In this document: in pieces, positions 1 through 64,000 of the stretch | Numbering within the stretch: the first letter of the stretch is position 1 | How the letters are laid out: the number at the start of each line of letters is the position of its first letter | Source: Acidobacteriota bacterium | GTDB taxonomy: Bacteria; Acidobacteriota; UBA890; WLXD01 | NCBI GenBank assembly: GCA_029263295.1 | Contig: JAJCXT010000055.1 | Location: 17,085 to 81,084 of the forward strand | DNA length: 64,000 nt | Direction of reading: 5' to 3' | Made by a program: the position numbers and the translations under genes | The notes under the pieces: generated by a model | Databases searched by the model: none | What the model saw: the letters and a program-made list of their open reading frames with translations, nothing else | Told to the model about the DNA's origin: nothing

Positions 1-1
1 G

Positions 2-310
2 AATCCGTTCGCCCCCACCCTCACCGGCAGCGTGAGACTGGGGGGTGTCGTGGGCAGCACGCCGCATCCAGCCAAGCCGCTGGTGCCCGTGCACGGCGGA
101 CCACAGGCCGCGGAGATCAGCGCCGACGGCGAACGTGTGTACCTCTACAGTTCGTCCTCGACGCCCTGGGATAGTCAGTTCTATCCAGCCGGCGTGCCCG
201 GTTGGCTGGCCAGGGTGGACGTCGACCCTGATGGGACCATGAGTGTCGATCGAGGGTTCTTGCCCGACCTGGAAGGCCTGCGCCCGCGCTGCGTGCGTCT
301 CGGCAACTAG
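2..310 (+). CDS. 3' partial CDS: C-terminus of a beta-propeller (lactonase/YVTN-like) repeat protein
   Basis: The frame is open from the window start to a stop at 308-310. It carries the propeller-like repeats 'ISADGERVYLY' and 'VDVDPDGTMSV'. It is not in the ORF track because it runs off the 5' end. Confidence 0.35.
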   Translation, partial: NPFAPTLTGSVRLGGVVGSTPHPAKPLVPVHGGPQAAEISADGERVYLYSSSSTPWDSQFYPAGVPGWLARVDVDPDGTMSVDRGFLPDLEGLRPRCVRLGN

Positions 311-392
311 CGGTCCCAGGGGTAGTCACGCAGGGCCGATGCTGGGACAATCGGCGGGCTCGTGCCGTCACTCTTGGAACGCCCCTTCGCTT

Positions 393-3308
393 ATGTCCGA
401 TCTGGAACGCGCTCGACGTGTCCACACTCTGCTGATCGACGCTCTCGCCTTGTCCGAGGCGGAACGCGGCCGATTCCTGCGGGAGCAGTGCGGCGAGGAT
501 GAAGATCTCATCGGCCAAGTCAACCAGCTCCTGCAGGGGGCCGGCGACGCCGAGCAGTACTTCAACCGACTCGGCGAGGATGTCGGAGATGTACTGGAGG
601 GCACCGCAGAGCGGGCCGCGACTGCCGCCCAGAATGATCCCCCGACTGCCGCGTCACCGGAGCCCGAGCCACCCGAACTCGAAATCGGCCAGAAGCTCGG
701 ACACTTCCGCGTCTCGGGCGAACTCGGCCGCGGCGGCATGGGCACCGTGTACCGCGCCACGGATCTACGACTGGGACGCGAGGTAGCCCTCAAGGTACTG
801 CCGCTCGCGGTCAGCGACGGGTCCGAGATGGCGGAACGGTTCGCGCAAGAGGCGCGCCTGCTGGCCGCGCTCAGCCACACCAACATCGCCTCGATCTTCG
901 GTATCGAGGAAGACGGCGGGCGCCGTCTGCTCGTTCTGGAGCTCGTCGACGGACCCGGCCTCGAGGAGCGTATCGCGCGTGGTCGACTCTCGGTCCGCGA
1001 AAGCCTCGAAACAGCCAGCCAGATCGCACGGGCGCTCGAGGTGGCGCACCGGGCGGGAATCGTGCATCGCGACCTGAAGCCTTCGAACGTGAAGCTCGTG
1101 GGCTCGACCGGCGTGGCGAAGGTACTCGACTTCGGTATCGCGACGGTCTTGCCCGATGCTCGCGTCGCTTCGGCTAGTGCCCACAAGGACATCGTTTCGA
1201 CCGGAGTCGGGAGAGTGCTCGGCACGGTCGCTTACATGAGCCCAGAGCAGGCGCGCGGCGACCAGGTCGACGAACGGACGGACATCTGGGCCTGGGGCTG
1301 CGTGCTCTACGAGATGCTCTGCGGCCAGCGACCGTTCCAGGGCCGCACGGTCACCGACACGCTGGCAGCGATCATCGAACGCGAGCCCGACTGGACCCGA
1401 CTACCGGCCACACTACCGGCCGAGGTGTCCCGCATGCTGCGGCGATGCCTGAACAAGGACCCGCGCCGGCGACTACGCAACGCTGGCGACCTCTGGCTGA
1501 TCCTCGAAGAGCTTTTGCACCCGGGCACTGAGGATGAGCAACCGCTACTCGAGGCGCCGCCAGCCTCGAACTGGCATCGAGTCTTACCCTGGGCGCTCGC
1601 TATCGCCGCTGCGGGTGCGGGGATCTTGCTGGGACGAGGGCTCGACGACCCGGCGGAGGAGCCAACGCGGCGTCTGGAATTGCTGGTAGGCGGCGAGCAA
1701 CTCCGTACGGCTGCGGGCGGACGTACCGTGGCCATCTCGGCCGACGGCACCACCCTGGCTCACACTGCCGACGGGAAGTTGCATCTGCGACCCCTCGATG
1801 CGTTCGAAGACCACGAACTCGAAGGCGGATTTGGCGCCGAGTCGCCCGCATTCTCGCCCGATGGGGCGTGGCTGAGTTTCTTCCAGCGCGGACAGCTGCG
1901 GAAGATCTCGGTGTTGGGCGGTGACCCCTTCCCACTGTGCGCCGCGGCTCTGCCACGTGGGTCCGACTGGGGCGACGACAACCGCATCGTCTTCAGCGAC
2001 GGCGCGTCGCTGTTCACGGTCTCCGGAAGTGGAGGCGACTGCCGTCCGCTCCGCAGTCCCGGCCCCGCGGACGACCAGGTGAAGTTCTTGTGGCCAACCT
2101 GGCTACCTGGTGGAACGCAGGTACTGTTTCAGATGACTGGCCCGCGCTCGAACGGGATCGCTGTCCTCGATGTGGCCAGCGGCGAGATCACGCAGGTGCA
2201 ATCCTCGGGCTCCGACCCTCGCTTCGTTCAGACGGGGCACATCCTCTACACGCGACTGGGCACAGTGTTCGCCGTCTCCTACGATCCCGCTACCGGTGAG
2301 ATCGGCACGAATCCGAGACCCGTCCTCGATGGCATCTCCGCCGAGAGCACCGGCGCCTCACACATGGCGGTGTCGACCGACGGAGTGCTGGCCTATGCTC
2401 CGAGCCCGGATCCTTCACGCGACCTCGTTTGGGTCGCCCGCGACGGCTCCGAGCGTCTGGCTGCACCCGCGAGCGGCGACTACACGACGCCCCGCGTTTC
2501 CCCGGACGCGACGCGCATCGCGGTCGTGATTCGTCGGGCCGGAGAAAGGCAGATCTGGGTCTACGATCTGCGCAATGAGACCGTGCGCCAGCTGACCCAG
2601 GGCGGCACCAATATCTGGCCCGCCTGGGCTCCGGACGGCGAGCGCATCTCGTTCTCGAACGGCATCGAGGGTCCCGCGACGATCTGGTGGCAAAGCGCCG
2701 ACGGCAGCGCGGCGACGAAGATCTCGACCCAGGGCAGGCACCAGTACGCCAGTTCCTGGGCAGCCCATGAGAACGTCATCACTTGGTTCCAGCCAGGCCC
2801 GGACGGCACCCGCGACATCTGGGCGCACCGACTCGACAGCGAGGCGGGGTCCTTTCCGGTCGTGGCGACGTCGGCGCACGAACAGGGTCCCGCGCTATCG
2901 CCCGATGCCCGATGGATCGCCTACGCGGCGAATACGACCGGACGCAACGAAATCTACGTCGAAGCTTGCCCGGGGTGCCGCGGCGGCGACGATAGCGACG
3001 CGCCACAGGGCCGCTGGCAAGTGTCCACCGCGGGCGGCGGCGAAGTGGTCTGGTCACCGCGGGGAGACGAACTCTTCTACCGAGAAGGCAGCAAGGTCAT
3101 GTCGGTCAGCATCGACTTCAGTTCGGGCGTGCCCCGCGCACAGTCACCGATGGAGCTGTTCGACGGCCCCTACGTGATCGGACAATCCGGCAACAGCGAG
3201 TACGCCGTCGCACCCGATGGGGACCGCTTCCTCATGGTGAAGAACCCCGAGGAGTCGGGCGCCCAGCGGATCCGCGTGGTCCTCAACTGGTTTGCCGAGC
3301 TCCCGTAG
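393..3308 (+). CDS. Ser/Thr protein kinase with a C-terminal periplasmic TolB-like (PD40) beta-propeller; single-pass membrane protein
   Basis: The N-terminus has the 'ERxxFLxxxCxxDxxL...VxxLL' motif typical of acidobacterial and myxobacterial kinases. The kinase domain shows GxGxxG ('GRGGMGTV'), VAIK ('VALKVL'), 'HRDLKPSNV', 'DFGIA' and 'SPE'. A TM helix follows ('WHRVLPWALAIAAAGAGILLG'), then repeated 'SPDG/APDG/STDG' PD40 blades. The preferred start is the ATG at 393 (MSDLERARR...); the ORF track start at 243 is a GTG. Confidence 0.85.
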   Translation: MSDLERARRVHTLLIDALALSEAERGRFLREQCGEDEDLIGQVNQLLQGAGDAEQYFNRLGEDVGDVLEGTAERAATAAQNDPPTAASPEPEPPELEIGQKLGHFRVSGELGRGGMGTVYRATDLRLGREVALKVLPLAVSDGSEMAERFAQEARLLAALSHTNIASIFGIEEDGGRRLLVLELVDGPGLEERIARGRLSVRESLETASQIARALEVAHRAGIVHRDLKPSNVKLVGSTGVAKVLDFGIATVLPDARVASASAHKDIVSTGVGRVLGTVAYMSPEQARGDQVDERTDIWAWGCVLYEMLCGQRPFQGRTVTDTLAAIIEREPDWTRLPATLPAEVSRMLRRCLNKDPRRRLRNAGDLWLILEELLHPGTEDEQPLLEAPPASNWHRVLPWALAIAAAGAGILLGRGLDDPAEEPTRRLELLVGGEQLRTAAGGRTVAISADGTTLAHTADGKLHLRPLDAFEDHELEGGFGAESPAFSPDGAWLSFFQRGQLRKISVLGGDPFPLCAAALPRGSDWGDDNRIVFSDGASLFTVSGSGGDCRPLRSPGPADDQVKFLWPTWLPGGTQVLFQMTGPRSNGIAVLDVASGEITQVQSSGSDPRFVQTGHILYTRLGTVFAVSYDPATGEIGTNPRPVLDGISAESTGASHMAVSTDGVLAYAPSPDPSRDLVWVARDGSERLAAPASGDYTTPRVSPDATRIAVVIRRAGERQIWVYDLRNETVRQLTQGGTNIWPAWAPDGERISFSNGIEGPATIWWQSADGSAATKISTQGRHQYASSWAAHENVITWFQPGPDGTRDIWAHRLDSEAGSFPVVATSAHEQGPALSPDARWIAYAANTTGRNEIYVEACPGCRGGDDSDAPQGRWQVSTAGGGEVVWSPRGDELFYREGSKVMSVSIDFSSGVPRAQSPMELFDGPYVIGQSGNSEYAVAPDGDRFLMVKNPEESGAQRIRVVLNWFAELP

Positions 3309-3365
3309 CGCGGCCCGGCGATCTTTTTCGAAACCCGCGCGGCAACTCGCCGTATATCTTTTACT

Positions 3366-6056
3366 ATGTACGAAAAATGCCCACCGAGGCTAGCTGAGCG
3401 CATGCTGCGCTGGGCTACCGCCCGCGCCGATCGCGACTGTGTCGCCGGCGACCTGGCCGAGGAGTTTGCCGTTCGCGCGCAACGCTCCGGCCCTGGTGGA
3501 GCGCGGCGCTGGTACTGGTGGCAGGTGATGCGATCGGTGCCGACGAATCTGCTAACAGGCCGTGAGGTCCAGGCAGCCAGACGCAGCGCGATCCAACTCG
3601 ATACCCCCCTCCGTCGAGGAGACGGCGCGATGAGCAACATGCTGCAGGACATCCGTTACGGCTTCCGGACGCTCGCCAAGAGCCCCACGTTCACTGTGTT
3701 GACCATCAGCACGCTGGCACTGGCCATGGGTGTGAACACGGCGATCTTCAGCATCCTGAATCTCATCCTGATCCAGGATCTTCCGCTCAGGGACACCGAC
3801 ACGCTGGGCTTTATCTACTCGACGAATGCTCAGCTCAACTCCTCGCAGGCGCCGGTGCCCGCAGCTGACTTCCTCGACTATCGAGAAGAGGTTGGCGCCT
3901 TCGGCGACCTCGCGGCGGTCGACCGTGGCGCGTCGTTCACGCTCACCGGCACCGAAGAGCCTGTCTGGATCGAGGGCTTCCTGGCGACAGCGAACACCCT
4001 CGACATCTGGGGCCAGGCGACGATCATGGGCCGGTGGTTCACTCCCGATGAGGACCGCGAAGGCGGTGAGCGCGTGGCCGTGCTCTCGCATGGGTCCTGG
4101 GAGCGACGTTTCGGGTTCGATCCCGACATCGTCGGCCGGGTGATCGACCTCGATGGCTATCCGACCACGCTCATCGGCGTGATGCCCAAGGAGATGGAGT
4201 TCGGCTCGCTGGCGGAAGCCGAGGTATGGGTGCCGGCACGGCTGAACCGCGCCAGTGCGAGCCGTGAAGATCGCACCCTCTGGGTCATAGGCCGCCTCGC
4301 ACCCGGCGCGACGCTCGCACAGGCTCAGCAGGAGGTTGACGCGGTGCGGCAGCGGATCATCGCCGAGGAGCCAGATCTACAGGGACCCTGGGGCGCGATC
4401 GTTTACGACATGAACCGCGCGCTCGCGCCGCCGGACACCTGGATGATCATGTTCATGCTCGGACTCACCGTGACGTTCGTCATGCTGATCGCCTGCTCCA
4501 ACGTGGCCACGATGATGCTGACCCGGGCCTCCGCCCGTTCGCGTGAGATCGCCGTGCGCGCCGCACTTGGTGCGCAGCGCCGCAGACTGCTCGGCCAGCT
4601 CCTCGGCGAGAGCGCCATCCTGTCGCTGGCCGCGGGACTCCTCGGCCTGCTGATCGCGCGCGCCTCGCTCATGGGTCTGATCTGGATGGCAGGCGAAAAC
4701 AGCGGCATGAACATCTTCGGGATGGTCACACTTGATACGACCGTTCTGCTCTTCACTCTCGGGGTCGCCCTCCTGTCGCCCATGCTCTTCGGTTTCATCC
4801 CGGCGCTGCGCGCGTCGCGACCGGACCTCAACGAGACCCTGCGCGAAGGCGCGCGCGGCAGCAGCGGCGGGCCTGGTGGCCTGCGTGGACGCCGCTTCCT
4901 AGTGGCCACCCAGGTCGCGCTGGCGCTGAGTCTCATGGTGGTCGCAGGCGTGCTAATGCAGGCCATGGCGAAGAACCGCAACTATGATCCCGGCTTCGAT
5001 GTCGACAACGTAATGACGATGCGTGTGGATCTCACCGAATCGGAGTATCCGAGCGGTGTGGATCAACTACAGAACTTCTCCCGCATCCGCGCCACCCTCG
5101 CGGCATTGCCCGGCATCGAGAGTGTCACCACCATGGGGTGGCGCCTGGGCGCCAACGACGACCCGATCGTCGCACGCAGCTTCCGCATTGTGGGACAGCC
5201 GGAACCCGATGCCGCCGAGCTCCCGTCGGGGTTCCTCAACGTGGTGAGCGCCGGCACCCTAGGGGTAATGCGGCTGCCACTTCTGAGCGGTCGCGACTTC
5301 ACGGAGAGCGACAACGCAGACTCAGCGCCCGTGGTGATCGTCAATGAACGGCTGGTGGAACGCTACTGGACCGGCCAAGCGCTCGGCAGCCACATCAAGC
5401 TAGGCACCGACGACCGCTCGTTCGAGGTGGTCGGTGTGATGAAGAACATTCACTCTGGAGATTCCAGCAACCCTGCGTTCCCGATCATCTTCGCGCCCCT
5501 GGCGCAGAATCCTCAGCGGCGGATGGGAGTGCTTGCTCGCACGTCTGGTGATCCGCTGGCGATGACCAGCGCCATCCGCGAGGCTATCTGGTCGGTCGAC
5601 GCGGATCAGCCGGTCGCCGACATGCGCACGGTGCATCAGTTGATCGAGGATGCTTTCGCGGCGCCCATGACCCTGTTCTCGATCTTCGTCGCCTTCGCCG
5701 GGTTCGCCGTGGCGATGTCTGCCGCGGGTATCTACGGTGTGATCTCGTACGCGGTGAGCGCGCGCACTCGTGAGATCGGGATTCGCATGGCGCTCGGCGC
5801 GCGTGCCACCGGCGTGCTGGCGATGATCACGCGCCAAGCAATGATGCTGGTCGGGCTCGGCATGGTCGTGGGTGGCGCGGCGGGCATCCTCCTGGGGCGC
5901 CTGCTCTCCAGCGCCATCCCGGATGTTGGCAGCTTCGACCTTCCCTCGTTTCTCGGGGTGCTGGCGGTATTCGCGGCAACGACCCTATTAGCCACCTGGA
6001 TCCCGGCACGGCGCGCCGCGCGCGTCCAACCGGTTACGGCACTACGCAGCGAGTAA
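3366..6056 (+). CDS. MacB/FtsX-type duplicated orphan permease (ADOP family) with N-terminal prefix domain (module 1)
   Basis: 896 aa. The cytoplasmic prefix 'PPRLAERMLRW...GDLAEEF...RWYWWQVMRSV' is followed by a TM helix and a MacB-like periplasmic domain. FtsX block 1 is 'IACSNVATMMLTRASARSREIAVRAALGA'. A second periplasmic domain and FtsX block 2 'ISYAVSARTREIGIRMALGA' follow. The C-terminus is 'PVTALRSE'. No ATPase is adjacent. Confidence 0.85.
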   Translation: MYEKCPPRLAERMLRWATARADRDCVAGDLAEEFAVRAQRSGPGGARRWYWWQVMRSVPTNLLTGREVQAARRSAIQLDTPLRRGDGAMSNMLQDIRYGFRTLAKSPTFTVLTISTLALAMGVNTAIFSILNLILIQDLPLRDTDTLGFIYSTNAQLNSSQAPVPAADFLDYREEVGAFGDLAAVDRGASFTLTGTEEPVWIEGFLATANTLDIWGQATIMGRWFTPDEDREGGERVAVLSHGSWERRFGFDPDIVGRVIDLDGYPTTLIGVMPKEMEFGSLAEAEVWVPARLNRASASREDRTLWVIGRLAPGATLAQAQQEVDAVRQRIIAEEPDLQGPWGAIVYDMNRALAPPDTWMIMFMLGLTVTFVMLIACSNVATMMLTRASARSREIAVRAALGAQRRRLLGQLLGESAILSLAAGLLGLLIARASLMGLIWMAGENSGMNIFGMVTLDTTVLLFTLGVALLSPMLFGFIPALRASRPDLNETLREGARGSSGGPGGLRGRRFLVATQVALALSLMVVAGVLMQAMAKNRNYDPGFDVDNVMTMRVDLTESEYPSGVDQLQNFSRIRATLAALPGIESVTTMGWRLGANDDPIVARSFRIVGQPEPDAAELPSGFLNVVSAGTLGVMRLPLLSGRDFTESDNADSAPVVIVNERLVERYWTGQALGSHIKLGTDDRSFEVVGVMKNIHSGDSSNPAFPIIFAPLAQNPQRRMGVLARTSGDPLAMTSAIREAIWSVDADQPVADMRTVHQLIEDAFAAPMTLFSIFVAFAGFAVAMSAAGIYGVISYAVSARTREIGIRMALGARATGVLAMITRQAMMLVGLGMVVGGAAGILLGRLLSSAIPDVGSFDLPSFLGVLAVFAATTLLATWIPARRAARVQPVTALRSE

Positions 6057-6076
6057 CGCCGCATGGAAATACTGCG

Positions 6077-6403
6077 ATGAGTAAAGGAAACTACCTGGGC
6101 GAATTCGAGATCGTGGTGCTCTCGACCTTGCTGCACCTCGGTGAGAACGCTTACGGAATGACCATTCGCTGCGAGATCGACGAGCACACCGGTCGGTCGG
6201 TGTCGATCGGCGCGATCTACGCCACGTTGCGGCGGCTCGAACGCAAAGGACTGGTCGTCTCGCATCTCGGCGAACCGACCGCCGAGCGCGGTGGTCGTGC
6301 CAAGCGCTTCTTCGCTCTCGAGCCGGCCGGTGAAGACGCCGTCGCACGCTCACGCGCGATGTTCGCCCGTCTCTGGAACGACCTTCCTGAGGCGCGCGGC
6401 TAG
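6077..6403 (+). CDS. PadR-family transcriptional regulator (subtype A; module 1, downstream of its permease)
   Basis: 108 aa winged-HTH with 'LGENAYGMTIRCEI...IYATLRRLERKGLV...ERGGRAKRFFAL'. It starts 21 bp after the ADOP1 stop. Confidence 0.85.
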   Translation: MSKGNYLGEFEIVVLSTLLHLGENAYGMTIRCEIDEHTGRSVSIGAIYATLRRLERKGLVVSHLGEPTAERGGRAKRFFALEPAGEDAVARSRAMFARLWNDLPEARG

Positions 6404-6437
6404 CGCCAAGGCATGGTCAGCATGGATGATGCCTGCC

Positions 6438-7301
6438 CTAGGGTAGGGGATCCAGCCCGCGACGCCGTCGCAGCTTGTCGATTGCGGAGCCGCGACGAGA
6501 ACCGGGCCTCCATCTCCGAAGCCTGCGAGGGTCGATCCGCAACGCCAGCAGAACCCTCCGCAGCCAGTGATCCAGTAGCGCGCGCAGGAGGAGTCTCGTA
6601 GTAAGCCCCTGGAGCGATTCGAGACGCAAGCCGGTCAGTCGGCGTTGCTGGTCGAGCAGCAGTTTGGCGAGCTCCCGGCTTCGAAAGGCCTCCGCGTCGA
6701 CCTGCATCGCCCGGTAGATCGAGCGCTGAGGTTCATCGGGCTGCTCAATGTAGCTGTTGGGCAACGAACTCGGCGCGACCACGGTCAGGCGCGGCACCAC
6801 CACAATCTGCTTCTGCGCCCGCCACACTCGGCTGAGCCAATCCTGTGAGGGCGGGAGGTGAATGGTCCGGAATGGGCGCCAAGGTCCGACTTCATCCACC
6901 ACCGGTCGTCGAACCAACCAGGACGACGCCTCGATCCAGTTGTCGGCGCCGGGTTCGAACCGCAGGCCGCCGATCACGCCGGAGACCCTCCGGTCCCCGC
7001 CAGCCGCGATTCGCTCATCCAGGCAAATCGTCATGTCTGCGCCGCTCGATTCCAGCTTCGACAGCGCCACCTCGAGATGGTCGGGGAACCACAGATCGTC
7101 GTGGTTGAGAAAGGCGATGACGTCCGCACGTGCGCGCCGGATCCCTTCATTGTTGGGGCCCGACTGCTCGCCCACGTTCTCCGCCAAGTTGTGGAAGTGA
7201 ATGCGCGGATCATCGAAAGCACGAACGACGGCCTCGGTATCGTCAGTGCATGCATCTCCGATGACCCACATCTCCCAGTCGCTCTCCGTTTGCCACAGCA
7301 C
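6438..7301 (-). CDS. Family-2 glycosyltransferase (GT2); the N-terminus lacks a canonical start, suggesting a frameshift or fusion with the upstream dehydratase
   Basis: The track ORF starts at the GTG at 7299-7301 ('MLWQTESDWEMWVIGDACTDDTE', '...FLNHDDLWFPDHLE'). Homology continues upstream in the same frame ('SHSPKVSIITATYNRSNVLAYAIRTVLWQ', the classic GT2 N-terminus) to a stop at 7455-7457. There is no ATG/GTG/TTG in between. Confidence 0.6.
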   Translation of the reverse strand: MLWQTESDWEMWVIGDACTDDTEAVVRAFDDPRIHFHNLAENVGEQSGPNNEGIRRARADVIAFLNHDDLWFPDHLEVALSKLESSGADMTICLDERIAAGGDRRVSGVIGGLRFEPGADNWIEASSWLVRRPVVDEVGPWRPFRTIHLPPSQDWLSRVWRAQKQIVVVPRLTVVAPSSLPNSYIEQPDEPQRSIYRAMQVDAEAFRSRELAKLLLDQQRRLTGLRLESLQGLTTRLLLRALLDHWLRRVLLALRIDPRRLRRWRPGSRRGSAIDKLRRRRGLDPLP

Positions 7302-8800
7302 GGTCCGGATCGCGTACGCGAGTACGTTGCTGCGGTTATACGTAGCCGTGATGATCGAGACCTTGGGCGAGTGACTCGCGCGATCAGGGACAGACGCAGG
7401 TGGGCGAGTAGACTGCGCATCTGGTTGGTGAACACATTGCCGAATCGCAGGAGATCAGCGATCTGGCCGAACGTCATCCACCGGTACTCTGCCGGAATCT
7501 CCAAGCGATGATCTTCGTCCAGTTGCACCAGCCGGTACTCGGTCTCGTCGTGATAGAAACGGCCGCCTTCCTCGGACTGGCGAACACAGAGCAGCGTCTT
7601 GTCCTCCGCGACCGTCACCAGCGAGAAGAACGGCTCCGCGGCCAGGAGTTCGCCGGGTTCGTGATCAGATGGCACGCAGTCGACTGTAGCCGTGCACTCG
7701 ACGGAGTCGAAACTCCCGGGTTCCATGGCTGCCTTTACGAGAAAGTGCAGGAGGCCCCGGTGTCGCTGACACAGGAGTGCGACAAGGGCGCGACCGTGCG
7801 TGTGGACCAGCGGCTGGTCCCACTGGCTCACCTCGCGCACGTTGGACGACACCTTGACCTGGATGATCGAGAAGTGACGCTCCCCTTCATGCACGATGCG
7901 ATCCCGCTCGATGCGCCAACCCGCCAAATCCGAGAGAGAGACCACGCGGCGCTCGCGGCGCAGGTCGGCCCGCGCTTGTCCGAACCACGCCATCAAATCG
8001 TCCATCGAGTGCACTGCCGCCGCGTCAGCGGCATCCGACGACTCTCGGAGCGCCGGCCCAAGGTCGTTCGCTACTGCCGATTCTCCGGTGGCACCGCGGA
8101 TCGAGAGCGGCAAGCATGCCAGGACGGAGCGGGCGTCGGTGTTCACCACGTTGTCGCACCGGAGCAGTTCCGACATCTCTTCCAGCGAAATCCAGCGGAA
8201 ACCGTCTCCCGATCCCAGGTCCTCCTCCCCCGTCGTCCGCACAACCATGTTCCGGTTGCGCTTGGCGAGAAACCGCGAGCCTTGTTCGGACTGGAGTTGA
8301 TGCAAGACGACATCGTCCGGATCGGGCCTGGTGAAGCCGCTGAGAAAACGCTGCCCCGAACCACCGTGTATGCGTCGATAGTTGCTCTCGGTCGCCTGCA
8401 CGGTGGGCCCGATTTGCACGCGGCCGATATTACCGGGCTCGGCCTTCGCCTGCGCGAGCAGCTGCACCCTTCCGTCCCGAACTCGGAGCAGGAACCCGAG
8501 GATGCCAAACTCAGGCTGATCGACGATGGGCTGGTGCGCACAGAAAGGGGACCGCGCATCGCCAGCGAGCGCGAGTCCAACGACGGAGAAAAACCCGCCC
8601 GTTCGATGCGAGAGCGCTGAGCGGCCCCCGATCCACTGCCATTCGAGCGAGTCGCCGAACTCGATGCGTTCCACGTCCAGTCGCGTCGCTTCGCGCCGGT
8701 CCTCCAACCACCTCAGGGTGGCTGGCGCGGCGCGTACAGCCGCCACCTTTTGCCTCGCTTCATTGCCCATCGCCCACGAGGTTACTGCAACCGGAGACAA
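7031..8800 (-). CDS. NDP-hexose 2,3-dehydratase-like (two-domain Nudix-like deoxysugar enzyme). The homology ends near 7390; the ORF then reads ~120 codons in an alternative frame over the GT2 5' region
   Basis: It has a TTG start with duplicated halves. Half 1 is 'LSHRTGGFFSVVGL...EPGN...RFL'. Half 2 is 'IVHEGERHFSIIQVKV...EPG..FFSLV...EGGRFYHDE'. From about aa 470 onward the product turns R/S-rich and junk-like, running to the stop at 7031. Confidence 0.55.
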   Translation of the reverse strand: MSPVAVTSWAMGNEARQKVAAVRAAPATLRWLEDRREATRLDVERIEFGDSLEWQWIGGRSALSHRTGGFFSVVGLALAGDARSPFCAHQPIVDQPEFGILGFLLRVRDGRVQLLAQAKAEPGNIGRVQIGPTVQATESNYRRIHGGSGQRFLSGFTRPDPDDVVLHQLQSEQGSRFLAKRNRNMVVRTTGEEDLGSGDGFRWISLEEMSELLRCDNVVNTDARSVLACLPLSIRGATGESAVANDLGPALRESSDAADAAAVHSMDDLMAWFGQARADLRRERRVVSLSDLAGWRIERDRIVHEGERHFSIIQVKVSSNVREVSQWDQPLVHTHGRALVALLCQRHRGLLHFLVKAAMEPGSFDSVECTATVDCVPSDHEPGELLAAEPFFSLVTVAEDKTLLCVRQSEEGGRFYHDETEYRLVQLDEDHRLEIPAEYRWMTFGQIADLLRFGNVFTNQMRSLLAHLRLSLIARVTRPRSRSSRLRITAATYSRTRSGPCCGKRRATGRCGSSEMHALTIPRPSFVLSMIRAFTSTTWRRTWASSRAPTMKGSGAHVRTSSPFSTTTICGSPTISRWRCRSWNRAAQT

Positions 8801-8842
8801 GACCTCACATCGCGGGCGATCGTCCGCAGGAGCGAGACTTCG

Positions 8843-9295
8843 TTATTCCCGCGCAGCTCCGGGTCGCCATGCGGCGACGAGACCGAACAGGCCGATGACG
8901 GTCATGGTGCCCGGAGCCAGCACGGGCGTGGCGCCGGTGAGCGACTCGCGGGCCAACTCGAAGCCGGCGCGATCCGGGTACATCTCGCGCTCGAACTCAA
9001 CGTTGCCCTTGTAGTGGAGCCAGTTGCCGGCGAGGCCGCACACGATGCAAACCCACATCACGCCGGCAACCACGCGACGCAGCCCCTCGCCGGGGCGCCG
9101 CAGGTAGGCGCCCGTCACCAGGATCACCCCGCCAAGCAGGCCCAGCGGAGCGAACTGCCACGTGTCTTCGTAGTGGCCAATCAGAAGCAGCTCCGCGAGC
9201 GTTCCGAGGCTACCGAACAGCAGGACCGCCAGCACTGCACGGCGCAGTGTCCGCGCGATCAAATGCTCGCGTGCTACGCCCGGCTCATTCGTCAC
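8843..9295 (-). CDS. Hypothetical integral membrane protein (about 4 TM helices)
   Basis: 150 aa with hydrophobic segments 'AVLAVLLFGSLGTLAELLLIG', 'LGLLGGVILVTGAYL', 'VMWVCIVCGLAGNWL' and 'VIGLFGLVAAW'. No family is recognised. Confidence 0.4.
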   Translation of the reverse strand: MTNEPGVAREHLIARTLRRAVLAVLLFGSLGTLAELLLIGHYEDTWQFAPLGLLGGVILVTGAYLRRPGEGLRRVVAGVMWVCIVCGLAGNWLHYKGNVEFEREMYPDRAGFELARESLTGATPVLAPGTMTVIGLFGLVAAWRPGAARE

Positions 9296-9308
9296 TCTGA
9301 ATCCGCGC

Positions 9309-9944
9309 CTACTGGCCGATGGTCATGTAGCGCTCGAAGCGGGCAACCTCGTCCTCGTCGACATACTTGCCCATCTCGCGGCGAAACTGCTCGATGCCCG
9401 CGTAGGGTCGGTACTCTTCGAACTCGTGGATCATGCGCGGGCCCACACCCGGGATCGTCGCAAAGGCCTCGGACGATGCCGAGTTCAAGTCCAGCGGCAC
9501 GAAGACGAACTGCGCGAGCCTGGCCACCTCGTCATCGTCCACGTACTTGCCCATCTCGCGGCGAAACACCGCCAAGCCCACGTACGGCCGGTACTCCTCG
9601 AACTCGTGGGCCATGCGATTGCCGACGCCGGGGATCAGAAGAACCTCGGCCTCGGTCACGTCGTTCAGATTGATCGGCAGCCACAGCTGGCCATAGAGCT
9701 CGCTCTGCTGTTCTTCGCTCAGACCGGCGCCCACGGCGGCATGCAAGGTCGCCATGCTCAGCCAAGGCCTGCCCGCCAGGACTTTCGCGGCGCCGTCAGC
9801 TCCGAGCTGCGGCACTGCCGTCAGTTCCTCTTCCGAGGCCAGGTTCGGGTTGAGCAGGCCCTGACTATCGCCAACCTGGGCCAGCAGAGGACCAGCGATC
9901 AGTAACAACAGAACCAACGCGGGGCACAAGATACGGCGCTGCAT
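9309..9944 (-). CDS. Secreted ComEA-like helix-hairpin-helix (HhH) repeat DNA-binding protein
   Basis: Signal peptide 'ILCPALVLLLLIAGPLLAQ'. A first HhH lies at 'LNPNLASEEELTAVPQLGADGAAKVLAGRP'. Two near-identical units follow: 'IPGVG[NP]RM.HEFEEYRPY.G...FRREMGKYVD.DEVAR'. Confidence 0.6.
   Translation of the reverse strand: MQRRILCPALVLLLLIAGPLLAQVGDSQGLLNPNLASEEELTAVPQLGADGAAKVLAGRPWLSMATLHAAVGAGLSEEQQSELYGQLWLPINLNDVTEAEVLLIPGVGNRMAHEFEEYRPYVGLAVFRREMGKYVDDDEVARLAQFVFVPLDLNSASSEAFATIPGVGPRMIHEFEEYRPYAGIEQFRREMGKYVDEDEVARFERYMTIGQ
9312..9635 (-). repeat. Intragenic tandem duplication (~2 x 160-180 bp) encoding the two HhH units of the ComEA-like protein
   Basis: Near-identical DNA appears twice, about 180 bp apart. 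For example 'gtacttgcccatctcgcggcgaaac' occurs near 9365 and 9546, and 'cggtactc(t/c)tcgaactcgtgg' occurs twice. Confidence 0.6.
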
Positions 9945-10185
9945 GGGCAGGCTCCTGGACGGTGTCGGATGAGCGGAATCGATGGGCCGAGATCAATCCA
10001 CAGAAGGGGAGTCGGATATCAGTTCGAAGTATGCCAGATCGAACTGCCGCCAGACCGCGGCGCGGGAACCGCCGGACCGGCTGGCCAGTTCTGACCGCTG
10101 AGACTGATCGGCACGTTCGTCTACGTTCGTGATACTATATCCATATGTGGATATATCTAGCAGTGGGTAGAGCCGGGGTGCGGCT

Positions 10186-12861
10186 GTGAGCCCGGCAGCA
10201 CGCTGGTACGAGCGCATCCTGCGCTTGGGGCCGCGTTCGCTGCGTCGCGACTTCGGCGACGACATGGTGGCGGCATTCGACGCGATGCTCGCCGATGAGT
10301 GCGCCTCTGGGAATCCGCTACCGCGCCTGAGGGTGTGGTCGCGTGTCCTGACCGATCTGCTCGTGTCCAGCCTGAACAGCATCCGGGGCCAGTCCCCCGT
10401 GTATCGAATCCCCCGAAAGAGAACTCCCATGGAATCCCGTTTTCAGGACATTCGTTTCGCTCTGCGCACGATGCGAAGGCAGCCGCTGTTCGCCGTAGTC
10501 GCCATAGCAACGATCGCGATTGGCATCAGCGCTACCGCGACGATCTTCAGCATCGCCAACGGTCTGCTGCTTCGCGCCCCGACCGGCGTGCGCGAAAGTT
10601 CGGAACTGGTGAGCATTCACCGTGTGGCCCAGGACGAAACCGGTTTTCACTCCTTCGGACTACCCGCCTTTCGCCATCTGGCGAGCGCCGACAATGGCCT
10701 CACGAACATGGCGGCCTACGACAGCTTCGGCGGCAGCCTGGTAATCGACAGCACGCCCTATCGCGTTGCCGGCTCGATCGTATCCGCGAACTACTTCGAG
10801 ACGGTGGGCGTTCGCGCGGGCCTGGGGCGCTTCTTCTACCCCGAGGAAGACACCGTGCCCGGGCGCGACCTGGTCGCAGTGATCAGCGATCGTATGTGGC
10901 ACGAGCGCTACCGGGGGGACCCGGACATCATCGGCAGCGAGCTCGTTCTGAACGGCCGCGGGTTCGTGATTATCGGCGTGACCGAGCCTGAATTCATCGG
11001 CCACCTCGCAGCTTTCCTGAACGACGTCTGGGTCCCGTTGTCGGCTCAGGGTCTGATTCGCGGCGCGACAAACCTGTCCGAAGAAGAGGCTTCGGTCGGC
11101 CTGGAGATCGTGGCTCGTCTCGCGCCGGGGTCCAATGTGGAACTGGCCCAGGACGCCATCGACAGGGCGGGCAGCGCGTTTCATGAGCCTCGCGACGAGA
11201 AGTGGTTCGGGGCTGACGTGTACGCCTACGCGCCGATCGTGCCGATCGCACGGCAGGGGCTCAACCTGTTCCTGGCCGCCATGTTCGTGGTCGCCGGCGT
11301 GCTGCTCACCATCACCGCCGTCAACGTCGCGAACATGATGTTGTCGCGCGCCGCCGCCCGGTCGCGAGAGATCGGCGTTCGCTTGGCCCTGGGCGCCACC
11401 CGTGGCCGACTGGTCACGCAGTTGCTCACAGAGAGCGTGATTCTGTTCCTCTGCGGCGGTGTCCTCGGAACGCTCATCACGGTCTGGACAACCGGCCTGC
11501 TGGGGAGCCTCGCCCTGCCAATTCCGATCCCGATGGACCTGCATTTCGCGCCGGATTTTCGAGTCCTGGCGTTCGCGCTCACGATGGCGGCCACCACCGG
11601 CATCGCGTTCGGGTTGTCGCCCGCACTGCACGCCACGCGTGGTGACCTCACCGGCGCGCTCAAGGAGAACGGCACGCCACCACGGCGCCGTCAACGACTG
11701 CGCAGCGTTCTGGTAGTCACGCAGGTGGCCGGCTCCGCATTGCTGCTGGTCGTCGCGGGGTTGCTGATTCGCTCGGCCGGGCGCGTCACCTCACTCGACC
11801 TCGGGCTCGACACCAACGATGTCCACGCGTTCATGCTCGATACCCGCGAGGCGAATCGATCGCCGGACGAGAGTCGGCAGTTCTACGGAACCCTCCTGAA
11901 CGACGCGGCGAGCTTCTCAGGCGTCGACTCGATTGGTGCCATCGATGTCCCTCCGTTGACCGGCAGCAACCAGCAGAGCACGGTGATCCTGCCGGACATG
12001 CCGCCGGAGCCAGAGGTGGGCCTGCGCAAGGTGGAGTTCGCGCAGGTCTCCCCCAGCTACCTCGCCACAATGCGCATCCCGCTGGTGGCCGGCCGCCAGT
12101 TCAGCGACGCCGACACGGCCGACACGCCCAAGGTCGTCATCGTGAACGAGCATCTGGCGAATACCTTCTGGCCCGGTGAGAGCGCCGTCGGCAAGCGTTT
12201 CGCCTTCCGGGCAGCGAACGATCCGATCGACCTCGAGATCGTTGGGGTGGCCCGCGACAGCAAGATCCGAACGCCCGGCGATCAGGCCCGACCTCTGGTC
12301 TACGGCCACTGGGAGCAGTTCGGCGGCCGCGGGTACACGGTTGTGGCGCGCGTCGAGAGCCCGTCCGTGGCACTGATGATCCGCGACTACGTCAGCGAGA
12401 TCGACCCGGTACTGCCGCCGGCGCAGCCCATCGAGTACGCCGAACTAGTGGGCCTGTCATTGCTGCCGGCGAAGATCGCGACGATTCTCGCCACAGTGTT
12501 CGGCGCGGCGGGCCTGCTTCTCGTAGCACTGGGCCTCTACGGCCTTCTAGCCTATTCGGTAGCCCAGCGATCACACGAGATCGGCGTGCGTATGGCGCTG
12601 GGTGCTCACCAGTCCAGCGTGCGGAGCATGATCGTCGGCGACGGGCTCCGACTTACCGTGGTGGGACTCGGCATCGGTCTCCTGGCGGCCGCCGGCCTCG
12701 GCCAGCTCATTCGCTGGATGCTGTTCGGCCTGAGCCCATTCGACCCGGTCACATTCATCAGCATCGCCGTGCTGCTGTTGACCATCGCCGGCCTGGCCTG
12801 CTGGCTACCGGCGCGCCGCGCCGCGGCGACCAACCCCGTCAACGCATTGAGAGCAGAGTAA
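10186..12861 (+). CDS. MacB/FtsX-type duplicated orphan permease (ADOP family) with prefix domain (module 2)
   Basis: 891 aa with a GTG start. The prefix is 'ARWYERILRLGPRSLRRDFGDDMVAAF...LPRLRVWSRVLTDLL'. FtsX block 1 is 'NVANMMLSRAAARSREIGVRLALGA' and block 2 is 'YSVAQRSHEIGVRMALGA'. The C-terminus is 'PVNALRAE'. Confidence 0.85.
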   Translation: MSPAARWYERILRLGPRSLRRDFGDDMVAAFDAMLADECASGNPLPRLRVWSRVLTDLLVSSLNSIRGQSPVYRIPRKRTPMESRFQDIRFALRTMRRQPLFAVVAIATIAIGISATATIFSIANGLLLRAPTGVRESSELVSIHRVAQDETGFHSFGLPAFRHLASADNGLTNMAAYDSFGGSLVIDSTPYRVAGSIVSANYFETVGVRAGLGRFFYPEEDTVPGRDLVAVISDRMWHERYRGDPDIIGSELVLNGRGFVIIGVTEPEFIGHLAAFLNDVWVPLSAQGLIRGATNLSEEEASVGLEIVARLAPGSNVELAQDAIDRAGSAFHEPRDEKWFGADVYAYAPIVPIARQGLNLFLAAMFVVAGVLLTITAVNVANMMLSRAAARSREIGVRLALGATRGRLVTQLLTESVILFLCGGVLGTLITVWTTGLLGSLALPIPIPMDLHFAPDFRVLAFALTMAATTGIAFGLSPALHATRGDLTGALKENGTPPRRRQRLRSVLVVTQVAGSALLLVVAGLLIRSAGRVTSLDLGLDTNDVHAFMLDTREANRSPDESRQFYGTLLNDAASFSGVDSIGAIDVPPLTGSNQQSTVILPDMPPEPEVGLRKVEFAQVSPSYLATMRIPLVAGRQFSDADTADTPKVVIVNEHLANTFWPGESAVGKRFAFRAANDPIDLEIVGVARDSKIRTPGDQARPLVYGHWEQFGGRGYTVVARVESPSVALMIRDYVSEIDPVLPPAQPIEYAELVGLSLLPAKIATILATVFGAAGLLLVALGLYGLLAYSVAQRSHEIGVRMALGAHQSSVRSMIVGDGLRLTVVGLGIGLLAAAGLGQLIRWMLFGLSPFDPVTFISIAVLLLTIAGLACWLPARRAAATNPVNALRAE

Positions 12862-12866
12862 GCACG

Positions 12867-13175
12867 ATGAGCCAACCGTTGCGCCCGCTGGTGTTCCAGA
12901 TTCTCCTGATCCTCAACGAGGAGGAAACACACGGCTACGGAATCATGAAAGCCGTTAACGAACGCACAGGCCGTAAGACGATCCTGGGACCGGCCACGCT
13001 CTACCGCACGCTCGGACAGATGCGTGACCAGGGACTGATCGACGAGACCCCCACCGACGATGAGCGGCGCCGCGTCTACACGCTGAGCGAAGAAGGGCGC
13101 CGCATGGCCCGGGACGAGGCCGAGCGCATGGCGATGCTCGTGGAACGGGCGCGCGCCGGGCGGCTCCTTGGCTAG
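12867..13175 (+). CDS. PadR-family transcriptional regulator (subtype B; module 2, downstream of its permease)
   Basis: 102 aa with 'LVFQILLILNEEETHGYGIMKAVNERTG...LYRTLGQMRDQGLI...RRVYTLSEEG'. It lies 5 bp after the ADOP2 stop. Confidence 0.85.
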   Translation: MSQPLRPLVFQILLILNEEETHGYGIMKAVNERTGRKTILGPATLYRTLGQMRDQGLIDETPTDDERRRVYTLSEEGRRMARDEAERMAMLVERARAGRLLG

Positions 13176-13181
13176 ACGTCG

Positions 13182-14336
13182 TTAGAACGAACTCTTGAGC
13201 CAGGCGAAGACGCTACTGCCGTTGTCACCGGAGAACTGCGTTTCGGCGCCGCCAAAGAGCAACTGGCCCGCGGCCGACAGCGTGATGTTGTTCGACAGTG
13301 AATAGTCCAACCGCGGGCTGACGTAGGCAGAGTGATCGTTCGGATTGAACACCGACGCCATGCCCAGTCGAGTTAGCGGCGACAGCTGATACTGCGCCGC
13401 GACCATGACATTCCAGCGCGCCAGACTTAGCGTTCGCGCGTCGACGAAGACGGTGCCGAGAATGGGGCTGTTCCCTACCGGTTCGGTGGTCCCGAGACTG
13501 TTGTAGATGAACTCGGTAGTCAGCATGAGGCTGCTCGCGAACGTGTAGTTAGCGCCCGCCGAAGCGATGAACTGCTCGTCGGTGATCGCGCCAGTGCCCC
13601 CCGGGCCGAAGTACGTTAGCTCGCCGTTGAACCCCGCCGCGCCTAGTTGCCCGGACCACCCGAACCCGACGCCAACCGCGCCCTGGACCGACCCGGCAAG
13701 CGCCTGCACATCGTAGCCACCGACGTTGGTGCGGAACAGTCCGGCCGCTGTCACCCGGTCGTCGTAGTCCACCTTCACCGCCGCCTCGGCGGAAGACACC
13801 GGCCCAGTGTAATAGCGCACCCGCATGGAGTCGGATCCCGGCTTCTCGATATAGGTGATGTCGAAGAAGGACGCCGCGTTGAAGATGTCGTTCGGGTTCC
13901 ACACCATGTTCATGCCCCAGTTCACGCGCTGGCGGCCCGCTTGCATCTCGAGGCTGCCGCTCGTGTGCTGAATACTGAAGCGATCGAAATTCACGTAGGC
14001 GACATGATCGTTGGCCGAGCTGATCTCGTAGGTGAGATCCAGCCAGCCGGGATCGAGCGTGACGAGGTCGCCATACCCCGGAACGGACTCCACAATGCCA
14101 CCGTACGTCGTCAGGGCACGCCCCGCGGCATAGCCTTCCCAGCCATCCGTGGGATACCAGCGCAGGTCGAGCCGAGCGTTGAATTGACTGGTCAGCGGCA
14201 CCGATTCGCGCGCACCGAACACGCCAATCGCCAGGGTCTCCCAGAAACCTGACAGTTCGAAAGCCGCATTCTGGGCGTGCGCCGGCGCGGCGGCACCGAC
14301 TGCGAGCAGCAGGAACGCGAGGCGCGCTAGCCTCAT
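13182..14336 (-). CDS. Outer-membrane beta-barrel protein (porin-like), the last gene of the Lol-like ABC operon
   Basis: Signal peptide 'MRLARLAFLLLAVGAAAPAHAQ'. It has alternating amphipathic beta-strand patterns with Y/G-rich loops and a C-terminal '...AWLKSSF' with terminal Phe, typical of OMPs. Confidence 0.5.
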   Translation of the reverse strand: MRLARLAFLLLAVGAAAPAHAQNAAFELSGFWETLAIGVFGARESVPLTSQFNARLDLRWYPTDGWEGYAAGRALTTYGGIVESVPGYGDLVTLDPGWLDLTYEISSANDHVAYVNFDRFSIQHTSGSLEMQAGRQRVNWGMNMVWNPNDIFNAASFFDITYIEKPGSDSMRVRYYTGPVSSAEAAVKVDYDDRVTAAGLFRTNVGGYDVQALAGSVQGAVGVGFGWSGQLGAAGFNGELTYFGPGGTGAITDEQFIASAGANYTFASSLMLTTEFIYNSLGTTEPVGNSPILGTVFVDARTLSLARWNVMVAAQYQLSPLTRLGMASVFNPNDHSAYVSPRLDYSLSNNITLSAAGQLLFGGAETQFSGDNGSSVFAWLKSSF

Positions 14337-14337
14337 G

Positions 14338-15024
14338 TCAATGCGCCGTCGAATCGCTCACGACCTTGCCGTCGTCGAGCGCTACTACCCGTCGCGCTTT
14401 GTCGATGACGCGTTGGTCATGCGTGGCAAACACGAAGGTGACGCCGCTCTGGCGGTTCATCTCGAGCATCATGTCGAGCAGATCTTCGGTCGCGTGCGAG
14501 TCGAGATTGGCCGTGGGCTCGTCCGCGAGCACGAACTCCGGCTTCGAGGCGAGCGAGCGCGCGACCGCGACGCGTTGCTGCTGACCACCGGACATCAGCG
14601 CCGGCCGAACTTCGGCCTTCTCGGCAATGCCGACCGCTTCGAGCAGCTCGCGCGACCGCACGGAGCGATCCGCCTTGTCCACGCCCTGCAGTTCCATGAT
14701 GAACTCGATGTTCTCGCGCGCCGTCAGTACCGGGATCAGGTTGTAGGCCTGAAAGACGAACCCGATCCGGAGAAGGCGAAAGTCCGTGAGTTCACGATCG
14801 CTCATGCTGTCGATGCGCGTGCCGCCAATAAGAATCTCGCCCGACGTCACGGAATCGAGTCCACCCACCATGTTCAGGAGCGTCGTCTTGCCGCATCCGG
14901 AGGGCCCGATGATGGCCGTGAACTCGCCCTTCTCGACCTGCAGGTTGATGCCATTCACGGCGTGAACCGGCACACCGTTGCCCTCGTAGGTCTTGTACAC
15001 ATCGCGAGCGTCAATTACGGGCAC
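14338..15024 (-). CDS. ABC transporter ATP-binding protein, LolD/MacB type
   Basis: Walker A is 'GPSGCGKTT'. It has the Q-loop, the signature 'MSGGQQQRVAVARSL', Walker B 'FVLADEPT' and the H-loop 'ATHD'. It is the only ABC ATPase in the window. Confidence 0.9.
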   Translation of the reverse strand: MPVIDARDVYKTYEGNGVPVHAVNGINLQVEKGEFTAIIGPSGCGKTTLLNMVGGLDSVTSGEILIGGTRIDSMSDRELTDFRLLRIGFVFQAYNLIPVLTARENIEFIMELQGVDKADRSVRSRELLEAVGIAEKAEVRPALMSGGQQQRVAVARSLASKPEFVLADEPTANLDSHATEDLLDMMLEMNRQSGVTFVFATHDQRVIDKARRVVALDDGKVVSDSTAH

Positions 15025-15036
15025 TGCTTTCCCCTA

Positions 15037-16257
15037 TCAAGTGTCGGCTCGGATCGCCTCGGCCGGCAGCAGTTTCAGCGCGCGGCGAGCGGGATAGATA
15101 GACGCGATGAATGCGGTCACCAGGACCATGGCCGCGACCTTGAAGTAGAACGTCGTGGTGCTCTCGGGATAGACGATCGGGTCGTAGCCAATGGCCCTGA
15201 ACCCATCCGAGTAAGCCTGCAGGTTCAACCCCACTCGCTGCGTGTAACCCACCACGGCAACGCTGAGCGCGATGCCCGCGATACCACCGACCATCGACAG
15301 GAACGCGGTCTCGTACAGCAGCATCCGGAATACCCGTACGCGTGCCATTCCGAGAGCCATCAGCATGCCGATCTCACGGGTGCGCTCCATCACCACCATC
15401 AGCATCGTGTTGACGATGCCAAAGCCGAGGGCGGTCAGGATGATCGCCAGGAACCCGTACCCGAACGCTCCGGTGAAGTCAGCGGTCAACTGGAGCAGCG
15501 GCGAGAGGTCCCGCCATGTCCGCACGAGGAACTCCGGGTGGGCCTCGGCGACCGCCTCGGCGACTTCCAGCGTGGCATCACGCGGCTCCACGCGAACAAT
15601 GATCTCCGAGGCTGCGCCGGCGGCAAAACCCGTCAACTCTGCGAGATCTTGCTGCGTGACGAACACATTGGCGCCGTCGAACATACTGTTGATGGTCTCG
15701 AAGATCCCGACCACGCGAAAGGCACCGTAGACGATCTCTCCGGTCGGGCTCACGACGGACGCGACCACGCGCGACCGCAGCCGGACCTCGAGATCCTCGG
15801 CGGTCTCGCGGCTCATCAACATCGGGATGCGTTCGTCGGCGCTGAGGTACTCGCCCTCCACCAGTTTCTCCGCGAGGTCCGAGACCTCGCCAACGTGCTC
15901 GAGATCCACGCCCGCGATGCGCACGGCCGCGGTGCCCTCGGCGCTGCTGACCATCGCCGTCCCGACGATGCGCGACGACACCCCGACCACGCTGGGTAAC
16001 TGGCGAATCTCGTCCACCAGGACGTCGACATCGTCGAGTGCGTAACGCAGGTCGCGGTCGGCGGGGTACTCGGGATGGTGCACCTGGAAGTTGCCGAGCT
16101 CGGTACGGAGCGTGCCGCGAATCTGCTGGTTGGCGAGCCCCATCATGAGGGCGTAGCTGAACACACCACCAAGAAGGCCAAAGGCGATGGCCGAGGCAAT
16201 GACGAGGCTGCGCAGGCGGTTGCGCCAGACGTTGCGCCAGGCGATGTGCCACAGCAT
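15037..16257 (-). CDS. FtsX-family ABC permease (LolC/LolE-like)
   Basis: 406 aa. It has 'MLWHIAWRNVWRNRLRS' with TM1, a periplasmic domain, and C-terminal FtsX 'MERTREIGMLMALGMAR...' with 3 TM helices. Confidence 0.85.
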   Translation of the reverse strand: MLWHIAWRNVWRNRLRSLVIASAIAFGLLGGVFSYALMMGLANQQIRGTLRTELGNFQVHHPEYPADRDLRYALDDVDVLVDEIRQLPSVVGVSSRIVGTAMVSSAEGTAAVRIAGVDLEHVGEVSDLAEKLVEGEYLSADERIPMLMSRETAEDLEVRLRSRVVASVVSPTGEIVYGAFRVVGIFETINSMFDGANVFVTQQDLAELTGFAAGAASEIIVRVEPRDATLEVAEAVAEAHPEFLVRTWRDLSPLLQLTADFTGAFGYGFLAIILTALGFGIVNTMLMVVMERTREIGMLMALGMARVRVFRMLLYETAFLSMVGGIAGIALSVAVVGYTQRVGLNLQAYSDGFRAIGYDPIVYPESTTTFYFKVAAMVLVTAFIASIYPARRALKLLPAEAIRADT

Positions 16258-16260
16258 CGC

Positions 16261-17481
16261 CTACCTCCCGGTGATGGCGCGCATGATGTGCAGGCGCCGG
16301 ATGGAGACGATCGGGAAGGAGGCAACGACCAACGCCATCACCAGAACCACGAGTCCCTGCGCCACGAAGATGCCAGGATCGAGCGCAAAGGGGATGAACG
16401 GCGGGATGTTGAACTCCTCGAAGACCGTCACCAGATCGCCCGTCACCGGTATCGGATGGAGGTGAAACCAGTAGATGATCGGCATCGAGACAATCAACCC
16501 CGCCACCACGCCGACGACGACCAGCGCGATGGTCTCGATGAACAGCACCATCGCCAACCTGCTCCTGCGCAGACCCACGGCGTTCATCACGCCAAACTCG
16601 CGCCGGCGCTCCATCGTGCTCATGAGCACGGTGCCCAGCAGCCCGAATCCGGCCACCATGTAGAGAATCCCCAGCATGAAGATGCCGCCCGCGCTGTCCG
16701 ACTGAATCTGCTGCACGACCTCCTTCGACGTTTCACGCCAGGTCATCACCTCGTAGTCGGTGCCGAGTATGGCGACGAGTGCGTCCGCGGTTACCTGCAA
16801 CGCGCCGCCGTTGTCGAGCATCACGGACAGTGAGGTCACCTGGTCAGGCGGAGCGGCGTACAGCTCACGCGCCGCGGCCAGGGGCACGTACGCCATGCCG
16901 GTCTCGAGGTTGCCCATCATCGTGAGATCGAAGATCCCGATCACCGGCAGGAGGTCCGCGGCCGTCTGACCACGATACCCGGCCCCGAGTAGCACCACCT
17001 CATCGCCAACTGTCGCGCCGAGGTAGTCGGCGAGGCTGCGCAGGAGGAGCACTCCGCGCTGGCCCGCGGCAAGATAGTCCCCTTCGACCACGCGGTCGGC
17101 GAGCGAAGTGTAGCGATGCTCCACCGCCGGTTCCGTCCCGATGACGGCCGACGGCTTGGTGCGGTCACCGAACGAGATCAGAGCGAACGACTCCAGGCGC
17201 GGAATGACGTCGACCACACCCTCTACCGTCATCACCTGGCCGAGCGTCGCAGCGTCGGCGTGGATCGACCGGTCGATGGACTTGTTGTCCCAGTAGCCCT
17301 CCCCGTGCACCTGAATGTAGCCGGTCCTCGCCACCGTCGAGCCGATCATGGCGTCGTAGCTGCCGTACTGCATCGAGCGCATCAGCAAGCCGAGGACCAC
17401 TGCGAGGAGGATGGTGGCCAGAGTCAACACCGACCGGCGTCGGTTCCTCCACACATTGCGCCAGGCGAGGGTCCAGAGCAT
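16261..17481 (-). CDS. FtsX-family ABC permease (LolC/LolE-like), paralogue of the preceding gene
   Basis: 406 aa. It has 'MLWTLAWRNVWRNRRRS...' and C-terminal FtsX 'MERRREFGVMNAVGLRRSR'. Confidence 0.85.
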   Translation of the reverse strand: MLWTLAWRNVWRNRRRSVLTLATILLAVVLGLLMRSMQYGSYDAMIGSTVARTGYIQVHGEGYWDNKSIDRSIHADAATLGQVMTVEGVVDVIPRLESFALISFGDRTKPSAVIGTEPAVEHRYTSLADRVVEGDYLAAGQRGVLLLRSLADYLGATVGDEVVLLGAGYRGQTAADLLPVIGIFDLTMMGNLETGMAYVPLAAARELYAAPPDQVTSLSVMLDNGGALQVTADALVAILGTDYEVMTWRETSKEVVQQIQSDSAGGIFMLGILYMVAGFGLLGTVLMSTMERRREFGVMNAVGLRRSRLAMVLFIETIALVVVGVVAGLIVSMPIIYWFHLHPIPVTGDLVTVFEEFNIPPFIPFALDPGIFVAQGLVVLVMALVVASFPIVSIRRLHIMRAITGR

Positions 17482-17484
17482 TCC

Positions 17485-18261
17485 CTACCTCACGGTGCGC
17501 ATTCGTTGCTGCGAGAAAAAGGCCTCGTCAACGTCAATGTGGAAATCGGCCGTCTCGGTGACCATGATGGTCTGGTGGCCGGGCTTCTTCGCGTCCTCCA
17601 TCACCATGCGGGTGGGAATCTCGCGGTCGTCCATCAGCTTCACGTCGCTGGCCGTGAGCCGGTTGATGAGCTCGCCGTCTTCGTCGTAGTACTCGGCTCG
17701 CAGCATGAAGTACTCGGTCTTCGCGATCCACAGCACCACACGACCCCACACGACCGGAGCCTCCGGCAGCGGCATGAGCTCGATCTGATAGGTGTCGTGA
17801 CCCTCGACGGTCTCCTGGCCAACGATCTCCTGGGTGTAGTCGATCACCAGCGAGTCGACGCGCACGAGGTCGTTGTTGGTGAAGTCGGAGCCCATCCATG
17901 ACTGGTTCATCATCGACGGGGGGATCTTCACGGAGCGTTGAACACGCGGGACCCAGTTCCACATGTCGTTCTCACGCTTGAGAAATACCTGCCCCTTGTC
18001 GCGCGCCGGCGCCGTGATCAGGATCAGGTAGTAGTCGGTGCCCAGCGACCACGACTTCATGGCCATCTCACGGGTCCAGTCAGGCCGGACGATCTGCATG
18101 CTCGCGGTCGAGTAGCTGTTGAGCCCGCGTGCAAGGTCGTTGGCGCGGCGCACCAGTTCGCGCGCGTCGAGGTCCTGCCCGGCGATGCCGGAACTGGCCG
18201 TGGCGAAGGCGGCCAGGATGAGAGCGATCAAGCCCTTCCGCGCGGATCTGGCCAACGACAT
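17485..18261 (-). CDS. LolA-like 'outer membrane lipoprotein-sorting protein' family periplasmic protein
   Basis: The start is an ATG preceded by GGAGGA ('MSLARSARKGLIALILAAFATASSGIAGQD' signal peptide). The body 'WNWVPRVQRSVKIPPSMMNQSWMGSDFTNNDLVR...' resembles the LolA-like fold family commonly encoded with FtsX/ABC exporters. Confidence 0.55.
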   Translation of the reverse strand: MSLARSARKGLIALILAAFATASSGIAGQDLDARELVRRANDLARGLNSYSTASMQIVRPDWTREMAMKSWSLGTDYYLILITAPARDKGQVFLKRENDMWNWVPRVQRSVKIPPSMMNQSWMGSDFTNNDLVRVDSLVIDYTQEIVGQETVEGHDTYQIELMPLPEAPVVWGRVVLWIAKTEYFMLRAEYYDEDGELINRLTASDVKLMDDREIPTRMVMEDAKKPGHQTIMVTETADFHIDVDEAFFSQQRMRTVR

Positions 18262-18357
18262 GGCATCCTCCACCGTTACTCGGATCGCCGGCCGCAGACG
18301 GCCGTGCTGGTTCAAGGATAACGCCAAAGAGGTGTCGCCGCTCGGATTTAGCCGGCC

Positions 18358-19350
18358 TCAATCCTGCCCGATCAGCTCGCGATTCCAGGCGACAAAGGCT
18401 CGCTCGACGTAGTCGCCGCCGAACTGCAGGAACTCTCCCAGTGGTACCGGAATTTCGTACGCGGCGGTCGCCTCGAGCGGTGTGAGGCCCCGCTCCGCCG
18501 CCCTCCGGCCAGCGCTCTCGAGGTCCTGCAGCAGGCCGAGATAATTGGCGAGCTCCGCAGCATCGCCGATCGCACCGTGACCCGGCACGTAGCGAACGCC
18601 AGCCCGGCCCAGAATCTCCTCACAGTGCCGCACCTGGTGCGAGGGAATCGCGTCGACGAAGTTAGGGAACATCTCGTTCCAGACGAGATCGCCGCAGAAC
18701 ACCACCTGATGCTCCTGGACCTCGATGGTGATATCGCTCGCAGTGTGCCCCTTCCGCGGTGTTATCCCTACCGTGACGCCGCCAAGATCGATACGGCCGT
18801 TCGCTTCTTCGTTCAGCGTCTGCCCGGGCAGCAACGGCTCTTCACCGGCTGCCATGAGTGCCTTGGTGGTGGGTGTGGAGTACACGAACTGCGAGCTGGA
18901 TACTGCGCCGGGAAGACCGTGGCAGTGGTCGCCGTGAAAGTGGGTCACCACGACATGGGTCGGGCGCTCGCCGGTCAGGCGTTCCGAGTGCTCGGCCACC
19001 CACGCCGCACCCTCGTCGCTCATATATCCCTCGATGTGAAGCAGGCCTTGCGACCCCAGCACGATTCCGCCATTGGACGTCGTCTCAAAGTGGGTGGTGC
19101 CATTCTTCAGCGGCGTCGAGATGACCGCCCAGACGCCTTCGCCGAGCTTCTCGATCCGTGCAAAGTCCGATTCCGCGACCACTTGGCCGCTCACCCGAGA
19201 GCCATACGCGCGCCGGGCCGTCAACGGTACCGCCGCCAGTCCTGCCGCCAGATAGCCGGCGCAACTGCCCGACAGCCGCACAAAGTCACGCCGGGTCCAC
19301 TCACCCGACCCGATCGATGGCTGTTCGGCGTGCTCGATGGCGGTCTTCAA
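18358..19350 (-). CDS. MBL-fold metallo-hydrolase, Tat-secreted
   Basis: A TTG start has GGAGAG 7 nt upstream. The twin-arginine signal is 'RRDFVRLSGSCAGYLAAGLAAVPLTA'. The metal motif is 'THFHGDHCHG', followed by 'PGHG'. The longer track ORF (to 19635) would overlap the divergent PadR. Confidence 0.75.
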   Translation of the reverse strand: MKTAIEHAEQPSIGSGEWTRRDFVRLSGSCAGYLAAGLAAVPLTARRAYGSRVSGQVVAESDFARIEKLGEGVWAVISTPLKNGTTHFETTSNGGIVLGSQGLLHIEGYMSDEGAAWVAEHSERLTGERPTHVVVTHFHGDHCHGLPGAVSSSQFVYSTPTTKALMAAGEEPLLPGQTLNEEANGRIDLGGVTVGITPRKGHTASDITIEVQEHQVVFCGDLVWNEMFPNFVDAIPSHQVRHCEEILGRAGVRYVPGHGAIGDAAELANYLGLLQDLESAGRRAAERGLTPLEATAAYEIPVPLGEFLQFGGDYVERAFVAWNRELIGQD

Positions 19351-19468
19351 ATTGACTCTCCTGGCTGGCCGTGGCGGCAGTCCGGTGGCATCCGGGCTCG
19401 TGAGACGCACTCTATTGCCTCTCGAGCCCGGCCTCAATTGTGGTCGCCGGCGCCAAGATGATGTATTT

Positions 19469-19483
19469 TTCTTGAAACAAGAA
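19469..19483. promoter_or_regulatory. Perfect inverted repeat TTCTTG-AAA-CAAGAA in the AT-rich divergent intergenic region (candidate PadR-3 operator)
   Basis: 'ttcttgaaacaagaa' lies 28 bp upstream of the PadR-3 ATG. It overlaps a TTGAAA -35-like hexamer and sits in a 45-bp AT-rich island. Confidence 0.5.
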
Positions 19484-19510
19484 TAAACCCCCTCCGTATG
19501 GAGATAGACC

Positions 19511-19849
19511 ATGACTCGTTCCGCAGCACTCAATGACGTCGAACAGTTTGTTCTACTGGCACTCTTGCGCCTCGGCGAGAACGCGTACGGGGTCCCGATC
19601 CGGGCAGAGATCGAGGAGCGAGCCGACCGCGCCATCTCGATGGCTGCCGTCTACGCAGCTCTGGACCGCATGCAGCGCGGTGGACTGATCGCAGCACAAC
19701 TTTCCGAGCCGCGCCCCGAGCGTGGCGGCCGCGCCCGCAAGCATTTTCGTTTACGTCCGGCAGGCACCCGCGCACTCGAGGACGCCCGCGGCGCGATGGA
19801 TCGCATGTGGGATGGCGTCGATCTGCCAACGGACGCGGAGGCACGGTGA
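19511..19849 (+). CDS. PadR-family transcriptional regulator (subtype A; module 3)
   Basis: 112 aa with 'LGENAYGVPIRAEIEERADRAISMAAVYAALDRMQRGGLI...ERGGRARKHFRL'. It is closest to PadR-1. Confidence 0.85.
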   Translation: MTRSAALNDVEQFVLLALLRLGENAYGVPIRAEIEERADRAISMAAVYAALDRMQRGGLIAAQLSEPRPERGGRARKHFRLRPAGTRALEDARGAMDRMWDGVDLPTDAEAR

Positions 19850-22542
19850 CCGCTCGCCCACCCCGCCTCGCGTCTTGGCTGCTGCGCCGGGTTCTGGACC
19901 CGCGGCAGCGCGAGTACATCCTCGACGACCTGGCAGAGGACTACGATCGGCGCCGCCGCATGGCCGGGCTGCCGCGAACGTACTTCTGGTACTGGTCCGA
20001 AACCGTTCGCTCGATCAGGCCGAGTCTGCGCGCCCGCGCCAACAGCAACCGAAGCCGTTATCCCCACAACGGAATCAAATCGATGGACATCTTCTTCGCC
20101 GACCTGAAACAGTCTGCTCGCCGCTTGCTCAAGACACCCGCGTTTACCGTCGCCGCGGTGATCACGCTGGCGTTGGGTCTCGGCGCCAACGTCGCGATCT
20201 TCACTCTGGTCAACGGAATTGTTCTACGGCCGCTGCCGTACCCGGAGCCGGAACGCCTGGTCTCGATCCGCCATACAGCGCCCGGCCTCGGTCTTGACCT
20301 GATGGAAATGTCGATGGGCACGTACGTCCACTTCATGGCGAACGCCAACCTGGTGGAGTCTGCGGGCCTTCTGGTGAACGCCGGCGTGAACCTCACGGGC
20401 GACGGCGCCCCTGAGCGACTCGAAGGCGCGAGCGTGAACCATACCTTCCTACCGACGCTTGGCGTCAAGCCGGTGCTCGGACGCACTTTCACGGCGGAGG
20501 ACGACCGCGTCGACACGCCGTCCAACGTCATCATCAGCCATGCGCTTTGGCAGCAACGTTTCGGCGGAGATCCGGATATCGTCGGCAACCTGATCAAGCT
20601 GCAGGGGAAGACGCGCGAGATTATCGGCGTGATGCCAGAAGGGTTCGCCTACCCTTCGCGCGGCGTGTCGGTCTACTTACCGATGAAGGTGCCCGAATCG
20701 GATATTCGGTTCGGCGGCTTCTTCCGCAAGGGCATAGCCCGGCTGAAGCCGGGCGTGACTCCGGAACAGTTCGCGGCCGAACTCACGGCCCTGATCCCGT
20801 CGCTGGGCGCCGCCTATGACGTACCGGCGACGATGCTCGAGGAGGCCCAGGTCGGCGCGCTGGTCGACCCGCTCAAGGAGCGCTTTCTCGGCAACATCGA
20901 GCAGCCGCTCACGATTCTGTTCGGCACCGTCGGCTTCGTGCTCCTGATCGCCTGCGCCAACGTCGCCAATCTCTTCCTGGTACGGGCGGAGGGACGGAAC
21001 AAGGAGGTGGCCGTGCGTCGCGCTCTGGGTTCGTCGCGAGTACGGCTGAGCACGCTGTTCTTGCTCGAGGCGGTGCTGCTCGGCGGTGTGGGCGGTCTGG
21101 GCGGCCTCGCTGTGGCCTGGATCGGCGTGCGCGCGGTACAGCTATCTGGTGTGAGCCTGCCACGCATCGATCAGGTCAGCATCGACGGCCGCGTGATCCT
21201 GTTCGCTGCCGGTGCGAGCATGCTGTCGACGCTGTTGTTCGGGGCAATCCCTGCGCTTCGTCTGGCCCGGCGCGACCTGGATCGAGCCCTGAACGACGAG
21301 AGCCGTGGCACCACGCTGAGCCGCGGTCGCCACCGCGCCCGCAACCTGCTGGTCGGCGCGCAGATCGCGCTGGCGTTGATGCTCCTCGTCGGCTCGGCCT
21401 TGATGGCACAGAGTTCCTGGCGCCTCGCCAACGTCGACCCCGGCTATCGAACTGAGAACCTGCTCACCGCCCAGGTACTACTTCCCGGCGCAGACTACCC
21501 GACCGAGGAGGACGTAGTCGCCTTCTACAGCCAGGTGGTTGAGCGAGTGGAAGCCATCCCCGCTGTTGTCTCGGCGGCTGCCAGCAGCGAGGTGCCTCTG
21601 CATCCGGGCCAGGGACGCTGGGACGCGCTGTATGTCGAGGGTGCCGCCCTCGATCCCAACACCCTGCCGCCCGTGGTGATCTTCCGCTACGTGACCGCGG
21701 GGTATTTCAACACGCTCGGCATTCCGCTCGTGCGGGGCCGCGGCTTCGTGCCCACCGACGCGGTCGAAGGTAACGCTGCGGCGCTAGTCAGCGAATCGAT
21801 CGCACGCGACTTCTGGCCCGATGGCCCCGCCCTCGGCGGCCGCGCCTGGCAAGACGTGCCCCCCGACGAAGAGCCGATGCCGCACTACACCGTGGCCGGC
21901 ATCGTGGGTGACACGCTCGATCAGGATCTCGCCGACGAGCCGACATCGATCCTCTACTACCCGGTTCTGGAACAGGGCGCCGGCAACCTGCACTGGGTGC
22001 CCTCGCAGCTGACCGTGATCGCCCGCACCGACGGCGATGCGCTGGCGCAGGCCGAGGCCCTCCGCCGCGCGATCTGGTCGCTCGACTCGAATCTGCCGAT
22101 CGCCAACATCCGCACGATCGCCTCGATTGTGAACGAATCGACGCTGAACACCCGGTTCACCATGACCCTCCTGGTGCTGGCGGCCGGAATCGCGCTCTTC
22201 CTCGGCGGCATCGGCCTGTACGGAACGATCTCGTACATCGTCAGTCAACGGACCCGTGAAATTGGCGTGCGCATGGCGCTGGGCGCGGCCCGGAACGACG
22301 TAGCCAACATGGTCCTGCGGCAGGGCAGTCGCGTCGCGGTCATGGGTCTGAGCGTCGGGATGGTGGCCGCACTTGCGCTGGCCCGGGTTCTCGACAGCCT
22401 CCTGTACGAGATCAGCTCGACCGACCCTGCAACCTACATCGCGATGGCGGCCCTGCTCCTGGTCGTCGCGACGCTGGCCACCTATATCCCCGCCCGCCGG
22501 GCGGCCCGGCTCGACCCCTTGGAGGGGTTGCGTGCCGAGTAG
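19846..22542 (+). CDS. MacB/FtsX-type duplicated orphan permease (ADOP family) with prefix domain (module 3)
   Basis: The GTG start at 19846 overlaps the PadR-3 TGA stop (GTGA). The prefix 'PPRLASWLLRRVLDPRQREYILDDLAEDY...TYFWYWSETVRSI' is homologous to the ADOP1 prefix. FtsX block 1 is 'NVANLFLVRAEGRNKEVAVRRALGS' and block 2 is 'YIVSQRTREIGVRMALGA'. The C-terminus is 'PLEGLRAE'. Confidence 0.85.
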   Translation: MTARPPRLASWLLRRVLDPRQREYILDDLAEDYDRRRRMAGLPRTYFWYWSETVRSIRPSLRARANSNRSRYPHNGIKSMDIFFADLKQSARRLLKTPAFTVAAVITLALGLGANVAIFTLVNGIVLRPLPYPEPERLVSIRHTAPGLGLDLMEMSMGTYVHFMANANLVESAGLLVNAGVNLTGDGAPERLEGASVNHTFLPTLGVKPVLGRTFTAEDDRVDTPSNVIISHALWQQRFGGDPDIVGNLIKLQGKTREIIGVMPEGFAYPSRGVSVYLPMKVPESDIRFGGFFRKGIARLKPGVTPEQFAAELTALIPSLGAAYDVPATMLEEAQVGALVDPLKERFLGNIEQPLTILFGTVGFVLLIACANVANLFLVRAEGRNKEVAVRRALGSSRVRLSTLFLLEAVLLGGVGGLGGLAVAWIGVRAVQLSGVSLPRIDQVSIDGRVILFAAGASMLSTLLFGAIPALRLARRDLDRALNDESRGTTLSRGRHRARNLLVGAQIALALMLLVGSALMAQSSWRLANVDPGYRTENLLTAQVLLPGADYPTEEDVVAFYSQVVERVEAIPAVVSAAASSEVPLHPGQGRWDALYVEGAALDPNTLPPVVIFRYVTAGYFNTLGIPLVRGRGFVPTDAVEGNAAALVSESIARDFWPDGPALGGRAWQDVPPDEEPMPHYTVAGIVGDTLDQDLADEPTSILYYPVLEQGAGNLHWVPSQLTVIARTDGDALAQAEALRRAIWSLDSNLPIANIRTIASIVNESTLNTRFTMTLLVLAAGIALFLGGIGLYGTISYIVSQRTREIGVRMALGAARNDVANMVLRQGSRVAVMGLSVGMVAALALARVLDSLLYEISSTDPATYIAMAALLLVVATLATYIPARRAARLDPLEGLRAE

Positions 22543-22564
22543 CCCGTTACGAGCGTTGCGAACG

Positions 22565-22885
22565 TCAGTCCTTGGACGAGTCCATGAGCGACTTCAGCGC
22601 CACCACTAGCGCGGCAGGCCCGACGAACGCTGCTAGATTCGAGGCGATCCCACTGATCGCCCGTCCGATCTCGGGCAGCCCGCCGAGCGACGACGACGTC
22701 ATCATCAACGCTATCGCGGCAATGAGAAATCCGCCGCTTTCCTCATCGGTGATGTTCATGAAGCCGACGATCAATCCGAGGACCGCCAGGATCAGGTAGC
22801 CATTCGGAACGCTCGCGAACGCCATGATCACGGCGATGGCAACGCCACCCATGAACGCATACTTGCCGATGTTTCCCACACACAC
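22565..22885 (-). CDS. Small hypothetical membrane protein
   Basis: 106 aa, glycine-rich and hydrophobic: 'GGVAIAVIMAFASVPNGYLILAVLGLIVGF...GGFLIAAIALMM...AFVGPAALVVAL'. It converges on ADOP3. No family is recognised. Confidence 0.35.
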   Translation of the reverse strand: MCVGNIGKYAFMGGVAIAVIMAFASVPNGYLILAVLGLIVGFMNITDEESGGFLIAAIALMMTSSSLGGLPEIGRAISGIASNLAAFVGPAALVVALKSLMDSSKD

Positions 22886-23187
22886 CTCCAGGTTGGGGAG
22901 CTTGGACGTGGCCGGTGTTTACCGCGATCGTCGGAACAGCACAACCGCGAATCTCAATGGGCTCGCTCGGTGAGGCGAGTACCCGACCGTCGGGGAGCCT
23001 GGCGAAAGCCGGTCCGCAGCTATCCGATACGGTCTACCCATCCGACCTCGAGAGCGGGGGTTGAAGTTGTCGGACTGGACATTCGTCTTCGGTGTTGGAT
23101 ATATTCATGTCCGAAGATTTCAGAGCGTGGGTGCCACCGTCCCGGTCCTCTGAGAAATTGCTGCAAATCCCTCAACCGGAAGCACCC

Positions 23188-24561
23188 ATGTCCGCACATT
23201 CGAATAGACGGTTTCTTGCGCCCGCCGTCGCCCTCGTACTCCTGATCTGCGCCGCGAGCCCTACCGCCGCGCAGGAAGCGTCGGACGCGCAGGAGCGCAT
23301 CGCGATCGCCTGGGTCGACGCCTTTAACGGCGGCATTGACGCCATGGCCACGTTCCGTGCCAGCCACGTCGGCGAGCCCGACAGGGCCGGCTGGCGCGAC
23401 CAGTTCGGGACGATGCGCGAGAGCCTCGGCCAACTCGAAGTCGGCGGCATCATGATCGACCAGATGAACGAGGTCATCCTCGGCCTCGGGTCCGAGAACG
23501 AAGGGCGCATGCGTTTGGTCTTCGTGTTCAACGATGCCAACAAACTCGTGAGTCTGCGGCGCGGCGAAGGCGGCAACAACGCCGTGCCGCCGCTCGAGTT
23601 GCCGGAAGACGTCGACGACCTGGACGAACGCATCGATGCGTACCTGAAGCAACTGGAAGCCGACGGCCTGCTCTCGGGCTCGGTGCTACTCGCCCGCGAT
23701 GGAAAGATCTTCTTCGAGCGCGCCTACGGCCTCGCCTCGCGTGAGTTCAACGTGCCCAACAACATCGACACGCGGTTCGATGTTGGCTCCTTCAACAAGG
23801 ACTACACCCGGCTGGCGATCATGCAGTTGCTGCAGGGCGACCGCCTCGCGCTCACCGACAAGGTCGGCGAATACCTGCCCAACTACCCGAACGATCGCGT
23901 CCGCGACGAGGTCACGATCGAGCAACTGCTCGACCACACTTCCGGGCTCGGTGACTACTTCACGCCGGAATACCTAGAGACCCCCATGGGCAGCCTGTGG
24001 GAGATCGACGACTACATTCCGATCTGGGGCCCCAAGCCGCTCGAGTACGAGCCCGGCACGCGCAAGCAGTACTCCAACTTCGGTTACACGATTCTGGGCG
24101 CCATCCTCGAGAGCATTGCCGGTGTGAGTTATCCCGAGTACGTCGAAGAGAACGTGTTCAAGCCCGCGGGGATGGACGCCACCGGGTTCTTCTCGACCGA
24201 TGGCATCGAACCCAACGTCGCGGTCGGGTACACCACCATGGACCGCATGGGTCGGCCCGGCGACAGGGTGCGCAAGAACATCTATCACGAGCCGGTCGTA
24301 GGCGGCCCGTGGGGTAAGAGCTACTCGACGGCGCGCGATCTGTTCCGTTTCTTCGAGGCGCTGTTCGCCGGCAAGCTGATCGGCGACGATCTCAACTGGC
24401 TGCCGTCCGGCTGGAACGGTGGCATGGGACTCGCTGGGGGAGGGCCAGGTCTCAGCGCGGTTCTCCTCGTCGATGACGGCGTAGCGGTGATCGTGCTGGC
24501 CAACCATGACGAGCCCGGGGCCGAGGGCGTCGGAAGGCGCCTGTTGGACGCCATTCGTTAG
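23188..24561 (+). CDS. Secreted serine hydrolase of the beta-lactamase/transpeptidase-like family
   Basis: Signal peptide 'FLAPAVALVLLICAASPTAAQ'. An N-terminal ~100-aa extra domain precedes 'SVLLARDGKIFFERAYGLA...FDVGSFNKDYT' (SxxK motif), 'YSNFGYTILG' (YxN-like) and 'ANHDE'. Confidence 0.75.
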   Translation: MSAHSNRRFLAPAVALVLLICAASPTAAQEASDAQERIAIAWVDAFNGGIDAMATFRASHVGEPDRAGWRDQFGTMRESLGQLEVGGIMIDQMNEVILGLGSENEGRMRLVFVFNDANKLVSLRRGEGGNNAVPPLELPEDVDDLDERIDAYLKQLEADGLLSGSVLLARDGKIFFERAYGLASREFNVPNNIDTRFDVGSFNKDYTRLAIMQLLQGDRLALTDKVGEYLPNYPNDRVRDEVTIEQLLDHTSGLGDYFTPEYLETPMGSLWEIDDYIPIWGPKPLEYEPGTRKQYSNFGYTILGAILESIAGVSYPEYVEENVFKPAGMDATGFFSTDGIEPNVAVGYTTMDRMGRPGDRVRKNIYHEPVVGGPWGKSYSTARDLFRFFEALFAGKLIGDDLNWLPSGWNGGMGLAGGGPGLSAVLLVDDGVAVIVLANHDEPGAEGVGRRLLDAIR

Positions 24562-24580
24562 GAGCCAGAGGCCCGCGGGG

Positions 24581-25738
24581 TCAACGCCCGTCGTGGCCGT
24601 GGCGCTCGTAGTGCTGGCGTAGCAGGTCCTTGCCGTAGTCGTTACCGTTCGGCGTGCGTACCACCGTGTGGATGTGGTTGCGCGTTGCGCCATCGGTGTC
24701 GAGCGCGATCCCTCCCTGGTGGTCGAACTCGATCAGGATGACCGGACTGTGGACGCGGTAGTAGAAGACAGAGTCGTCGCCGGTCGCGCCCATCCAGGCA
24801 AAGTGTGTGTCGTCGAGATGCTCACGCACCTCCATCATCTTGATGGCAGCGTGGCCGTCGTCCATGTTGCCGACGTACTCATTGATGAGGTCTAACAACA
24901 TCGCCGTCTGAGGCGCGTCGAGATCTGCGGCGCAAATGCCCTCGTAGTTCATCTCGAAGTTGTCGCGGAACGCGGCGGTGTAGATGCCGCGGGGCACGAC
25001 ATCGGACAGGATCGCACTCGCTCGCTGTTCGACGGTGAGCGCCTGCGCGAGCGCCAGACCCTTGGTCTGCTCGTGTTCGAAGACCCGAGTACCGGCGTAC
25101 TTGCCAGTTTCGGCCACGACGGGCTCCGACCCCATGAAGGTCGGCGTCATCACCACCTGATCGCCGAGCACAAAGTAGTTGATTACCAGATGGTGGCCAT
25201 CGAGCTGCCAACCCCACGGCTCTACCTCTGAAGGGGTGCCCATCACCGTGAAGTGATAGAGGCCCTCGCCGTACTCATCCCAGCGCTCCGTCAACTCGCG
25301 GACTGTCTGGTTGAGCCGCATGATGTCGCGCGCGTTGGCAAAGCCGCGGGCGCTAAGGCTGGCCCGGAGGAGATCCAGGGCCGCTGCCTCCTGTTCATCG
25401 CTCATCTGCCAGCGAGCAACGCCCTGGCGCTTGTAGCGGTGGACGTTGTGCCAGTCGCGCCACTCGATGCTGTCGGCCTCGAAACTGGTGGCGGCGTGCT
25501 GTTGTTCGTCGAGGCTATCGAGAAAGGTTCGCGCTGCGCCGACCACCGCTGCGGTGGAGACGCCTGTGGCGCTAATCTCGAACAGGCCAGCCTCGAGGTT
25601 GCCACCGCGCGTGACGCCCACAAAAGGCTCGGCCAGCGCGTCGGCGGCGCTGCGACGCTGCGCATCCACCGCGAGACCGGCGATCGCGAACATGCTTACG
25701 ACGCTCGCTGCCAGCACCAGGATCTTCTTCGAAAACAT
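24581..25738 (-). CDS. DUF3500-family secreted protein
   Basis: It has a signal peptide and the family motifs 'WGWQLDGHHLVINYFVLGDQVV' and 'HSPVILIEFDHQGG'. Confidence 0.7.
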   Translation of the reverse strand: MFSKKILVLAASVVSMFAIAGLAVDAQRRSAADALAEPFVGVTRGGNLEAGLFEISATGVSTAAVVGAARTFLDSLDEQQHAATSFEADSIEWRDWHNVHRYKRQGVARWQMSDEQEAAALDLLRASLSARGFANARDIMRLNQTVRELTERWDEYGEGLYHFTVMGTPSEVEPWGWQLDGHHLVINYFVLGDQVVMTPTFMGSEPVVAETGKYAGTRVFEHEQTKGLALAQALTVEQRASAILSDVVPRGIYTAAFRDNFEMNYEGICAADLDAPQTAMLLDLINEYVGNMDDGHAAIKMMEVREHLDDTHFAWMGATGDDSVFYYRVHSPVILIEFDHQGGIALDTDGATRNHIHTVVRTPNGNDYGKDLLRQHYERHGHDGR

Positions 25739-25774
25739 CGCATCCCCCAGGGGAAAAAGGACGCGGCGACCGTA

Positions 25775-26857
25775 TCACGCGCGCCTATCCTGGAGGCGGA
25801 GCCAGGCTCCCCAGAGCTCCGCGTCGGTGAGATCCCCCAGGCAGAAGTTGTCTCGGCACGCATTGTATCGAGGGGTCTCGTGGCAGAACTGGCATGGAGC
25901 GTTGCCCAAGAGAACTTCGATGGGCCCGTCACCGCGAGGACGAAACACCGCGGGATCCGTGGGACCGAAGAACACCAGTAGCGGACATCCAACCGCAGCG
26001 GCGATGTGCGCTGGCCCGGTGTCGACCGACACCAGCGCCTCGAGCTGCGTCAGAACGGCAGGCAGGAGCGACAACCCGACGCTGGTGAGATCATGGCAAC
26101 GACTTCGCACCGACGAAGGCAACCTACTGAGCACCGCCCGCACCGCCGACTGTTCGCGCGGGCTGCCATGGAACACGACCCCGTCGGCTTGGCCGTCATC
26201 GAGCAGGCGCCGCACCAGGGCGACCCACTGCTCGTTCGACAGCGCCTTGAGATGGGGACGCGGTATCAGCGGCCAGACAGCGTTCGTGCGCTGGCTGCCC
26301 ATCTGCACCCCGACGACACGGTCGCCAATGGCGGCAACTCGCGCGCGCGCCTCCTCGCGCGCCGCAGCCGAGATCTCGAGAACGGGGTACTGCTCGTAGG
26401 AGTCCATATCGCAGCCAGCGCTCGCGGCGGCTTGCCGGTACCAGTCTGAGGCGTGGGCGCCAGGTTCCTGGGTACGAGGCATCTCCTCGACACGCCCCGG
26501 AAATAATTCGCTCAGCCAACTCTTGATGACGCCGCGCTCGGTCTCGTAGATGAGCACGCGGTCGAAGGCGACCTGGCGCAACTCGCGGCCCAGCGCTCGC
26601 CGATGGCCACCGAGAATAAACTTGCCCAGGCCGGATCTGCCGCGGTTGGGGTAGTCCAAGGCGAAGACGCGCTTGACCCACGACTGGCCCGCGAGCAGCT
26701 CGGGACCGAAGGGCCGAGTCAGGAGCGACAGCCGGGTGTCGTGGGCGAGCGCCCGGAACAAGGGGGCGCTCAGAGTCAGGTCGCCCACCCGGTTGAACAC
26801 GGCCAGGAGTGTCTGGGTCTCGCTCGGCATCGACATGGACGCCATTCTAGGCTTCAC
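25775..26857 (-). CDS. Family-9 glycosyltransferase (heptosyltransferase-like)
   Basis: 'GDLTLSAPLFRALAH' marks the N-terminal GT9 region and '...SVDTGPAHIAAAVGCPLLVFFGPTDP' the C-terminal GT9 signature. The true start is probably an internal Met (about 26830-26845). Confidence 0.7.
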   Translation of the reverse strand: MKPRMASMSMPSETQTLLAVFNRVGDLTLSAPLFRALAHDTRLSLLTRPFGPELLAGQSWVKRVFALDYPNRGRSGLGKFILGGHRRALGRELRQVAFDRVLIYETERGVIKSWLSELFPGRVEEMPRTQEPGAHASDWYRQAAASAGCDMDSYEQYPVLEISAAAREEARARVAAIGDRVVGVQMGSQRTNAVWPLIPRPHLKALSNEQWVALVRRLLDDGQADGVVFHGSPREQSAVRAVLSRLPSSVRSRCHDLTSVGLSLLPAVLTQLEALVSVDTGPAHIAAAVGCPLLVFFGPTDPAVFRPRGDGPIEVLLGNAPCQFCHETPRYNACRDNFCLGDLTDAELWGAWLRLQDRRA

Positions 26858-26901
26858 AGCCCGCGGCAGAAGTCGCAGCAGCTACCCGACGACTCGCAAC
26901 A

Positions 26902-28392
26902 TCAGCGGCCCGACGCTGCCGCGGCCTGTAGGCCGCGCACGGACAGCGTACGTCCGGGAGTACGTTCAGTCGCGCGCGTGAAGGCCTCGTGGGCGCCATC
27001 GTACCGATCGAGCCCGAGCAACTCCTCACCGAGCAACTCGAAGGTCGGCTTGACGATCGCCGGCGGCCCGAAGGCGAATGGCATCGAGTCTTCCAGCTCC
27101 GCCGCCGACCGCAGCAACTCGATCCCCTCGGGGCTGCGACCCTCGTGCAGCGCGAGCATTCCTCGCAACTCCGCCACGTACACTCGACTGCTATCGTCGT
27201 CCGGCTCGCCGACGCCGGCCAGGAAGGCGCGAGCCTGTGCCGCGTCGCCTTGCTTCAAGGTCGCGAATGCGTTGGTGAAGCCATTAACGAAGGCGGCCCG
27301 AGCGCGCCCATTCTCGCCCGCCAAGTCGGCCGGCCAGCGGTCGGCCAGGCTCCAGTCCTCCGTATCGAAGATCTGGCGGGCCCGCATGCCAGCGAAATAC
27401 GTCCGCTCACCGGGCGTCGGATCCTCCGACATGCGTTCATGGCAGCGGTCCATCATCGCCTCGGCCTCTGCCGCGTCGCCAAGCATCAGGCGACCGTAGT
27501 GGAGCCACGACGAGTAGTGGCCGCAGACGTTCGCGGGCTCGCCCCGATCGGCCAGCTGCCCATCCTGGACGCCGCTCGCCCGGATATTGCCGCTGACCAC
27601 ATCGTCCCACATGCCCATGGCGACGAAGATGTGCGTCGTCATGTGCTGCGCGTGCGACGCGCCCGGCGCGATTTCCGAGTACAGGCGGGCGGCGGGAAGG
27701 CCGAGCGGCGCGTGCACGGGATCGTCAAACGAGTGAATCAGGTAGTGCGCCGCTCCCGGATGGTCAGGGTTGGCGTCGAACACCACCTGAGCGGTCGCGG
27801 CGCCCCGCATGTACGTCGCGAAGTCGCGACTGCCATCCTTGCTGCCGAGAATCGACAGGGCGAAGAAGGCGAGCGCCTCGTGGTCATCCGGGTAGGCCTC
27901 GCTCAAGCGCCGCATGGCCCCCATGTACGCATGATCTTGCGCCACCTTGTCGCCGCGCCCGTACAGCACCTCTAGAGCTTCGAGATACATGCGCTCGCGT
28001 TCGGAGGGTGCCTTCGCCAGCCGCTCTTCGGTGGTCGCAGCGTAGCGGCCGAGCACCTCCTGGGCAGCGGCGACATCCTTCTGGCGCCACAGCGGGTGGT
28101 TGTAGCTCATCGCCTCGCCCCAGTAGGCAAGGGCGAAGTCCGGGTCGAGCTCCTGCGCCCGCCGAAAGGCCTCCGCGGACGACTCGAATTCGAAACTGTG
28201 CAGCAGCAGGACGCCGCGGTGGAAGGCCTCCTGGGCATCGTCTGCACCCGAGTTCGGAAACGAGAGACTGCCGAGCCCCTCGATATGGGTCAGACGAACG
28301 GCATCGCTGGCAGATTCCGAGGCGGACGGCGCGCAGGCTACCGAGATGACCAGCAGTAGAACAAGCGCAGTCGCGCGGAGGTGTGCAGACAT
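26902..28392 (-). CDS. Secreted or lipoprotein tetratricopeptide-repeat (TPR) protein
   Basis: The ATG at 28392 has GGAGG 4 nt upstream. The lipobox-like sequence is 'LLLVISVACAPSA'. Repeated TPR-like helices carry A/L/Y/W periodicity ('AEAFRRAQELDPDFALAYWGEAMSY', 'EAHEAFTRATERTPG'). Confidence 0.6.
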   Translation of the reverse strand: MSAHLRATALVLLLVISVACAPSASESASDAVRLTHIEGLGSLSFPNSGADDAQEAFHRGVLLLHSFEFESSAEAFRRAQELDPDFALAYWGEAMSYNHPLWRQKDVAAAQEVLGRYAATTEERLAKAPSERERMYLEALEVLYGRGDKVAQDHAYMGAMRRLSEAYPDDHEALAFFALSILGSKDGSRDFATYMRGAATAQVVFDANPDHPGAAHYLIHSFDDPVHAPLGLPAARLYSEIAPGASHAQHMTTHIFVAMGMWDDVVSGNIRASGVQDGQLADRGEPANVCGHYSSWLHYGRLMLGDAAEAEAMMDRCHERMSEDPTPGERTYFAGMRARQIFDTEDWSLADRWPADLAGENGRARAAFVNGFTNAFATLKQGDAAQARAFLAGVGEPDDDSSRVYVAELRGMLALHEGRSPEGIELLRSAAELEDSMPFAFGPPAIVKPTFELLGEELLGLDRYDGAHEAFTRATERTPGRTLSVRGLQAAAASGR

Positions 28393-28572
28393 GGGGCCTC
28401 CAGGGGATTTCACGGATCGAGAGCAAGGCGCCGATCTTACCGGGCCTCGACCCCTGGCCCAAGGGCCCTCACCGCAGCGATGCCATCGGACTCACTCTGG
28501 CGGTCCAGGACGTGAGCACCTGTACCGCGCCGTGACATCAGTCTTTGACGCCCTCAACGGTGATTGGTACTG

Positions 28573-28593
28573 TTCCTTAGACAAACTAAGGAA
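28573..28593. promoter_or_regulatory. Perfect 8-bp inverted repeat TTCCTTAG-N5-CTAAGGAA upstream of the amidohydrolase gene
   Basis: 'ttccttagacaaactaaggaa' lies about 70 bp upstream of the 28662 ATG in an AT-rich leader. Confidence 0.4.
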
Positions 28594-28645
28594 AACGCGA
28601 TTCGGCATCTCACCGTCGCCGCGGGCAGTTCAACAATCCTCTCCC

Positions 28646-28657
28646 CTTTTCGAAAAG
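28646..28657. promoter_or_regulatory. Perfect 12-bp palindrome CTTTTCGAAAAG immediately 5' of the amidohydrolase start codon
   Basis: 'cttttcgaaaag' ends 4 nt before the ATG. It shares the TTTTCGAAA core with the site upstream of ADOP1 (3326-3333). Confidence 0.4.
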
Positions 28658-28661
28658 ACTC

Positions 28662-30053
28662 ATGACCACCACCAAGACGGCACTCATCGGCACGGCCCTC
28701 ACGCTCGTACTTGGACTGCAAGTCCCATCGGCGTTCGGTACGCCCGGCAGCGCGCGCCTGGAGGGCAACACCACCGCATTCATCAACGTTCATGTCGTGA
28801 GCATGAACCCGGCCCAGAAGAAGCCGTTGCTGAGGCGACAGACCGTCATCGTGCAGGACGGTCGCATCGTGGAGATCGGCAAAGCGAAAAGGGTCACCGT
28901 GCCGGACGGCGCCGAGATCATCAACGGCAAAGGCAAGCTCTACGTCCTGCCCGGGCTCGTCGACATGCACGTACACAACCGTGACGTGCTCGCACTGCCG
29001 GAAGACGTGACGCCTGAGGACATCTACACGATGTACTTCGCCAACGGCATCACGACGGTGCTCGACATGGCGGGGTTCAAGCAGGCCTTCCAGTGGAAGA
29101 AGGACATCGACCGCGGCAAGGTCCTTGGACCAGATTTCAACTTCACCAGTCCACTAATCGACGAGAGAGACTACGCCAGCCTAGCGCAGCTGGAATCGAC
29201 GATCAGCAAGTGGGTGAAGAGAGGCTACCCGTACATCAAGTCGCACGCCATCGCCGATCCAGCAACGCTCACGGCGATCCACAGCCTGGCCAACAAACTC
29301 GAAATACCGGTAATCGGCCACGCGCTGCGGCCGGGCTCACCGATCCAGGACACCCTGGCTCACGACCCCCTCATGATCGCCCACATCGAGGAGATCCTGA
29401 GCACCAGCGTCACCTCTCAGGTCGACTTCGAGGGACAGCTCGCGACACCGCTTCGCGACGTGGCCGCGAGCCGTGTGTGGGTGACGACCACCAATACCGT
29501 GTACGAGATCATCGCCAACACGGTAGACGACGACGCTTTCGCCAGGCTGCTGGGGCGCCCCGAGATGAAGTACATCCCACCCACCGCACGGTCACTGTGG
29601 GAGTTTCAGAACAAGTTCCGAGATCCGAGTTTCGGGGGCGACCGCGACTTCTGGATGGCACAACTCGCCATCGAGTCGTACATCGCAAACCAGCTCGTCG
29701 AACTCGGCGCGCTCGATCGCCTGCTACTGGGCTCAGACGCCGGCGGCCCGGAGCTGGTGCTCCCCGGCTTCTCGATCCATGACGAACTGCGCCTGTTGGT
29801 CGAGGCCGGGCTATCCCCGTGGGAGGCGACCCTGACCGGTACCTACAACCCGTCCGTGTTCTTCGGGACGATGGACGAGGTCGGCACCGTCGAAGAAGGC
29901 AAGCGTGCCGACCTGCTCCTCGTGAAGGGCAACCCACTGAAGAAGATCGGCCGGCTGGCGAAGCCGGCGGGGCTCATGGTCAATGGAGTCTTCCTGTCCG
30001 CGGCCGATCTTGCCGACCGGCTCGAAGCGCTGGCCGCCAAGTGGGTCAGCTGA
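28662..30053 (+). CDS. Secreted amidohydrolase-family metal-dependent hydrolase
   Basis: Signal peptide 'ALIGTALTLVLGLQVPSAFG'. 'LPGLVDMHVHN' is the HxH metal-binding start of the TIM-barrel amidohydrolases. The C-terminus is 'GKRADLLLV...NPL', typical of the family. Confidence 0.8.
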   Translation: MTTTKTALIGTALTLVLGLQVPSAFGTPGSARLEGNTTAFINVHVVSMNPAQKKPLLRRQTVIVQDGRIVEIGKAKRVTVPDGAEIINGKGKLYVLPGLVDMHVHNRDVLALPEDVTPEDIYTMYFANGITTVLDMAGFKQAFQWKKDIDRGKVLGPDFNFTSPLIDERDYASLAQLESTISKWVKRGYPYIKSHAIADPATLTAIHSLANKLEIPVIGHALRPGSPIQDTLAHDPLMIAHIEEILSTSVTSQVDFEGQLATPLRDVAASRVWVTTTNTVYEIIANTVDDDAFARLLGRPEMKYIPPTARSLWEFQNKFRDPSFGGDRDFWMAQLAIESYIANQLVELGALDRLLLGSDAGGPELVLPGFSIHDELRLLVEAGLSPWEATLTGTYNPSVFFGTMDEVGTVEEGKRADLLLVKGNPLKKIGRLAKPAGLMVNGVFLSAADLADRLEALAAKWVS

Positions 30054-30170
30054 CCGCCCCGCGGCAGTGAATCCTGACTGACGGCAGTGGGTTCAGGGGT
30101 AAATAGCGCGGCTCCGGATCCAGCAGGGCACGCTCGAGGTATTCGCTTGAGTTCATGTATGTCTCTAGAC

Positions 30171-30192
30171 ATATATGATCGCGATCATATAT
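30171..30192. promoter_or_regulatory. 22-bp perfect palindrome ATATATGATCGCGATCATATAT upstream of PadR-4 (candidate operator)
   Basis: It is fully self-complementary. It lies 40 bp upstream of the PadR-4 ATG, with an adjacent TCTAGA-containing imperfect dyad at 30156-30170. Confidence 0.55.
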
Positions 30193-30231
30193 CGTGGCTG
30201 ACGTCGAATCTGGCTCCAGCGAGGACAAGTA

Positions 30232-30606
30232 ATGAGCGGGACCGCATCAGAATCCGCGATTGGCGAACTCTTACCGTTGCACACGCGCGACTTTCACATC
30301 CTGCTGACATTGCTCGACGGCGACTGTCACGGCTACGGCCTGGTGAAGGCCATCGAGCGGCGCACCGCGGGCGAGCTGAGCCTCGATCCCGCCAATCTGT
30401 ATCGTGCCCTCCAACGGCTGAAGCAGAGCCGCCTGGTTCGCGACGCTGAAGCGCCGATCGCCGGCGAGGCCGATGGTCGCACGCGTCGTTATCACGGCAT
30501 CACCGATCTCGGCAGAACCACGCTCGAGGCAGAGGCTCAGCGCATGCGCCAGCTCGCCGACGCCGTGCAGGCCCGCGGCGCAGTGGCCTCGTCGGAGGAG
30601 TCGTGA
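30232..30606 (+). CDS. PadR-family transcriptional regulator (subtype B; module 4)
   Basis: 124 aa with 'FHILLTLLDGDCHGYGLVKAIERRTAGELSLDPANLYRALQRLKQSRLV'. Confidence 0.85.
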   Translation: MSGTASESAIGELLPLHTRDFHILLTLLDGDCHGYGLVKAIERRTAGELSLDPANLYRALQRLKQSRLVRDAEAPIAGEADGRTRRYHGITDLGRTTLEAEAQRMRQLADAVQARGAVASSEES

Positions 30607-33359
30607 GCCGCGCCGGCGAAGGCATAAGGGCCGCCACGAAGCCACACGAGTGGGAGCCGCCCCGAGTCGGTTTGCGCACGTACCGTGCTGCGTACGCACT
30701 CCTGATCCGCACGCTACCGCGTCCGCTGCGACGCGACTACAGCGACGACATGCTGCGACTCGCCGACGAGTTGTACCGCGACGCCTCCGGACGCGGCCGC
30801 CGCGCCGCATTGACGCTGGCCGCAACGTCGATCACGCGGCTGCTCAGTAGCGCAATCGGCGCACGCATCCATCAACTGCGGGCCCGATTCGGATCCCGCT
30901 CCTCGCTCCCCCGTAGTCCCCGCCACGGAGGCAGTCCCTTGCACGGCCTGCACCACGACATTCGACTCGGCCTGCGCGCGCTCATCCGAGAGCCCGGGTA
31001 CGCAGCCCTCGTGATCTTCACCCTGGCCCTGGCCATCAGCGTCAACAGCACGATGTTCTCGATGGTGCGGATCCTGCTATCGCCACCAGTACCGTTCGTC
31101 GACATCGACAGGTTGGTCTTCCCGTACTCGCGCAATCAGGAACTCAACCGACAACGTGCCGGCGTCTCGCTTCCCGACATGCTGGATCTCGAAACCGCGG
31201 TGCCGGCGGTCTCGGCGCTGGTCGGACAACGTCGCGAGCGCTTCCTCGTAGCCGGATCCGAGGAGCCCGCCCGAGTCGGCGGGGCGACCGTATCGACCAA
31301 CTACTTCGAGGTGCTCGGCATTCAGCTTGAAATGGGACGCGACTTCCTGCCGGAAGAGTCGACGCCGGGGCGAGGTCGGGTCCTGTTGATCACGCATGGC
31401 AGCTGGGAGCGCCGTTTCGGGGAAGACCCGCAGATCCTGGGCCGTGAGGTGTTCCTGGACGGCATCGCTCACACCGTGGTGGGAGTACTCTCAGAGGGTC
31501 TGGAGGCGGGGCCTTCCCGCGCCATCGAGTTGTACCGACCACTGGCGCACGACGAGGCCACGCTGCGGCGAGATCTTCGTGATCTCTCCGTCATCGGCCG
31601 GCTTGCCTCCGGCGCCTCGTTCGAGCAGGCCGATGAAGGGCTCCTCGCCGCATCTCGCCAGTTACAGAGCGCCCACCCGGACAGCAATTCCGCGTGGGAG
31701 GTTGTCACCCTGGGATTCCGCCAGGCAATGGTCGGGACCAACGCGACGATGGTGTTCTCGCTCATGAGCGGCGCGGTCTTCTTCGTGCTGCTGATCGCGT
31801 GCATCAACGTCGCCAACCTCACGCTGGCGCGGGCCACCGCCCGGCGTCGCGAGTTGACCGTGCGGGTCGCCCTCGGCGCGCGCCGCTGGCGTGTGGTTCG
31901 TCAGATTCTCATCGAGAGCACCCTGCTCGCGCTGTTCGCCGCAGGCGTCGGACTGCTGCTGACCCGCGTCACTTTCGACGGCCTCGTCGCCCTGACCCGT
32001 GGGCGTGTGGGCCTGCTTACCGAGATGAACATCGATGGCGGCATGCTGGTGTTCACGTTGCTGTTGTCGCTGGCCACACCGATCCTGTTCGCGCTCTGGC
32101 CCGCTCTCAAAGCCTCGGGGGGAGACTTGAGCACGGAGCTCAGGAGCGGCGGTCGCGGTGCCAGCTTCGGGCGCTCGGAGCGTAGGCGACGCGGCGTTCT
32201 GGTAGCCACACAGATGACCCTTGCGCTGACGCTGCTGATTCTGGCCAGCCTCACCTCCCGCAGCATGTACGAGCTGCTGAGTATCGATCTCGGTTTCGAT
32301 GCAACCGACCTGCTCACCTTCCAGATCGAGCTACCGGAAGCCAACTATCCTGGCCCCGAGGTGGTCGAAGAGTTCTTCGCGTCGGCACGCGACGAGATCG
32401 CCACGATTCCCGGCGTTCAAGACGTAGCGATCGTCAGTCACCGCCCGATCGTCGGCGGCGAGCCCTCGCTGCGCCTGGTAATCGAGGGCAAGTCTGAAGG
32501 GCGAGGCGGCGACAGCGCCATGGCCGCGGTCGTGGCGGCCGACACGGGCCTCTTCGACACGGTCGGCGTCGCACTGTCGCGCGGTCGAGGTTTCGACCCC
32601 CGCGACGACGCGACCGGCGTTCCAGTTGCGATCGTTAGCCAGGCGGCGGTGGAGCGCTACTGGCCAGAGGGGGATGTGCTCGGCAGCCGCATTCAGATTG
32701 GCGCCGACTCGACGGTGGCGTGGCGCCAGGTCGTCGGCGTGGTCTCCGATCTGCGCAACCCCGACGCCAACCTCCCTCCCGAGCCTCACGTCTACCTGCC
32801 GTTCGCGCAGGATCCGCGCCCGACGATGTCATTCCTGGTCAGGACATCCGGATCGATGGACCAGTTTGCGACTGTGGTTCGCGAGCGGGTTTGGCAGATC
32901 GATCCGCTGCAACCAATCGACGACTTCCGCACCATGCAACAAATCCGCCATGACGACCTCAGCGGTGACCTGGCCATGATCGGCCTGATCGCGCTGTTCG
33001 GAGTCGTCGCGTTCGGCCTCGCTGTCGCCGGGGTCTACGGCGTCGTCTCCTACTCGGTCAGCCAGCGGCGTCGCGAAATCGGCGTGCGCATGGCGGTCGG
33101 CGCGCGCAGCCAGGACGTGCTCGGCATGGTGACCGGACAGGGCCTGACCCATGTGCTGGCTGGCGTCGTGGTCGGCCTTGCCCTCGGGCTCGGGATGTCG
33201 CGCTTGATCGCCGGAACGCTCTACGGCGTCAGCGTTGTCGACCCGGTGACGTTCCTCGGGGTTCCGCTGATGCTGCTTGGCGTGAGTCTCGTCGCCTCTA
33301 TCATCCCGGCCCGACGCGCTGCGCGACTCGACCCGGTGGATACGCTCAGGGTGGAATAG
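30603..33359 (+). CDS. MacB/FtsX-type duplicated orphan permease (ADOP family) with prefix domain (module 4)
   Basis: The GTG start overlaps the PadR-4 stop (GTGA). The prefix is 'YRAAYALLIRTLPRPLRRDYSDDMLRLADELYRD'. FtsX block 1 is 'NVANLTLARATARRRELTVRVALGA' and block 2 is 'YSVSQRRREIGVRMAVGA'. The C-terminus is 'PVDTLRVE'. Confidence 0.85.
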   Translation: MSRAGEGIRAATKPHEWEPPRVGLRTYRAAYALLIRTLPRPLRRDYSDDMLRLADELYRDASGRGRRAALTLAATSITRLLSSAIGARIHQLRARFGSRSSLPRSPRHGGSPLHGLHHDIRLGLRALIREPGYAALVIFTLALAISVNSTMFSMVRILLSPPVPFVDIDRLVFPYSRNQELNRQRAGVSLPDMLDLETAVPAVSALVGQRRERFLVAGSEEPARVGGATVSTNYFEVLGIQLEMGRDFLPEESTPGRGRVLLITHGSWERRFGEDPQILGREVFLDGIAHTVVGVLSEGLEAGPSRAIELYRPLAHDEATLRRDLRDLSVIGRLASGASFEQADEGLLAASRQLQSAHPDSNSAWEVVTLGFRQAMVGTNATMVFSLMSGAVFFVLLIACINVANLTLARATARRRELTVRVALGARRWRVVRQILIESTLLALFAAGVGLLLTRVTFDGLVALTRGRVGLLTEMNIDGGMLVFTLLLSLATPILFALWPALKASGGDLSTELRSGGRGASFGRSERRRRGVLVATQMTLALTLLILASLTSRSMYELLSIDLGFDATDLLTFQIELPEANYPGPEVVEEFFASARDEIATIPGVQDVAIVSHRPIVGGEPSLRLVIEGKSEGRGGDSAMAAVVAADTGLFDTVGVALSRGRGFDPRDDATGVPVAIVSQAAVERYWPEGDVLGSRIQIGADSTVAWRQVVGVVSDLRNPDANLPPEPHVYLPFAQDPRPTMSFLVRTSGSMDQFATVVRERVWQIDPLQPIDDFRTMQQIRHDDLSGDLAMIGLIALFGVVAFGLAVAGVYGVVSYSVSQRRREIGVRMAVGARSQDVLGMVTGQGLTHVLAGVVVGLALGLGMSRLIAGTLYGVSVVDPVTFLGVPLMLLGVSLVASIIPARRAARLDPVDTLRVE

Positions 33360-33441
33360 GCAACGGAGCCTTGCTCTGAGATCCGAAGTTCAGGGGCCCG
33401 TGGGTTTTCGGGCTGAGTCGCCGAGACTGAAGGGTAAATAA

Positions 33442-33473
33442 CTCGTATACTAGATATATACCTAGTATACGAG
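33442..33473. promoter_or_regulatory. Inverted repeat CTCGTATACTAG-N8-CTAGTATACGAG upstream of PadR-5 (candidate operator)
   Basis: It has perfect 12-bp arms and an 'atatatac' spacer. It lies about 65 bp upstream of the PadR-5 ATG in an AT-rich island. Confidence 0.55.
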
Positions 33474-33536
33474 CTAACCTTTCGACGCTTTCGCGCGTCT
33501 GACTATCTGAACGTCACCAACCCGCGAGCCCACACA

Positions 33537-33845
33537 ATGAGCAAACTCCGAATGACCTTCACGACCGGCGTGGTCCTGCAGTCTATTTCCAGCGGCCATC
33601 GTTACGGCTTCGACATCATGGACGTGTCGGGACTGCCCGACGGCACCGTCTACCCTGCCCTGCGTCGCCTCGAGGACGCGGGCATGCTCGTGTCCGAGTG
33701 GGAGTCGGAGGAGGCGGCCGGCAAGCGGCCGCCTCGCTGCTACTACGGGCTGACCGCCGACGGCGAGGAAATGCTCGCCACCGCGCGCGCGAAGTTCAGA
33801 GGGCTCGCGGGAGCCATCGCCGACCCGGACGCGGGGGCCAGGTAA
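33537..33845 (+). CDS. PadR-family transcriptional regulator (subtype C; module 5)
   Basis: 102 aa with 'GVVLQSISSGHRYGFDIMDVSGLPDGTVYPALRRLEDAGMLVSEWE...RCYYGLTADGEEML'. Confidence 0.8.
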   Translation: MSKLRMTFTTGVVLQSISSGHRYGFDIMDVSGLPDGTVYPALRRLEDAGMLVSEWESEEAAGKRPPRCYYGLTADGEEMLATARAKFRGLAGAIADPDAGAR

Positions 33846-36569
33846 GTGGGAACGTCAAATACCTTCCGTCCGGAATCTAAACTCGCGCCGAGCACCGGTA
33901 TCGCCTTGCGCGCGGGTCTCCTGGTCGTCCGCGCCGCGTCGTGGGTAGCGCCGGCCCGGGAACGCGATCGCTTTCACCGACAGTGGTGCGGCGAGCTGAG
34001 CTTCGCGGCTGAGCGCTCGACGACCTCCGGCCAAGCACTCCTGCGCCGCTCCCTCCTGGCGCTTCGTGATGCGGTCACTCTGCGCACCCGCCGAGCCCGG
34101 GGCGAGGGCCCCGCCGGCGCCACGCCTCCTGGCGGCCCCCGACCGCGGCTGCTGGAAGAATTCCTGCAGGATCTGCGCTTTGGTTTCCGCTCACTGCGGA
34201 AATCACCCGGGTTCACCGCCGTCGCGATCATGACCACCGCGCTGGGCATCGGCGCAACGACGACCATCTTCAGTCTCGTCGATGGCATCCTGCTCAAGCC
34301 GCTGCCCTACCCGGACCCCGAGCACCTGGTTGTGGTGTGGCCCGAGATGCACTTCTCCAGCGCGTTGATCGACCGCGTCGAACCGAGCCTCGAGGCCTAT
34401 GACGCGTTCTCCGGCTACGGCGACAGCTGGGAGTACACGTGGCTGAGGGACGATGGTGCCGAACGCCTGCGCGGGCCGATCGCCACGGCCGGGTTCTTCG
34501 ACGTCCTCGGAGTACCGATGACGCTCGGCCGCGGGTTCCAGGCCGGCGACGACGCTCCCGGGGCAACGAACGTTGTCCTGAGCGAACGCTTCTGGCGTGA
34601 GCGTCTCGAGGCCAGCCCCGATGTCATCGGCACTGCAATGCGAATCAACGGCCAGGAGCACGTCGTCGTTGGGGTCGGCGGACCGTCGATGAGTGCCTTC
34701 CATCCCGATGCCGACATCGTGATGCCATGGATACTCGATGCGGCGGCGCCGTCGTATCGATCGCAGGATCTGAAGCTCATCGCGCGACTGCGCGCCGGCG
34801 TCGGACCCGAGGCTGCGCTAGCCGAGTTGCGCGTCTTCATCGACGGGCTGAAAACCGAGTTCGAGTTGCCCGTCGACTTCGGCGACGACGCCGAGATCAT
34901 GCCGCTGCAGACCTACCTGGTGGGTGACAGCCGCCCGATGCTGCTACTGCTGTTCGGCGCCGTCGGCCTGACCTTGCTGATCGCCAGCGCCAACGTAGCC
35001 AACCTGTTGCTCGCGCGGGCCCTCGCACGACAGCGTGAGATCGCGGTCCGCGTCGCGCTCGGAGCCCGTGGCGGCAGGCTGGCGAGACAGATCCTCACCG
35101 AGACCTCGCTGCTCGGTTTGCTCGGTGCGATTCCGGGGGTCCTGCTCGCGGTCTTCGGGCTCAGCGTCGTGCTGTCGTTGTTGCCCGCAGACACACCGCG
35201 CCTCGCCAGCGTGGCCATCGACGGCACTGCCCTCGCTTTCTCGATCGGCATCGCCCTGCTCACCGGCTGCGCCGTGGGTGTTATTCCCGCCATCCAGGCG
35301 GCGCGCTCCGACGTGCGCGACACGCTGACCTCGGGCGGGCGTAGTGGCAGCGACAGCGCCGGGCGACAGCGCCTGCGCCGCCTCGTGGTCCTGTCCGAAA
35401 TCGCCCTGGCTGTCACGCTGGTCGCCGCCGCCGGACTCCTCGTCAAGAGTTTCCTGCGGGTCACGGACGTCGACCCTGGATTCCAGCCGGACGGACTGGT
35501 GACCTTCAACATCGACCCTGCCCGGGAGACGCTGGGTTCCGCGTCCGAGGCGCGCCAGTATTACGCGCGCCTGCGGGAGCGGCTCGACGCTCTTCCGGGA
35601 GTCGGCGAGACCTCCTCGGTCTGGAAGGTGGCCTTCAGTGAGGATGGCGGGCTCAACGGTCTGCGGCGCGCGGACAAGCCGCTGAACCCCGACGACCGGG
35701 GTGAACTCGTCCGCTGGCGTCCAGTCGCTAACAACTACTTCGCTACAGCCGGACTCCGCCTGCGGCGCGGACGCCTCTTCGCGTCGGACGACGAGGGCGG
35801 CGAACCGGTTACGGTGATCTCGCAGGCAATGACCGACGTCCTCTTCCCCGGCGAAGACCCCATCGGCCATCAGATCTTGACCACCATGGAACGAGAAGTT
35901 CCGCTGCGCATCATCGGCGTCGTGGAAGACCTGAAACTAGCCGGCCTCGATCGCGCTGGTCCGGCGGTCGCCTATCGGCCCTACGCGCAAGTTGACGAGA
36001 TCATGACGGAATACGGGATGTTCTATCGGCGCTGGATCGTCCTGCGCACGGCCGGCTCACCGGCACCCGGGATCGCTGCGACGATCCGCAACGCCGTGCG
36101 CGAGGAGGACCCCACCGCACTGTTTGCAGACTACGTCGCGATGCCTACCGCCATCAGCAACTCGCTGGCGGCGAGGCGAGCCACCATGACCCTCCTGACG
36201 GTGTTCGCCCTCTCGGCGGTCACCCTTGGCGCCATCGGCATCTATGGCGTGATGGCCTATGCGGTACGGCAACGTGCGCGGGAGATCAGCATCCGCGTGG
36301 CGCTCGGAGCGACGCAGCGACGAGTCATCCGCGATGTGATCAGCGATTCGCTCAAGGTCGCCCTCGGCGGCACTGCCCTCGGTCTTGTCCTGACTCTCGG
36401 CGCGGCGCAGTGGGTGCGAGAGTTCCTGTTCGAGGTCGACGCGTTCGATCCCGTCGTACTCGCAGCGGCGGCCGGGTCCGCGATGCTTGTCGCGGTGACG
36501 GCTTCGTTGCTGCCGGCATGGCGAGCCGCACAGGCGGATCCGGCAACGACCCTCGGAAGCGACGAGTAG
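33846..36569 (+). CDS. MacB/FtsX-type duplicated orphan permease (ADOP family) with prefix domain (module 5)
   Basis: The GTG start directly abuts the PadR-5 TAA. The prefix is 'ALRAGLLVVRAASWVAPARERDRFHRQWCGELSFAAE'. FtsX block 1 is 'NVANLLLARALARQREIAVRVALGA' and block 2 is 'YAVRQRAREISIRVALGA'. The C-terminus is 'PATTLGSDE'. Confidence 0.85.
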   Translation: MGTSNTFRPESKLAPSTGIALRAGLLVVRAASWVAPARERDRFHRQWCGELSFAAERSTTSGQALLRRSLLALRDAVTLRTRRARGEGPAGATPPGGPRPRLLEEFLQDLRFGFRSLRKSPGFTAVAIMTTALGIGATTTIFSLVDGILLKPLPYPDPEHLVVVWPEMHFSSALIDRVEPSLEAYDAFSGYGDSWEYTWLRDDGAERLRGPIATAGFFDVLGVPMTLGRGFQAGDDAPGATNVVLSERFWRERLEASPDVIGTAMRINGQEHVVVGVGGPSMSAFHPDADIVMPWILDAAAPSYRSQDLKLIARLRAGVGPEAALAELRVFIDGLKTEFELPVDFGDDAEIMPLQTYLVGDSRPMLLLLFGAVGLTLLIASANVANLLLARALARQREIAVRVALGARGGRLARQILTETSLLGLLGAIPGVLLAVFGLSVVLSLLPADTPRLASVAIDGTALAFSIGIALLTGCAVGVIPAIQAARSDVRDTLTSGGRSGSDSAGRQRLRRLVVLSEIALAVTLVAAAGLLVKSFLRVTDVDPGFQPDGLVTFNIDPARETLGSASEARQYYARLRERLDALPGVGETSSVWKVAFSEDGGLNGLRRADKPLNPDDRGELVRWRPVANNYFATAGLRLRRGRLFASDDEGGEPVTVISQAMTDVLFPGEDPIGHQILTTMEREVPLRIIGVVEDLKLAGLDRAGPAVAYRPYAQVDEIMTEYGMFYRRWIVLRTAGSPAPGIAATIRNAVREEDPTALFADYVAMPTAISNSLAARRATMTLLTVFALSAVTLGAIGIYGVMAYAVRQRAREISIRVALGATQRRVIRDVISDSLKVALGGTALGLVLTLGAAQWVREFLFEVDAFDPVVLAAAAGSAMLVAVTASLLPAWRAAQADPATTLGSDE

Positions 36570-36615
36570 GCACAGTCGTCACGGGTACTTGCGGACGGTG
36601 ATTTGCTTTTATATA

Positions 36616-36646
36616 TGTAAATCGAATATATTCACTTTGATTTACA
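36616..36646. promoter_or_regulatory. Nested dyad: TGTAAATC-N15-GATTTACA enclosing the perfect 10-bp palindrome GAATATATTC, upstream of PadR-6
   Basis: 'tgtaaatcgaatatattcactttgatttaca' ends 16 bp before the GTG start at 36662. The RBS AGGAG is at 36651-36655. Confidence 0.55.
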
Positions 36647-36661
36647 CAGAAGGAGTCTCCC

Positions 36662-37006
36662 GTGTCTGAACCGCAAGATTTGATTCCGCTTCGACCCGTT
36701 GACCTACAAATCCTGCTCGTGCTTGCCAACGCCAACCTGCATGGTTACGGCGTGATGAAGGCCGTTCGGGAAGAGTCGGGCGGCCGGGTCGGCCTCGAAG
36801 TCGGGTCGCTCTACCGCGTCATCAACCGCCTGCTGGACAGCGACCTGATCGAGCAGGTCGCGCCGGCAGCCGGCAGCGATGACCCGCGACGCAAACACGA
36901 CTACGCCATCACCGAACTCGGCCGTGCCACGGTTCGCGCCGAGAGCGAGCGCCTCGCCCAGGTGTTGGCCACCGCGCGCGCACGCGACCTGGCTGGCCGA
37001 GCGTGA
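36662..37006 (+). CDS. PadR-family transcriptional regulator (subtype B; module 6)
   Basis: 114 aa with 'VDLQILLVLANANLHGYGVMKAVREESGGRVGLEVGSLYRVINRLLDSDLI'. Confidence 0.85.
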   Translation: MSEPQDLIPLRPVDLQILLVLANANLHGYGVMKAVREESGGRVGLEVGSLYRVINRLLDSDLIEQVAPAAGSDDPRRKHDYAITELGRATVRAESERLAQVLATARARDLAGRA

Positions 37007-39732
37007 GCGACCTCCGCGTTCCCGGACTGACGCTCGCCGCGCACCTGCTGCGATCGGCTACGCTCGCGTACCCTCTCGCCTTTCGCCGCCGCTTCGCGTC
37101 CGAGATGCAGTGCGCGTTCCAGGAGCGCTGCTCGGACGCTTGGAGGGACCGCGGCAGCCGAGGACTAGCGGCGGCCGTGAGCCGCACGATTCTCGATGTC
37201 CTCCGCGCCGGATTGGGCGAACGACTCGAACACCGCCGTACCGCTCCCGCACCTGGCCCCCACCTCCGCCCCGATCCCCCAGATCGTGTGCCCATGTTCA
37301 GCTCGACTCTGCAAGACATCCGTTTCGCAGCCCGTCTGTTGCGCAAGAACCCCGGATTCACTCTGGTGGCTGTGCTCACGTTGGCCCTCGGCATCGGCGC
37401 GAACACCGCCATCTTCACGCTCGTCGACTCGCTCCTCGGCCGCCCGCTGCCCGGCATCGAGGACTCGGACAGCCTGTTCGCCCTCTACACCGCGGACAGC
37501 GGCGGCTCGCCTGGCGTCTCGTCGATCGTCGATTTCCGTGACTTCGAGGAACAACTCGACACTGTGTCCGGCGTCGCCGCCTACAAGCCACGCGGAGCCA
37601 ACGTCAGCAACGGCGGCGTGACCGAGCAATTGTCGAGCATGATGGTCACGGGCAGCTACTTCGAGGTGCTTGGTGTCGCTGCAGTCCTCGGCCGAACGAT
37701 CGGGCTGGAGGACGACATCGAGCCCGACGGCCACCCCGTAGGGCTGATCTCGTATGGCCTGTGGCAGCGACGCTTCGCCGGCGATCCGGATGCCGTAGGC
37801 AGCGAGCTTCGAGTCAACGGTCGCGCGTTCACGATCATCGGCGTCACCCCACGAGGCTTCCGAGGAACCTGGCTGGAAAGCGGACCCGACCTATTCGTCC
37901 CCATGGCAATGCAGCCAACCATGATGCCGGGTAACGGCAACCTTCTGGAGCGGCGAGGCTGGGGCGGAGTCCTGGTGCTCGGACGCAGGGCCGAGGGACA
38001 GAGCGTGGAAGCCGTCCGGGCCGAGATCGAGACCGTCGGCGCCTGGCTGCGGACGACGTTTCGTGTGGCCCAGGGACGCGACTATCAGGTCGTATCGTTC
38101 GCCGAGGGAACCATGGCCCCACAGGCGCGAACGATGGTGGTTCAGCTCAGCGCGTTGTTGTTCATCGTGGCCGGATTGGTCCTCCTGATCGCCTGTGTGA
38201 ACGTAGCGAATCTGCTACTGGCGCGAGCCGCCAGACGGACTCGCGAAATCGCGGTGCGCCAGGCACTCGGAGCTGGCCGCCGACGGATCGTCAATCAACT
38301 GATGGCCGAGAGCCTGCTGTTGAGCGGACTCGGAGGCGTCGTCGGCATAGGCGTTGGCGCCTTCCTGGCGCGCGCTGTCGGCCAGCTCCCTGTCGGCCTC
38401 ACGATGGCGACGGGCATCGACCAGCGCGCTCTGCTCTTCTGTGCGGGAGTGACTCTCCTCACCGGGCTGGCTTTCGGGCTCGTTCCGGCTCGCCGCGCCG
38501 CCCAGATCGACGTCAACAGCCGCTTGCGCGATGGCGGGCAGAACGTCTCGGCCCGCGGCGGGCTCTCGAGCGGCCTGGTCGTTGTGCAGGTGGCGATCTC
38601 TGTCGTGCTGCTGGTCACCGCGGGTCTGTTTGTGCGGACCCTCGCCAACCTGAGTCGTCTGGACCTCGGCTTCGACCCTGCTGTGGCGACCGTTGGCACG
38701 GACCCCGGCCTGCAGGGCTATTCGACTGCCGAGACGGCACAGTTCTACGCAGCGGCCCGGGAGCGGCTGGCCGCGCTGCCAGGTGTGCAGCGCGTCAGCT
38801 ACGTCAACGCGCTACCGGGCCCGGAGAACGACGGCGAGGACACCTTCTCGATCGACGGCTACGCCCCTGCCGACGGCAACCCCGTCGCGCTCTTCAGCCT
38901 CGTCGGGCCTGACTACTTCGAGCTACTCCGCATCCCGATCGTGGAGGGTCGGGGCCTGCTCGTCACGGACACAGAAGGCACTCAGGGCGTGGTAGTGATC
39001 AACCAGGCTGGCGCCGACCGACTCGAGCAACTCACCGGTCGGCCCGGGCTAGGCGCCCGCCTCAGTGTCTTCGGCAGCCCGTGGGTCGAGGTTGTCGGCG
39101 TGGTCGCTAACAGCGTGACCAGCGGTGTCGCCGACGCCCCCCGCACCACACTGTATGTGCCCCAGCAGCAGCTGGCCTCCACACCATTCGCTTCGCGAAT
39201 GACGCTGCTAGTACGAGCTGACGGCGAGCCGGCCACCATGGTCGAGGAGGTGCGGAACGTCGTGCGCTCAATCGACCCCGCGTTGCCCGTCTTCAACGTT
39301 GGCACGCTGGAAACACGGATGGCGAGCGCGCTCGCCCAGGAACGCCTCACCGCCGTGGCCATAGGCGCCGCCGCCCTTTTGGCACTGGCGCTGGCGCTCG
39401 TCGGCCTGTACGGAATCCTCGCCTATACCGTGAGTCGCCGGGCAGCGGAACTCGGAGTCCGTATGGCCCTCGGCGCCGACGCCTCGCACCTCGTACGGAT
39501 GGTGCTCCGGCAAGCCTCTGCTTTGGTCGTGCTGGGCCTGGTGTTCGGGTTAGCCGGCGCGGCCGCGCTTGCTGGGCTGGTGGAGGGCTTCCTGTTCGAT
39601 GTCGCGGCCCTCGACGTGGCCACCTACGTCGGAGTCCTGGCACTGATGTTCGCCGTCAGCCTGGCTGCCGCATGGGTACCCGCGCGGCGCGCCACGAGCC
39701 TGGACCCGGTACGCGCACTCCGCAGCGAGTAA
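37003..39732 (+). CDS. MacB/FtsX-type duplicated orphan permease (ADOP family) with prefix domain (module 6)
   Basis: The GTG start overlaps the PadR-6 stop (GTGA). The prefix is 'LTLAAHLLRSATLAYPLAFRRRFASEMQCAFQERCSD'. FtsX block 1 is 'NVANLLLARAARRTREIAVRQALGA' and block 2 is 'YTVSRRAAELGVRMALGA'. The C-terminus is 'PVRALRSE'. Confidence 0.85.
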   Translation: MSDLRVPGLTLAAHLLRSATLAYPLAFRRRFASEMQCAFQERCSDAWRDRGSRGLAAAVSRTILDVLRAGLGERLEHRRTAPAPGPHLRPDPPDRVPMFSSTLQDIRFAARLLRKNPGFTLVAVLTLALGIGANTAIFTLVDSLLGRPLPGIEDSDSLFALYTADSGGSPGVSSIVDFRDFEEQLDTVSGVAAYKPRGANVSNGGVTEQLSSMMVTGSYFEVLGVAAVLGRTIGLEDDIEPDGHPVGLISYGLWQRRFAGDPDAVGSELRVNGRAFTIIGVTPRGFRGTWLESGPDLFVPMAMQPTMMPGNGNLLERRGWGGVLVLGRRAEGQSVEAVRAEIETVGAWLRTTFRVAQGRDYQVVSFAEGTMAPQARTMVVQLSALLFIVAGLVLLIACVNVANLLLARAARRTREIAVRQALGAGRRRIVNQLMAESLLLSGLGGVVGIGVGAFLARAVGQLPVGLTMATGIDQRALLFCAGVTLLTGLAFGLVPARRAAQIDVNSRLRDGGQNVSARGGLSSGLVVVQVAISVVLLVTAGLFVRTLANLSRLDLGFDPAVATVGTDPGLQGYSTAETAQFYAAARERLAALPGVQRVSYVNALPGPENDGEDTFSIDGYAPADGNPVALFSLVGPDYFELLRIPIVEGRGLLVTDTEGTQGVVVINQAGADRLEQLTGRPGLGARLSVFGSPWVEVVGVVANSVTSGVADAPRTTLYVPQQQLASTPFASRMTLLVRADGEPATMVEEVRNVVRSIDPALPVFNVGTLETRMASALAQERLTAVAIGAAALLALALALVGLYGILAYTVSRRAAELGVRMALGADASHLVRMVLRQASALVVLGLVFGLAGAAALAGLVEGFLFDVAALDVATYVGVLALMFAVSLAAAWVPARRATSLDPVRALRSE

Positions 39733-39835
39733 AGGCTCGGCCGCCAGCTTCGACGTCGTAATCGGAGTCAGCGCTAGGAACCGGCCGTTTGATCCAACGT
39801 CGAGACGCGCGCTCGCGGTTGCATGATTCTGCTAT

Positions 39836-39859
39836 ATATGTAACTAATAAGTTACATAT
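39836..39859. promoter_or_regulatory. Inverted repeat ATATGTAAC-N6-GTTACATAT overlapping the ArsR start codon (candidate autoregulatory operator)
   Basis: It has perfect 9-bp arms. The right arm ends inside the ATG at 39858-39860. Confidence 0.5.
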
Positions 39860-40205
39860 GGAAATCGACTCGTTCGACGCCATCTTCCAGGCGCTCGCCC
39901 ACCCGGCCCGCCGCCGCATGCTCGACATCGTCAAGGACGCGCCCGGCTGCAACGTCAACGACGTTGCAGCCGCGTTCGAGATGAGCCGCATCGGCGTGAT
40001 GAAGCACCTGAGCAAGCTCGAGGATGCGGGTCTGATCCACTCGGAGAAGTCGGGGCGGGTTCGGCGACTCTACTTCAACGTGGTGCCGATCCAGCTTGTG
40101 TACGACCGCTGGACCCACGAGTACAGCGCCTGGTGGGCCGGGCGCCTGGCCGACATCAAGTACGCCGTGGAAACCGGCGCCGACACCGAGGATACCGATG
40201 GCTGA
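39858..40205 (+). CDS. ArsR/SmtB-family transcriptional regulator
   Basis: It has the 'FQALAHPARRRMLDIV...NVNDVAAAFEMSRIGVMKHLSKLEDAGLI' HTH. The track ORF starts earlier at 39789 with a GTG; the ATG at 39858 is preferred. Confidence 0.8.
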   Translation: MEIDSFDAIFQALAHPARRRMLDIVKDAPGCNVNDVAAAFEMSRIGVMKHLSKLEDAGLIHSEKSGRVRRLYFNVVPIQLVYDRWTHEYSAWWAGRLADIKYAVETGADTEDTDG

Positions 40206-40752
40206 GACCGAGACCTTCGTCGCCAAGATCTTCATTCGCGGAACGATCGACGCGGTGTGGCGCGAAATCACCAAGACTGACGCCGTGCAGGGCGCCATGT
40301 TCAACATGCGCATGCACACCAACGGACTCGCCCTGGGCGGCCACATCCAGATGCGCACGGACGATGGCAAGTACACCGGCGTCGTCGGCGAGATCCTCGA
40401 ATACGACCCGCCGCACCGGTATGCCCACACCTTCCGCTTCACTCAACACGACGACCCGCAGTGCGTGGTCACCTACGACCTCGAGGAGGTGGACGGCGGC
40501 GTTGAGTTCACGCTCACGTCCAGCGACGTGACCGTCGGCACCAAGACCGCCAAACAGATGAAGAGCGGCGGCGACTTCATCTGCAAGACCCTCAAGGCCA
40601 TCATCGAGACTGGCCGCCCCAAGCTACATGTGCGCCTTATCTACGGGATCTTCCGCTTGCTCGCCTTCACCTCGCCCGCGCACACCCGCGCGGAGCACTG
40701 GCCCCTCGAGGGCGGCGACCACGCGGACACCGCAACCACGCCACCAGCCTGA
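40198..40752 (+). CDS. SRPBCC-superfamily protein, AHSA1 (activator of Hsp90 ATPase homologue)-like
   Basis: The ATG overlaps the ArsR stop ('gATGgcTGA'). 'FVAKIFIRGTIDAVWREITK...' marks the typical AHSA1/polyketide-cyclase-like fold, canonically partnered with ArsR. Confidence 0.65.
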   Translation: MAETETFVAKIFIRGTIDAVWREITKTDAVQGAMFNMRMHTNGLALGGHIQMRTDDGKYTGVVGEILEYDPPHRYAHTFRFTQHDDPQCVVTYDLEEVDGGVEFTLTSSDVTVGTKTAKQMKSGGDFICKTLKAIIETGRPKLHVRLIYGIFRLLAFTSPAHTRAEHWPLEGGDHADTATTPPA

Positions 40753-40766
40753 ACCAGGAGTCGACC

Positions 40767-41288
40767 ATGATTCCCCGCGACACGATTCGAGCCGCCGCTC
40801 TGACCCTCACCATCGCTGCCGCCTCCGTTGGCATACTGCGCGCCAACCCGGCGACCACGTCTCCGCAGTCCGCCAACTCGCTCGAGGCCTTCGAGCGCGT
40901 CGTCGGCGGCGCCTGGACGAGTGAGGGATCAGCGGCCACCTTCGAGTGGAGCTTCGGCCATCGCTCGGTTATCGCCAAGTCCTACACGGTGGCTGCAGAC
41001 GGATCTCGGAACCTGGTCGGTCAGGGGTTCTTCTACTGGGACCCTGAAGCTGCGGCGATCAAGAGTGTCTCGGTTGCCGAAGGCATGCCGTTCGAGGTGC
41101 TCGAGATGACCTCTCGCTTCGAAGACAACGTACTCGTCAACGAGATCCGCACCATCGCCTCGGACGGCAGCATCGGCGCCTACGTCGAAACCTGGGAGTT
41201 CACCGACTCCGATACCTACGCGTGGACCCTGTACGAGGGTGACCTCGGTAGCGCCGTCTGGATGACCGACACCTACCATCGCCGATAG
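40767..41288 (+). CDS. Secreted hypothetical protein
   Basis: 173 aa with signal peptide 'AAALTLTIAAASVGILRA'. No family is recognised. Confidence 0.45.
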   Translation: MIPRDTIRAAALTLTIAAASVGILRANPATTSPQSANSLEAFERVVGGAWTSEGSAATFEWSFGHRSVIAKSYTVAADGSRNLVGQGFFYWDPEAAAIKSVSVAEGMPFEVLEMTSRFEDNVLVNEIRTIASDGSIGAYVETWEFTDSDTYAWTLYEGDLGSAVWMTDTYHRR

Positions 41289-41306
41289 GTGCCGGTCTCC
41301 TAGTCA

Positions 41307-44300
41307 CTACTGCTGCTGGTCCCGGTCCGGGTACTGGAACCGCAGGTCCGGGTACGCCGGGGCTGCCGGGATCGCACGCGGGTCTTCTGCAATCTTCTGC
41401 AGCAGGTACTCGATGGCCGTGTCGAGTTGCGCGTCTTCGCCGTTGAAGGTGGCGTGCGGCAGGTTGATCACCTCGATGTCGGGCACCACGCCCCACTGCT
41501 CGATCAGCCATTCACCTTCCGGGCCATAGACGCCGCTCATGGGCGCCCGGGCCAGGCCACCATCGCTGAGGCGGTTCGTCGACGAGAGCCAGATCTCGCC
41601 GCCCCATGTGCGGGCGCCGATCACCGGGCCCATGCCGAGGCGACGAAACCCTTCCGCGAACGCCTCACCGTCCGACGCGGTGTTCTCGTCCACCAGGACG
41701 ACCATGTGACCGCGGAAGGCGTATTGCATGTTCCAGGTCGACCGGCCAACGCGACCCTTCCAGTAGAACCACGCCGGCCGCATCAGCTTCTCGAGGATGA
41801 TGCTGTCGATGTTGCCGCCACGGTTGCGGCGCACGTCGACGATCAAGCCCGGCCGATCGTGTACGGGGTAGAACTGCCGATACCAGGCGTTGATGTCGTT
41901 GGATCCCATCGCCCGCAAATGGACGTAGCCGATCTCGCCCGCGGCCACGTCTTCGACCTCCAGCCTCCGGGTGTACTCCCAGTCGCTGTAGCGCAGGTTC
42001 AGTTCGTTGGTGGTGGGCACGACGATTAGGTCGCGACTCTCGCCGCCGGCTCCCGGCCGCACACGTAGCAACACCTGTCTGCCCTGCTGGTTGCGGAGCA
42101 AGGCGCCGATGTGTCCCACGGACAGCGTGTCGACGCCGTTGACCGCCACGATGACGTCACCGTTGGCGAGACCCAGGCCGGGGTCCGCCAGCGGCGACAG
42201 CTCGTCCGGGTAGTCCGGGTCACCCTCGTAGATGTGATCGATCCGGTACCCGCCGGCGTCCGGATCGCGAACCAGGCGCGCCCCGAGGGTCGCAACTGCC
42301 ACATCGTCATCGCCCTCGCGTAGGTCGCCGCCGCGCACGCTGGTGTGCAGCGCCGATAGTTCGCCGATCACCCGACCGATGAGCTGGTTGAGTTCAGCTC
42401 GTGTCGTCACGCGGCCGACGAGTTCGAGGTACTTCTCCAACACGACATCCCAGGCAGCCCCGTGCATGCCGGGATCGTAGAAGTAGTCGCGTTCGAGCCG
42501 CCAGGCATCGACGAAGAGTTGCCGCCAGTCGGCTGCGACGTCGATCGAGAAGGTCCAACCACTGAGGTCGACCTTGCTCTTGGCGAGACTACCGTTGGCG
42601 CTGCCAGGCCTGGCGTTGATGACGTAGATGTCGCTGCCGCGTCGCACCATCAGCTTCTTGCCGTTGGCGGACAGCTCGTACCCACCTATCCCCTCGAGCA
42701 CTTGCTCGGGCTCGGGGTCATCGTTGCCGATAGCCATGCCCATCAGATTCCCGCGGAAGCTGCCGGACTGGCGCGCGCGCCAGAATAGAGCGTCCTTCGT
42801 GACCGAGAGGCCTGAGTAGTTGCCGGGCGAGACCGGCACTTCCTTGACGCGCCGCGCGATGCCGTCGAGGTCGACGGCCATGCCGCTGGTGCCGGAGTGT
42901 CCGGGCTCGTCATCGCCGTCTGCCGACTCCGCCTTCGAGTCGTCGGCATCAGCCAGCGCCCGGCTGAGTTCGTCATCCGGCGTGAACGGCGAGCGCAGGC
43001 CTGCCTGCATGGAGATCTGGTAGACCTTCATCGTGCGATCGAAGTAAGGCTCGGGAGCCCGAGGGCCCCAGGGGCTACCGACAGACGTTCGCAGGTTGCG
43101 ATCTGAGAGGAAGTACAGCCATTCGCCGTCGGGGCTGAACGCGGGACTGACGCTGTTCACGCGGTCCGAGGTCAGCGCGGTGCGCGCGTCGGTCGCCAGC
43201 TCGTACAGCCAGAGTTGGGCGTACGTGTTCATCGCGGCCTGCACGTACGTCAGCCAACGGCTATCGGGCGACCAGGCAACGTCGCCTGTCCCCTCGCGGT
43301 TCGTCGAAACCAGGCGCTGCTGACCGGTCTCCACCTCAAGCAGCCACAGGTCGTTGTTGTTGTCCGTGTACGCAACCATATGTCCATCAGGCGACGGCGT
43401 TCCCTCGAAGCGCAGCACGGCGCCGTCATCGGTGATGGGCGTTTCCTCACCAACCCCGTTGGCAGGAATGGTCGCAAACTCGAGTTCTCCCGAGGTGTCG
43501 GTAAGCCCCAACAGCGTCTCACCGTCGGGCATGAAAACGACGTCACGGTAGCGCACGCCTTCTCGGCGTGAGGCGCGGACCAGTCGACCCGAACCGGCGG
43601 GCGCCACGAACACGCGGCCGCGCGAGGTCAGCACGACGCTCTCGCCATCGGGATGGATGTGGGCCGAACTCAGGTAGTCCATCGGTTCGGTGACCCACTT
43701 CTCACGCATCTGGTCGAAGTCGGAGGCAAGGCTGATCGGCACCAGCGCGTCCGCGTCCGCCGCGATGTCATACGTCCAGATGTCGGCGCCGACCTGGTAG
43801 GCGATGTGACCCTGGGCTATCGAGGCTTCCTTCACATCCCAGCCGCTGTGCTGGGTGTGCTGCTGCAGGTCGCTGCCGGCCTCGTTCATCGACCAGATGT
43901 TCATCGTGCCATCGCGAGGCGTCACGAAGTACACGCGGCCGTTCCACCACATCGGCGTGTGGCTCTCACCGTCATAGTCGGCGGTGAGCGGCTCGGCTTC
44001 GGGCGCACCCGACTCGTACTTCCAGATCTTGCGCGCGGTTCCGCCGGTGTAGCGCTTGGTTACGTTGCCGTGGAAACCGGGCCGAACGAAGAAGATCGTG
44101 GCGCCATCGTCGCGGTACGCGACCTCGCTCGCGTCGGCCAACGGCACAACGCTACGTGTGTTGGCGGCCAGATCGAGTTCCACCAACTGGCGCTTGGGCA
44201 AGGTGGAGTAGCTGGCCGTTGCGTAGACCAGATCCCCTGCCGGAGTCCAACCCACGGGTGTCGACGAATCGGCTTCGTAGGTCTGCCGCGTCGGCAGCCC

Positions 44301-44603
44301 GCCAGCGAACGGCATCGTATAGACCTCGGCCACACCTTCGTAGTTGCCGCGATAGGCCAGCGTTCGGCCATCCGGCGAGATCGTCGGGTAGCTCTCCTCT
44401 TCGGCATGCGTCGTCAGCCGCTGCGCGAGCCCGCCCGAGGCGGCAACCTGCCATAGGTCCCCCTCGGCGGCGAACACCAGTGTGTCGCCGTGCAAAGTTG
44501 GATAGCGATAGTACCCTTCCCTGCCACCCTGCGACCAAGCGGTGGACGAGAACAACAACACGGCAACAACTGCGAGCACGCGACGCATGGTGAGCTCCTT
44601 CAT
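41307..44603 (-). CDS. Tricorn protease homologue (N-terminal beta-propellers, PDZ, C-terminal S41 peptidase)
   Basis: 1098 aa. A signal peptide is followed by 'YRYPTLHGDTLVFAAEGDLWQV', the characteristic tricorn N-terminus, then repeated PD40/propeller blades, a PDZ-like region and a C-terminal S41-like region. Confidence 0.7.
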   Translation of the reverse strand: MKELTMRRVLAVVAVLLFSSTAWSQGGREGYYRYPTLHGDTLVFAAEGDLWQVAASGGLAQRLTTHAEEESYPTISPDGRTLAYRGNYEGVAEVYTMPFAGGLPTRQTYEADSSTPVGWTPAGDLVYATASYSTLPKRQLVELDLAANTRSVVPLADASEVAYRDDGATIFFVRPGFHGNVTKRYTGGTARKIWKYESGAPEAEPLTADYDGESHTPMWWNGRVYFVTPRDGTMNIWSMNEAGSDLQQHTQHSGWDVKEASIAQGHIAYQVGADIWTYDIAADADALVPISLASDFDQMREKWVTEPMDYLSSAHIHPDGESVVLTSRGRVFVAPAGSGRLVRASRREGVRYRDVVFMPDGETLLGLTDTSGELEFATIPANGVGEETPITDDGAVLRFEGTPSPDGHMVAYTDNNNDLWLLEVETGQQRLVSTNREGTGDVAWSPDSRWLTYVQAAMNTYAQLWLYELATDARTALTSDRVNSVSPAFSPDGEWLYFLSDRNLRTSVGSPWGPRAPEPYFDRTMKVYQISMQAGLRSPFTPDDELSRALADADDSKAESADGDDEPGHSGTSGMAVDLDGIARRVKEVPVSPGNYSGLSVTKDALFWRARQSGSFRGNLMGMAIGNDDPEPEQVLEGIGGYELSANGKKLMVRRGSDIYVINARPGSANGSLAKSKVDLSGWTFSIDVAADWRQLFVDAWRLERDYFYDPGMHGAAWDVVLEKYLELVGRVTTRAELNQLIGRVIGELSALHTSVRGGDLREGDDDVAVATLGARLVRDPDAGGYRIDHIYEGDPDYPDELSPLADPGLGLANGDVIVAVNGVDTLSVGHIGALLRNQQGRQVLLRVRPGAGGESRDLIVVPTTNELNLRYSDWEYTRRLEVEDVAAGEIGYVHLRAMGSNDINAWYRQFYPVHDRPGLIVDVRRNRGGNIDSIILEKLMRPAWFYWKGRVGRSTWNMQYAFRGHMVVLVDENTASDGEAFAEGFRRLGMGPVIGARTWGGEIWLSSTNRLSDGGLARAPMSGVYGPEGEWLIEQWGVVPDIEVINLPHATFNGEDAQLDTAIEYLLQKIAEDPRAIPAAPAYPDLRFQYPDRDQQQ

Positions 44604-45670
44604 TCAGGCTGGGGTGATGCCCCCGAATACCAGGCCGACATCACGTCGGCCGCCAGCTTGTTCTGCGGTGTGAATCCTATGTCTCCCTGGCCGCCGACGG
44701 CGGAGTGTCCGGGGAACCACTTCCACCAGTAGGCACCAGCGACCCAGTCGTGGTGCCAGAAGGTACGAAAGAAGGCCTCGTAGAGCCTCTCCTGCAGGAC
44801 GGCATCAAAACCGCTGTCGTCTTCGCGCTCAGGCCACTCCCATGGGCGCTCAGCGGCCTCTTGCCAGGAGCGGTACCCGATCTCGGTGAAGAGTATCGGC
44901 CGGCCAGCACCTGCCTGGACCTCGCGGATCGCGTCGAAGTGCGGCCGCCACCCGGCGAGCAGTGACGCCATGTCGGGATTCGGGTCCCCGCTCAGCGGGA
45001 AATAGCCCTGTAGCCCTATGTAGTCGAGCTCTTCCCAGAACGGCACGGCTTCGAATTCTTCGTACCAGTTCGCCGCGTACGTGAGTTCGCCCGAGTAGAC
45101 AGCGCGAATCTCGGTGATCAACTCGAACCACTTCTGCGGTCGGGCGACGATCGTCTTGTGCAGCTCGGTGCCGATGCACAGCAGCGGAATGTCGTTCTCT
45201 TCGGCGAAGCGTGCGTAGTGCAGGATGAAGGTCTGATAGCTGGCGAACCACTCATTCCAGGCCTCGTCGGTGCCCATGTAGATATCGCCGCGCCAGTCGT
45301 CGCGCCCCACCCAGATGTGCGGTTTGAGCATCGTCTGGACTCCCCGCGCGCGGGCCAGTTCCGTCGTTTCGCGCAGCCCCTCATCGGTCTCACCCCACAA
45401 CACCTGTCCCTCGATTACCAACCGGATTTCCGGCGAGTCGCTGGCCGTCTGCCAGCCGAAAGGTGTCTGCGCGATCCACTCAACGTTGTGCTCGACCAGC
45501 GGCGATATCGCCGCCGCGTCGATACTACGGCCGGCCACCCACGCGACGCCGTGTTGACGCGCTGGCGTAGTGGGGCCTGCGTCCTGAGCCGTCGCGCCAC
45601 CCTGCGCCAAGGCGGTCAGGAGCACCGTGGCGGCGATGAAGACGGGGGTCGGTCTCGAGTTGGCTTGCAA
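44600..45670 (-). CDS. Secreted clan GH-A (TIM-barrel) glycoside hydrolase, a paralogue of 58981-60132
   Basis: The TTG start at 45670 gives signal peptide 'PTPVFIAATVLLTALAQG'. Candidate catalytic Glu residues are in 'IGTELHK' and 'LFTEIGYRS'. Other motifs are 'LKPHIWV' and 'TYAANWYEEFE'. The stop overlaps the tricorn start (ATGA). Confidence 0.6.
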   Translation of the reverse strand: MQANSRPTPVFIAATVLLTALAQGGATAQDAGPTTPARQHGVAWVAGRSIDAAAISPLVEHNVEWIAQTPFGWQTASDSPEIRLVIEGQVLWGETDEGLRETTELARARGVQTMLKPHIWVGRDDWRGDIYMGTDEAWNEWFASYQTFILHYARFAEENDIPLLCIGTELHKTIVARPQKWFELITEIRAVYSGELTYAANWYEEFEAVPFWEELDYIGLQGYFPLSGDPNPDMASLLAGWRPHFDAIREVQAGAGRPILFTEIGYRSWQEAAERPWEWPEREDDSGFDAVLQERLYEAFFRTFWHHDWVAGAYWWKWFPGHSAVGGQGDIGFTPQNKLAADVMSAWYSGASPQPE

Positions 45671-45860
45671 GCGAGCGCGCCTGGGGATGAGTCGGAATCG
45701 ACGACTGTCCGATGGCGGCAAGCATACGCGCGCTACCCGCCCGTACGCCAATTCAGTGCGGGTCACTTCGGAAGTCGCCCGACGGCAACCGTGTGCAACG
45801 TCTCTCCGCAATGACCTCCCAGTTCGAGGTGTCGAGGCCGCGGCGCCTATAATCGCGCGG

Positions 45861-47360
45861 ATGAGAGAATCGAACGACACGCGCAACCAGCCCACCGGAC
45901 TGGTGCGTGAACTCGGCCTACTCGGACTCGCGGCCACCGGCATCTGCTCGATGCTCGGGGCGGGCATCAACGTCATGCCCTTCATGCTGCAGCGCAATGT
46001 GCCGGACATCGGGCCCTGGGTGCTGCCCGCGTTCCTCGTAGGCGCGATCCCGGCGGTACTCGCCGCCCTTGCCTACGCGGTGCTCGCCTCCGCGATGCCG
46101 CGCGCCGGCGGCAGCTATATCCACGTGAGCCGAGCGCTGAACCCGTACCTAGGCTTCATCGCCAGCTTCTCGCAGTGGTTCGGCCTTTCGATCGTGGTCG
46201 GCGTGGTGTCCTACGTGATGGTCCCGTTCCTCCGCGATGTCGCAGCAGCGGTGGGCTACGACGGGCTGGCTGGGGCGCTGGAGACCGGACCGATTCGAGT
46301 GGGACTCGCCCTCTTGTTCCTCTGGCTCTTTGTCGCGATCAACGTTCGCGGCGTGAAGCTCTACGAGCGCACGCTGGTGCCGTTGATGGCCGTGATGTTT
46401 CTGCTCGGCGGCATCGTCATCGTCGCCGGTTTCTCGTTCGACCAGGAGACCTACCTGCGTGCGATCGAGGCCTCCGGCGCCCAGGTTCCCGAGATGACCG
46501 ACATCCCGTTCCGGTGGAGCGCCTTCCTGAGCGCCTCGGTCATATTGTTCGCGAGCTTCATCGGCTTCGACTCGATAGCCCAGGCCGGCGGCGAGGCACG
46601 CAACCCGGGGCGCGCGTTGCCGGCGGCAATCGGTATCGCCATATTCGTGGTGGGAAGTTTCTACGTGCTGTTCACGATGGCCGTATATCACACGGTGCCG
46701 TGGCAATACGTTGCGCAGGAAGCGGCTCTTCGCGATGTGACCGCCCCCGGGCTGCTGGGCGTCGTGCTGTCGCCCGGGTGGACCGTCGCCATCGTCGGTG
46801 GGGCTGCCATCGCGCTGCTCAACGACCTGCCCGCCATGCTCTTGTCATTGTCGCGCCTGATGTTCGCCTGGGCCGAGGACGGTATCTTTCCGAGCCGCCT
46901 CGCCGTGGTTCACCCACAGCACCACACGCCCCACATCGCGATCATCGCCAGTGGCGCAATGGCCTCCGCCGGAGTCCTGGGCAGCCACTTCGCGGGCGAT
47001 TTCTTCCTCGGCGTGGACATCATGGTCACATCGATGCTCGTGAACTTCGCGCTCATGTGCGTCGCGGTGTTGACCCTGCCGCGGCGGAACCCGGAGATCG
47101 CAGCACGCATAGAGGTGTTCCGCGACGCCCGCCTGCGCGCGCCGCTGGCGGCGACCGGGGCCTTGATCCTCGTCGCGTTCCTGATGATCCACATCTGGAA
47201 GGACCTGAACACCGACGTGGCCGCCTGGTACTTCCACTCCACCCCTGTTTGGTTGATCGTCATGGCTGTCGGCACCCTGATCTACCTTCGTGAGCGGGCC
47301 GCACTGCAACGCGCCGGCGTCGATCTCGACCAACGCTTCCGCACCCTGCCTCCGGAGTAG
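45861..47360 (+). CDS. APC-superfamily amino acid/polyamine permease
   Basis: The ATG at 45861 gives 'MRESNDTRNQ...'. It has 12 predicted TM helices with the APC-like 'GAGINVMPFML' and 'FIGFDSIAQAGGEARNP'. Confidence 0.75.
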   Translation: MRESNDTRNQPTGLVRELGLLGLAATGICSMLGAGINVMPFMLQRNVPDIGPWVLPAFLVGAIPAVLAALAYAVLASAMPRAGGSYIHVSRALNPYLGFIASFSQWFGLSIVVGVVSYVMVPFLRDVAAAVGYDGLAGALETGPIRVGLALLFLWLFVAINVRGVKLYERTLVPLMAVMFLLGGIVIVAGFSFDQETYLRAIEASGAQVPEMTDIPFRWSAFLSASVILFASFIGFDSIAQAGGEARNPGRALPAAIGIAIFVVGSFYVLFTMAVYHTVPWQYVAQEAALRDVTAPGLLGVVLSPGWTVAIVGGAAIALLNDLPAMLLSLSRLMFAWAEDGIFPSRLAVVHPQHHTPHIAIIASGAMASAGVLGSHFAGDFFLGVDIMVTSMLVNFALMCVAVLTLPRRNPEIAARIEVFRDARLRAPLAATGALILVAFLMIHIWKDLNTDVAAWYFHSTPVWLIVMAVGTLIYLRERAALQRAGVDLDQRFRTLPPE

Positions 47361-47366
47361 CCAAGA

Positions 47367-48803
47367 ATGGTCGATCGTCACCAGCTCGCGCCGGGCCTGG
47401 AAGTCTCGCGCGTCATCACCGGACTCTGGCAGGTGGCCGACCAGGAGCGTGGCGGCAGCACCCTGGACCCGGCTGTTGCCGCCGCGGCGATGCGCCCCTA
47501 CGTTGAAGCGGGCTTCACCACCTTCGACATGGCCGATCACTACGGGTCCGCGGAGGTGATCGTCGGCGCCTACGACAATAGGCCGCCGGCCGAAGCTCTG
47601 ACGAAATGGGTTCCTGAACCCGGCGCGATCGACCGCGAGACGGTGCGTGCCGCGGTGCAGCGCGCCCTCGATCGCCTGCGGTGCGATCGCGTCGAACTGT
47701 TGCAGTTCCATTCCTGGAACTACTGGGACCCGAGTTATCTCGATGGCCTCCAGTACCTGCGGGAGCTCTGTGACGAAGGCCTGATCCGACATCTGGGTAT
47801 GACCAATACCGACGCCGCCCACATGCGGATGTTGCTGCACTCGGGCGTCCCGGTGGTCACCAACCAGGTGTGCTTCTCGCTCCTCGACCAGCGGCCGAAG
47901 CAGGCACTCACCCAACTATGCGCGGACCACGACCTGTCACTGCTCGGCTACGGCACCCTGGCCGGTGGCTTCCTCACCGACCGGTGGCTGGACGAGCCGG
48001 AGCCGGAGGCCTTAGAGACCTGGTCACAGATGAAGTACAAACGCTTCGTGGACGCGGCCGGCGGCTGGGATGGCCTGCAGACAGTGCTGCGCGCCGCTCG
48101 CGCGGTCGCCGACCGGCACGAGGTCACCATCGCCAATGTGGCCTGTCGCTACATCCTCGAGCAACCGGGAGTGGCGGCGATCATCATCGGCGCCCGGCTC
48201 GGTTACAGCGAACACATCGCGGCCACCGCGCGACTGTTCGAATTCGCGCTGAGCGAGAGCGATCACGCTGAACTCGAGGCCGCTATCGCCACGCTCGATC
48301 CCATTCCCGGCGACAGCGGCGACGAATACCGTCGCGCGCCGTTTCTGACCGCCACCGGCGACTTGAGCCACCACGTAAAGGGATTCCCGCCCGCCTACGC
48401 CGTGCAGCCGCGGAGCGCTGGCGGCCAGCAGGTTCTATCGGGCACCGTCTGGGAGGATCTCGCGGGCTTCAGTCGTGCCGTGCGCCGCGGCAACCGGGTC
48501 TGGATATCGGGAACAACCGCCACCCACGGTGACCGGGTGATCGGTGGCGCCGACCTGGCGTCGCAGACCCACTTCATCATCGACAAGATCGAGGGCGCCC
48601 TGCAGTCGGTTGGCGGCCGTCTCCAGGATGTCGTGCGGACACGCGTCTATCTGCGCAACGGCGAGGACTGGGAACCAATCTCACGGGCGCACGGCGCCCG
48701 ATTTAGAGCCATCCAGCCGGCCAACACGCTGGTCCAGGCGCCGCCGATCGGCGACGAGTACCTGGTAGAGATCGACGCCGAGGCACTGCTGACCGAGGAG
48801 TAG
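47367..48803 (+). CDS. Aldo/keto reductase fused to a C-terminal RidA/YjgF-like domain
   Basis: The N-terminal ~330 aa are AKR ('TFDMADHYGSAE', 'LLQFHSWN', 'IRHLGMTN', 'GTLAGGFL'). The C-terminal ~130 aa are RidA-like ('RVWISGTTATHGDRVIGG...QTHFIIDKIEGALQSVGG...VRTRVYL'). It starts 7 bp after the permease stop. Confidence 0.65.
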   Translation: MVDRHQLAPGLEVSRVITGLWQVADQERGGSTLDPAVAAAAMRPYVEAGFTTFDMADHYGSAEVIVGAYDNRPPAEALTKWVPEPGAIDRETVRAAVQRALDRLRCDRVELLQFHSWNYWDPSYLDGLQYLRELCDEGLIRHLGMTNTDAAHMRMLLHSGVPVVTNQVCFSLLDQRPKQALTQLCADHDLSLLGYGTLAGGFLTDRWLDEPEPEALETWSQMKYKRFVDAAGGWDGLQTVLRAARAVADRHEVTIANVACRYILEQPGVAAIIIGARLGYSEHIAATARLFEFALSESDHAELEAAIATLDPIPGDSGDEYRRAPFLTATGDLSHHVKGFPPAYAVQPRSAGGQQVLSGTVWEDLAGFSRAVRRGNRVWISGTTATHGDRVIGGADLASQTHFIIDKIEGALQSVGGRLQDVVRTRVYLRNGEDWEPISRAHGARFRAIQPANTLVQAPPIGDEYLVEIDAEALLTEE

Positions 48804-48838
48804 GCGACCAAGCCACGTACCCTCACGGAGAAATCGAA

Positions 48839-50590
48839 GTGAGCCAACCCCAGACGCGCCACGACCCATCTCGCCTATTTCACAGGACCGGTTCGACTCA
48901 CCTGCCGCGCGGCTGGCGGCCAGCACTCGCGGCGTTCTTGCTGCTGGCCATAGCCGTGGCCCTGCCAACGGCCTCCTCAGGCGCAACGCAGAACAGCTCC
49001 GCGACCGAACTCTCCGGGCTCATCGAGGAGAGCCTCGCCGTCCGAGTCCAAAGCCGCGCGGCCGAGGAATACGCGGCGGCCGTCGCCACGTACCGCAGTG
49101 TTCTGCGGCGACTCGATGCACTCGAGCGCGACTCGTTGTCACTCGACGACCAGGTGGACTACGACCTCTTGCGCGGTCACCTGCGCACTCGCATTTTTGA
49201 GTACGCCGAGATCGAGTTGTTCCGTCTGCAGCCGGTCGCGTACTTCGCGCTCGGAGCCACCAACAGCCTCTTTACGCGGCCGGGTGCGGTGGCAGACGCG
49301 GGTGTGCGCAACGCTGTTGCGGAGTTGCGGCGCCTACCCGAGATTCTCGCCAACGCCGAACTCAACCTCACGCGACCCGCGCGCGTGTGGACAGAAAACG
49401 CGATCTATCAGGCCTACTACGCGCGTATGCTGCTCGCCGACTTCCTGCCGGACGCAGTGGTCGACTCCGGCGAGTTGAAGACGGAACTGCTCGCCGCTGG
49501 CGGCGAAGCGCTGGCCGCCGTGGATACCTACGAGGCCTTCCTGCGCAACGAGTTGCTGCCGCGCTCCGATCGGTCGCCGGCGTGGAGCCCCGAGCAAATC
49601 GAGGTCTATCAGTTCGCCCACGAGTACCTCGACGACTACAGCGTCGACGAGATGCTGCGCGTGGCTAGGGAGGATGAACGCGAAACGCTGGCGGCCATGG
49701 AGGCGCTCGCGAAGAAGATCCATCCGAGCGGCGATCTGCGGACGGTCTGGGAGTTGATGAAAGAGGAAGCGCCGCCCTGGGAGGGCGTGCTTCCCATGGC
49801 ACAGCGCTTCGTCGACCTCGCCTCCGACTGGCTGCTCGATGAGGGCAGTCACGTGGTAACGATTCCCGACTACATCGACTACGGCGCCCGCATCACGACC
49901 CCGATGGCGAGGCGCACGCTCTCATTCGGCGGGGCTACCGGCGGCCCGACGGTGGCAGGACGACAGTCCGGCTACTACATCCTCACGCCACTGGAGGACC
50001 GCCTGAGTGCGGAAGAAAAAGCGAGCCGGATCAAGTCCTACAACCCCTACTGGACGCACGTCATCTCGTACCACGAGTGGCTTGGCCACAACGTGCAGAT
50101 CGCGGCCGCCAACGAGAACGTCACCCGGCCGATGCGGCGCGCGTTTCGCAGCATCTATCACAGCCAGGCGTGGTCGTTCTATCTGGAGAAACTGCTCGAG
50201 GATGAGGGTTACTACGACGATCGTCTCGACTACACCACGGCGCTCAAGACGAGCATGGCGAGGCTGCAGATGCGCATGTGGCGTATCCAGCGGATCCTCA
50301 CCAAGCTACGCATGGCCAGAGATGAAATGACGTTCGACCAAGCGGTGCAGGCCTACATCGACAAGATCGGCATGGAGTCGACGAACGCCTTCATCGAGGT
50401 GCAGCGGGACTCGCAGTCACCGTCACCGCCAGGCCGCGAGATCATCGGCGAACGCGAGATCTTGAAACTGCGTGACGAATACGCGCGCCGGATGGGCGAC
50501 CACTACACGCTCAAGCGATTCAACGACACGCTGATTTCGTACGGTGACCTGCCGTTCAGGCAGTTGCGTCGACTCATGTTCCGCGACTGA
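48839..50590 (+). CDS. DUF885-family secreted protein
   Basis: The GTG start has GGAGAAA upstream. A signal peptide is followed by the family 'SYHEWLGHNVQ' metal-motif-like region. Confidence 0.6.
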   Translation: MSQPQTRHDPSRLFHRTGSTHLPRGWRPALAAFLLLAIAVALPTASSGATQNSSATELSGLIEESLAVRVQSRAAEEYAAAVATYRSVLRRLDALERDSLSLDDQVDYDLLRGHLRTRIFEYAEIELFRLQPVAYFALGATNSLFTRPGAVADAGVRNAVAELRRLPEILANAELNLTRPARVWTENAIYQAYYARMLLADFLPDAVVDSGELKTELLAAGGEALAAVDTYEAFLRNELLPRSDRSPAWSPEQIEVYQFAHEYLDDYSVDEMLRVAREDERETLAAMEALAKKIHPSGDLRTVWELMKEEAPPWEGVLPMAQRFVDLASDWLLDEGSHVVTIPDYIDYGARITTPMARRTLSFGGATGGPTVAGRQSGYYILTPLEDRLSAEEKASRIKSYNPYWTHVISYHEWLGHNVQIAAANENVTRPMRRAFRSIYHSQAWSFYLEKLLEDEGYYDDRLDYTTALKTSMARLQMRMWRIQRILTKLRMARDEMTFDQAVQAYIDKIGMESTNAFIEVQRDSQSPSPPGREIIGEREILKLRDEYARRMGDHYTLKRFNDTLISYGDLPFRQLRRLMFRD

Positions 50591-50627
50591 GGCCGGCCGC
50601 GCCGCCGATCCCCGCCACCGGTGCAGG

Positions 50628-51878
50628 CTAGCGCTGGTCTCTCAGGATGCCCGCGGCTCGTGTCGGATCGCCATCGTTCGCGGCAGGCTCGATACCGAGA
50701 GCTGCTGCCAGGATGTTGTAGATGTCGACACCCGGTAGGCGGTCGGCTGTTGTTCCCGAGTCGAACGCGGGCCCGGCAGCGATGAAGATCCCGTGCATGT
50801 CCAAGTGAGACGGGTCCTGGCCGTGATCACCCACGACGGCCCAGCCACCTTCCATCACCGCGCGTGGCAGCACCTCCCAGCCCGGATCGGGTGAGCCCAT
50901 GATCGGCGCCAGCCGGGGATTTTCGTAGAGGTGGAATTCTGGGGGCGCCTCGTCGGGACGGAAGATCTTGAGGTTTGGGTGGGCCCCGACCAGCGCATCG
51001 TAGATCTCGTCTTCTCGGCCTTCCGCCGGAAAGATCTGCAGCAGCGCGCCGATCTCGAAGATCTCCTCGCGCGATAGCTCGACGTAGTCATCAAGGACGA
51101 TGATGCGCTCGTCGGCATTCAGTGCCATGCCGTGATCCGACACGACGACGATGTTCGTACTCTCGAGCATGCCGCGCTCCGCCAGCCCGTCGAGCAGTCT
51201 GCCCAGCGCCGCGTCTACCGCGGTGGCGGCTGCCAGCGCTTCCGCGGACTCCGGGCCGTAGTCGTGGCCGGCCGTGTTCGGTTCATCGAAGTACAGAGCG
51301 ACGAAGTCCGGCCGCTCGCCCGCCGGCTGCTCGAGCCAGCCGAGCGCGGCGTCTACTCGGTGTTCCCATGTAACGGTTCCGTCGTAGGGAAACCAGACGT
51401 CGGGCTGCATGCCCTGCACCGGCGCCTCGGAACCGGGCCAGAAGTACACGGCAGTGCCCAGTCCCTGCTTCTGGGCGGTCACCCAGATCGGTTCACCACC
51501 CCACCAGCGCGGGTTGTTCACCTGATCACGCTCGCTCAGGCCAAACGGTTCCGGCCAGCGCGGGTCGCGCATGTTGTTGGAGATGATGCCGTTGTGGCCC
51601 GGATGCAGACCAGTGGCAATGGCGTAGTGCGAAGGGAACGTCTTGCTCGGGAATACCGGGATCATCCCCTCGGCTCTTACGCCGGCCGCGATGAGTCGGT
51701 CGAGGTTGGGCGTATGGGCAAGATCTGGATAGTCCCAGCGAAAGCCATCCATCGAGATCAGGATCAGCGGGTTCGGTTCGGACGCCGGCGGCCGCTCGGC
51801 CGTTGCGCAGCCCGATGCGAACGGGGCCAGGAGCACGAGAGCCGCGGCGAAGTAGCGAAGCGCGCGTGTGACTTTCAT
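50628..51878 (-). CDS. Nucleotide pyrophosphatase/phosphodiesterase (alkaline-phosphatase superfamily, ENPP-like) lipoprotein
   Basis: 'LAPFASGCATA' is a lipobox. 'LILISMDGFRWDY', 'TFPSHYAIATGLHPGHNGII' and 'VVVSDHGM' are the type-I phosphodiesterase metal-site motifs. Confidence 0.75.
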   Translation of the reverse strand: MKVTRALRYFAAALVLLAPFASGCATAERPPASEPNPLILISMDGFRWDYPDLAHTPNLDRLIAAGVRAEGMIPVFPSKTFPSHYAIATGLHPGHNGIISNNMRDPRWPEPFGLSERDQVNNPRWWGGEPIWVTAQKQGLGTAVYFWPGSEAPVQGMQPDVWFPYDGTVTWEHRVDAALGWLEQPAGERPDFVALYFDEPNTAGHDYGPESAEALAAATAVDAALGRLLDGLAERGMLESTNIVVVSDHGMALNADERIIVLDDYVELSREEIFEIGALLQIFPAEGREDEIYDALVGAHPNLKIFRPDEAPPEFHLYENPRLAPIMGSPDPGWEVLPRAVMEGGWAVVGDHGQDPSHLDMHGIFIAAGPAFDSGTTADRLPGVDIYNILAAALGIEPAANDGDPTRAAGILRDQR

Positions 51879-51947
51879 GCCTCTCGTTGTACCAGACCCA
51901 GCAGGCACTCGGTGCCACCCACCAGGATCCGTCATCGCAGGAGTGAA

Positions 51948-53450
51948 CTACCTGATTACGAAACGGCCGTGTTGCGTGGGCACGTGGATACCCGGCCCGG
52001 TCGGCACATCCTCGTCCGCAACGTGGTGATACACCACTATCAGGCCCGCATCGATAGCCTGGCCCGCGTCCAGCACGGTCCGCAGCAACCACGGCGTTAC
52101 GAACGCCACGTCCAGATCTCGCTCCCGCAGTACTTCCTCTGTGCTCTGGGTGTCGCCGCTAAAGTAAATGCGCCGGCCGCCCCACAGCACCCGGTACGAG
52201 ATGTGGGCATCGGTGTGGGGCGTGACGACTGGCTCCACCTCGATACCACCGTAGCGAATCGAGTTCTCCCACTGCAGGACGCGGTCGGGGTCGACGACGG
52301 CCGCAATGTCTGGATGCGCGATCAGCTTCAGCTCAGTCCTGGAGAACGTCCGAGCGTCCCAGTGATCCGCATGTTCATGGGTGATCAAGGCCACACCCTG
52401 TTCGACGTCGTCCAGCGCATCCCTGGAGTACTCCATGTATCCGGAAGCCCCAGATTGGTACGGGAAGTCCGTGTACATGGTGTCGAGGCCATCGCTCAAT
52501 CGCATGGCCGCGTTGCCGATAAAGTCCACCTCGATCGGCAGCGGGTCACCCGCCAACGCCCGACTCGAGGCCACGACTCGATCCCAGTCCGTGTCAACGT
52601 AGTCGAAATCGAGAGGCACCCGGAGCCGCTGTTCGATCGCTAGAAGGTCGTCTCGTAGCGGGGAGACGCCACGCTCGGAGCGGCCCCAAGGCGAAGTGGT
52701 CACCGCGGCCGGAACTGTGACGAGCGCTTTGCGGGCCGTGGCGATCGACACCGAGGAGCCGTCATCAGCCACGGCCATGCGCACGCTGCGAATCTCCGCC
52801 AGCCCGATCACGGCAAACAGGGCCCCGAGTGAGCCCGTCAGCGGACGCACCTTCGAACCACGAATGTCGTCGTGGAAGACCTGATCGCCGAAGTCCATGA
52901 GGCGAAAGGTGACGACGCTGTCGTTGTGTACCAGCACCGCGGGTTCCGCGAGCCGGTCTTCGTAGCTGTAGCTGTCCGCGGCGCCGTCGCGCTCCTCGAA
53001 AGCGAGCCGTACGTTCATGGCGAGGTCGGGCATGCGGCCCGCCTTGAGCCGCTCGATTACGGCGCCCTCACGCAGATCGAGCAGCGCGTCCTGCCCGTGT
53101 TCGCGTATCAGGCGCATGAACTCCGGCACCTCGCCGTCGCCCAGGCCGGAGTACTGCCGGAACGCCTGGTACCAGTCCTCGTGGCCAATCAGCACAATCT
53201 CGGCGCCCAGGGCGTCTCGCGACGTCCTCGCCAGACGTAGGTAGACATTGGCCTGAAATCGTCCGCTATTCGCGGTCGTGGCGGCGTCATAGTCGCGTTC
53301 GGGACGCATCGCGGCCAGAATGTTCGCGCGCGAGGCCTTCACCACGACGCCCTGCGGCCGGGCCGATCGCGGTACCGTGCCGTCGGCAGACCCTGCCAAC
53401 AGCATCATCGCGGCGAACGCCGCCAGGACTCGAGAACTACCGATCTTCAT
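51948..53450 (-). CDS. Secreted two-domain protein: an N-terminal uncharacterised domain plus a C-terminal MBL-fold hydrolase
   Basis: Signal peptide 'VLAAFAAMMLLAGSADG'. The C-terminal 'ALITHEHADHWD' matches the HxHxDH MBL motif. The N-terminal ~300 aa ('EIVLIGHEDWYQAF') could not be placed in a family. Confidence 0.5.
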   Translation of the reverse strand: MKIGSSRVLAAFAAMMLLAGSADGTVPRSARPQGVVVKASRANILAAMRPERDYDAATTANSGRFQANVYLRLARTSRDALGAEIVLIGHEDWYQAFRQYSGLGDGEVPEFMRLIREHGQDALLDLREGAVIERLKAGRMPDLAMNVRLAFEERDGAADSYSYEDRLAEPAVLVHNDSVVTFRLMDFGDQVFHDDIRGSKVRPLTGSLGALFAVIGLAEIRSVRMAVADDGSSVSIATARKALVTVPAAVTTSPWGRSERGVSPLRDDLLAIEQRLRVPLDFDYVDTDWDRVVASSRALAGDPLPIEVDFIGNAAMRLSDGLDTMYTDFPYQSGASGYMEYSRDALDDVEQGVALITHEHADHWDARTFSRTELKLIAHPDIAAVVDPDRVLQWENSIRYGGIEVEPVVTPHTDAHISYRVLWGGRRIYFSGDTQSTEEVLRERDLDVAFVTPWLLRTVLDAGQAIDAGLIVVYHHVADEDVPTGPGIHVPTQHGRFVIR

Positions 53451-53546
53451 GATGGTTTTCTATTGTGGACGCATGTTGCGGGCGACGCACGCCGACGAGC
53501 ACGGAATGGAATCGCCGAACACGTTGTCAAAGGCCCGACCCTGTTG

Positions 53547-54146
53547 ATGACTCCCCCCGCGTCCGTCCGGCGAACTCGCGAAGACGATCTCCGACTCGTG
53601 CGGCAGGCGCATGCAGGGGATGAGAGCGCTTTCCGAGAGATCGTCGAGACCTACGAGGGTGCTGTGGCTGCCACGGTGATCGGCATGCTGGGACCTGGCG
53701 GTACCGCGGATGATGTCGGCCAGGAGGTGTTCGTCCGGCTGTGGAAGTCGTTGCACAAGTTCCGCGGCGAGGCCGCGCTAAAGACCTACCTCACCCGCAT
53801 CGCCATCAATCTCTCACTGAACGAACTCAAGCGCCGCAAGCGCTTCATCGATCGCTTCATGAGCCGCGACCGTGATGAGGGTCAAGCTCCCCTGATCGAA
53901 CCCGCGGCCGATGGAGTGGCAGCCGTGGATCGACGCGACACCAGACGTGTCGTTCAGGCGGCGATTCAGCAACTCAAGGCAGAGCACCGGGCCGTCGTCG
54001 TGCTGCGCATGCTAGAGGGGCATGACACCAACGCAGCTGCCGAGATTCTCGGTGTTCGGCCAGGCACGGTAATGTCACGTTTGTCGCGAGCCATGCAAGC
54101 CTTGAAGCCACTGCTGGCAGACCAGTTGGAGAGTCCCGATGAATGA
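53547..54146 (+). CDS. ECF (sigma-70 family) RNA polymerase sigma factor
   Basis: Region 2 is 'FREIVETYEGAVAATVIGMLG...DDVGQEVFVRLW'. Region 4 is 'RAVVVLRMLEGHDTNAAAEILGVRPGTVMSRLSRA'. The start is taken at the internal ATG. Confidence 0.85.
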   Translation: MTPPASVRRTREDDLRLVRQAHAGDESAFREIVETYEGAVAATVIGMLGPGGTADDVGQEVFVRLWKSLHKFRGEAALKTYLTRIAINLSLNELKRRKRFIDRFMSRDRDEGQAPLIEPAADGVAAVDRRDTRRVVQAAIQQLKAEHRAVVVLRMLEGHDTNAAAEILGVRPGTVMSRLSRAMQALKPLLADQLESPDE

Positions 54147-54468
54147 ACCGCACGACAAAGCGCTGGAAAAGCTGCTGCGCATAAGCCGCAGCACCAGCTT
54201 CGGGCCGGGCTTCGCTGATCGGGTGATGCGCCGCGTAGATCGCGAGCAGGCGGGCCCGTTCGCGGCGATCATGCCGACCGAGTTCTTCCGCCTGGCTGTT
54301 GTCGCGCTGGTGATCGCGGTCGCGCTGATCACGTTCAACATCGCCGGCAAGGCGGCGGACAGCTCACAGACGACGCTCGAGGCGGTACTCGGGCTGCAAC
54401 CGCTCACCGCCGACGCCGTGTACGACCCGGTGGCGGTCTTCTCGGCTGAAGGTGCGACGACATCATGA
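54139..54468 (+). CDS. Putative anti-sigma factor (single-pass membrane protein)
   Basis: 109 aa that overlaps the sigma factor stop by 8 bp. It has one TM helix 'FFRLAVVALVIAVALITF'. Confidence 0.5.
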   Translation: MNEPHDKALEKLLRISRSTSFGPGFADRVMRRVDREQAGPFAAIMPTEFFRLAVVALVIAVALITFNIAGKAADSSQTTLEAVLGLQPLTADAVYDPVAVFSAEGATTS

Positions 54469-54887
54469 CCCCGCGCACGCGCTCCTACCTGCTCCTCGGC
54501 GCCACGCTGGTGATCGGGATCGTCCTGGGGGCTCTGTTGGTCGGAGCCCTCGGCCAGTTTCGCGCCGGTCGTATCGAGGGCATGCGTGACCGGGACGGCT
54601 TCGTTCGCGACATCCAACGCATGATCCAGCCTCGCGACGACGCTCAGAGGGCAACGCTACGTCCGATCATCGAGGCCACTGCGACGCGCAATCGGCAGGT
54701 CATGGACGACTTCAACGATCAGATGCGAGCCGCGCTGGCTGAACTCGTCGCCGAACTCGAGCCGCACCTGGACGAGGAGCAGATGGCGCGTCTGCAACGC
54801 TTCGCCGACCGCCCACCGCCACCCGGAGGCCCCGAGGGCCGCGGCGGGCCAGGAGGTCGCCGGCCACCGCCCCCAAAGAGGCGCTAG
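54465..54887 (+). CDS. Periplasmic Spy/CpxP-like (LTXXQ-type) stress protein
   Basis: A signal peptide or TM is followed by helical repeats 'QRATLRPIIEATATRNRQVMDDF' and 'EEQMARLQRF', with a Pro/Gly/Arg-rich tail. It overlaps the anti-sigma stop by 4 bp. Confidence 0.45.
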   Translation: MTPRTRSYLLLGATLVIGIVLGALLVGALGQFRAGRIEGMRDRDGFVRDIQRMIQPRDDAQRATLRPIIEATATRNRQVMDDFNDQMRAALAELVAELEPHLDEEQMARLQRFADRPPPPGGPEGRGGPGGRRPPPPKRR

Positions 54888-54920
54888 CCAGACAGCCCGG
54901 ATGGACGGGATCCGCCGACC

Positions 54921-55514
54921 CTAGGAGGCCGTGTCGAACGCCATTACGCGATCCATCCAATCGACGACCTGTGGGGCCAGCTCTTCCCGGTCGCAGAATC
55001 CGTAGCCAGACCCGCGGAACACCACCGGAGCGGTCGTCACATCGGCCCCCGTCATCGATTCGCCCACGAGCCAACGACGACCCTCCAGGACAGGCGCCAA
55101 CTCAGCCGCTGCGCCCTTGAACGCTGCCTGCGCAGCATCGAATACCGCCGGATCATCGCCGCCCTCCAGACGGTGATTCACCACTCGTACCAGCGGTGCG
55201 AGCAGTTTGGCGCGACCAAATGTCTCCCAGCCCTCGATTGCAACGAGGGTTTTGCGATTCCCGGTAAACAGCCGTGGAGCCGCGGGGAAGTTGGCATCGA
55301 GGTACCGGAGGATGGCGCCGGAATCGAATAGGAGCACGTCACCGTGGCGCATGACCGGCGTGAGGGGCTGGCCGGTGAGGTTCACAACCTGATCACGGTC
55401 GTGCGGATCGATATCGTGAAAATTGTATGACAAGTCCTTATATTTCAGTGCGATACGGACCTTCATGTTGTTGCTGGTCTCGAACCCGAACACTTCGATC
55501 GCTGCCATGTGCAC
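54921..55514 (-). CDS. Glutathione S-transferase family protein
   Basis: A thioredoxin-like N-domain ('NNMKVRIALKYKDLSYNFHDID...PVMRHGDVLLFDSGAILRYL') is followed by a C-terminal helical domain. Confidence 0.7.
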   Translation of the reverse strand: MHMAAIEVFGFETSNNMKVRIALKYKDLSYNFHDIDPHDRDQVVNLTGQPLTPVMRHGDVLLFDSGAILRYLDANFPAAPRLFTGNRKTLVAIEGWETFGRAKLLAPLVRVVNHRLEGGDDPAVFDAAQAAFKGAAAELAPVLEGRRWLVGESMTGADVTTAPVVFRGSGYGFCDREELAPQVVDWMDRVMAFDTAS

Positions 55515-55724
55515 TTCTCCTGATGTCTGCGTCCGGGCGATGACTGCTCAAACGCTGGCCTGAATGTAGCCGGGGAGCGTCCCTGACGCTGCCCGACCGG
55601 CCTCTCCGATACCGGAAATCCCTTAGAGCCATATAGAAAAAAAGGCGCCAGGGGGGTCGACAATGCCGCCCTGACCGGTCAGCCTGTCATCGGGTTGTGT
55701 TTCACATTTTCTACGGGGGATTTT

Positions 55725-56018
55725 ATGACCAAGGCCGAAATGGCAACGAAGCTGTCCGCGAAGTGCGATCTGTCTCAGGCAAAAGCCGCCGAGGTAATCG
55801 ACTGCATCTTCTCGACCAAGGACCGTGAAGGCATCATCGCGATCGAACTCGACGCTGGGCGCGAAGTCTCGATCGCCGGCTTCGGCAAGTTCGAGACGCG
55901 CAACCGCGCAGCGCGCATGGGCCGTAACCCGGCTACGGGCGCGACGATTCACATCGCAGCGACCACAGTCGCCGCGTTCAAGTCCGCCAAGGGCCTGAAG
56001 GATCGCGTCGCCCAATAG
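55725..56018 (+). CDS. HU/IHF-family nucleoid-associated DNA-binding protein
   Basis: 'MTKAEMATKLSAKCDLSQAKAAEVIDCIF...GFGKFETRNRAARMGRNPATGATIHIAA' is the canonical HU fold with the beta-arm 'RNPATG'. Confidence 0.85.
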   Translation: MTKAEMATKLSAKCDLSQAKAAEVIDCIFSTKDREGIIAIELDAGREVSIAGFGKFETRNRAARMGRNPATGATIHIAATTVAAFKSAKGLKDRVAQ

Positions 56019-56129
56019 GTGGCCCTCGCGACTAGCAGCTCTTAGGGCGCCCGACGCAGACAGCGTCTGGCGCCCTTTCTGCATCAACTTCTGCATCAAC
56101 GGGGATACGAAGCACTGATCACCGACCCG

Positions 56130-57254
56130 ATGGCCATCGCTGTGATCCTGGCAGGGATCGTGTGGCTCGCCCTGCAAATGGAGCGCCGCCTGCCAGCGTT
56201 CAAGGCCCTTGGCGCCGCGCTGGTTGGCATCTTGCTGGGGATGCTGCTGTCCAACACCGGGGTGCTACCTGGCACTTCGCCTACCTACGCGTGGCTCGCC
56301 AGCACGGGTGTGAGCCTCGCTGTGGTCCTGATTCTCCTGAACGTCGACATCGCCTCCGTTCGTTCCGCCGGCCCGCGCATGTTCGGCGCTTTCGTGATCG
56401 GCGCCGTCGCCAGCGCCGTGGGCGCCATGGTCGCGTTCCTTGCCGTTGGAGCGGCTGTCGGGCCCGAGGCCTGGAAACTCGCCGGCCAGTTCACCGGCAC
56501 GTACACCGGCGGCGGCATGAACTTCGCCGCGCTCGGCCGCGCCCTCAACACCAGCAGCGACATGTTCACCGCTGGCATCGCGGCCGACGTCGCCCTGACC
56601 GCTGTCTGGATGGCGGCCTGCCTCATTGCACCCCTGGTGCTGGGTAGCGACCCTGTCGCTAAGGAGCCTGACGATGCGGGCGGCCCCGCCGCGGAGGGAG
56701 GCGTCGCGCAGGCGCTCGCGAGCAGTCTGCGACCGCTGGCTATCGCTGACCTGGCGGCGCTGGTAGCGATCGCGATTGGGACGCTGTGGCTGGCCGGACG
56801 GCTCGCCGCGGTGATGCCCTTCCTACCGGAGGTGCTGTGGCTGAGCACCATCGCGCTCGCGCTCGCTCAGATTCCAGCGATTCGCACCCTGGCAGGCGGT
56901 GCGCTGCTGGGTAACTACCTGTTGCTGCTCTTCCTGGCAGCCAACGGTGCACAGTCGGTACTGGCCAACATATTCCGCGTCGGGCCGGCGATCTTCTGGT
57001 TCGCGGCCATCACGATCACCGTGCACGGCGTGGGAATTTTCGGCATCGGCAGACTCTTCGGTATCGACGCAGGCACGCTGGCGGTTGCGTCGCAGGCAAA
57101 CGTCGGTGGGCCGGCCTCGGCGGTCGCCCTGGCTGGCGCCCGCGGCTACACCGACCGCGTCCTGCCCGGCGTGGCAGTGGGGCTCCTCGGATATGCCGTG
57201 GGCAACTACTCCGGCTTCCTGGTCGCAAACCTGGCCCGGGCGTGGCTCGGCTAG
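56130..57254 (+). CDS. DUF819-family integral membrane protein
   Basis: 374 aa with about 10 TM helices. 'FTGTYTGGGMNFAALG' is characteristic of DUF819. Confidence 0.55.
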   Translation: MAIAVILAGIVWLALQMERRLPAFKALGAALVGILLGMLLSNTGVLPGTSPTYAWLASTGVSLAVVLILLNVDIASVRSAGPRMFGAFVIGAVASAVGAMVAFLAVGAAVGPEAWKLAGQFTGTYTGGGMNFAALGRALNTSSDMFTAGIAADVALTAVWMAACLIAPLVLGSDPVAKEPDDAGGPAAEGGVAQALASSLRPLAIADLAALVAIAIGTLWLAGRLAAVMPFLPEVLWLSTIALALAQIPAIRTLAGGALLGNYLLLLFLAANGAQSVLANIFRVGPAIFWFAAITITVHGVGIFGIGRLFGIDAGTLAVASQANVGGPASAVALAGARGYTDRVLPGVAVGLLGYAVGNYSGFLVANLARAWLG

Positions 57255-57879
57255 ACGCAGCCCGAGCGCAGACGGGCTCCCGCGGCAGAAGTCCGACAGG
57301 CAAACGGCGCATACTGGGCTCCTGAGCTCACTCCCCCTACGCTGGAGAAACCTAATCTCCCGACAGCCCGTTACCGGCAACCTGAGCGGCCTGCAGACTT
57401 CGCAGCGTCGCGCTCTCGACCGGACCTTCCGCCGCAGGGTTCCACCCGACCGCGTCGTCACCAATGAACTGGCGCGACATCTGGCCGCGATCTCGCGCGA
57501 AACCGGACGCCAGATCGGCGTCCTGATAACTCGCGAAGGAGCCATCCGCCACGTCATCGTGGGCGATGCTCACGAACTCATGCTCCCCGATATCGGGCGG
57601 CTACGCGGCGGCGCGGGACGGTTCCGCGGCCTGCGGCTGGTGCACACGCATCTGCGCGGCGAGGCGCTGACCACCGACGATCTCAGCGACCTCGCGCTGC
57701 TGCGTCTCGACATGGTGGTTGTCGTCCAGGCCACCGACGAGGGCGGGGCCGGCGCGGTCGAAGCCGCCTACCTGGATCCCGCTCTCCTGGCCGGCGACGA
57801 CGACGCAGCCCCCGCCGAGCCCTTCGTTCACGTCTACGCTCCCGACGCCCGCGCGCTCGACCTCGACCTTGTAGCGACG

Positions 57880-58992
57880 ATGAACGCTCTCGAGGACGAG
57901 TTCGACAGGGTGATCGCAGCCGCCCGTGGTCCAGCCGACGCCGAGCGCGTCCTGGTAATCGGCGTGCGCATCGAGGATCGCCACTTCGAGGAAACTCTCG
58001 AACTCGTACGCTCCGCAAACGTGATCATTGCGGGTTCTCTGCGGCAGCGTCGCAAGCACGTTCATCCGCGGACAATCGTCGGGCGCGGCAAGCTGCAAGA
58101 GATCATCCTGGAGGGTATGCGCCGCAGCGCCGATGTCGCGATCTTCGACGTCGACCTCAAGCCCGCCCAGGCCCGCGCGTTCGAGGATGCCACCGGCATG
58201 AAGGCTATCGATCGCACCCAGCTGATCCTCGACATCTTCGCCCAACGCGCTCACAGTCGCGACGGCAAGCTGCAGGTCGAGCTGGCCCAGTTGCGCTACT
58301 CGCTGCCGCGACTCACCGACCAGGATGCGGGCCTGTCGCGACTCACAGGTGGCATCGGCGGCCGCGGCCCAGGTGAGACGGTGATGGAAATCGGCCGACG
58401 GCGGATTCGCGATCGCATCCGGCGACTGGAGAAGCAGGTCGCGCAGCTGTCCAAGCAGCGAAACCTGCGACGCCAGCAGCGACAACGCCAGGGTGTGCCC
58501 GTGCTCTCCATCGTCGGCTACACCAACGCCGGCAAGAGCACGCTCCTGAACGCTCTCACGTCGTCGGACATCGAGGCCTCGAGCCGCCTCTTCATGACGC
58601 TGGATCCGACGAGTCGTCGGCTGCGGTTTCCGCAGGAAGGCGAGGTGATCATCACCGACACTGTGGGGTTCATCTCCGAGCTCCCCCCTGACCTGGTCGA
58701 GGCGTTCCGCGCGACGCTCGAAGAACTCGAACATGCCAGCCTGCTGCTGCACGTCGCCGACGCCTCCGATCCACATGTCGACGACAAGATCGACGTCGTC
58801 AACGAACTCCTCACGGAACTCGATCTTGGTGATGTGCCGACGCTGTGCGTACTGAACAAGGCCGATGCGGTAGATCCGGAGGAACTACAGGCGTTGGTGG
58901 CCCGACACCAGGCTGTGGCTGTCAGCGCGCTGCGCCGCGAAGGGCTGGAGCGTCTCATCAGCGTGGCGGAGGCCCGTCTGTCAGCGCGCTGA
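57880..58992 (+). CDS. hflX: GTPase HflX (ribosome-associated). The minimal call starts at ATG 57880; the same frame stays open ~600 nt further upstream
   Basis: The N- and M-domains show 'RVLVIGV...DRTQLILDIFAQRAHSRDGKLQVELAQLRYSLPRLT'. The G-domain shows 'GYTNAGKSTLLNALT' (G1), 'DTVGF' (G3) and 'NKAD' (G4). Confidence 0.75.
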   Translation: MNALEDEFDRVIAAARGPADAERVLVIGVRIEDRHFEETLELVRSANVIIAGSLRQRRKHVHPRTIVGRGKLQEIILEGMRRSADVAIFDVDLKPAQARAFEDATGMKAIDRTQLILDIFAQRAHSRDGKLQVELAQLRYSLPRLTDQDAGLSRLTGGIGGRGPGETVMEIGRRRIRDRIRRLEKQVAQLSKQRNLRRQQRQRQGVPVLSIVGYTNAGKSTLLNALTSSDIEASSRLFMTLDPTSRRLRFPQEGEVIITDTVGFISELPPDLVEAFRATLEELEHASLLLHVADASDPHVDDKIDVVNELLTELDLGDVPTLCVLNKADAVDPEELQALVARHQAVAVSALRREGLERLISVAEARLSAR

Positions 58993-60132
58993 GAACCAGC
59001 CCGCGAGAACTCCCTCCGCCGGCTTGCCGCGAGGCGTGAAATCGCTGTTGCGCAGTCCACCCCAGGCCGGCGCCGTGTACCAGTTCCAGAAATAGACGCC
59101 GGCGATGTGGGGCTCCGGGTCCGCACCGAACACGTCGCGGATGCACCGGTAGATCAGCCCCTGACCCTCGGGGTCCGGCGCCTGGCGGTCGTGCCACTCC
59201 CATGGCTGATAGGCAGACCCGACGGCCGACTTGTATCCGACCTCGGTAAGTAAGACCGGCCGGTCGAAGCGTACGGCAACGGCCTCCAGGCGCTCCCTGA
59301 CGGCGTTCAGGCGCACACGACAGCCCGTCGTCGACAGAACGTCCTCCGGCCCGTCGAGGAGCGGCCAGAAGGCGTCCACGCCCACGAAATCGACCGCGTC
59401 CCACCAGGTCGCGGCCTCGAACTCCCGGTCCCAGTTCGCCGCGTAGGTCAGGAATCCTGGGTATACCTGCCGCAACTCGGCTGCGAGTTCACGCCAGAAC
59501 TCTGGATGTCCGATCGCGACCGCGGTGAGTTCGGAGCCGATCGAGATCCCCGCTACTCCGAGTTCGGCGGCCAGGCCCGCGTACTCCAGGAGTGCCGTCT
59601 GATAGCTCTCGGACCACGCCGGCCAGTCGGCCGCCGCAGGATCGATATCGCCACGCCAGGCACCATCGTCCCGCTCTGCCAACCACAGGTGCGGCTTGAG
59701 CAGCACCGCAAGACCACGATCATGCGCCGCGACAACGACCGCGCGTGTCTGTGCATCGATCGCTCCACGCGAGGGCTCCCAATAGAACTCGCTGTCGCCC
59801 AACCGGCGCTGAAAAAAACTCGGGATGACGGCCACATGTCCCACGCCGAGTTCGACGAGGACATCGAGAGCGCTCTCGATCTGGCTTTCGTCGAGCAGGC
59901 CGCCGTAGTCGCCGATCGGCTGGAGGTTCATACCGCGATGAAAAGCCGCGGGTAGCGGCGACGCTGCGAGATCCTGCGGGGCCGGTTCAACAGGATCGAG
60001 CGTTGGGTTGCAGCCCGCGAGAACGACCAGCGTCGCCAGGAGAAACCCTGCCGGGGTGCTGCGAAAGGCGATGCTGCAAGAGGCCGGGAGATGCCGGGCG
60101 GGCCGGGTGGTCTTTGTCATCGGCGCTGTCAT
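58981..60132 (-). CDS. Clan GH-A glycoside hydrolase lipoprotein, a paralogue of 44600-45670
   Basis: The ATG at 60132 gives lipobox 'LVVLAGC'. It shares 'LLKPHLWL', 'IGSELTA', 'TYAANWDREFE', 'LLTEVGYKS' and 'FTPRGK' with the other copy. Its 3' end overlaps the hflX 3' end by 12 bp (convergent). Confidence 0.6.
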   Translation of the reverse strand: MTAPMTKTTRPARHLPASCSIAFRSTPAGFLLATLVVLAGCNPTLDPVEPAPQDLAASPLPAAFHRGMNLQPIGDYGGLLDESQIESALDVLVELGVGHVAVIPSFFQRRLGDSEFYWEPSRGAIDAQTRAVVVAAHDRGLAVLLKPHLWLAERDDGAWRGDIDPAAADWPAWSESYQTALLEYAGLAAELGVAGISIGSELTAVAIGHPEFWRELAAELRQVYPGFLTYAANWDREFEAATWWDAVDFVGVDAFWPLLDGPEDVLSTTGCRVRLNAVRERLEAVAVRFDRPVLLTEVGYKSAVGSAYQPWEWHDRQAPDPEGQGLIYRCIRDVFGADPEPHIAGVYFWNWYTAPAWGGLRNSDFTPRGKPAEGVLAGWFSAR

Positions 60133-60205
60133 GCGCAGATGGTAGATCATCCGCGCCTCCAGCAGCCCGCCGTGCGGGCGCAAGCCGTGATTGACCCGTT
60201 GTGGG

Positions 60206-61669
60206 TCAGCGTTTCGACCCGCCTTGGGGCAGGGAACCTCCGGGCGCGGCGAAAAACGGCGCGAGCGCGCTGGCCGGCACCGGGCGCGTCAACCGGCTCA
60301 CGGCGACAAACAGGACGAGGCTCGACAGAACCCCGGCGAAGATTGGATCGATGCCCCAGGGATAGGCCGGCCCCTGCAACCGCCAGGTCATGAACGCCGT
60401 GAAGCCGCCCAGCATCGACGCGATGGCGCCGGCGGTGGTGCCGCCACGCCAGTTCAAACCGAACAACACCGGCACGAAGAAGAACGAGGCTATGATCTTG
60501 CCGTAGTCGACGACGATCTCCTGCATCAGACCCATATCGACGAACGTGAGGCCCAGCGGAATCAGCCCCACGAGCAGCACGCTCCATCGGTTGACCCTCA
60601 ACTTCTCCGCCTCACTCGCGGCTGGCCGGACGAGCTTGCCGTAGAGATCGTGCGAGAGCCCCGCGGCGCTGATGATCATGATCGAATCGCAGGTGCTCAT
60701 GATCGCGGAGATCGCGCCGACCAGCAGCAGCGATCCCGCCAGTGGCGGCAGCACCTGCAAGGCGAGCACGCTGCTAGCGAGATCAGGCGTCGGCAACATC
60801 GGGAAGAGAGCTCGGATGCCGAGTCCAGCGACAAGGGCCACGCTACCGATGACCGCCTGGAACACGAAGGCGATCCCGATAGCGAGACGCACGGTCGCTA
60901 CGTCGCGCATCGCGTAGATCCGAGCAATTTGGTACGGGGCCGTGGCCCCGCTCAGCGCGAACGCGAGCGCGAACACCGTGACTTCGCCGAAGCCGAAGTA
61001 CCAGCCGGTCAGGCGTGGGTCGAGGCCGCTCAGCAGCCGCCCCATGATCTCGAGGCCGCCGACGCGATAGAGCAGCAGCGGCACCGCCACGCAGAACGCC
61101 AGCACCATCACGAGCGCCTGCACATAGTCCGTGTACACGCTGCTGCGCATGCCGCCCATCCACGTGTACAGCAGCGTCATCAGCGCCACGACGAACACGC
61201 CGGCAAAGAACGGCCAGCGGAAGATCGCCTGGAAGATGATCCCGCCCGCTGTGTATTGCGCGGACAGGTAGACGGTATAGGCGACAACGATCAGCGTCGC
61301 GGATATGACGCGGGCCAATTCGGAGTTGTAGCGCACGGCGATGTAGTCGGGCACCGTCACGCCACCGAAGGCACGCAGCTTCGGCGCCACCCAGACCGCC
61401 GCGACGACCCATCCCATCCACATCCCCGGCCAAATCCAGACCCAGGAAACCCCCGACATGTAGTGGAACCCGATCGTCCCGACGACCGTGCCGGCGGACA
61501 ACTGCGTCGCCGCCAGTGTGGCACCGCCGACGACAGCGCCGATCGACCGTCCCGCCACGAGAAAATCGACCTCGGTATGAGTCTGGCGGTACGACCACCA
61601 TGCGATACCCATGATCACGGCGCCGTAGAGGCCGAGCACCACGAAGAACACCGTCGGCGCGTTAGCCAC
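60206..61669 (-). CDS. Sodium:solute symporter (SSF) family transporter
   Basis: 487 aa with about 13 TM helices. Motifs include 'FLVAGRSIG...GATLAATQLSAGTVVG' and 'GGMRSSVYTDYVQ'. Confidence 0.8.
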   Translation of the reverse strand: MANAPTVFFVVLGLYGAVIMGIAWWSYRQTHTEVDFLVAGRSIGAVVGGATLAATQLSAGTVVGTIGFHYMSGVSWVWIWPGMWMGWVVAAVWVAPKLRAFGGVTVPDYIAVRYNSELARVISATLIVVAYTVYLSAQYTAGGIIFQAIFRWPFFAGVFVVALMTLLYTWMGGMRSSVYTDYVQALVMVLAFCVAVPLLLYRVGGLEIMGRLLSGLDPRLTGWYFGFGEVTVFALAFALSGATAPYQIARIYAMRDVATVRLAIGIAFVFQAVIGSVALVAGLGIRALFPMLPTPDLASSVLALQVLPPLAGSLLLVGAISAIMSTCDSIMIISAAGLSHDLYGKLVRPAASEAEKLRVNRWSVLLVGLIPLGLTFVDMGLMQEIVVDYGKIIASFFFVPVLFGLNWRGGTTAGAIASMLGGFTAFMTWRLQGPAYPWGIDPIFAGVLSSLVLFVAVSRLTRPVPASALAPFFAAPGGSLPQGGSKR

Positions 61670-61772
61670 GGTCTCTCCGGTTGGCCCAGATCGCCCAGAC
61701 GAAATAGGCGACGCACCAGACTCCAGCGACCAGGAAGAAGGCCCAGAAGTTCCAGCCGAATCCGTCGTTCAT
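61662..61772 (-). CDS. Small single-TM protein translationally coupled to the SSF transporter (DUF3311/DUF4212-like)
   Basis: 'MNDGFGWNFWAFFLVAGVWCVAYFVWAIWANRRDRG' is 36 aa and overlaps the symporter start by 8 bp. The longer 73-aa track ORF is an R-rich N-extension, probably non-coding. Confidence 0.45.
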   Translation of the reverse strand: MNDGFGWNFWAFFLVAGVWCVAYFVWAIWANRRDRG

Positions 61773-62470
61773 CGGGCCGACTCCACGAGACTTCGAGCGC
61801 GGCGACGGGCCCAGTACCAGCCGGCCAGGAGCATGCCAGCCGCGACGGCGAGCGACGTCCACTCCAGAATCCGGTGCGCCCACAGCCCCACACCGGCGTC
61901 GCCGAACACGACGTGAACCTGTGCCGGCACCGCCAGAGTCGCGGTGCCGAGTTCTCCGCTGCCGGTAGCGAGCAGCGGCGGGAACGAGTTGCCCGCGAAC
62001 CTGGCCCCGTCGGGTAGCCCAACGGTCAACTGGACCGAACGTTCCTCGCCGGTCGGAGTGGCCTCGGGCACAGGCAGGGCGAATCGATAGCGCGCGGGGG
62101 CCGCGTTCCGTACGCGGTACCCGATCGCCACGACTCCGACGCCCACCCCCTTGCCGGAACGCAGCGCCCGCATCGCGCTGCTACGTCGTTCCTCGGTGAA
62201 GGGCACGCTCTCACCATCGATCTGGAACTCGAACCGGTCGAGTCGCTGGCCCGGCAGGTCCGCGAGCAACACGACAACCTCGCCCTCGCCCTCGAGCCGG
62301 AAGAACGCTGAGACCGTCGCTGCGGTCGAATCCTCGATGTCGAGAGAGATCTCGGCCGACAGGAGTCGCGTCCCTTCGCCTTGCTCCTGAGGCGAAGCAC
62401 CGGCAGCATGGGCCGGCACGAAGGTGCCGAACACCACGGCGACGAGGACGGTTTCGCGTAGGCGTTTCAC
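61769..62470 (-). CDS. Secreted hypothetical protein with a C-terminal membrane anchor
   Basis: Signal peptide 'VLVAVVFGTFVPAHAAGA'. The C-terminal TM is 'WTSLAVAAGMLLAGWYWARRR'. It overlaps the downstream small ORF by 4 bp. Confidence 0.45.
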   Translation of the reverse strand: MKRLRETVLVAVVFGTFVPAHAAGASPQEQGEGTRLLSAEISLDIEDSTAATVSAFFRLEGEGEVVVLLADLPGQRLDRFEFQIDGESVPFTEERRSSAMRALRSGKGVGVGVVAIGYRVRNAAPARYRFALPVPEATPTGEERSVQLTVGLPDGARFAGNSFPPLLATGSGELGTATLAVPAQVHVVFGDAGVGLWAHRILEWTSLAVAAGMLLAGWYWARRRARSLVESAR

Positions 62471-62520
62471 GGGTTCGGCAGCTTCGCAGAGCCCGTACAG
62501 CTATGCAACCGGAGACTGGA

Positions 62521-64000
62521 ATGCGCTGGGCAATCGACCGTTTCGACAAGGAGGCGATGGAGGCCGCCCGCGGCGCCGTTTCCATCGACGAGCCGTGGCG
62601 CCTGCTGGAGCGGTTCGCGACGTTGGTTCGCGATAGCGGCAGCGAACACGAGCGCGATGCCGCCGAGTACATGCGCGAGCGTCTGGTCGATCTCGGCCTG
62701 CAACCCGAGGTCTATCTGCCCGACCTGTACATCAGCGTGCCGCGCAGCTGCGCCCTCGAAGTCATCGACCCCGAGCCGCTGGAGCTCGAGTGCAAGGTAC
62801 CCGCCTTCTCCCTCTCCACCGGGGACCACGCGGTAGAAGGCCAGGTGGTCGAGATTGCCACAGGCGCGATCAAGGACATGGCCGAGCTGTTCAAGTCCGA
62901 GGTGACCGGCGACCTCTCGCACGTGGCGGGCAAGGTCGTCCTGACCGACGGCTACGCCATGCCCAAGGTCGTAAGGCAGCTCGAGGAAGCGGGTGCGGCC
63001 GCGGCGATCTTCGTCAATCCCGGCAACTCCCATGAGGGAATTATCACCAACATCTGGGGAACACCTGGGATCGATGATCGGGACCGTATCCCCGAGATCG
63101 TGGTGCTCTGCGTACCGACGTCGGCCGGCGACGAACTGCGCCGCCGGCTCAGCCAGGGACACTGCACGGTGCGCATCGAAACCGAGTTGTTCGAGGGCTG
63201 GGCCCCCTGCCCGGTCGTGGTGGTCGACATTCCCGGCGCCACGGATGACTTCGTCCTGCTGCACGGCCACTACGACTCCTGGCATGAGGGCATCGGCGAC
63301 AACGCGGTCGGCGATGCGGCACTTCTCGAAGTGTCGCGTGTTCTCTGGGGCGTGCGCGACAAGCTGCACCGCGGCGTGCGCGTGGCTTGGTGGCCGGCGC
63401 ACTCCACCGGACGCTACGGCGGCTCCACCTGGTTCGCCGACGAGTTCGCCATGGAACTGCGCGACCACTGTGTGGCGCAGATCGACGTCGACTCCCCCGG
63501 CTGCAAGTGGGCCACCGAGTACACCCAGGTGATGTGGATGGCAGAGGCCGAGCAACTCGCGCGCGAGTCGATCCGTGCCGGTGCCGGCGCCGAGTCCAAG
63601 GGCATGCGGCCGCTGCGTGCCGGCGACTACTCCTTCAACCAGATCGGGCTCAGCAGCTTCTTCATGCTGCTGTCGAACATTCCGGAAGAAATCGCCAAGG
63701 AGAAGGGCTTTTACCCGGTCGGTGGCTGCGGCGGCAACAGCAACGCCTGGCACACGGAGGGCGACACGCTGGACGTGGCCGACGCAGACAACCTCCTGCG
63801 TGACATCCACGTGTACGTGGAAGCGGTGGTGCGGTTGGCCACCGCCCCCTTCCTGCCGTTCGACCACCGCGCCGCGGCACGGGAGATCGGCGAAGCGGCC
63901 GCGGAGTATGCGGAGGCATGCGAGGACGCCCTCGACATGAACCCGGTGCTGGAAGAGTGCGCGGCGCTGATCGCCGACCTCGACGAGTTCTACGACGCGG
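62521..64000 (+). CDS. 5' partial CDS: M28-family metallopeptidase with a PA domain, continuing past the window end
   Basis: My own translation from the ATG at 62521 is open to the window end. The PA-domain-like region is 'GKVVLTDGYAMPKVVRQLEEAGAAAAIFVNPG'. The M28 metal ligands are 'HGHYDSWHEGIGDNAVG' and 'QIDVDSPG'. It is absent from the ORF track because it is unterminated. Confidence 0.65.
   Translation, partial: MRWAIDRFDKEAMEAARGAVSIDEPWRLLERFATLVRDSGSEHERDAAEYMRERLVDLGLQPEVYLPDLYISVPRSCALEVIDPEPLELECKVPAFSLSTGDHAVEGQVVEIATGAIKDMAELFKSEVTGDLSHVAGKVVLTDGYAMPKVVRQLEEAGAAAAIFVNPGNSHEGIITNIWGTPGIDDRDRIPEIVVLCVPTSAGDELRRRLSQGHCTVRIETELFEGWAPCPVVVVDIPGATDDFVLLHGHYDSWHEGIGDNAVGDAALLEVSRVLWGVRDKLHRGVRVAWWPAHSTGRYGGSTWFADEFAMELRDHCVAQIDVDSPGCKWATEYTQVMWMAEAEQLARESIRAGAGAESKGMRPLRAGDYSFNQIGLSSFFMLLSNIPEEIAKEKGFYPVGGCGGNSNAWHTEGDTLDVADADNLLRDIHVYVEAVVRLATAPFLPFDHRAAAREIGEAAAEYAEACEDALDMNPVLEECAALIADLDEFYDA

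Follow-up and report, generated by a model that had tools for sequence, protein, structure and literature searches.

What energises a MacB-type permease that carries no nucleotide-binding domain of its own? Few gene families in soil Acidobacteriota and their relatives are as expanded as the ADOP permeases, and the acidobacterial DNA analysed here, a stretch of 64 kb (the window), contains six of them within a span of 36.4 kb, each encoded next to a small PadR regulator. The data presented below recast the energisation question for these orphan permeases as testable statements on two classes of ADOP and on units that consist of a prefix domain and a PadR.

Six modules of the ADOP family

The HMM searches with NCBIfam and Pfam models bore out the six modules of a PadR and a duplicated permease with the architecture that an earlier note had described from the sequence. 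The curated cutoff of 622.3 bits for TIGR03434 (NCBIfam "ADOP family duplicated permease", a model with 803 positions) was passed by all six permeases with 763–848 bits (E values of 1e-229 to 1e-255), and the matches run from model positions 1–3 to 800–803 in every case, confirming the family call made at that time. Each permease contains two MacB_PCD domains (PF12704) and two FtsX domains (PF02687), and 85–116 residues precede the permease core. An ATPase domain inside the permeases was sought by Pfam HMM, and ABC_tran (PF00005) was absent from all six. The C-terminal "ALR.E" pattern that had been pointed out is present but proved to be the generic C-terminus of the FtsX family.

The six paralogues are mutually 30–38% identical, in line with the old divergence proposed for them. 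An origin as recent tandem copies was rejected because of this low identity and because modules 1 and 2 each have a conserved counterpart in L081, the closest locus with gene context (about 70% protein identity). Together the modules take up about 18.3 kb of the span and thus approximately 50% of it instead of the 40% estimated before. Their density had been regarded as unusual but is ordinary for the ADOP family, since 7–8 ADOP genes are found in 22 kb elsewhere (loci L012 and L030) and ten within 42 kb in Psychroflexus torquis (PMC3914696).

Table 1. Positions of the six modules, their promoter regions and the ABC ATPase in the window.
Feature	Position	Strand	Remarks
Module 1 promoter/operator region	3320-3365	+	TTTTTCGAAAC box 3324-3334; TATATC 3353-3358, 7 nt before ATG
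ADOP permease A1	3366-6056	+	896 aa; T2 prefix (perm_prefix_2); TIGR03434 814 bits
PadR R1	6077-6403	+	108 aa; downstream of A1; Pfam PadR 42 bits
Module 2 operator-like palindrome	10136-10155		TATATCCA-N4-TGGATATA
ADOP permease A2	10186-12861	+	891 aa; T3 prefix; TIGR03434 763 bits
PadR R2	12867-13175	+	102 aa; downstream of A2; Pfam PadR 55.6 bits
ABC ATPase, the only one in the window	14338-15024	-	MacB/LolD-type; from phmmer of all window ORFs
Module 3 AT-rich promoter/operator region	19453-19493		TTCTTG-N3-CAAGAA at 19469-19483
PadR R3	19511-19849	+	112 aa; upstream of A3; Pfam PadR 43 bits
ADOP permease A3	19807-22542	+	longest ORF 911 aa; T2 prefix; TIGR03434 848 bits
Module 4 operator-like palindromes	30158-30192		TATGTCT-N2-AGACATA and perfect 22-mer ATATATGATCGCGATCATATAT
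PadR R4	30232-30606	+	124 aa; upstream of A4; Pfam PadR 50 bits; T3-type PadR clade
ADOP permease A4	30603-33359	+	918 aa; T3 prefix; TIGR03434 796 bits
Module 5 operator-like palindrome	33442-33473		CTCGTATACTAG-N8-CTAGTATACGAG
PadR R5	33537-33845	+	102 aa; upstream of A5; Pfam PadR 46 bits
ADOP permease A5	33846-36569	+	907 aa; divergent unclassified prefix; TIGR03434 779 bits
Module 6 operator-like palindrome	36616-36646		TGTAAATC-N15-GATTTACA
PadR R6	36662-37006	+	114 aa; upstream of A6; Pfam PadR 48 bits; T3-type PadR clade
ADOP permease A6	37003-39732	+	909 aa; T3 prefix; TIGR03434 800 bits

The pairing of each permease with a PadR, four upstream and two downstream, was confirmed by the coordinates and by the Pfam PadR model (PF03551), which all six small ORFs pass with 42–56 bits (gathering score 27). 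R1 and R2 follow their permeases after gaps of 20 and 5 nt, and R3 to R6 precede theirs with a GTGA stop/start overlap or in direct abutment. The start codons of A4 and A6 are GTGs that overlap the stops of R4 and R6, and A5 begins immediately 3´ of the R5 stop. A3 is likely to begin at an in-frame GTG (19846), and on condition that this codon is used, the gene overlaps the R3 stop as GTGA. The order of module 1, ADOP first and PadR second, is kept in two orthologous loci (L081 and L082). In public annotations the start of such permeases is often placed at an internal Met, so that the prefix is lost.

The companion PadR model that had been expected to match, TIGR03433 (acidobacterial PadR paralogue family), did not: its cutoff of 101.8 bits was reached by none of the six PadRs (31.3–59.1 bits; R1 33.5 bits). 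Control PadRs from classic type 1 modules elsewhere scored 155–164 bits. Among the six, R2 is 42% identical to R6 and 36% identical to R4, and R5 is an outlier for which a close PadR relative was not found in the sample.

Prefix domains and their PadR partners

Three types of prefix were distinguished: type 1 (T1) is NF038403 (permease prefix domain 1, threshold 30 bits), type 2 (T2) is NF038404 (permease prefix domain 2, threshold 35 bits) and type 3 (T3) is a type for which neither Pfam nor NCBIfam holds a model. The prefixes in the window are not of the classic type 1, as might have been thought, but comprise two of type 2, three of type 3 and an unclassified one. NF038404 scored 52.6 bits on the full A1 protein and 57.2 bits on its prefix alone, with 38.5 and 43.3 bits for A3, and had no match in A2, A4, A5 and A6 even at E<=10. 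NF038403 matched none of the six; control prefixes from two other loci (L027 and L061) gave 70–72 bits. Our local T3 HMM scored 112 bits for A2, 74 for A4 and 80 for A6, all three being seed sequences of that model, and the A5 prefix was matched by none of the local T1, T2 and T3 HMMs. Comparison of the prefix profiles with hhalign gave only moderate links, of T2 to T3 (P=8e-5) and of T1 to T3 (P=0.002), against reversed controls of at least 0.086, and the comparison of T1 with T2 was not significant. The possibility that T2 and T3 prefixes are artefacts of choosing the longest ORF was ruled out, since the domains are conserved at the protein level in about 30 homologues each.

In the AF2 model of A1 the prefix forms three helices (residues 8–17, 23–41 and 43–77) with a pLDDT of about 90. 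The isolated T3 prefix was modelled with a pLDDT of 66 and a pTM of 0.38 and has the same helix pattern at low confidence; searching the PDB with a profile of the T3 alignment returned chance-level matches only (E>=0.41). The T3 profile matches 10,835 cluster representatives, among them fusions of the prefix to a Ser/Thr kinase, to Clp_N and to multi-TM proteins of 190–480 aa, and a word-indexed search with the T2 profile yielded only 109 short fragments of 50–126 aa. A PadR is encoded directly upstream of the T3-prefix protein in all five non-ADOP cases looked up, and these PadRs belong to the same clade as R2, R4 and R6, with identities of up to 51%; the latter value is that of R2 and the PadR adjoining a T3-prefix/Clp_N protein in locus L084. 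Pfam and NCBIfam have no entry for the T3 prefix, yet it is a hallmark of thousands of PadR-coupled proteins in which other domains are fused to it.

For a comparison beyond the window we used 173 ADOPs from 80 other, unrelated loci, and an ADOP ORF was counted as prefix-bearing when its core was preceded by 60 or more residues (35 prefix-bearing, 138 prefix-less). A PadR adjoins 20 of the 35 prefix-bearing ADOPs and none of the 138 prefix-less ones (Fisher p=4e-17), and all six modules in the window have it. Most of the 15 prefix-bearing exceptions are second or third permeases of a PadR-headed operon, or over-extended ORFs. Furthermore, the similarity between PadRs follows the similarity between prefixes (Mantel r=0.83, p<=2e-4; partial r=0.82 when controlling for the core), a signal that is dominated by the three prefix/PadR types and therefore reflects few independent events. 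The correlation of PadR similarity with the similarity of permease cores is weak (r=0.37): the core of A1 is closest to that of A4, whereas the nearest PadR is R3 for R1 and R6 for R4. Judged from these sequence comparisons, a prefix and its PadR appear to travel together as a unit, independently of the permease. PadR linkage, co-variation and the T3 fusions make the prefix better read as a signalling domain that partners PadR than as a stand-in for the ATPase.

A rival explanation is an ordinary ligand-sensing repressor. PadR repressors controlling efflux pumps are common, and the closest solved homologues of R2 are PadRs of the LmrR type with about 110 aa (3F8B and relatives), which bind drugs and sense by themselves. 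By analogy with LmrR and the lmrCD pump, the PadRs of the modules might bind the inducer directly, and the prefix would have another task, for instance in assembly, in targeting to the membrane or in autoinhibiting the permease. However, this explanation does not account for the restriction of PadR adjacency to prefix-bearing ADOPs, for PadR clades that track prefix types and not permease cores, or for the presence of the same PadR clade beside T3 prefixes on kinases, Clp_N and small membrane proteins, and we regard it as rather improbable.

Operators, energy supply and a possible mechanism

Within the 64 kb, an A+T content of 70% or more over 30 nt occurs at only eight spots, six of which are the promoters of the six modules. 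A different inverted repeat is present in each promoter and is clear in modules 2, 4, 5 and 6 and shorter and weaker in modules 1 and 3. Modules 1 and 2 were compared with orthologues of about 70–80% protein identity whose flanking DNA is not conserved. Both boxes of module 1 are kept in the two orthologous loci L081 and L082 and the DNA between them is not; for module 2, the palindrome arms are kept in L081 and the spacer varies. A TTTTTC..GAAAC box seems to be common to modules 1 and 3, whose PadRs are 47% identical, and a sigma-70-like hexamer pair at 30166–30195 overlaps the module 4 palindromes. These palindromes are ready-made operator candidates.

A phmmer search of all window ORFs detected no ABC ATPase gene beside any of the six operons, and the modules contain neither a fused nor an adjacent ATPase, as the earlier note had stated. 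It was also right in assigning the only ATPase of the window to a separate operon: this minus-strand operon encodes, besides the ATPase, a LolA_like protein, two single FtsX permeases and a protein of 384 aa. It might be proposed that this MacB/LolD-type ATPase, whose gene is separated by 1.2 kb from where module 2 ends, a neighbourhood that is kept in L081, is a motor shared by the six ADOPs and its two cognate permeases. But the gene is convergent to module 2 and part of an operon that is complete with its own permeases. In addition, the protein matches LolD/DevA best, whereas ATPases within ADOP arrays match DarD best (194 bits against 237–265 bits with the DarD model). A shared motor of this kind is therefore very improbable.

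The ADOP family consists of two classes, prefix-less permeases in arrays with MacB-type ATPase genes and prefix-bearing permeases each with a private PadR. The arrays of the first class hold ATPase genes of the DarD/MacB/LolD type, often two different ones, and an ATPase gene abuts in 10 of 25 prefix-less arrays. Counted by permease, an abutting ATPase gene was found for 20 of the 138 prefix-less ADOPs versus one of the 35 prefix-bearing ones. Nevertheless, ATPase genes also occur within gene strings of PadR/prefix ADOPs: in L027 the ATPase gene overlaps the PadR gene that heads the prefix-bearing ADOPs, forming a single string of ATPase, PadR and ADOP, and L038 also has an ATPase gene in the string of its PadR/prefix ADOPs. 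The designation "ATPase-less" given to the modules is thus correct for these operons but misleading for the family, in which, moreover, the coupling helices are equally conserved in PadR-linked and ATPase-linked members.

The AF2 model of A1 (pLDDT 85) has eight TM helices and two periplasmic domains, and its coupling helices (392–400 and 801–809) carry the invariant motifs REIAVR.ALGA and EIGIRMALGA. It displays the features of a type VII transporter, namely the FtsX-type four-helix TM fold, a Porter/Sabre domain in the periplasm and, linking TM2 to TM3 on the cytoplasmic side, a coupling helix. YbbP (9GE6) is the best solved fold match (Foldseek 1.7e-17, with a sequence identity of 13%), MacB matches with 1.8e-14, and LolCDE and BceAB are further matches in the PDB. 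All four are ATP-driven type VII transporters (PMC12646458). PadR-linked and ATPase-linked ADOPs have the same consensus in the ATPase-docking parts, with conservation of 0.75 versus 0.78 in the coupling helices and 0.67 versus 0.72 in the C-terminal helix, compared to a whole-protein mean of 0.52–0.54. Conserved coupling helices could also reflect folding constraints and not ATPase docking.

These data bear on the possibility that the PadR-linked ADOPs gave up ATP and that the prefix functionally replaced the ATPase. The permease would then be a receptor and not a transporter, a MacB-type fold operating in reverse: periplasmic ligand binding alone would drive the FtsX helices, and the prefix would relay the motion and thereby release PadR. 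The lack of an ATPase in the six operons and its rarity next to PadR-type ADOPs in general would fit such an ATP-independent sensor, as would the location of the prefix exactly where MacB has its ATPase domain and the occurrence of the same prefix on plain multi-TM, sensor-like proteins without transporter features. On the other hand, the coupling and C-terminal helices retain the ATPase-linked consensus at above-average conservation, ATPase genes are present in the strings of L027 and L038, and every solved relative is ATP-driven. We thus consider the loss of ATP dependence unlikely. If it were true, a whole ABC permease would act as the antenna of phosphorylation-free signalling in six insulated channels, and the T3 prefix would represent a large adaptor family (>10,000 clusters) that joins many kinds of sensor to PadR.

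The explanation that we favour, albeit with restrained confidence, is that the modules are self-regulated two-gene units for envelope sensing and resistance, coupled to PadR and probably powered by an ATPase encoded elsewhere. A small PadR dimer would repress its own operon by binding a private AT-rich palindrome in the module promoter. The permease would provide the membrane component of an ABC mechanotransmission machine of type VII (MacB/LolCDE/YbbP-like). The compound that its periplasmic domains and TM helices handle, at the outer surface of the inner membrane, is most likely lipophilic or peptide-like. On the cytoplasmic side, the three-helix prefix might bind PadR physically, as an adaptor analogous to the HAAS domain, with the signal passing from the membrane to the promoter: once the permease is engaged, the prefix would capture or reconfigure PadR and the operon would be derepressed. 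With six different operators, the six diverged modules might form as many insulated channels. The energy for the work cycle probably comes from MacB-type ATPase subunits whose genes lie elsewhere in the genome and which are possibly shared between paralogues; operation without ATP is unlikely. Since the modules most likely borrow such an ATPase, they would not be a truly ATPase-free machine.

Comparison with known systems

Classic ADOP modules, defined by TIGR03434, TIGR03433 and NF038403, are found in Acidobacterium capsulatum, "Candidatus Solibacter" and Psychroflexus torquis. The modules in the window share with them the permease family, the two-gene logic of a PadR and a prefix-bearing permease, and the presence of many paralogues in clusters (PMC3914696). 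They differ in that no prefix is of type 1, all PadRs stay below the TIGR03433 cutoff and the order is reversed in two modules, with the permease preceding PadR. The pairing of a PadR gene with a prefix-bearing permease gene has been catalogued before.

A pair of a HAAS domain and a PadR-like wHTH protein was described by Ravi, Aravind and co-workers (mSystems 2024, PMC11237479) and proposed as an alternative to two-component systems; their examples include fusions to FtsX/MacB_PCD, and a GxP kink in the third helix is a mark of the HAAS domain. The idea of a signalling domain that partners PadR is therefore already published for HAAS-PadR pairs (PMC11237479). The prefixes resemble HAAS in being short N-terminal domains of three alpha helices that are fused to varied membrane and soluble sensors and always lie beside a stand-alone PadR gene, and for the T3 prefix the resemblance extends to the range of fusion partners and the PadR linkage. 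When the six prefixes were scanned against Pfam at E<=10, no matches were obtained, those to the HAAS-related DUF1700, DUF1129 and DUF1048 included. For this reason the likeness rests on architecture and gene context, and homology to HAAS is putative. The modules belong to a known kind, in which a HAAS-like prefix and a PadR are paired on a type VII ABC permease, and include a prefix variant that had not been catalogued.

The permease part is comparable to E. coli YbbAP-TesA (9GE6–9GE8; PMC12646458), in which YbbP is likewise a single-chain, internally duplicated pseudo-dimer. In YbbP as in ADOP, MacB-type periplasmic domains and coupling helices are present twice each. With its linking pair, YbbP has ten TM helices, and an ATPase gene lies next to its own, whereas the ADOP model has eight TM helices, an N-terminal prefix and an operon without ATPase. 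The ATPases in ADOP arrays, as their best match to DarD indicates, resemble that of the darobactin exporter DarB/DarD. The regulatory part is similar to LmrR-LmrCD of Lactococcus lactis, where the operon of an ABC exporter is under the control of a PadR repressor that has about 110 aa and is the nearest of the solved homologues in sequence; LmrR, however, senses drugs directly and its transporter has no PadR-partner domain.

BceAB-BceRS of Firmicutes also uses an FtsX-type ABC permease as a sensor that reports its own activity to the transcription system inducing the transporter, and is also present as many paralogous, insulated modules per genome. It employs a histidine kinase and a response regulator, a ten-TM permease with one extracellular domain and a cognate ATPase gene, whereas the proposed output of the modules described here is a PadR repressor coupled via the fused prefix. 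If the signalling explanation is true, these modules would be a widespread non-phosphorylating counterpart of the Bce-type systems, in which the transporter is the sensor.

Six modules of an ADOP permease and a PadR regulator

The six ADOP permeases in the window (A1 to A6, 891-918 aa) match the NCBIfam model TIGR03434 'ADOP family duplicated permease' from end to end with 763-848 bits (curated cutoff 622.3 bits), and each of them carries two MacB_PCD and two FtsX stretches according to Pfam. No ABC_tran domain was found within any of them in the Pfam scan. Together with the Pfam PadR calls for the regulators R1 to R6 and the gene order, these data agree with the earlier note, which had described six permease/PadR modules. 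The modules take up about half of the 36.4-kb span, not about 40% as estimated there. Pairwise identity among the permeases is 30-38%.

R1 and R2 are located downstream of their own permease genes, with gaps of 20 and 5 nt, respectively, and R3 to R6 are located upstream. Stop and start overlap as GTGA in R4/A4 and R6/A6, R5 and A5 abut directly without overlap, and a GTGA overlap exists for R3/A3 as well if translation of A3 begins at the in-frame GTG (19846).

Permeases, regulators and candidate operators of the six modules (positions in the window)
Feature	Position	Strand	Basis or sequence
A1 ADOP permease	3366-6056	+	ORF call
A2 ADOP permease	10186-12861	+	ORF call
A3 ADOP permease	19807-22542	+	ORF call
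A4 ADOP permease	30603-33359	+	ORF call
A5 ADOP permease	33846-36569	+	ORF call
A6 ADOP permease	37003-39732	+	ORF call
R1 PadR	6077-6403		Pfam PadR passed
R2 PadR	12867-13175		Pfam PadR passed
R3 PadR	19511-19849		Pfam PadR passed
R4 PadR	30232-30606		Pfam PadR passed
R5 PadR	33537-33845		Pfam PadR passed
R6 PadR	36662-37006		Pfam PadR passed
Candidate operator, module 1			TTTCGAAA
Candidate operator, module 2			TATATCCA-N4-TGGATATA
Candidate operator, module 3			TTCTTG-N3-CAAGAA
Candidate operator, module 4			TATGTCT-N2-AGACATA and perfect 22-mer ATATATGATCGCGATCATATAT
Candidate operator, module 5			CTCGTATACTAG-N8-CTAGTATACGAG
Candidate operator, module 6			TGTAAATC-N15-GATTTACA

The gene that ends 57 nt upstream of A1 (243-3308, plus strand) encodes a Ser/Thr protein kinase, about 1,000 aa long, whose C-terminal part has PD40/TolB-like beta-propeller repeats, and this neighbour is kept in a related MAG (locus L081, 6959-9937). 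Four genes between or beside the modules (18358-19635, minus; 23092-24561, plus; 24581-25738, minus; 41307-44603, minus) are of envelope or hydrolase type and comprise an MBL-fold protein, a serine beta-lactamase-family protein, a DUF3500 protein and a tricorn-like S41 peptidase. Judged from these annotations, the neighbouring gene content fits a possible cell-envelope or xenobiotic theme.

The prefix as a probable portable partner of PadR

Only A1 and A3 match a catalogued model with their prefix, the cytoplasmic three-helix adaptor preceding the permease core, namely NF038404 (perm_prefix_2, here T2); the prefixes of A2, A4, A5 and A6 gave no match in either Pfam or NCBIfam with the threshold relaxed to E<=10. 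We use T1 for NF038403 (perm_prefix_1) and T3 for a kind of prefix without existing model, with the consensus R.YRLLLRL.PRALRREFGDDM..F..M..DAR..G....LRVW.R.L.DL. In the window, T1 is absent, modules 1 and 3 are of type T2, modules 2, 4 and 6 are of type T3, and module 5 is divergent. Conserved motifs are GDLAEE and WYW in T2 prefixes and RxxFGxxM in those of type T3. Comparison of the prefix types with hhalign yielded P=8e-5 for T2 against T3, P=0.002 for T1 against T3 and P=0.076 for T1 against T2, with P of at least 0.086 in reversed-sequence controls. The assignment of the regulators to the 'companion' PadR family TIGR03433, made previously, could not be upheld, with R1 to R6 scoring only 31-59 bits against a cutoff of 101.8 bits; control PadRs paired with T1 prefixes in other genomes, the classic combination, reached 155-164 bits.

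Several public A1 orthologues (P0003-P0005, P0007 and P0008; 70-88% identity) are annotated with 804-808 aa, starting at an internal Met equivalent to residue 89 of A1. Since the prefix is kept at the protein level in about 30 homologues, these shortened calls look like a systematic start-site error.

For the comparison across genomes, one genome per species was scanned with the six-paralogue alignment as query, resulting in 80 loci, mostly from Acidobacteriota MAGs with some from Gemmatimonadota and Verrucomicrobiota, in which ORFs were called and searched with HMMs built from the window proteins. Among the 173 full-length ADOPs found outside the window the N-terminal length is bimodal: 138 have fewer than 60 residues ahead of the core (mostly 0-10), and 35 ORFs have at least 60 (mostly 70-140), a few of these being over-extended. 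A PadR gene is adjacent on the same strand in 20 of the 35 prefix-bearing ADOPs versus none of the 138 others (Fisher p=4e-17). The 15 prefix-bearing exceptions are mostly second or third permeases behind a PadR-headed operon (L027, L029, L038, L077) or ORFs whose called start reaches back into the preceding gene.

Regulator and prefix also vary together. In 26 PadR/ADOP modules, normalised PadR similarity followed prefix similarity closely (Mantel r=0.83, p<=2e-4; partial r=0.82 with the core removed) and permease-core similarity far more weakly (r=0.37). In the window, the nearest relative of R1 is R3 (47% identity), both partners of T2 prefixes, and R2, R4 and R6, all with T3 prefixes, cluster together (36-42% identity); the core of A1, against this grouping, is nearest to that of A4. 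This is new quantitative evidence for a unit of PadR and prefix that is independent of the permease. It might be argued that the PadR itself senses the ligand, as in LmrR-like regulators, and that the prefix has another job; the linkage and the co-variation of PadR and prefix speak against this explanation.

The Mantel signal is built on three blocks and therefore reflects few independent events, so that an independent replicate was sought. An exhaustive search of 1.84 billion cluster representatives with a 70-position T3 prefix profile gave 10,835 matches at E<=1e-3, of which 2,459 reached E<=1e-10. The top matches comprise full-length ADOPs as well as other architectures: a recurring group of proteins, about 190 aa long, in which the prefix leads into a few TM helices (among P0251-P0318), multi-TM proteins of 270-480 aa, and fusions to Clp_N repeats (P0262, P0338) and to a Ser/Thr kinase (P0270). 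For all five non-transporter proteins looked up (L083-L087), a PadR gene is located immediately upstream, usually overlapping the start codon; the upstream ORF in L083 is cut and was identified as PadR. These PadRs share up to 51% identity with R2 and 41% with R6, which places them in the same clade as the T3-linked PadRs of the window. Given one PadR clade upstream of such varied proteins, the prefix is to be read as a portable PadR-partner domain rather than part of the transporter. T3 appears to be a large PadR-partner adaptor family without Pfam or NCBIfam model.

Predicted structure and energisation

The confident AF2 model of A1, calculated from a 50-sequence alignment (mean pLDDT 85, pTM 0.73), predicts a prefix of three helices (8-17, 23-41 and 43-77; pLDDT about 90), a linker without order (73-84), an elbow helix, eight TM helices and two periplasmic domains. 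Short cytoplasmic helices at 392-400 and 801-809 are placed as type VII coupling helices, and additional short helices follow TM4 and TM8. A model of the isolated T3 prefix has a matching helix pattern, but its uncertainty is too high for fold comparison. The best solved fold matches of the A1 model are E. coli YbbP (9GE6), then MacB, LolCDE, HrtB and BceB, each of which is powered by separate or fused ABC ATPases; YbbP and BceB have 10 TM helices, whereas the ADOP model has 8. In YbbAP, one YbbA subunit docks on each of the coupling helices, which lie between TM2/3 and TM8/9 (PMC12646458).

The single ABC ATPase among all window ORFs (14338-15024) belongs, as stated in the earlier note, to a separate Lol-like operon with two FtsX permeases of its own. 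This minus-strand operon encodes an MBL-fold protein, LolA_like, two single FtsX/MacB_PCD permeases, the ATPase and a 384-aa protein. On the DarD model the window ATPase scores 194 bits versus 237-265 bits for ATPases of ADOP arrays. Being part of a complete operon and more LolD/DevA-like, it is a weak candidate for the motor of the six ADOPs. The 384-aa ORF (13182-14336, minus strand) abuts the ATPase gene and is without match in Pfam and NCBIfam, and an ORF of equal length, also without Pfam match, occupies the corresponding position of the related MAG (L081 17185-18339); it is a conserved, uncharacterised member of the LolA_like/FtsX/FtsX/ATPase operon.

Prefix-less ADOP genes are arrayed, up to eight of them within 22 kb, and in 10 of 25 such arrays an ABC ATPase gene abuts a permease gene, several arrays having two different ATPase genes. 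The six array ATPases scanned have DarD, MacB, LolD, FtsE and YbbA as best models and are therefore type VII. The family is split into PadR-wired modules and arrays carrying ATPase genes. The label 'ATPase-less' consequently holds for the six operons of the window, not for the family in general, and the puzzle of a machine without ATPase is weakened. ATPase genes are also found in strings with prefix-bearing ADOPs: in L027 one overlaps the PadR gene heading two of them, and in L038 one lies 179 bp behind the second ADOP.

The lack of an ATPase gene in the six operons could mean, as the main rival reading, that the PadR-linked class has given up ATP and become a pure receptor. We consider this unlikely. 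The ATPase-docking elements REIAVR.ALGA, HEIGIRMALGA and the C-terminal PARRA..VDP..ALRYE are alike in consensus and conservation in 26 PadR-linked and 58 ATPase-linked ADOPs, with mean top-residue frequencies of 0.75 versus 0.78 for the N-half coupling region, 0.67 versus 0.72 for the C-half coupling region and 0.72 versus 0.79 for the C-terminal motif (whole-protein mean 0.52-0.54). From the array ATPases, the shared gene strings and the conserved docking elements we infer that A1 to A6 are probably powered by MacB-type ATPase subunits whose genes are located in another part of the genome.

In prefix-less arrays (L002 8495-9915; L006 12578-15790; L015, L028, L030, L027), MacB/DarD-type ATPase genes often come in two distinct kinds, the first of about 237-263 aa with 40-44% identity to the window ATPase and the second of about 220-236 aa with 31-37%. 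This would fit a heterodimeric ATPase pair that serves an asymmetric duplicated permease and is common to many paralogous permeases.

Candidate operators, proposed mechanism and known systems

The window has a G+C content of 65%, and at least 70% A+T over 30 nt is reached at eight places only, six of which are the promoters of the six modules. Each promoter contains an inverted repeat of its own, differing from module to module. In modules 1 and 2, in which the PadR gene comes last, the palindrome is nonetheless located upstream of the permease gene, the placement needed by an autoregulated operon. A footprint is seen in the orthologous loci L081 (from an 'Acidobacteria bacterium' MAG, about 70% protein identity) and L082 (80%): both have kept the boxes of module 1 and the palindrome arms of module 2, amid intergenic DNA that has diverged. 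These candidate operators, two of them kept in orthologues, are an addition of the present analysis, and a separate operator for each paralogue would argue for regulation of the six modules insulated from one another.

A TATAT(C/T) box in module 1 (3353-3368; in L081 and L082 just upstream of position 10001) ends 7 nt ahead of the ATG in all three orthologues, which suggests a leaderless mRNA for this permease gene. A seventh AT-rich spot (39818-39874) contains the near-palindrome ATATGTAACTAATAAGTTACA ahead of an ArsR/HTH_20-type regulator gene (ORF 39789-40205, true start probably about 39858), followed by an AHSA1/SRPBCC-family ORF (40096-40752). It looks like another small, presumably autoregulated pair without relation to the ADOP modules.

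In the mechanism we propose, the PadR would repress, from the private palindrome, the operon to which it belongs, the ADOP would act by mechanotransmission at the periplasmic face, where it would handle a lipophilic or peptide-like compound, and the fused prefix would pass the state of the permease to the PadR by capture or reconfiguration, whereupon the module would be induced.

The ADOP family, its PadR partner and two catalogued prefix domains are already known, and ADOP paralogue clusters of many members were known earlier (PMC3914696). Likewise, the idea of a HAAS-PadR signalling pair including FtsX/MacB_PCD fusions has been published: HAAS is a three-helix domain on many sensor domains, always beside a stand-alone PadR, and the authors suggest that the pair stands in for a histidine kinase and response regulator (PMC11237479). 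A Pfam scan linking T2 or T3 to HAAS gave no matches, and homology of the two to HAAS by sequence is not established. What is added here are the window modules of non-classic prefix and PadR types and T3, which is without a model yet very widespread and has many fusion partners. The reading of the prefix as portable fits the published proposal (PMC11237479). In functional terms, the proposed mechanism comes closest to the Bce-type 'transporter as sensor', with the difference that the ADOP modules have a PadR instead of a kinase and a regulator.

What the first reader, a model, noticed from the sequence alone, without database searches (positions are those of the whole stretch)
7290..7460. 2,3-dehydratase and GT2 genes collide in different frames with no start codon for the GT2
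On the minus strand the NDP-hexose 2,3-dehydratase-like ORF (TTG at 8800) keeps its homology to about 7390. It then continues as R/S-rich junk to a stop at 7031. The GT2 homology ('PKVSIITATYNRS...') begins at about 7375 in another frame. That frame is bounded upstream by a stop at 7455-7457 and has no ATG/GTG/TTG before 7299. There are three readings. It could be a single-base indel in the assembly. It could be a genuine frameshift pseudogene of one or both genes. Or it could be a programmed frameshift that yields a dehydratase-GT2 fusion. A deoxysugar dehydratase fused or coupled to a GT2 would point to a dedicated deoxysugar glycan or glycolipid pathway.
Basis: seen in the sequence. Interest (0 to 1): 0.55.

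Follow-up and report, generated by a model that had tools for sequence, protein, structure and literature searches.

The report
One base breaks overlapping stop/start codons
Two neighbouring sugar-pathway genes look as if they collide only because one base has changed in the four-letter overlap (GTGA, here GCGA) that normally holds the stop of the first gene and the start of the second, which is an ordinary point lesion or base-call error and not a frameshift or a gene fusion.

Summary
On the minus strand the EvaA-type NDP-hexose 2,3-dehydratase ORF (TTG 8800) has no stop until 7033-7031. The GT2 frame, closed upstream by TGA 7457-7455, has no ATG/GTG/TTG before GTG 7301.

The three closest orthologous loci (L165, L002, L001) have two separate genes that overlap by 4 nt (ATGA or GTGA). 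The window aligns to L165 and L002 without a gap across the junction and reads GCGA (7379-7376) at that spot.

A single C in place of T at 7378 (minus strand) turns the stop TGA into CGA and the start GTG into GCG. The restored dehydratase ends at the same residue as its closest homologues. The restored GT2 begins MSHSPKVSIIT, matching P0122's MSSAPRVTIVM.

GC3 periodicity switches frame at 7378. There is no slippery heptamer and no homopolymer of 4 or more. No dehydratase-GT2 fusion appears among the best 150 of 1.84 billion representatives.

Both genes are otherwise intact, so this is either a recent real mutation that disables both genes or a base-call error. Reads are needed to decide. It is ordinary and of low interest.

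The parts
7379..8800 (-). Coding region proper of the EvaA-type NDP-hexose 2,3-dehydratase (474 codons). The start is TTG 8800 or possibly ATG 8770. The last homologous codon is GCG 7381-7379 (Ala474).
   Evidence: Pfam PF03559 matches in two stretches at 388 bits. PDB 4J7G EvaA matches at E 3.7e-80 over residues 29-469. The closest homologues P0001 and P0002 end at exactly this residue. GC by codon position is 0.70/0.46/0.77.
7376..7379 (-). Degenerate stop/start overlap. It reads GCGA where the orthologues read ATGA (L165, L002) or GTGA (L001).
   Evidence: The DNA alignment to L165 and L002 across the junction is ungapped. Five intact [A/G]TGA overlaps occur elsewhere in the window.
7378..7378 (-). 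The single responsible base. It is C on the minus strand (G on the plus strand). A T here would give the stop TGA (7378-7376) for the dehydratase and the start GTG (7379-7377) for the GT2.
   Evidence: Codon tables are.
7031..7378 (-). Read-through tail of the dehydratase ORF: 115 out-of-frame codons laid over the GT2 gene, then the stop at 7033-7031.
   Evidence: No family matches this part. GC3 is 0.61 in this frame and 0.79 in the GT2 frame. None of the 40 aligned homologues has such a tail.
6438..7379 (-). GT2 glycosyltransferase coding region: 313 codons if codon 7379-7377 is read as the start, with the stop at 6440-6438. No canonical start codon is present at its 5' end.
   Evidence: PF00535 scores 80.4 bits against a cut-off of 23.3. 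Identity to P0122-P0132 is 46-58% over the full length, with the N-terminus aligned to the Met of P0122. The N-terminus aligns to SpsA residues 1-114.
7299..7301 (-). First canonical start (GTG) in the GT2 frame. It gives a 287-aa product lacking the first 26 residues. This is the gene call found in the public protein collection (P0121).
   Evidence: The missing residues include the family-invariant P5 and T13-Y14-N15-R16-S17-N18-V19-L20.
7455..7457 (-). TGA that closes the GT2 reading frame upstream.

Best explanation
These are two separate genes, an EvaA-type NDP-hexose 2,3-dehydratase and a GT2 glycosyltransferase. Their ancestral arrangement is a 4-nt stop/start overlap (GTGA), the usual layout for coupling translation of the second gene to termination of the first.

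In this assembly the overlap reads GCGA. One base, C instead of T at 7378 on the minus strand, removes both the dehydratase stop (TGA to CGA) and the GT2 start (GTG to GCG). It is a substitution, not an indel, and no change of reading frame has occurred.

If the C is real, I infer three consequences:

- Ribosomes read through into 115 out-of-frame codons and make a 589-aa tailed dehydratase.
- They no longer terminate at the junction, so coupled re-initiation is lost.
- The GT2 can start only at GTG 7301, losing the invariant first strand and the TYNRSNVL loop, or at very weak non-canonical codons (ATT 7445, ATC 7355/7352).

The two-gene module would then be largely switched off by a single hit.

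Both genes are otherwise intact, so the change is either very recent or an error. I put a real allele in the organism or population at about 0.55-0.6, and a base-call or consensus error at about 0.3-0.35.

**Shown:** the lesion, its position, and the ancestral layout. **Inferred:** the effects on expression and the real-versus-error split.
For: - **Orthologue layout.** L001 has the dehydratase at 399-1811 and the GT2 at 1808-2800, overlapping as GTGA. L002 has genes at 230-1624 and 1621 onward, overlapping as ATGA. L165 has a dehydratase C-terminal fragment at 3-209 and the GT2 (P0122) at 206-1231, overlapping as ATGA.
- **No gap at the junction.** The window, L165 and L002 align without a gap over about 140 nt. 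The G and A of the TGA are invariant, and only the T is replaced by C in the window.
- **Restored dehydratase end.** It would read ...LLAHLRLSLIA*, the same length as P0001 (...LLAWVRLEAMQ*) and P0002 (...IVAWLRLSVES*).
- **Restored GT2 start.** MSHSPKVSIITATYNRSNVL aligns residue for residue with P0122's MSSAPRVTIVMATYNRSNVL.
- **Codon-position GC.** GC3 is 0.77 in the dehydratase frame up to 7379 and 0.79 in the GT2 frame from 7375. In the 75 nt of open GT2 frame upstream of 7379, GC3 in that frame is only 0.36.
- **The overlap type is used elsewhere in the window.** Five intact [A/G]TGA overlaps are at 30603-30606, 37003-37006, 54465-54468, 44603-44600 and 62470-62467.
- **Pairs elsewhere are always separate genes.** In all 11 dehydratase-then-GT2 loci, five have a 4-nt overlap and six have a 0-17 nt spacer.
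- **Both genes are otherwise intact.** The window keeps every invariant column of alignments A1 and A2. These include the equivalents of the EvaA catalytic residues E139 and E190 (PMC8987622) and the GT2 DD motif D94-D95.
- **Indel errors look rare here.** Seven ADOP permease genes of about 2.7 kb are all full length, and about 90% of the window is coding.
- **Coupling in such overlaps is established.** Translation of both genes was strictly coupled in 13 of 14 overlapping pairs tested (PMC6728339).
- **Non-canonical starts are weak.** They initiate at 0.01-2% of AUG in E. coli (bioRxiv 10.1101/063800).
Against: - No reads and no close strain are available. The nearest GT2 is 58% identical and the nearest dehydratase 52%. 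The base at 7378 therefore cannot be checked, and the ancestral GTGA is inferred from relatives at about 50-60% protein identity.
- Two of the three closest loci have ATGA, which would need two changes to become GCGA. Only L001 has GTGA.
- No Shine-Dalgarno-like motif lies upstream of 7379 in the window, so the strength of the ancestral coupling is unknown.
- Nothing here measures expression. A tailed dehydratase might still be active.
Confidence: 0.9

Rival explanations
1. A single-base indel, either an assembly error or a genuine frameshift mutation, has thrown one or both genes out of frame. This covers the first reader's readings 1 and 2.
For: The two homologous regions lie in different frames with no stop or start between them. 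On its face that looks like a frameshift. A CCC run at 7368-7366 could in principle be under-called, which would give a seamless fusion reading ...TRPKVSIIT.
Against: - The window aligns without a gap to L165 and L002 from the dehydratase C-terminus through the GT2 N-terminus.
- Dehydratase homology runs in frame right up to the codon that is the stop in the orthologues.
- GT2 homology begins at the codon that is their start.
- The frame offset is the one a 4-nt overlap produces.
- There is no homopolymer of 4 or more in 7470-7300.
- Other long genes in the window show no sign of indels.
Confidence: 0.03
2. A programmed -1 ribosomal frameshift, or a true gene fusion, produces a dehydratase-GT2 fusion protein.
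For: The GT2 frame is open for 25 codons (7454-7380) alongside the dehydratase frame. A -1 slip anywhere in that stretch would give a fusion.
Against: - There is no X XXY YYZ slippery heptamer in any frame of 7470-7300.
- None of the best 120 hits or one search carries both PF03559 and PF00535.
- None of the best 150 hits of an exhaustive HMMER search of 1.84 billion representatives with the conceptual fusion covers both halves.
- The long hits in that search are fusions to radical SAM, thioesterase or acetyltransferase domains.
- All 11 orthologous or analogous pairs are separate genes with a stop codon.
Confidence: 0.02
3. The GCGA state is genuine and tolerated. The 589-aa tailed dehydratase works, and enough GT2 is made from a non-canonical start (ATT 7445 or ATC 7355/7352) or from GTG 7301.
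For: - Both ORFs are otherwise undamaged and keep all family-invariant residues.
- Near-cognate codons exist in the GT2 frame.
- Non-canonical codons can initiate at 0.01-2% of AUG in E. coli (bioRxiv 10.1101/063800).
Against: - GTG 7301 removes 26 residues. These include ten invariant positions and the segment that aligns to the start of the SpsA GT-A fold.
- In the 75 nt between ATT 7445 and 7379 the GT2 frame has no coding signature, with GC3 of 0.36.
- Ribosomes reading the dehydratase tail would run across the whole 5' third of the GT2 gene.
- No homologue has such a tail.
- Intactness is equally expected from a very recent mutation or from a base-call error.
Confidence: 0.05

Closest known systems
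[quoted passage not shown] 2019, PMC6728339)
   Same: The orthologous dehydratase/GT2 pairs in L001, L002, L165, L052 and L071 have exactly this 4-nt overlap. The window uses it at five other gene junctions.
   Different: In the window the overlap reads GCGA. Neither the stop nor the start is present, so the defining feature is lost at this junction.
EvaA, dTDP-4-keto-6-deoxyglucose 2,3-dehydratase of Amycolatopsis orientalis (PDB 4J7G; Pfam PF03559)
   Same: The architecture is the same, with two tandem Nudix-like domains. The match is E 3.7e-80 over residues 29-469, and the equivalents of the catalytic E139 and E190 are conserved (PMC8987622).
   Different: It is not in an antibiotic or deoxysugar gene cluster. 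It is paired only with a GT2, and RmlA/RmlB, ketoreductase and aminotransferase genes were not found in the window ORFs I scanned. This copy also carries a 115-aa out-of-frame tail.
GT-A fold family-2 glycosyltransferases such as SpsA (PDB 1QG8/1H7L) and the chondroitin polymerase K4CP (2Z86)
   Same: The N-terminal 110 residues align from the first strand onward, with a DD motif at D94-D95.
   Different: The C-terminal half, including the conserved tail ...IDRLRRxRGLxPL, matches no solved structure by sequence. In this copy the start codon is missing.
Programmed -1 ribosomal frameshift sites (for example dnaX and IS3-family transposases). This comparison rests on general knowledge, not on a paper read here.
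   Same: The only shared feature is two overlapping reading frames on one strand.
   Different: There is no slippery heptamer and no conserved fusion product, and the orthologues terminate at the junction.

Membership tests
4-nt stop/start overlap (translational coupling by termination-reinitiation) | The upstream stop TGA shares bases with the downstream start as ATGA or GTGA | tested here: not met
   The window reads GCGA at 7379-7376. The feature is met in orthologues L001, L002, L165, L052 and L071. The window junction is a degenerate copy of this layout.
4-nt stop/start overlap (translational coupling by termination-reinitiation) | Translation of the downstream gene depends on translation and termination of the upstream gene | not testable with these tools
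   This needs reporter fusions or ribosome profiling. The general behaviour is described in PMC6728339.
NDP-hexose 2,3-dehydratase (EvaA family, PF03559) | Two tandem PF03559 domains scoring above the Pfam cut-off | tested here: met
   388.3 bits against a cut-off of 25, in two stretches.
NDP-hexose 2,3-dehydratase (EvaA family, PF03559) | Catalytic glutamates equivalent to EvaA E139 and E190 | tested here: met
   In the alignment to 4J7G, window E121 (AEPGN) pairs with E139 and E172 (QSEQGS) pairs with E190. The catalytic roles are taken from PMC8987622.
NDP-hexose 2,3-dehydratase (EvaA family, PF03559) | 2,3-dehydration of a dTDP-4-keto-6-deoxyhexose | not testable with these tools
   This needs an enzyme assay.
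Glycosyltransferase family 2 (GT-A fold, PF00535) | PF00535 match above the cut-off that starts at the first strand | tested here: met
   80.4 bits against a cut-off of 23.3. Profile position 1 falls at codon 7358. The region aligns to SpsA residues 1-114.
Glycosyltransferase family 2 (GT-A fold, PF00535) | Acidic DXD-type motif | tested here: met
   NHDD, with D94 and D95 invariant in alignment A2.
Glycosyltransferase family 2 (GT-A fold, PF00535) | An expressible full-length ORF with a canonical start codon upstream of the first strand | tested here: not met
   There is no ATG/GTG/TTG between TGA 7457-7455 and GTG 7301.
Programmed -1 ribosomal frameshift | Slippery heptamer X XXY YYZ within the overlap of the two frames | tested here: not met
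   None was found in 7470-7300 in any frame.
Programmed -1 ribosomal frameshift | The fused product or the shift site is conserved in relatives | tested here: not met
   No hit with both domains appears. All 11 pairs are separate genes.
Frameshift (indel) pseudogene | A gap of 1 or 2 nt (not a multiple of three) relative to intact orthologues | tested here: not met
   The alignment to L165 and L002 across the junction is ungapped.

The most novel reading that the evidence does not exclude
The C at 7378 is genuine and stable in this lineage, and the cell still makes both activities. That could happen through a tolerated 115-aa tail plus non-canonical or re-coded initiation of the GT2, or through rare -1 slippage giving a dehydratase-GT2 fusion.

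Separately, the stand-alone two-gene module (EvaA-like dehydratase plus GT2) recurs in Acidobacteriota-like, cyanobacterial, Pseudomonas and betaproteobacterial genomes, and I found no other deoxysugar genes beside it in the loci I checked. It could make an undescribed 2-deoxy-sugar glycoconjugate.
Probability: 0.05. Interest if true: 0.5.

Novelty: already known. Interest (0 to 1): 0.15.

Why it matters
The main value is practical, for annotation.

- A single substitution in an [A/G]TGA overlap looks like a frameshift or a fusion. It yields a chimeric 589-aa ORF and a truncated 287-aa GT2 call. The truncated call (P0121) is already in a public protein collection, while the dehydratase product is absent from it.
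- A check for this pattern is simple: an ungapped alignment to orthologues, with stop and start lost at the same four bases. It would stop such cases being filed as frameshifts or fusions.

If the allele is real, it shows how overlapping stop/start codons let one mutation silence two coupled genes.

The recurring stand-alone dehydratase+GT2 pair is a modest lead for glycobiology.

Tried and rejected
- **Conceptual fusion as a query.** I searched it against 5.8 billion proteins and exhaustively against 1.84 billion representatives. No protein among the listed best hits covered both halves. The long hits were other fusions.
- **Metagenome scan with the GT2 family.** It returned 80 loci, none with a dehydratase within 3 kb. 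It gave no extra junctions and showed only that most members of this GT2 family are not paired.
- **Genome scan with the dehydratase family.** The source genome and any close strain were absent (best identity 42%). It did yield eight more pairs.
- **Looking up the source contig.** An exact look-up of P0121's contig found nothing on record. A look-up of the 589-aa and 579-aa dehydratase products also found nothing. The organism and the sequencing platform remain unknown.
- **CGA as a reassigned codon.** Rejected. CGA is an ordinary sense codon, used 118 times in 14 genes.
- **Insertion scars, promoters and terminators around 6000-10400.** Nothing found.
- **tRNA and Rfam scans of the window.** No hits.
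- **Other deoxysugar genes.** None found in the window ORFs scanned with Pfam or beside the pair in the relatives checked.
- **A missing C in the CCC run at 7368-7366.** Considered as a route to a seamless fusion. Rejected because the ungapped orthologue alignment and the exact end and start positions fit the substitution account better.
Full report

- A 589-codon ORF runs on the minus strand from TTG 8800 to the stop at 7033-7031.
- In a second minus-strand frame, a TGA at 7457-7455 is followed by 52 codons with no ATG, GTG or TTG until GTG 7301-7299.
- The long ORF matches only PF03559 (NDP-hexose 2,3-dehydratase), in two stretches at 388 bits.
- The second frame matches PF00535 (GT2) at 80 bits, with profile position 1 at codon 7358.

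So one gene lacks a stop, the other lacks a start, and they sit in different frames.

**Where each gene should end and begin.** I aligned 40 dehydratase homologues.

- Homology in the dehydratase frame holds through ...FTNQMRSLLAHLRLSLIA (codon 7381-7379).
- The two closest homologues, P0001 (52% identity) and P0002 (50%), stop after exactly that many residues.
- None of the 40 has anything like the 115-residue Arg/Ser-rich tail.

For the GT2, twelve full-length relatives (46-58% identical) place the Met of the closest one on window codon 7379-7377. That relative is P0122, which begins MSSAPRVTIVMATYNRSNVL. The window would then read (M)SHSPKVSIITATYNRSNVL.

**What orthologous loci look like.**

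- On the contig of P0002 (L001), the called genes are the dehydratase at 399-1811 and a GT2 at 1808-2800.
- On the contig of P0001 (L002), they are at 230-1624 and from 1621 onward.
- On the contig of P0122 (L165), a dehydratase C-terminal fragment ends at 209 and the GT2 starts at 206.
- The sequences show GTGA in L001 and ATGA in L002 and L165. In each, the stop TGA of the first gene shares three bases with the start of the second.
- The window, L165 and L002 align without a single gap from the dehydratase C-terminus through the GT2 N-terminus. L001 differs only by a 15-nt insertion inside the GT2 N-terminus.
- At the four overlap positions the window reads GCGA (7379-7376).

With a T at 7378 (minus strand; A on the plus strand), the dehydratase codon CGA becomes TGA and the GT2 codon GCG becomes GTG. 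One base therefore explains both anomalies. The different frames are simply what a 4-nt overlap produces.

**Independent support.**

- Codon-position GC content switches at that point. In the dehydratase frame GC3 is 0.77 up to 7379 and falls to 0.61 in the tail. In the GT2 frame GC3 is 0.79 from 7375 onward, but only 0.36 in the 75 open nucleotides upstream of 7379.
- The window contains five intact overlaps of the same kind. GTGA occurs at 30603-30606, 37003-37006 and 62470-62467. ATGA occurs at 54465-54468 and 44603-44600.
- Among 80 genome loci fetched with the dehydratase family, eight more have a related GT2 directly downstream. Together with the three closest loci, that makes 11 pairs, all of them separate genes. 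Five have a 4-nt overlap and six have a 0-17 nt spacer.

**Rejecting the frame-change readings.**

- An indel would need a gap against the orthologues, and there is none.
- The stretch 7470-7300 has no homopolymer of four or more and no X XXY YYZ heptamer in any frame.
- None of the best 120 hits or one search carries both domains.
- An exhaustive HMMER search with the conceptual fusion against 1.84 billion representatives listed no protein covering both halves among its best 150.
- The few long hits in that search are dehydratases fused to radical-SAM, thioesterase or acetyltransferase domains.
- CGA is an ordinary arginine codon here, used 118 times in 14 genes, so codon reassignment is not an option.

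**Real mutation or error?** This cannot be settled without reads. No closer relative exists in the collections searched: the next GT2 is 58% identical and the next dehydratase 52%.

Apart from this base, both genes are intact.

- The window sequence keeps every invariant column of both family alignments.
- It keeps the equivalents of the EvaA catalytic residues E139 and E190 (roles from PMC8987622).
- It keeps the GT2 DD motif.

So the change is either very recent or an artefact.

The rest of the window looks clean. Seven ADOP permease genes of about 2.7 kb are all full length and about 90% of the window is coding. That argues against a noisy, indel-prone assembly.

The lesion is already in the public record. 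The truncated 287-aa GT2 call from GTG 7301 is in the protein collection (P0121, from an NCBI contig of 161,169 bp), while the dehydratase product is absent.

My estimate is about 0.55-0.6 for a real allele and 0.3-0.35 for a base-call or consensus error. This is a judgement, not a measurement.

**Likely consequences if real (inferred).**

- Ribosomes would not stop at the junction. They would add 115 out-of-frame residues to the dehydratase and run over the first third of the GT2 gene.
- Coupled re-initiation would be lost. Translation of both genes was strictly coupled in 13 of 14 overlapping pairs tested (PMC6728339).
- The GT2 could start at GTG 7301. That removes 26 residues, including ten invariant positions and the segment aligning to the first strand and nucleotide-binding loop of SpsA.
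- Otherwise it could start at weak non-canonical codons (ATT 7445, ATC 7355/7352). In E. coli such codons initiate at 0.01-2% of AUG (bioRxiv 10.1101/063800).
- One hit would thus largely silence both genes.

**Context.** The source carries seven ADOP-family permeases (TIGR03434, 814 bits) with PadR partners. That family was named after Acidobacteria (acidobacterial duplicated orphan permease), so I suspect an Acidobacteriota-like organism, but I did not test the taxonomy. Overall GC is 65%.

I scanned about 35 window ORFs with Pfam and found no other deoxysugar genes. The same two-gene module stands alone among unrelated neighbours in L001, L053 (Pseudomonas neustonica), L064 (Aphanothece) and L074 (Vicinamibacterales).

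What the unit makes is unknown.

**Verdict.** The frameshift and fusion interpretations are not supported. The best explanation is a single-base loss of an overlapping stop/start (GTGA to GCGA), with confidence 0.9. It is an ordinary, already-known kind of lesion, of practical interest mainly for annotation.

Noticed in passing
L002 1765-1767 (contig of P0001, coverage 0.6x): The GT2 of the closest orthologous locus has an in-frame TAA where the window and P0122 have Glu (...CTDDS*AVVRAF). This is a second single-base lesion in the same gene pair, here in a very low-coverage contig.
   Followed up: partly
window 6438-8800; L001, L053, L064, L074: The EvaA-like dehydratase plus GT2 pair is a stand-alone two-gene module. 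I found no RmlA/RmlB, ketoreductase or aminotransferase genes in the window ORFs scanned with Pfam or beside the pair in the relatives from several phyla that I checked. The neighbours are unrelated in each case. Its product is unknown.
   Followed up: partly
L083-L162 (80 metagenome loci): The GT2 subfamily has a conserved C-terminal tail (...IDRLRRxRGLxPL) and is widespread. None of these 80 loci has a dehydratase within 3 kb, so the pairing is limited to a small subset.
   Followed up: partly
window 243-3308, 3366-6056, 10186-12861, 19807-22542, 30603-33359, 33846-36569, 37003-39732: There are seven paralogous ADOP-family duplicated permeases (TIGR03434). Several follow a PadR-like gene of about 100 aa, with a GTGA overlap at 30603-30606 and at 37003-37006. 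The PadR genes at 6077-6403 and 12867-13175 have no permease downstream. The minus-strand block 6438-9944 lies between PadR 6077 and the next permease at 10186.
   Followed up: partly
window 9309-9944 (-): The helix-hairpin-helix (ComEA-like) ORF contains an internal 125-nt direct repeat, 9332-9456 and 9512-9636, at 80% identity. This is a tandem domain duplication.
   Followed up: no
window 7031-8800 and 6438-7301: The public protein collection holds the truncated 287-aa GT2 call (P0121, from an NCBI contig of 161,169 bp). It does not hold the dehydratase product in the 589-aa or 579-aa form I looked up. The lesion has therefore already affected downstream annotation.
   Followed up: yes
window 7376-7383: With C at 7378 the junction forms the 8-nt palindrome TCGCGCGA, which occurs five times in the window. 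I did not examine whether this is a methylation motif that could bias base calling.
   Followed up: no
P0300, P0315, P0331, P0026/P0046/P0059/P0062: EvaA-like dehydratase domains occur fused to a radical-SAM domain (936 aa), a thioesterase, a hexapeptide acetyltransferase and FdtA-like domains. None of the listed best hits is fused to a GT2.
   Followed up: partly
L163 (contig of P0003): In this relative the dehydratase is followed by a 506-aa GT2 on the opposite strand, convergent and overlapping by about 85 nt. A GT2 neighbour therefore recurs even where the orientation differs.
   Followed up: no

Follow-up and report, generated by a model that had tools for sequence, protein, structure and literature searches.

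A conserved inverted repeat upstream of padR-3/ADOP-3 is a candidate autoregulatory PadR operator laid over a probable promoter in an Acidobacteriota bacterium

An A+T-rich dyad lies between two divergently transcribed operons in the window (the whole 64-kb stretch of Acidobacteriota DNA analysed here): a plus-strand operon encoding a PadR-family regulator, PadR-3, and an ATPase-less permease, ADOP-3, and a minus-strand operon encoding an MBL-fold hydrolase and the components of a Lol-like ABC exporter. The original prediction was that the dyad may co-regulate both operons and that the exporter would provide the functional context of ADOP-3. The question raised by this arrangement is which of the two operons the dyad serves, and by what mechanism. 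In Acidobacteriota and related soil phyla, few paralogue families are larger than that of the ADOP permeases. What these proteins do has yet to be established (PMC3914696), and a conserved candidate operator-promoter would offer a handle with which to screen for inducing compounds and hence for ADOP substrates.

The two divergent operons

The 160-bp intergenic region (19351-19510) is bounded, as predicted, by the TTG start codon of the MBL gene at 19350 and the ATG start codon of padR-3 at 19511. padR-3 (19511-19849, plus strand) encodes a PadR-family regulator of 112 aa, which falls in the short (subfamily-2-like) size class and matches PF03551 over residues 15-90 with a score of 43.4 bits (gathering cut-off, 27). 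The nearest solved structures are those of LmrR variants and Rv3488. PadR-3 aligns with LmrR over residues 12-90, its length of 112 aa fits short subfamily 2, and the Trp of RMWDG in PadR-3 falls three alignment columns from the LmrR ligand-binding Trp (an approximate offset). The downstream gene, ADOP-3 (19846-22542, plus strand, GTG start), encodes a duplicated FtsX/MacB_PCD permease that scores 848 bits against TIGR03434 (cut-off, 622.3), contains two stretches each of PF12704 and PF02687, and carries an N-terminal 'permease prefix domain 2' (perm_prefix_2, 38.5 bits). The GTG start codon of ADOP-3 lies on the stop codon of padR-3 in a 4-nt overlap (GTGA), which suggests that the two genes are probably translationally coupled.

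The plus-strand order PadR3-ADOP3 and the absence of an ATPase, either fused to ADOP-3 or encoded in its operon, are as originally described; the ADOP family is characterised by having no fused or adjacent ABC ATPase gene. The window contains six PadR/ADOP pairs, and ADOP genes make up about a quarter of it. PadR-3 belongs to a PadR subgroup shared with its closest paralogue, PadR 6077-6403, and ADOP-1 is the only other ADOP of the window with a prefix-2 domain, both ADOPs of the subgroup carrying it.

The leftward operon comprises six minus-strand genes: a gene for an MBL-fold hydrolase with a TTG start and a TRRDFV Tat-like motif (18358-19350); a gene for a LolA_like protein (PF17131) of 258 aa, as in the identical database protein P0001 (17485-18261); two genes for FtsX/MacB_PCD permeases (16261-17481 and 15037-16257); a gene for a LolD/MacB-like ATPase (14338-15024); and a gene for a protein of 384 aa that has a signal peptide and ends in Phe (13182-14336). 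Pfam and NCBIfam matches bear out the predicted MBL, LolA_like, FtsX and ATPase genes, but the last product matches no family, and its predicted identity as an outer-membrane barrel is plausible and unproven. The ATPase gene is the one nearest ADOP-3, and it lies in an operon with two permeases of its own. The TTG start at 19350 is homologous to the ATG of 'MKT...' in the related contig L001.

The first gene of this operon varies. In particular, MBL stands alone ahead of the other genes in the window and in L001, is joined by a BNR/Sortilin gene in L126, is replaced by BNR/Sortilin alone in L124, and has no counterpart in L125, where no leading gene is present. The remaining genes form a five-gene core (LolA_like, FtsX, FtsX, ABC ATPase and secreted protein; 13182-18261, minus strand). 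Homologues of the LolA-like protein include a few from acidobacterial relatives, at 78-88% identity; the next nearest named homologues are ~55% identical and come mostly from Bacteroidota.

The dyad, its conservation and its relation to the flanking genes

The dyad originally reported is present at 19469-19483 as a 6-3-6 inverted repeat (TTCTTGAAACAAGAA; arms TTCTTG and CAAGAA, centre AAA), with the padR-3 ATG (19511) 27 nt 3' of its end, and is the proposed, candidate PadR-3 operator. With one mismatch allowed, the arms extend to 9 nt (19466-19474 and 19478-19486; 8/9 positions complementary). The predicted A+T-rich setting is confirmed: the 30-nt patch around the dyad is 73% A+T, in a window that is ~65% G+C. 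Dinucleotide shuffling of the 160-bp region yields, in 28% of cases, a perfect inverted repeat whose 6-nt arms are 0-10 nt apart, a figure that falls to 5% when only A+T-rich arms are counted; the dyad by itself thus lies within chance, and its reality rests on conservation. No second copy is present in the 64-kb window, even at three mismatches (0.2 expected).

The dyad is not the only conspicuous one in the region, as had been claimed, since a longer, GC-rich inverted repeat spans 19392-19431 (arms 19392-19404 and 19419-19431; 13 nt, 92% complementary). This repeat runs into the leftward promoter described below, where it shares positions with the spacer, the -10 element and the region in which transcription is predicted to start. 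It was considered and rejected as a hairpin or regulator site serving the MBL operon, since it is not conserved in L001, L044 and L045, and it is probably non-functional. A degenerate half-site read by eye, CAAGAT (19454-19459), is likewise not kept in relatives. An Rfam search of 19200-19650 at a permissive E-value returned one meaningless match to a microRNA family (E = 0.56) and detected no riboswitch or leader.

Relatives were found by a PadR protein scan of genome and metagenome collections, and further relatives through look-ups with the LolA-like homologue and with PadR cluster members. The identical 15-nt dyad is present in nine related contigs: L001, L044, L045 and L124, in which PadR is 93%, 90%, 86% and 80% identical to PadR-3, respectively; L126, L127 and L128, in which PadR falls in the same 90%-identity cluster as that of the window; and L002 and L003, in which PadR is 69% identical. 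The alignment of the ten sequences, which are orthologous and amount to only about two to four independent lineages, defines an invariant block comprising a T-tract, the dyad and an A-rich tail, TTTTCTTGAAACAAGAA-n-A-a-A (19467-19487, plus strand). Specifically, alignment columns T27-A43, A45 and A47 are invariant, and the flanks differ even between close relatives. The block is followed, in all ten sequences, by seven variable positions and then by an invariant CGTA, and the distance from the dyad to the PadR ATG is 23-27 nt throughout. The dyad is retained whether the left-hand neighbour is MBL, BNR/Sortilin or a zf-HC2-like protein. This pattern supports the dyad as a functional, selected cis-element tied to PadR-3.

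The leftward operon has a candidate promoter of its own, with a -35 element TTGAGG (19432-19437, minus strand) and a -10 element TAGAGT (19409-19414, minus strand; TACAGT in relatives), both assigned by conservation. TTGAG(G/C)-N17-TA(C/G)AGT is present in all eight close-clade contigs, with a spacer that is fixed in length at 17 nt and variable in sequence. We infer that this sigma-70-like promoter drives the MBL/Lol-like operon.

The presence of this promoter in the eight contigs, as part of a divergent arrangement kept in all of them, would fit a shared operator through which PadR-3 controls both operons and couples the ATPase-less ADOP-3 to the ABC exporter. Two PadR/ADOP modules also flank the ABC operon in both the window and L124, and sharing of one operator by divergently transcribed operons is common among small repressors. 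The eight contigs are, however, close relatives, with PadR at least 80% identical, and the divergent arrangement, which is conserved among them, breaks down in L002 and L003. There, a PadR-ADOP pair (ADOP 50% identical) keeps the identical dyad, the divergent side begins with a gene for a small zf-HC2-like membrane protein, beyond which lies a gamma-glutamyltranspeptidase-like gene (read from translation), and no MBL, LolA-like or ABC ATPase gene lies within 8 kb. Conversely, L125, in which the LolA-like protein is 79% identical, has the five-gene core, flanked as in the window by beta-lactamase/DUF3500 and HHH_3 genes, and has neither MBL nor either of the two PadR/ADOP modules. These contigs, together with the variable first genes, indicate that conservation of the divergent arrangement does not reach beyond a shallow clade, so that shared gene order is little informative.

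The geometry of the region also argues against a shared operator. The gap between the leftward -35 element and the dyad is 30, 31, 36 or 47 nt across relatives, a spacing that is neither constant nor helical, and the leftward promoter is thus not phase-locked to the dyad. The dyad does not overlap the leftward core promoter, and its centre lies at about -74 relative to the predicted leftward start, so that a repressor bound there would leave that core promoter uncovered. The window contains only the one copy of the dyad, the ATPase already has two cognate FtsX permeases, and adjacency to an ADOP is expected by chance where ADOPs occupy about a quarter of the sequence. Control of both operons by PadR-3 is therefore quite unlikely: the dyad follows PadR-ADOP, not the exporter, and L002 and L003 speak against the ABC operon as the functional context of ADOP-3. 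A tempting link between ADOP and the neighbouring ABC exporter is thereby removed as unsupported.

A proposed PadR operator laid over a candidate promoter

We favour, with moderate confidence, the reading that the dyad is an autoregulatory PadR-3 operator laid over the promoter of padR-3/ADOP-3. Support comes from the conservation of the dyad, its linkage to PadR-ADOP, its independence from the left-hand genes, the enrichment of a related motif upstream of PadR genes, and the covariation of that motif with the PadR recognition helix. Specifically, TTC-N9-GAA dyads are present upstream of 21 of 105 non-redundant PadR homologues and absent upstream of the other 84. The 23 sites (6-3-6, with at least 5/6 positions complementary, within 130 nt upstream) compare with ~0.9 expected if they arose at the rate seen elsewhere in those loci, an enrichment that is inflated because this background is mostly coding, GC-rich DNA.

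From clade to clade, the inner bases of the operator change together with the N-terminal part of the recognition helix: TTCTTG..CAAGAA accompanies SMAAVYAALDR; TTCTAC..GTAGAA, S(V/I)GALYSTLDR; TTCA(C/T)T..A(T/A)TGAA, AIGSVYAALER; TTCACA..TGTGAA, LLGA(I/A)Y(T/A)ALDR; and TTCGAC..GTCGAA, TVGSVYTTLAR. This covariation is suggestive of a PadR operator and is confounded by phylogeny, each class being one clade. If it holds up, it could provide a source of orthogonal repressor/operator pairs. In the window, four of the five other PadR/ADOP modules have an A+T-rich palindrome of their own, different from the dyad, upstream. The module 2 palindrome, ATATCCATATGTGGATAT (10137-10154), is kept in L124, where its flanks have diverged; module 1 has only a short TTTCGAAA upstream. 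The canonical PadR motif ATGT-N8-10-ACAT was looked for and is absent from the conserved block, and the relatives L002, L003, L044 and L045 do not share the ATGT at 19462-19465.

A pure operator would require neither the invariant, asymmetric AAA centre nor the fixed CGTA, and an overlapping promoter of the form TGAAAC-N16-CGTA explains both. The candidate -35 element, TGAAAC (19473-19478, plus strand), is positioned inside the dyad, and the candidate -10 element, CGTA (19495-19498, plus strand), follows it after 16 nt, the consensus spacing of sigmaW-type promoters. The -35 hexamer, -10 tetramer and 16-nt spacer of a sigmaW-type extracytoplasmic-function (ECF) promoter are thus all found at 19473-19498. 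TGAAAC ... CGTA elements characterise sigmaW-type ECF promoters of Bacillus subtilis (PMC5758882). TGAAAC-N16-CGTA is invariant in the ten sequences, spacing included, and the sequence on either side of CGTA is variable.

GAAAC-N16-CGTA occurs twice in the 64-kb window, against 0.11 expected. The second copy (3330-3354, plus strand) lies 11 nt before the ATG of ADOP-1 (3366), which in module 1 precedes its PadR gene (6077-6403), so that each copy precedes the opening start codon of a PadR/ADOP operon by 11-12 nt. In L032, a Gemmatimonadaceae contig, the motif also precedes two ADOP genes, by 7 nt and 31 nt. Upstream of the one ECF sigma gene of the window (~53547-54146) the motif is absent; this gene was set aside as the source of a cognate factor, having no motif in its own upstream region and no link to the site.

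The distance from CGTA to the ATG is 8-12 nt, which implies a near-leaderless transcript, and L002 and L003 have no Shine-Dalgarno sequence. Against the ECF reading, a transcription start ~6-8 nt after the -10 element, as expected of ECF promoters, would give a leader of only ~1-6 nt, leaving the GGAG at 19500-19503 outside the mRNA. Scanning 19250-19600 for the sigma-70 consensus gave no promoter over threshold; two 'terminator-like' minus-strand matches from the same scan (19487-19505) were disregarded, as they lie between diverging genes. A sigma-70-like -10 element, TATTTT (19464-19469), is located just upstream of the dyad, and transcription from it would start inside the dyad. A rightward sigma-70-like arrangement, TTGTGG(19438-19443)-N18-TGTATT, is absent from L002 and L003, and its -35 element is kept in only part of the close clade (exact in the window and L001); it was retained as an alternative only. 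Overall, we lean towards the ECF-type promoter, at somewhat better than even chances, with the sigma-70-like -10 element as the alternative. A PadR dimer on the dyad would block initiation at padR-ADOP under either.

The invariance of TGAAAC-N16-CGTA and its fit to the sigmaW-type consensus (PMC5758882) would also be expected if the block were a promoter only, comprising a T-tract, a -35 TGAAAC, an A-rich spacer and a -10 CGTA, with an incidental palindrome that PadR-3 does not bind. The motif precedes ADOP-1 and the two L032 ADOP genes without a CAAGAA arm, and the selectivity of ECF promoters can depend on spacer sequence (PMC5758882). Yet the CAAGAA arm and the nAAA that follows are invariant here, whereas the spacer of the ADOP-1 copy is unrelated and GC-rich. 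Moreover, the 6-3-6 TTC-N9-GAA dyads of related PadR genes have no GAAAC and lie 3-33 nt from the start codon, so they cannot be -35 elements, and their inner bases track the recognition helix. A promoter with an incidental palindrome accordingly retains a small chance.

A still smaller one attaches to the dyad being bound by another, unlinked regulator, or having no regulatory role, as a structural or recombination site where a mobile PadR-ADOP cassette ends. PadR-ADOP modules do behave as insertions or deletions relative to L125. The distance to the PadR ATG is nevertheless constant, the dyad is embedded in promoter-like sequence, it has no repeat partner at the other end of the module, and dyads beside PadR genes across the family covary with the PadR recognition helix, all of which make this very unlikely.

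With the dyad taken as an autoregulatory operator, the two winged-helix domains of a PadR-3 dimer would sit one on TTCTTG and one on CAAGAA, the two half-sites, and the bound dimer would block RNA polymerase. A ligand or signal would free the repressor, whereupon repressor and permease would both be made. The promoter would most likely be read by an alternative sigma factor (ECF, sigmaW-like) through the T-tract, TGAAAC, 16-nt spacer and CGTA, and transcription would start a few nt before the ATG to yield a near-leaderless mRNA. The divergent MBL/Lol-like operon would remain outside the switch, under its own sigma-70-like promoter 30-47 nt away. We infer PadR-3 binding, repression, the promoter type, the transcription start and an inducer from sequence comparison.

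A broader proposal joins these elements. ADOP-associated PadRs may form mutually orthogonal repressor/operator pairs on a TTC-N9-GAA 6-3-6 scaffold, with a simple specificity code in which the residues that begin the recognition helix would recognise the three inner bases of each arm, and the prefix-domain-2 subgroup (modules 1 and 3) may be under a near-leaderless ECF-sigma promoter, with the operator laid over it in module 3. This combination is tentative, being more apt to fail in some part than to hold as a whole. If true, expression of the module 3 ADOP would need both an active envelope-stress sigma factor and the release of PadR (an AND gate), and the scheme would give the large ADOP paralogue family its first proposed regulatory logic.

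Comparison with known systems

The leftward operon resembles LolCDE-LolA and MacB systems in having two FtsX/MacB_PCD permeases, a LolD/MacB-like ATPase and a LolA-like periplasmic protein. It differs from the Lol equivalogs in its scores, which lie far below the cut-offs for LolD (217 vs 307.75) and LolCE (100 and 89 vs 362.45); from canonical LolA in that its protein matches PF17131 (TP_0789-like) only; and from MacB-type systems in the absence of a MacA-type adaptor.

The candidate padR-3 promoter has a -35 hexamer and a -10 tetramer identical to those of sigmaW-type promoters of Bacillus subtilis (PMC5758882), but it occurs in another phylum, and its start codon lies only 8-12 nt after CGTA. 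We read this likeness as resemblance, not demonstrated membership.

The pairing of PadR with ADOP is itself already captured by TIGR03433 and TIGR03434. As in the acidobacterial pairs described by these families, PadR-3 adjoins an ADOP, many paralogous pairs occur in the genome, and ADOP-3 passes the TIGR03434 cut-off. In contrast, PadR-3 scores well below the TIGR03433 cut-off (31.3 bits vs 101.8) and is not a member, belonging to a separate PadR subgroup; all six PadRs of the window lie under this cut-off (31-59 bits). The literature searched yielded no description of operators or promoters of ADOP modules.

The short-class PadR repressors LmrR and bcPadR recognise inverted repeats within the promoters of their own genes and control exporters encoded next to them (PMC3506622; PMC4534193). 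PadR-3 would resemble LmrR of the lmrR-lmrCD system of Lactococcus lactis as a ~110-aa PadR-family repressor beside a membrane exporter, with an inverted repeat in its own promoter to which its binding is predicted; the sequence similarity between the two proteins is weak (E ~1e-3 to 1e-4). The systems also differ in other respects. The canonical PadR operator, as in LmrR, is ATGT-N8-10-ACAT (PMC3506622), whereas the candidate operator here is TTCTTG-N3-CAAGAA; ATPase domains are part of LmrCD, a complete ABC exporter, but are lacking in ADOP-3, a duplicated permease of MacB/FtsX type; and padR-3 and its permease gene overlap by 4 nt in one operon. Most likely, the element is an otherwise ordinary autoregulatory site that differs from the LmrR and TIGR03433 types in its operator motif and its probable promoter type, and its main appeal lies in a possible family-wide operator code and an ECF-type promoter that may be common to a subgroup of ADOP modules.

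Palindromes and repeats upstream of PadR genes

Besides module 3, four other PadR/ADOP modules of the window (ADOP, a duplicated FtsX/MacB_PCD permease) have an A+T-rich palindrome on their 5′ side, a different one in each case: ATATCCA-TATG-TGGATAT at 10137–10154; ATGTCT-CT-AGACAT, together with ATATATGATCGCGATCATATAT, at 30159–30192; CTCGTATACTAG-N8-CTAGTATACGAG at 33442–33473; and TGTAAATC-N15-GATTTACA, with GAATATATTC inside, at 36616–36646. The palindrome at 10137–10154 is kept in the related contig L124, at about 17110–17135, amid flanks that differ from those of the window. The module-specific palindromes, with one copy retained amid diverged flanks, suggest that each PadR/ADOP module has a private candidate operator.

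The 9-mer GGGTAAATA occurs in exactly two copies in the window (30097–30105 and 33432–33440), each followed about 100–135 nt downstream by a PadR gene (30232 and 33537, respectively), and may be a promoter or regulator element common to modules 4 and 5. In L005, TTCTACATTGTAGAA is present in two tandem copies (12090–12104 and 12114–12128; 24 nt start to start), located about 85–110 nt 5′ of a PadR paralogue (start 12213); the pair could be a double operator.

The padR-3 leader and adjacent promoters

A small dyad, CTCC-GTAT-GGAG, at 19491–19503, covers the invariant CGTA and GGAG, the latter being the only Shine-Dalgarno-like sequence before padR-3; its counterpart in the related contig L045 is CTTC-CGTA-GAAG. 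If the region is transcribed, the CTCC-GTAT-GGAG dyad could sequester the padR-3 ribosome-binding site.

In two related contigs, L002 and L003, the orthologous PadR-ADOP pair faces a divergent gene (about 7609–7920, minus strand, in L002; equivalent region in L003) for a small membrane protein, roughly 100 aa long, that carries an H-x3-C-x2-C motif (zf-HC2, anti-sigma-like). Because the start codon of this gene is only about 45–60 nt from the TTCTTG-AAA-CAAGAA dyad, the proposed PadR-3 operator, the promoter of the neighbouring gene and the dyad could overlap in this lineage.

Within the leftward operon of the window, the MBL and LolA-like genes are separated by 96 nt (18262–18357; counterpart in related contig L001, about 6758–6876). 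The block TTAT(C/T)CTTGA(A/C)C is common to both gaps and could be an internal promoter for the five-gene Lol-like core.

The ECF-type motif and sigma factor gene

The second GAAAC-N16-CGTA of the window, a candidate ECF promoter motif, lies at 3330–3354, preceded by a T-tract and 11 nt 5′ of the ADOP-1 ATG (ADOP-1, 3366–6056). The window also contains an ECF-type sigma factor gene (Sigma70_r2 and r4_2; 53463–54146; probable start ATG 53547), the upstream region of which lacks GAAAC-N16-CGTA. Two small ORFs without a family match (54139–54468 and 54465–54887) follow the sigma factor gene and could code for an anti-sigma factor.

Gene order and rearrangements

Modules 1 and 2 have the order ADOP-PadR (PadR, 6077–6403 and 12867–13175), and modules 3–6 the order PadR-ADOP. 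Directly 5′ of ADOP-1, 243–3308 encodes a protein of ~1,000 aa with a Ser/Thr kinase domain and TolB-like beta-propeller repeats; the same kinase gene adjoins the PadR-3/ADOP-3 orthologue in L124.

We compared window positions 9309–25738 with L124, L125 and L126. Three segments that surround the Lol-like core in the window are absent from L125: the ADOP-2/PadR-2 module, the MBL gene, and the PadR-3/ADOP-3 module. In L126, the MBL and LolA-like genes are separated by an additional BNR/Sortilin-Vps10 gene; in L124 the BNR/Sortilin-Vps10 gene is present, MBL is absent, and the entire segment lies in the opposite orientation with respect to the Ser/Thr kinase gene. This region resembles a hotspot at which insertions, deletions and rearrangements gather around ADOP paralogues.
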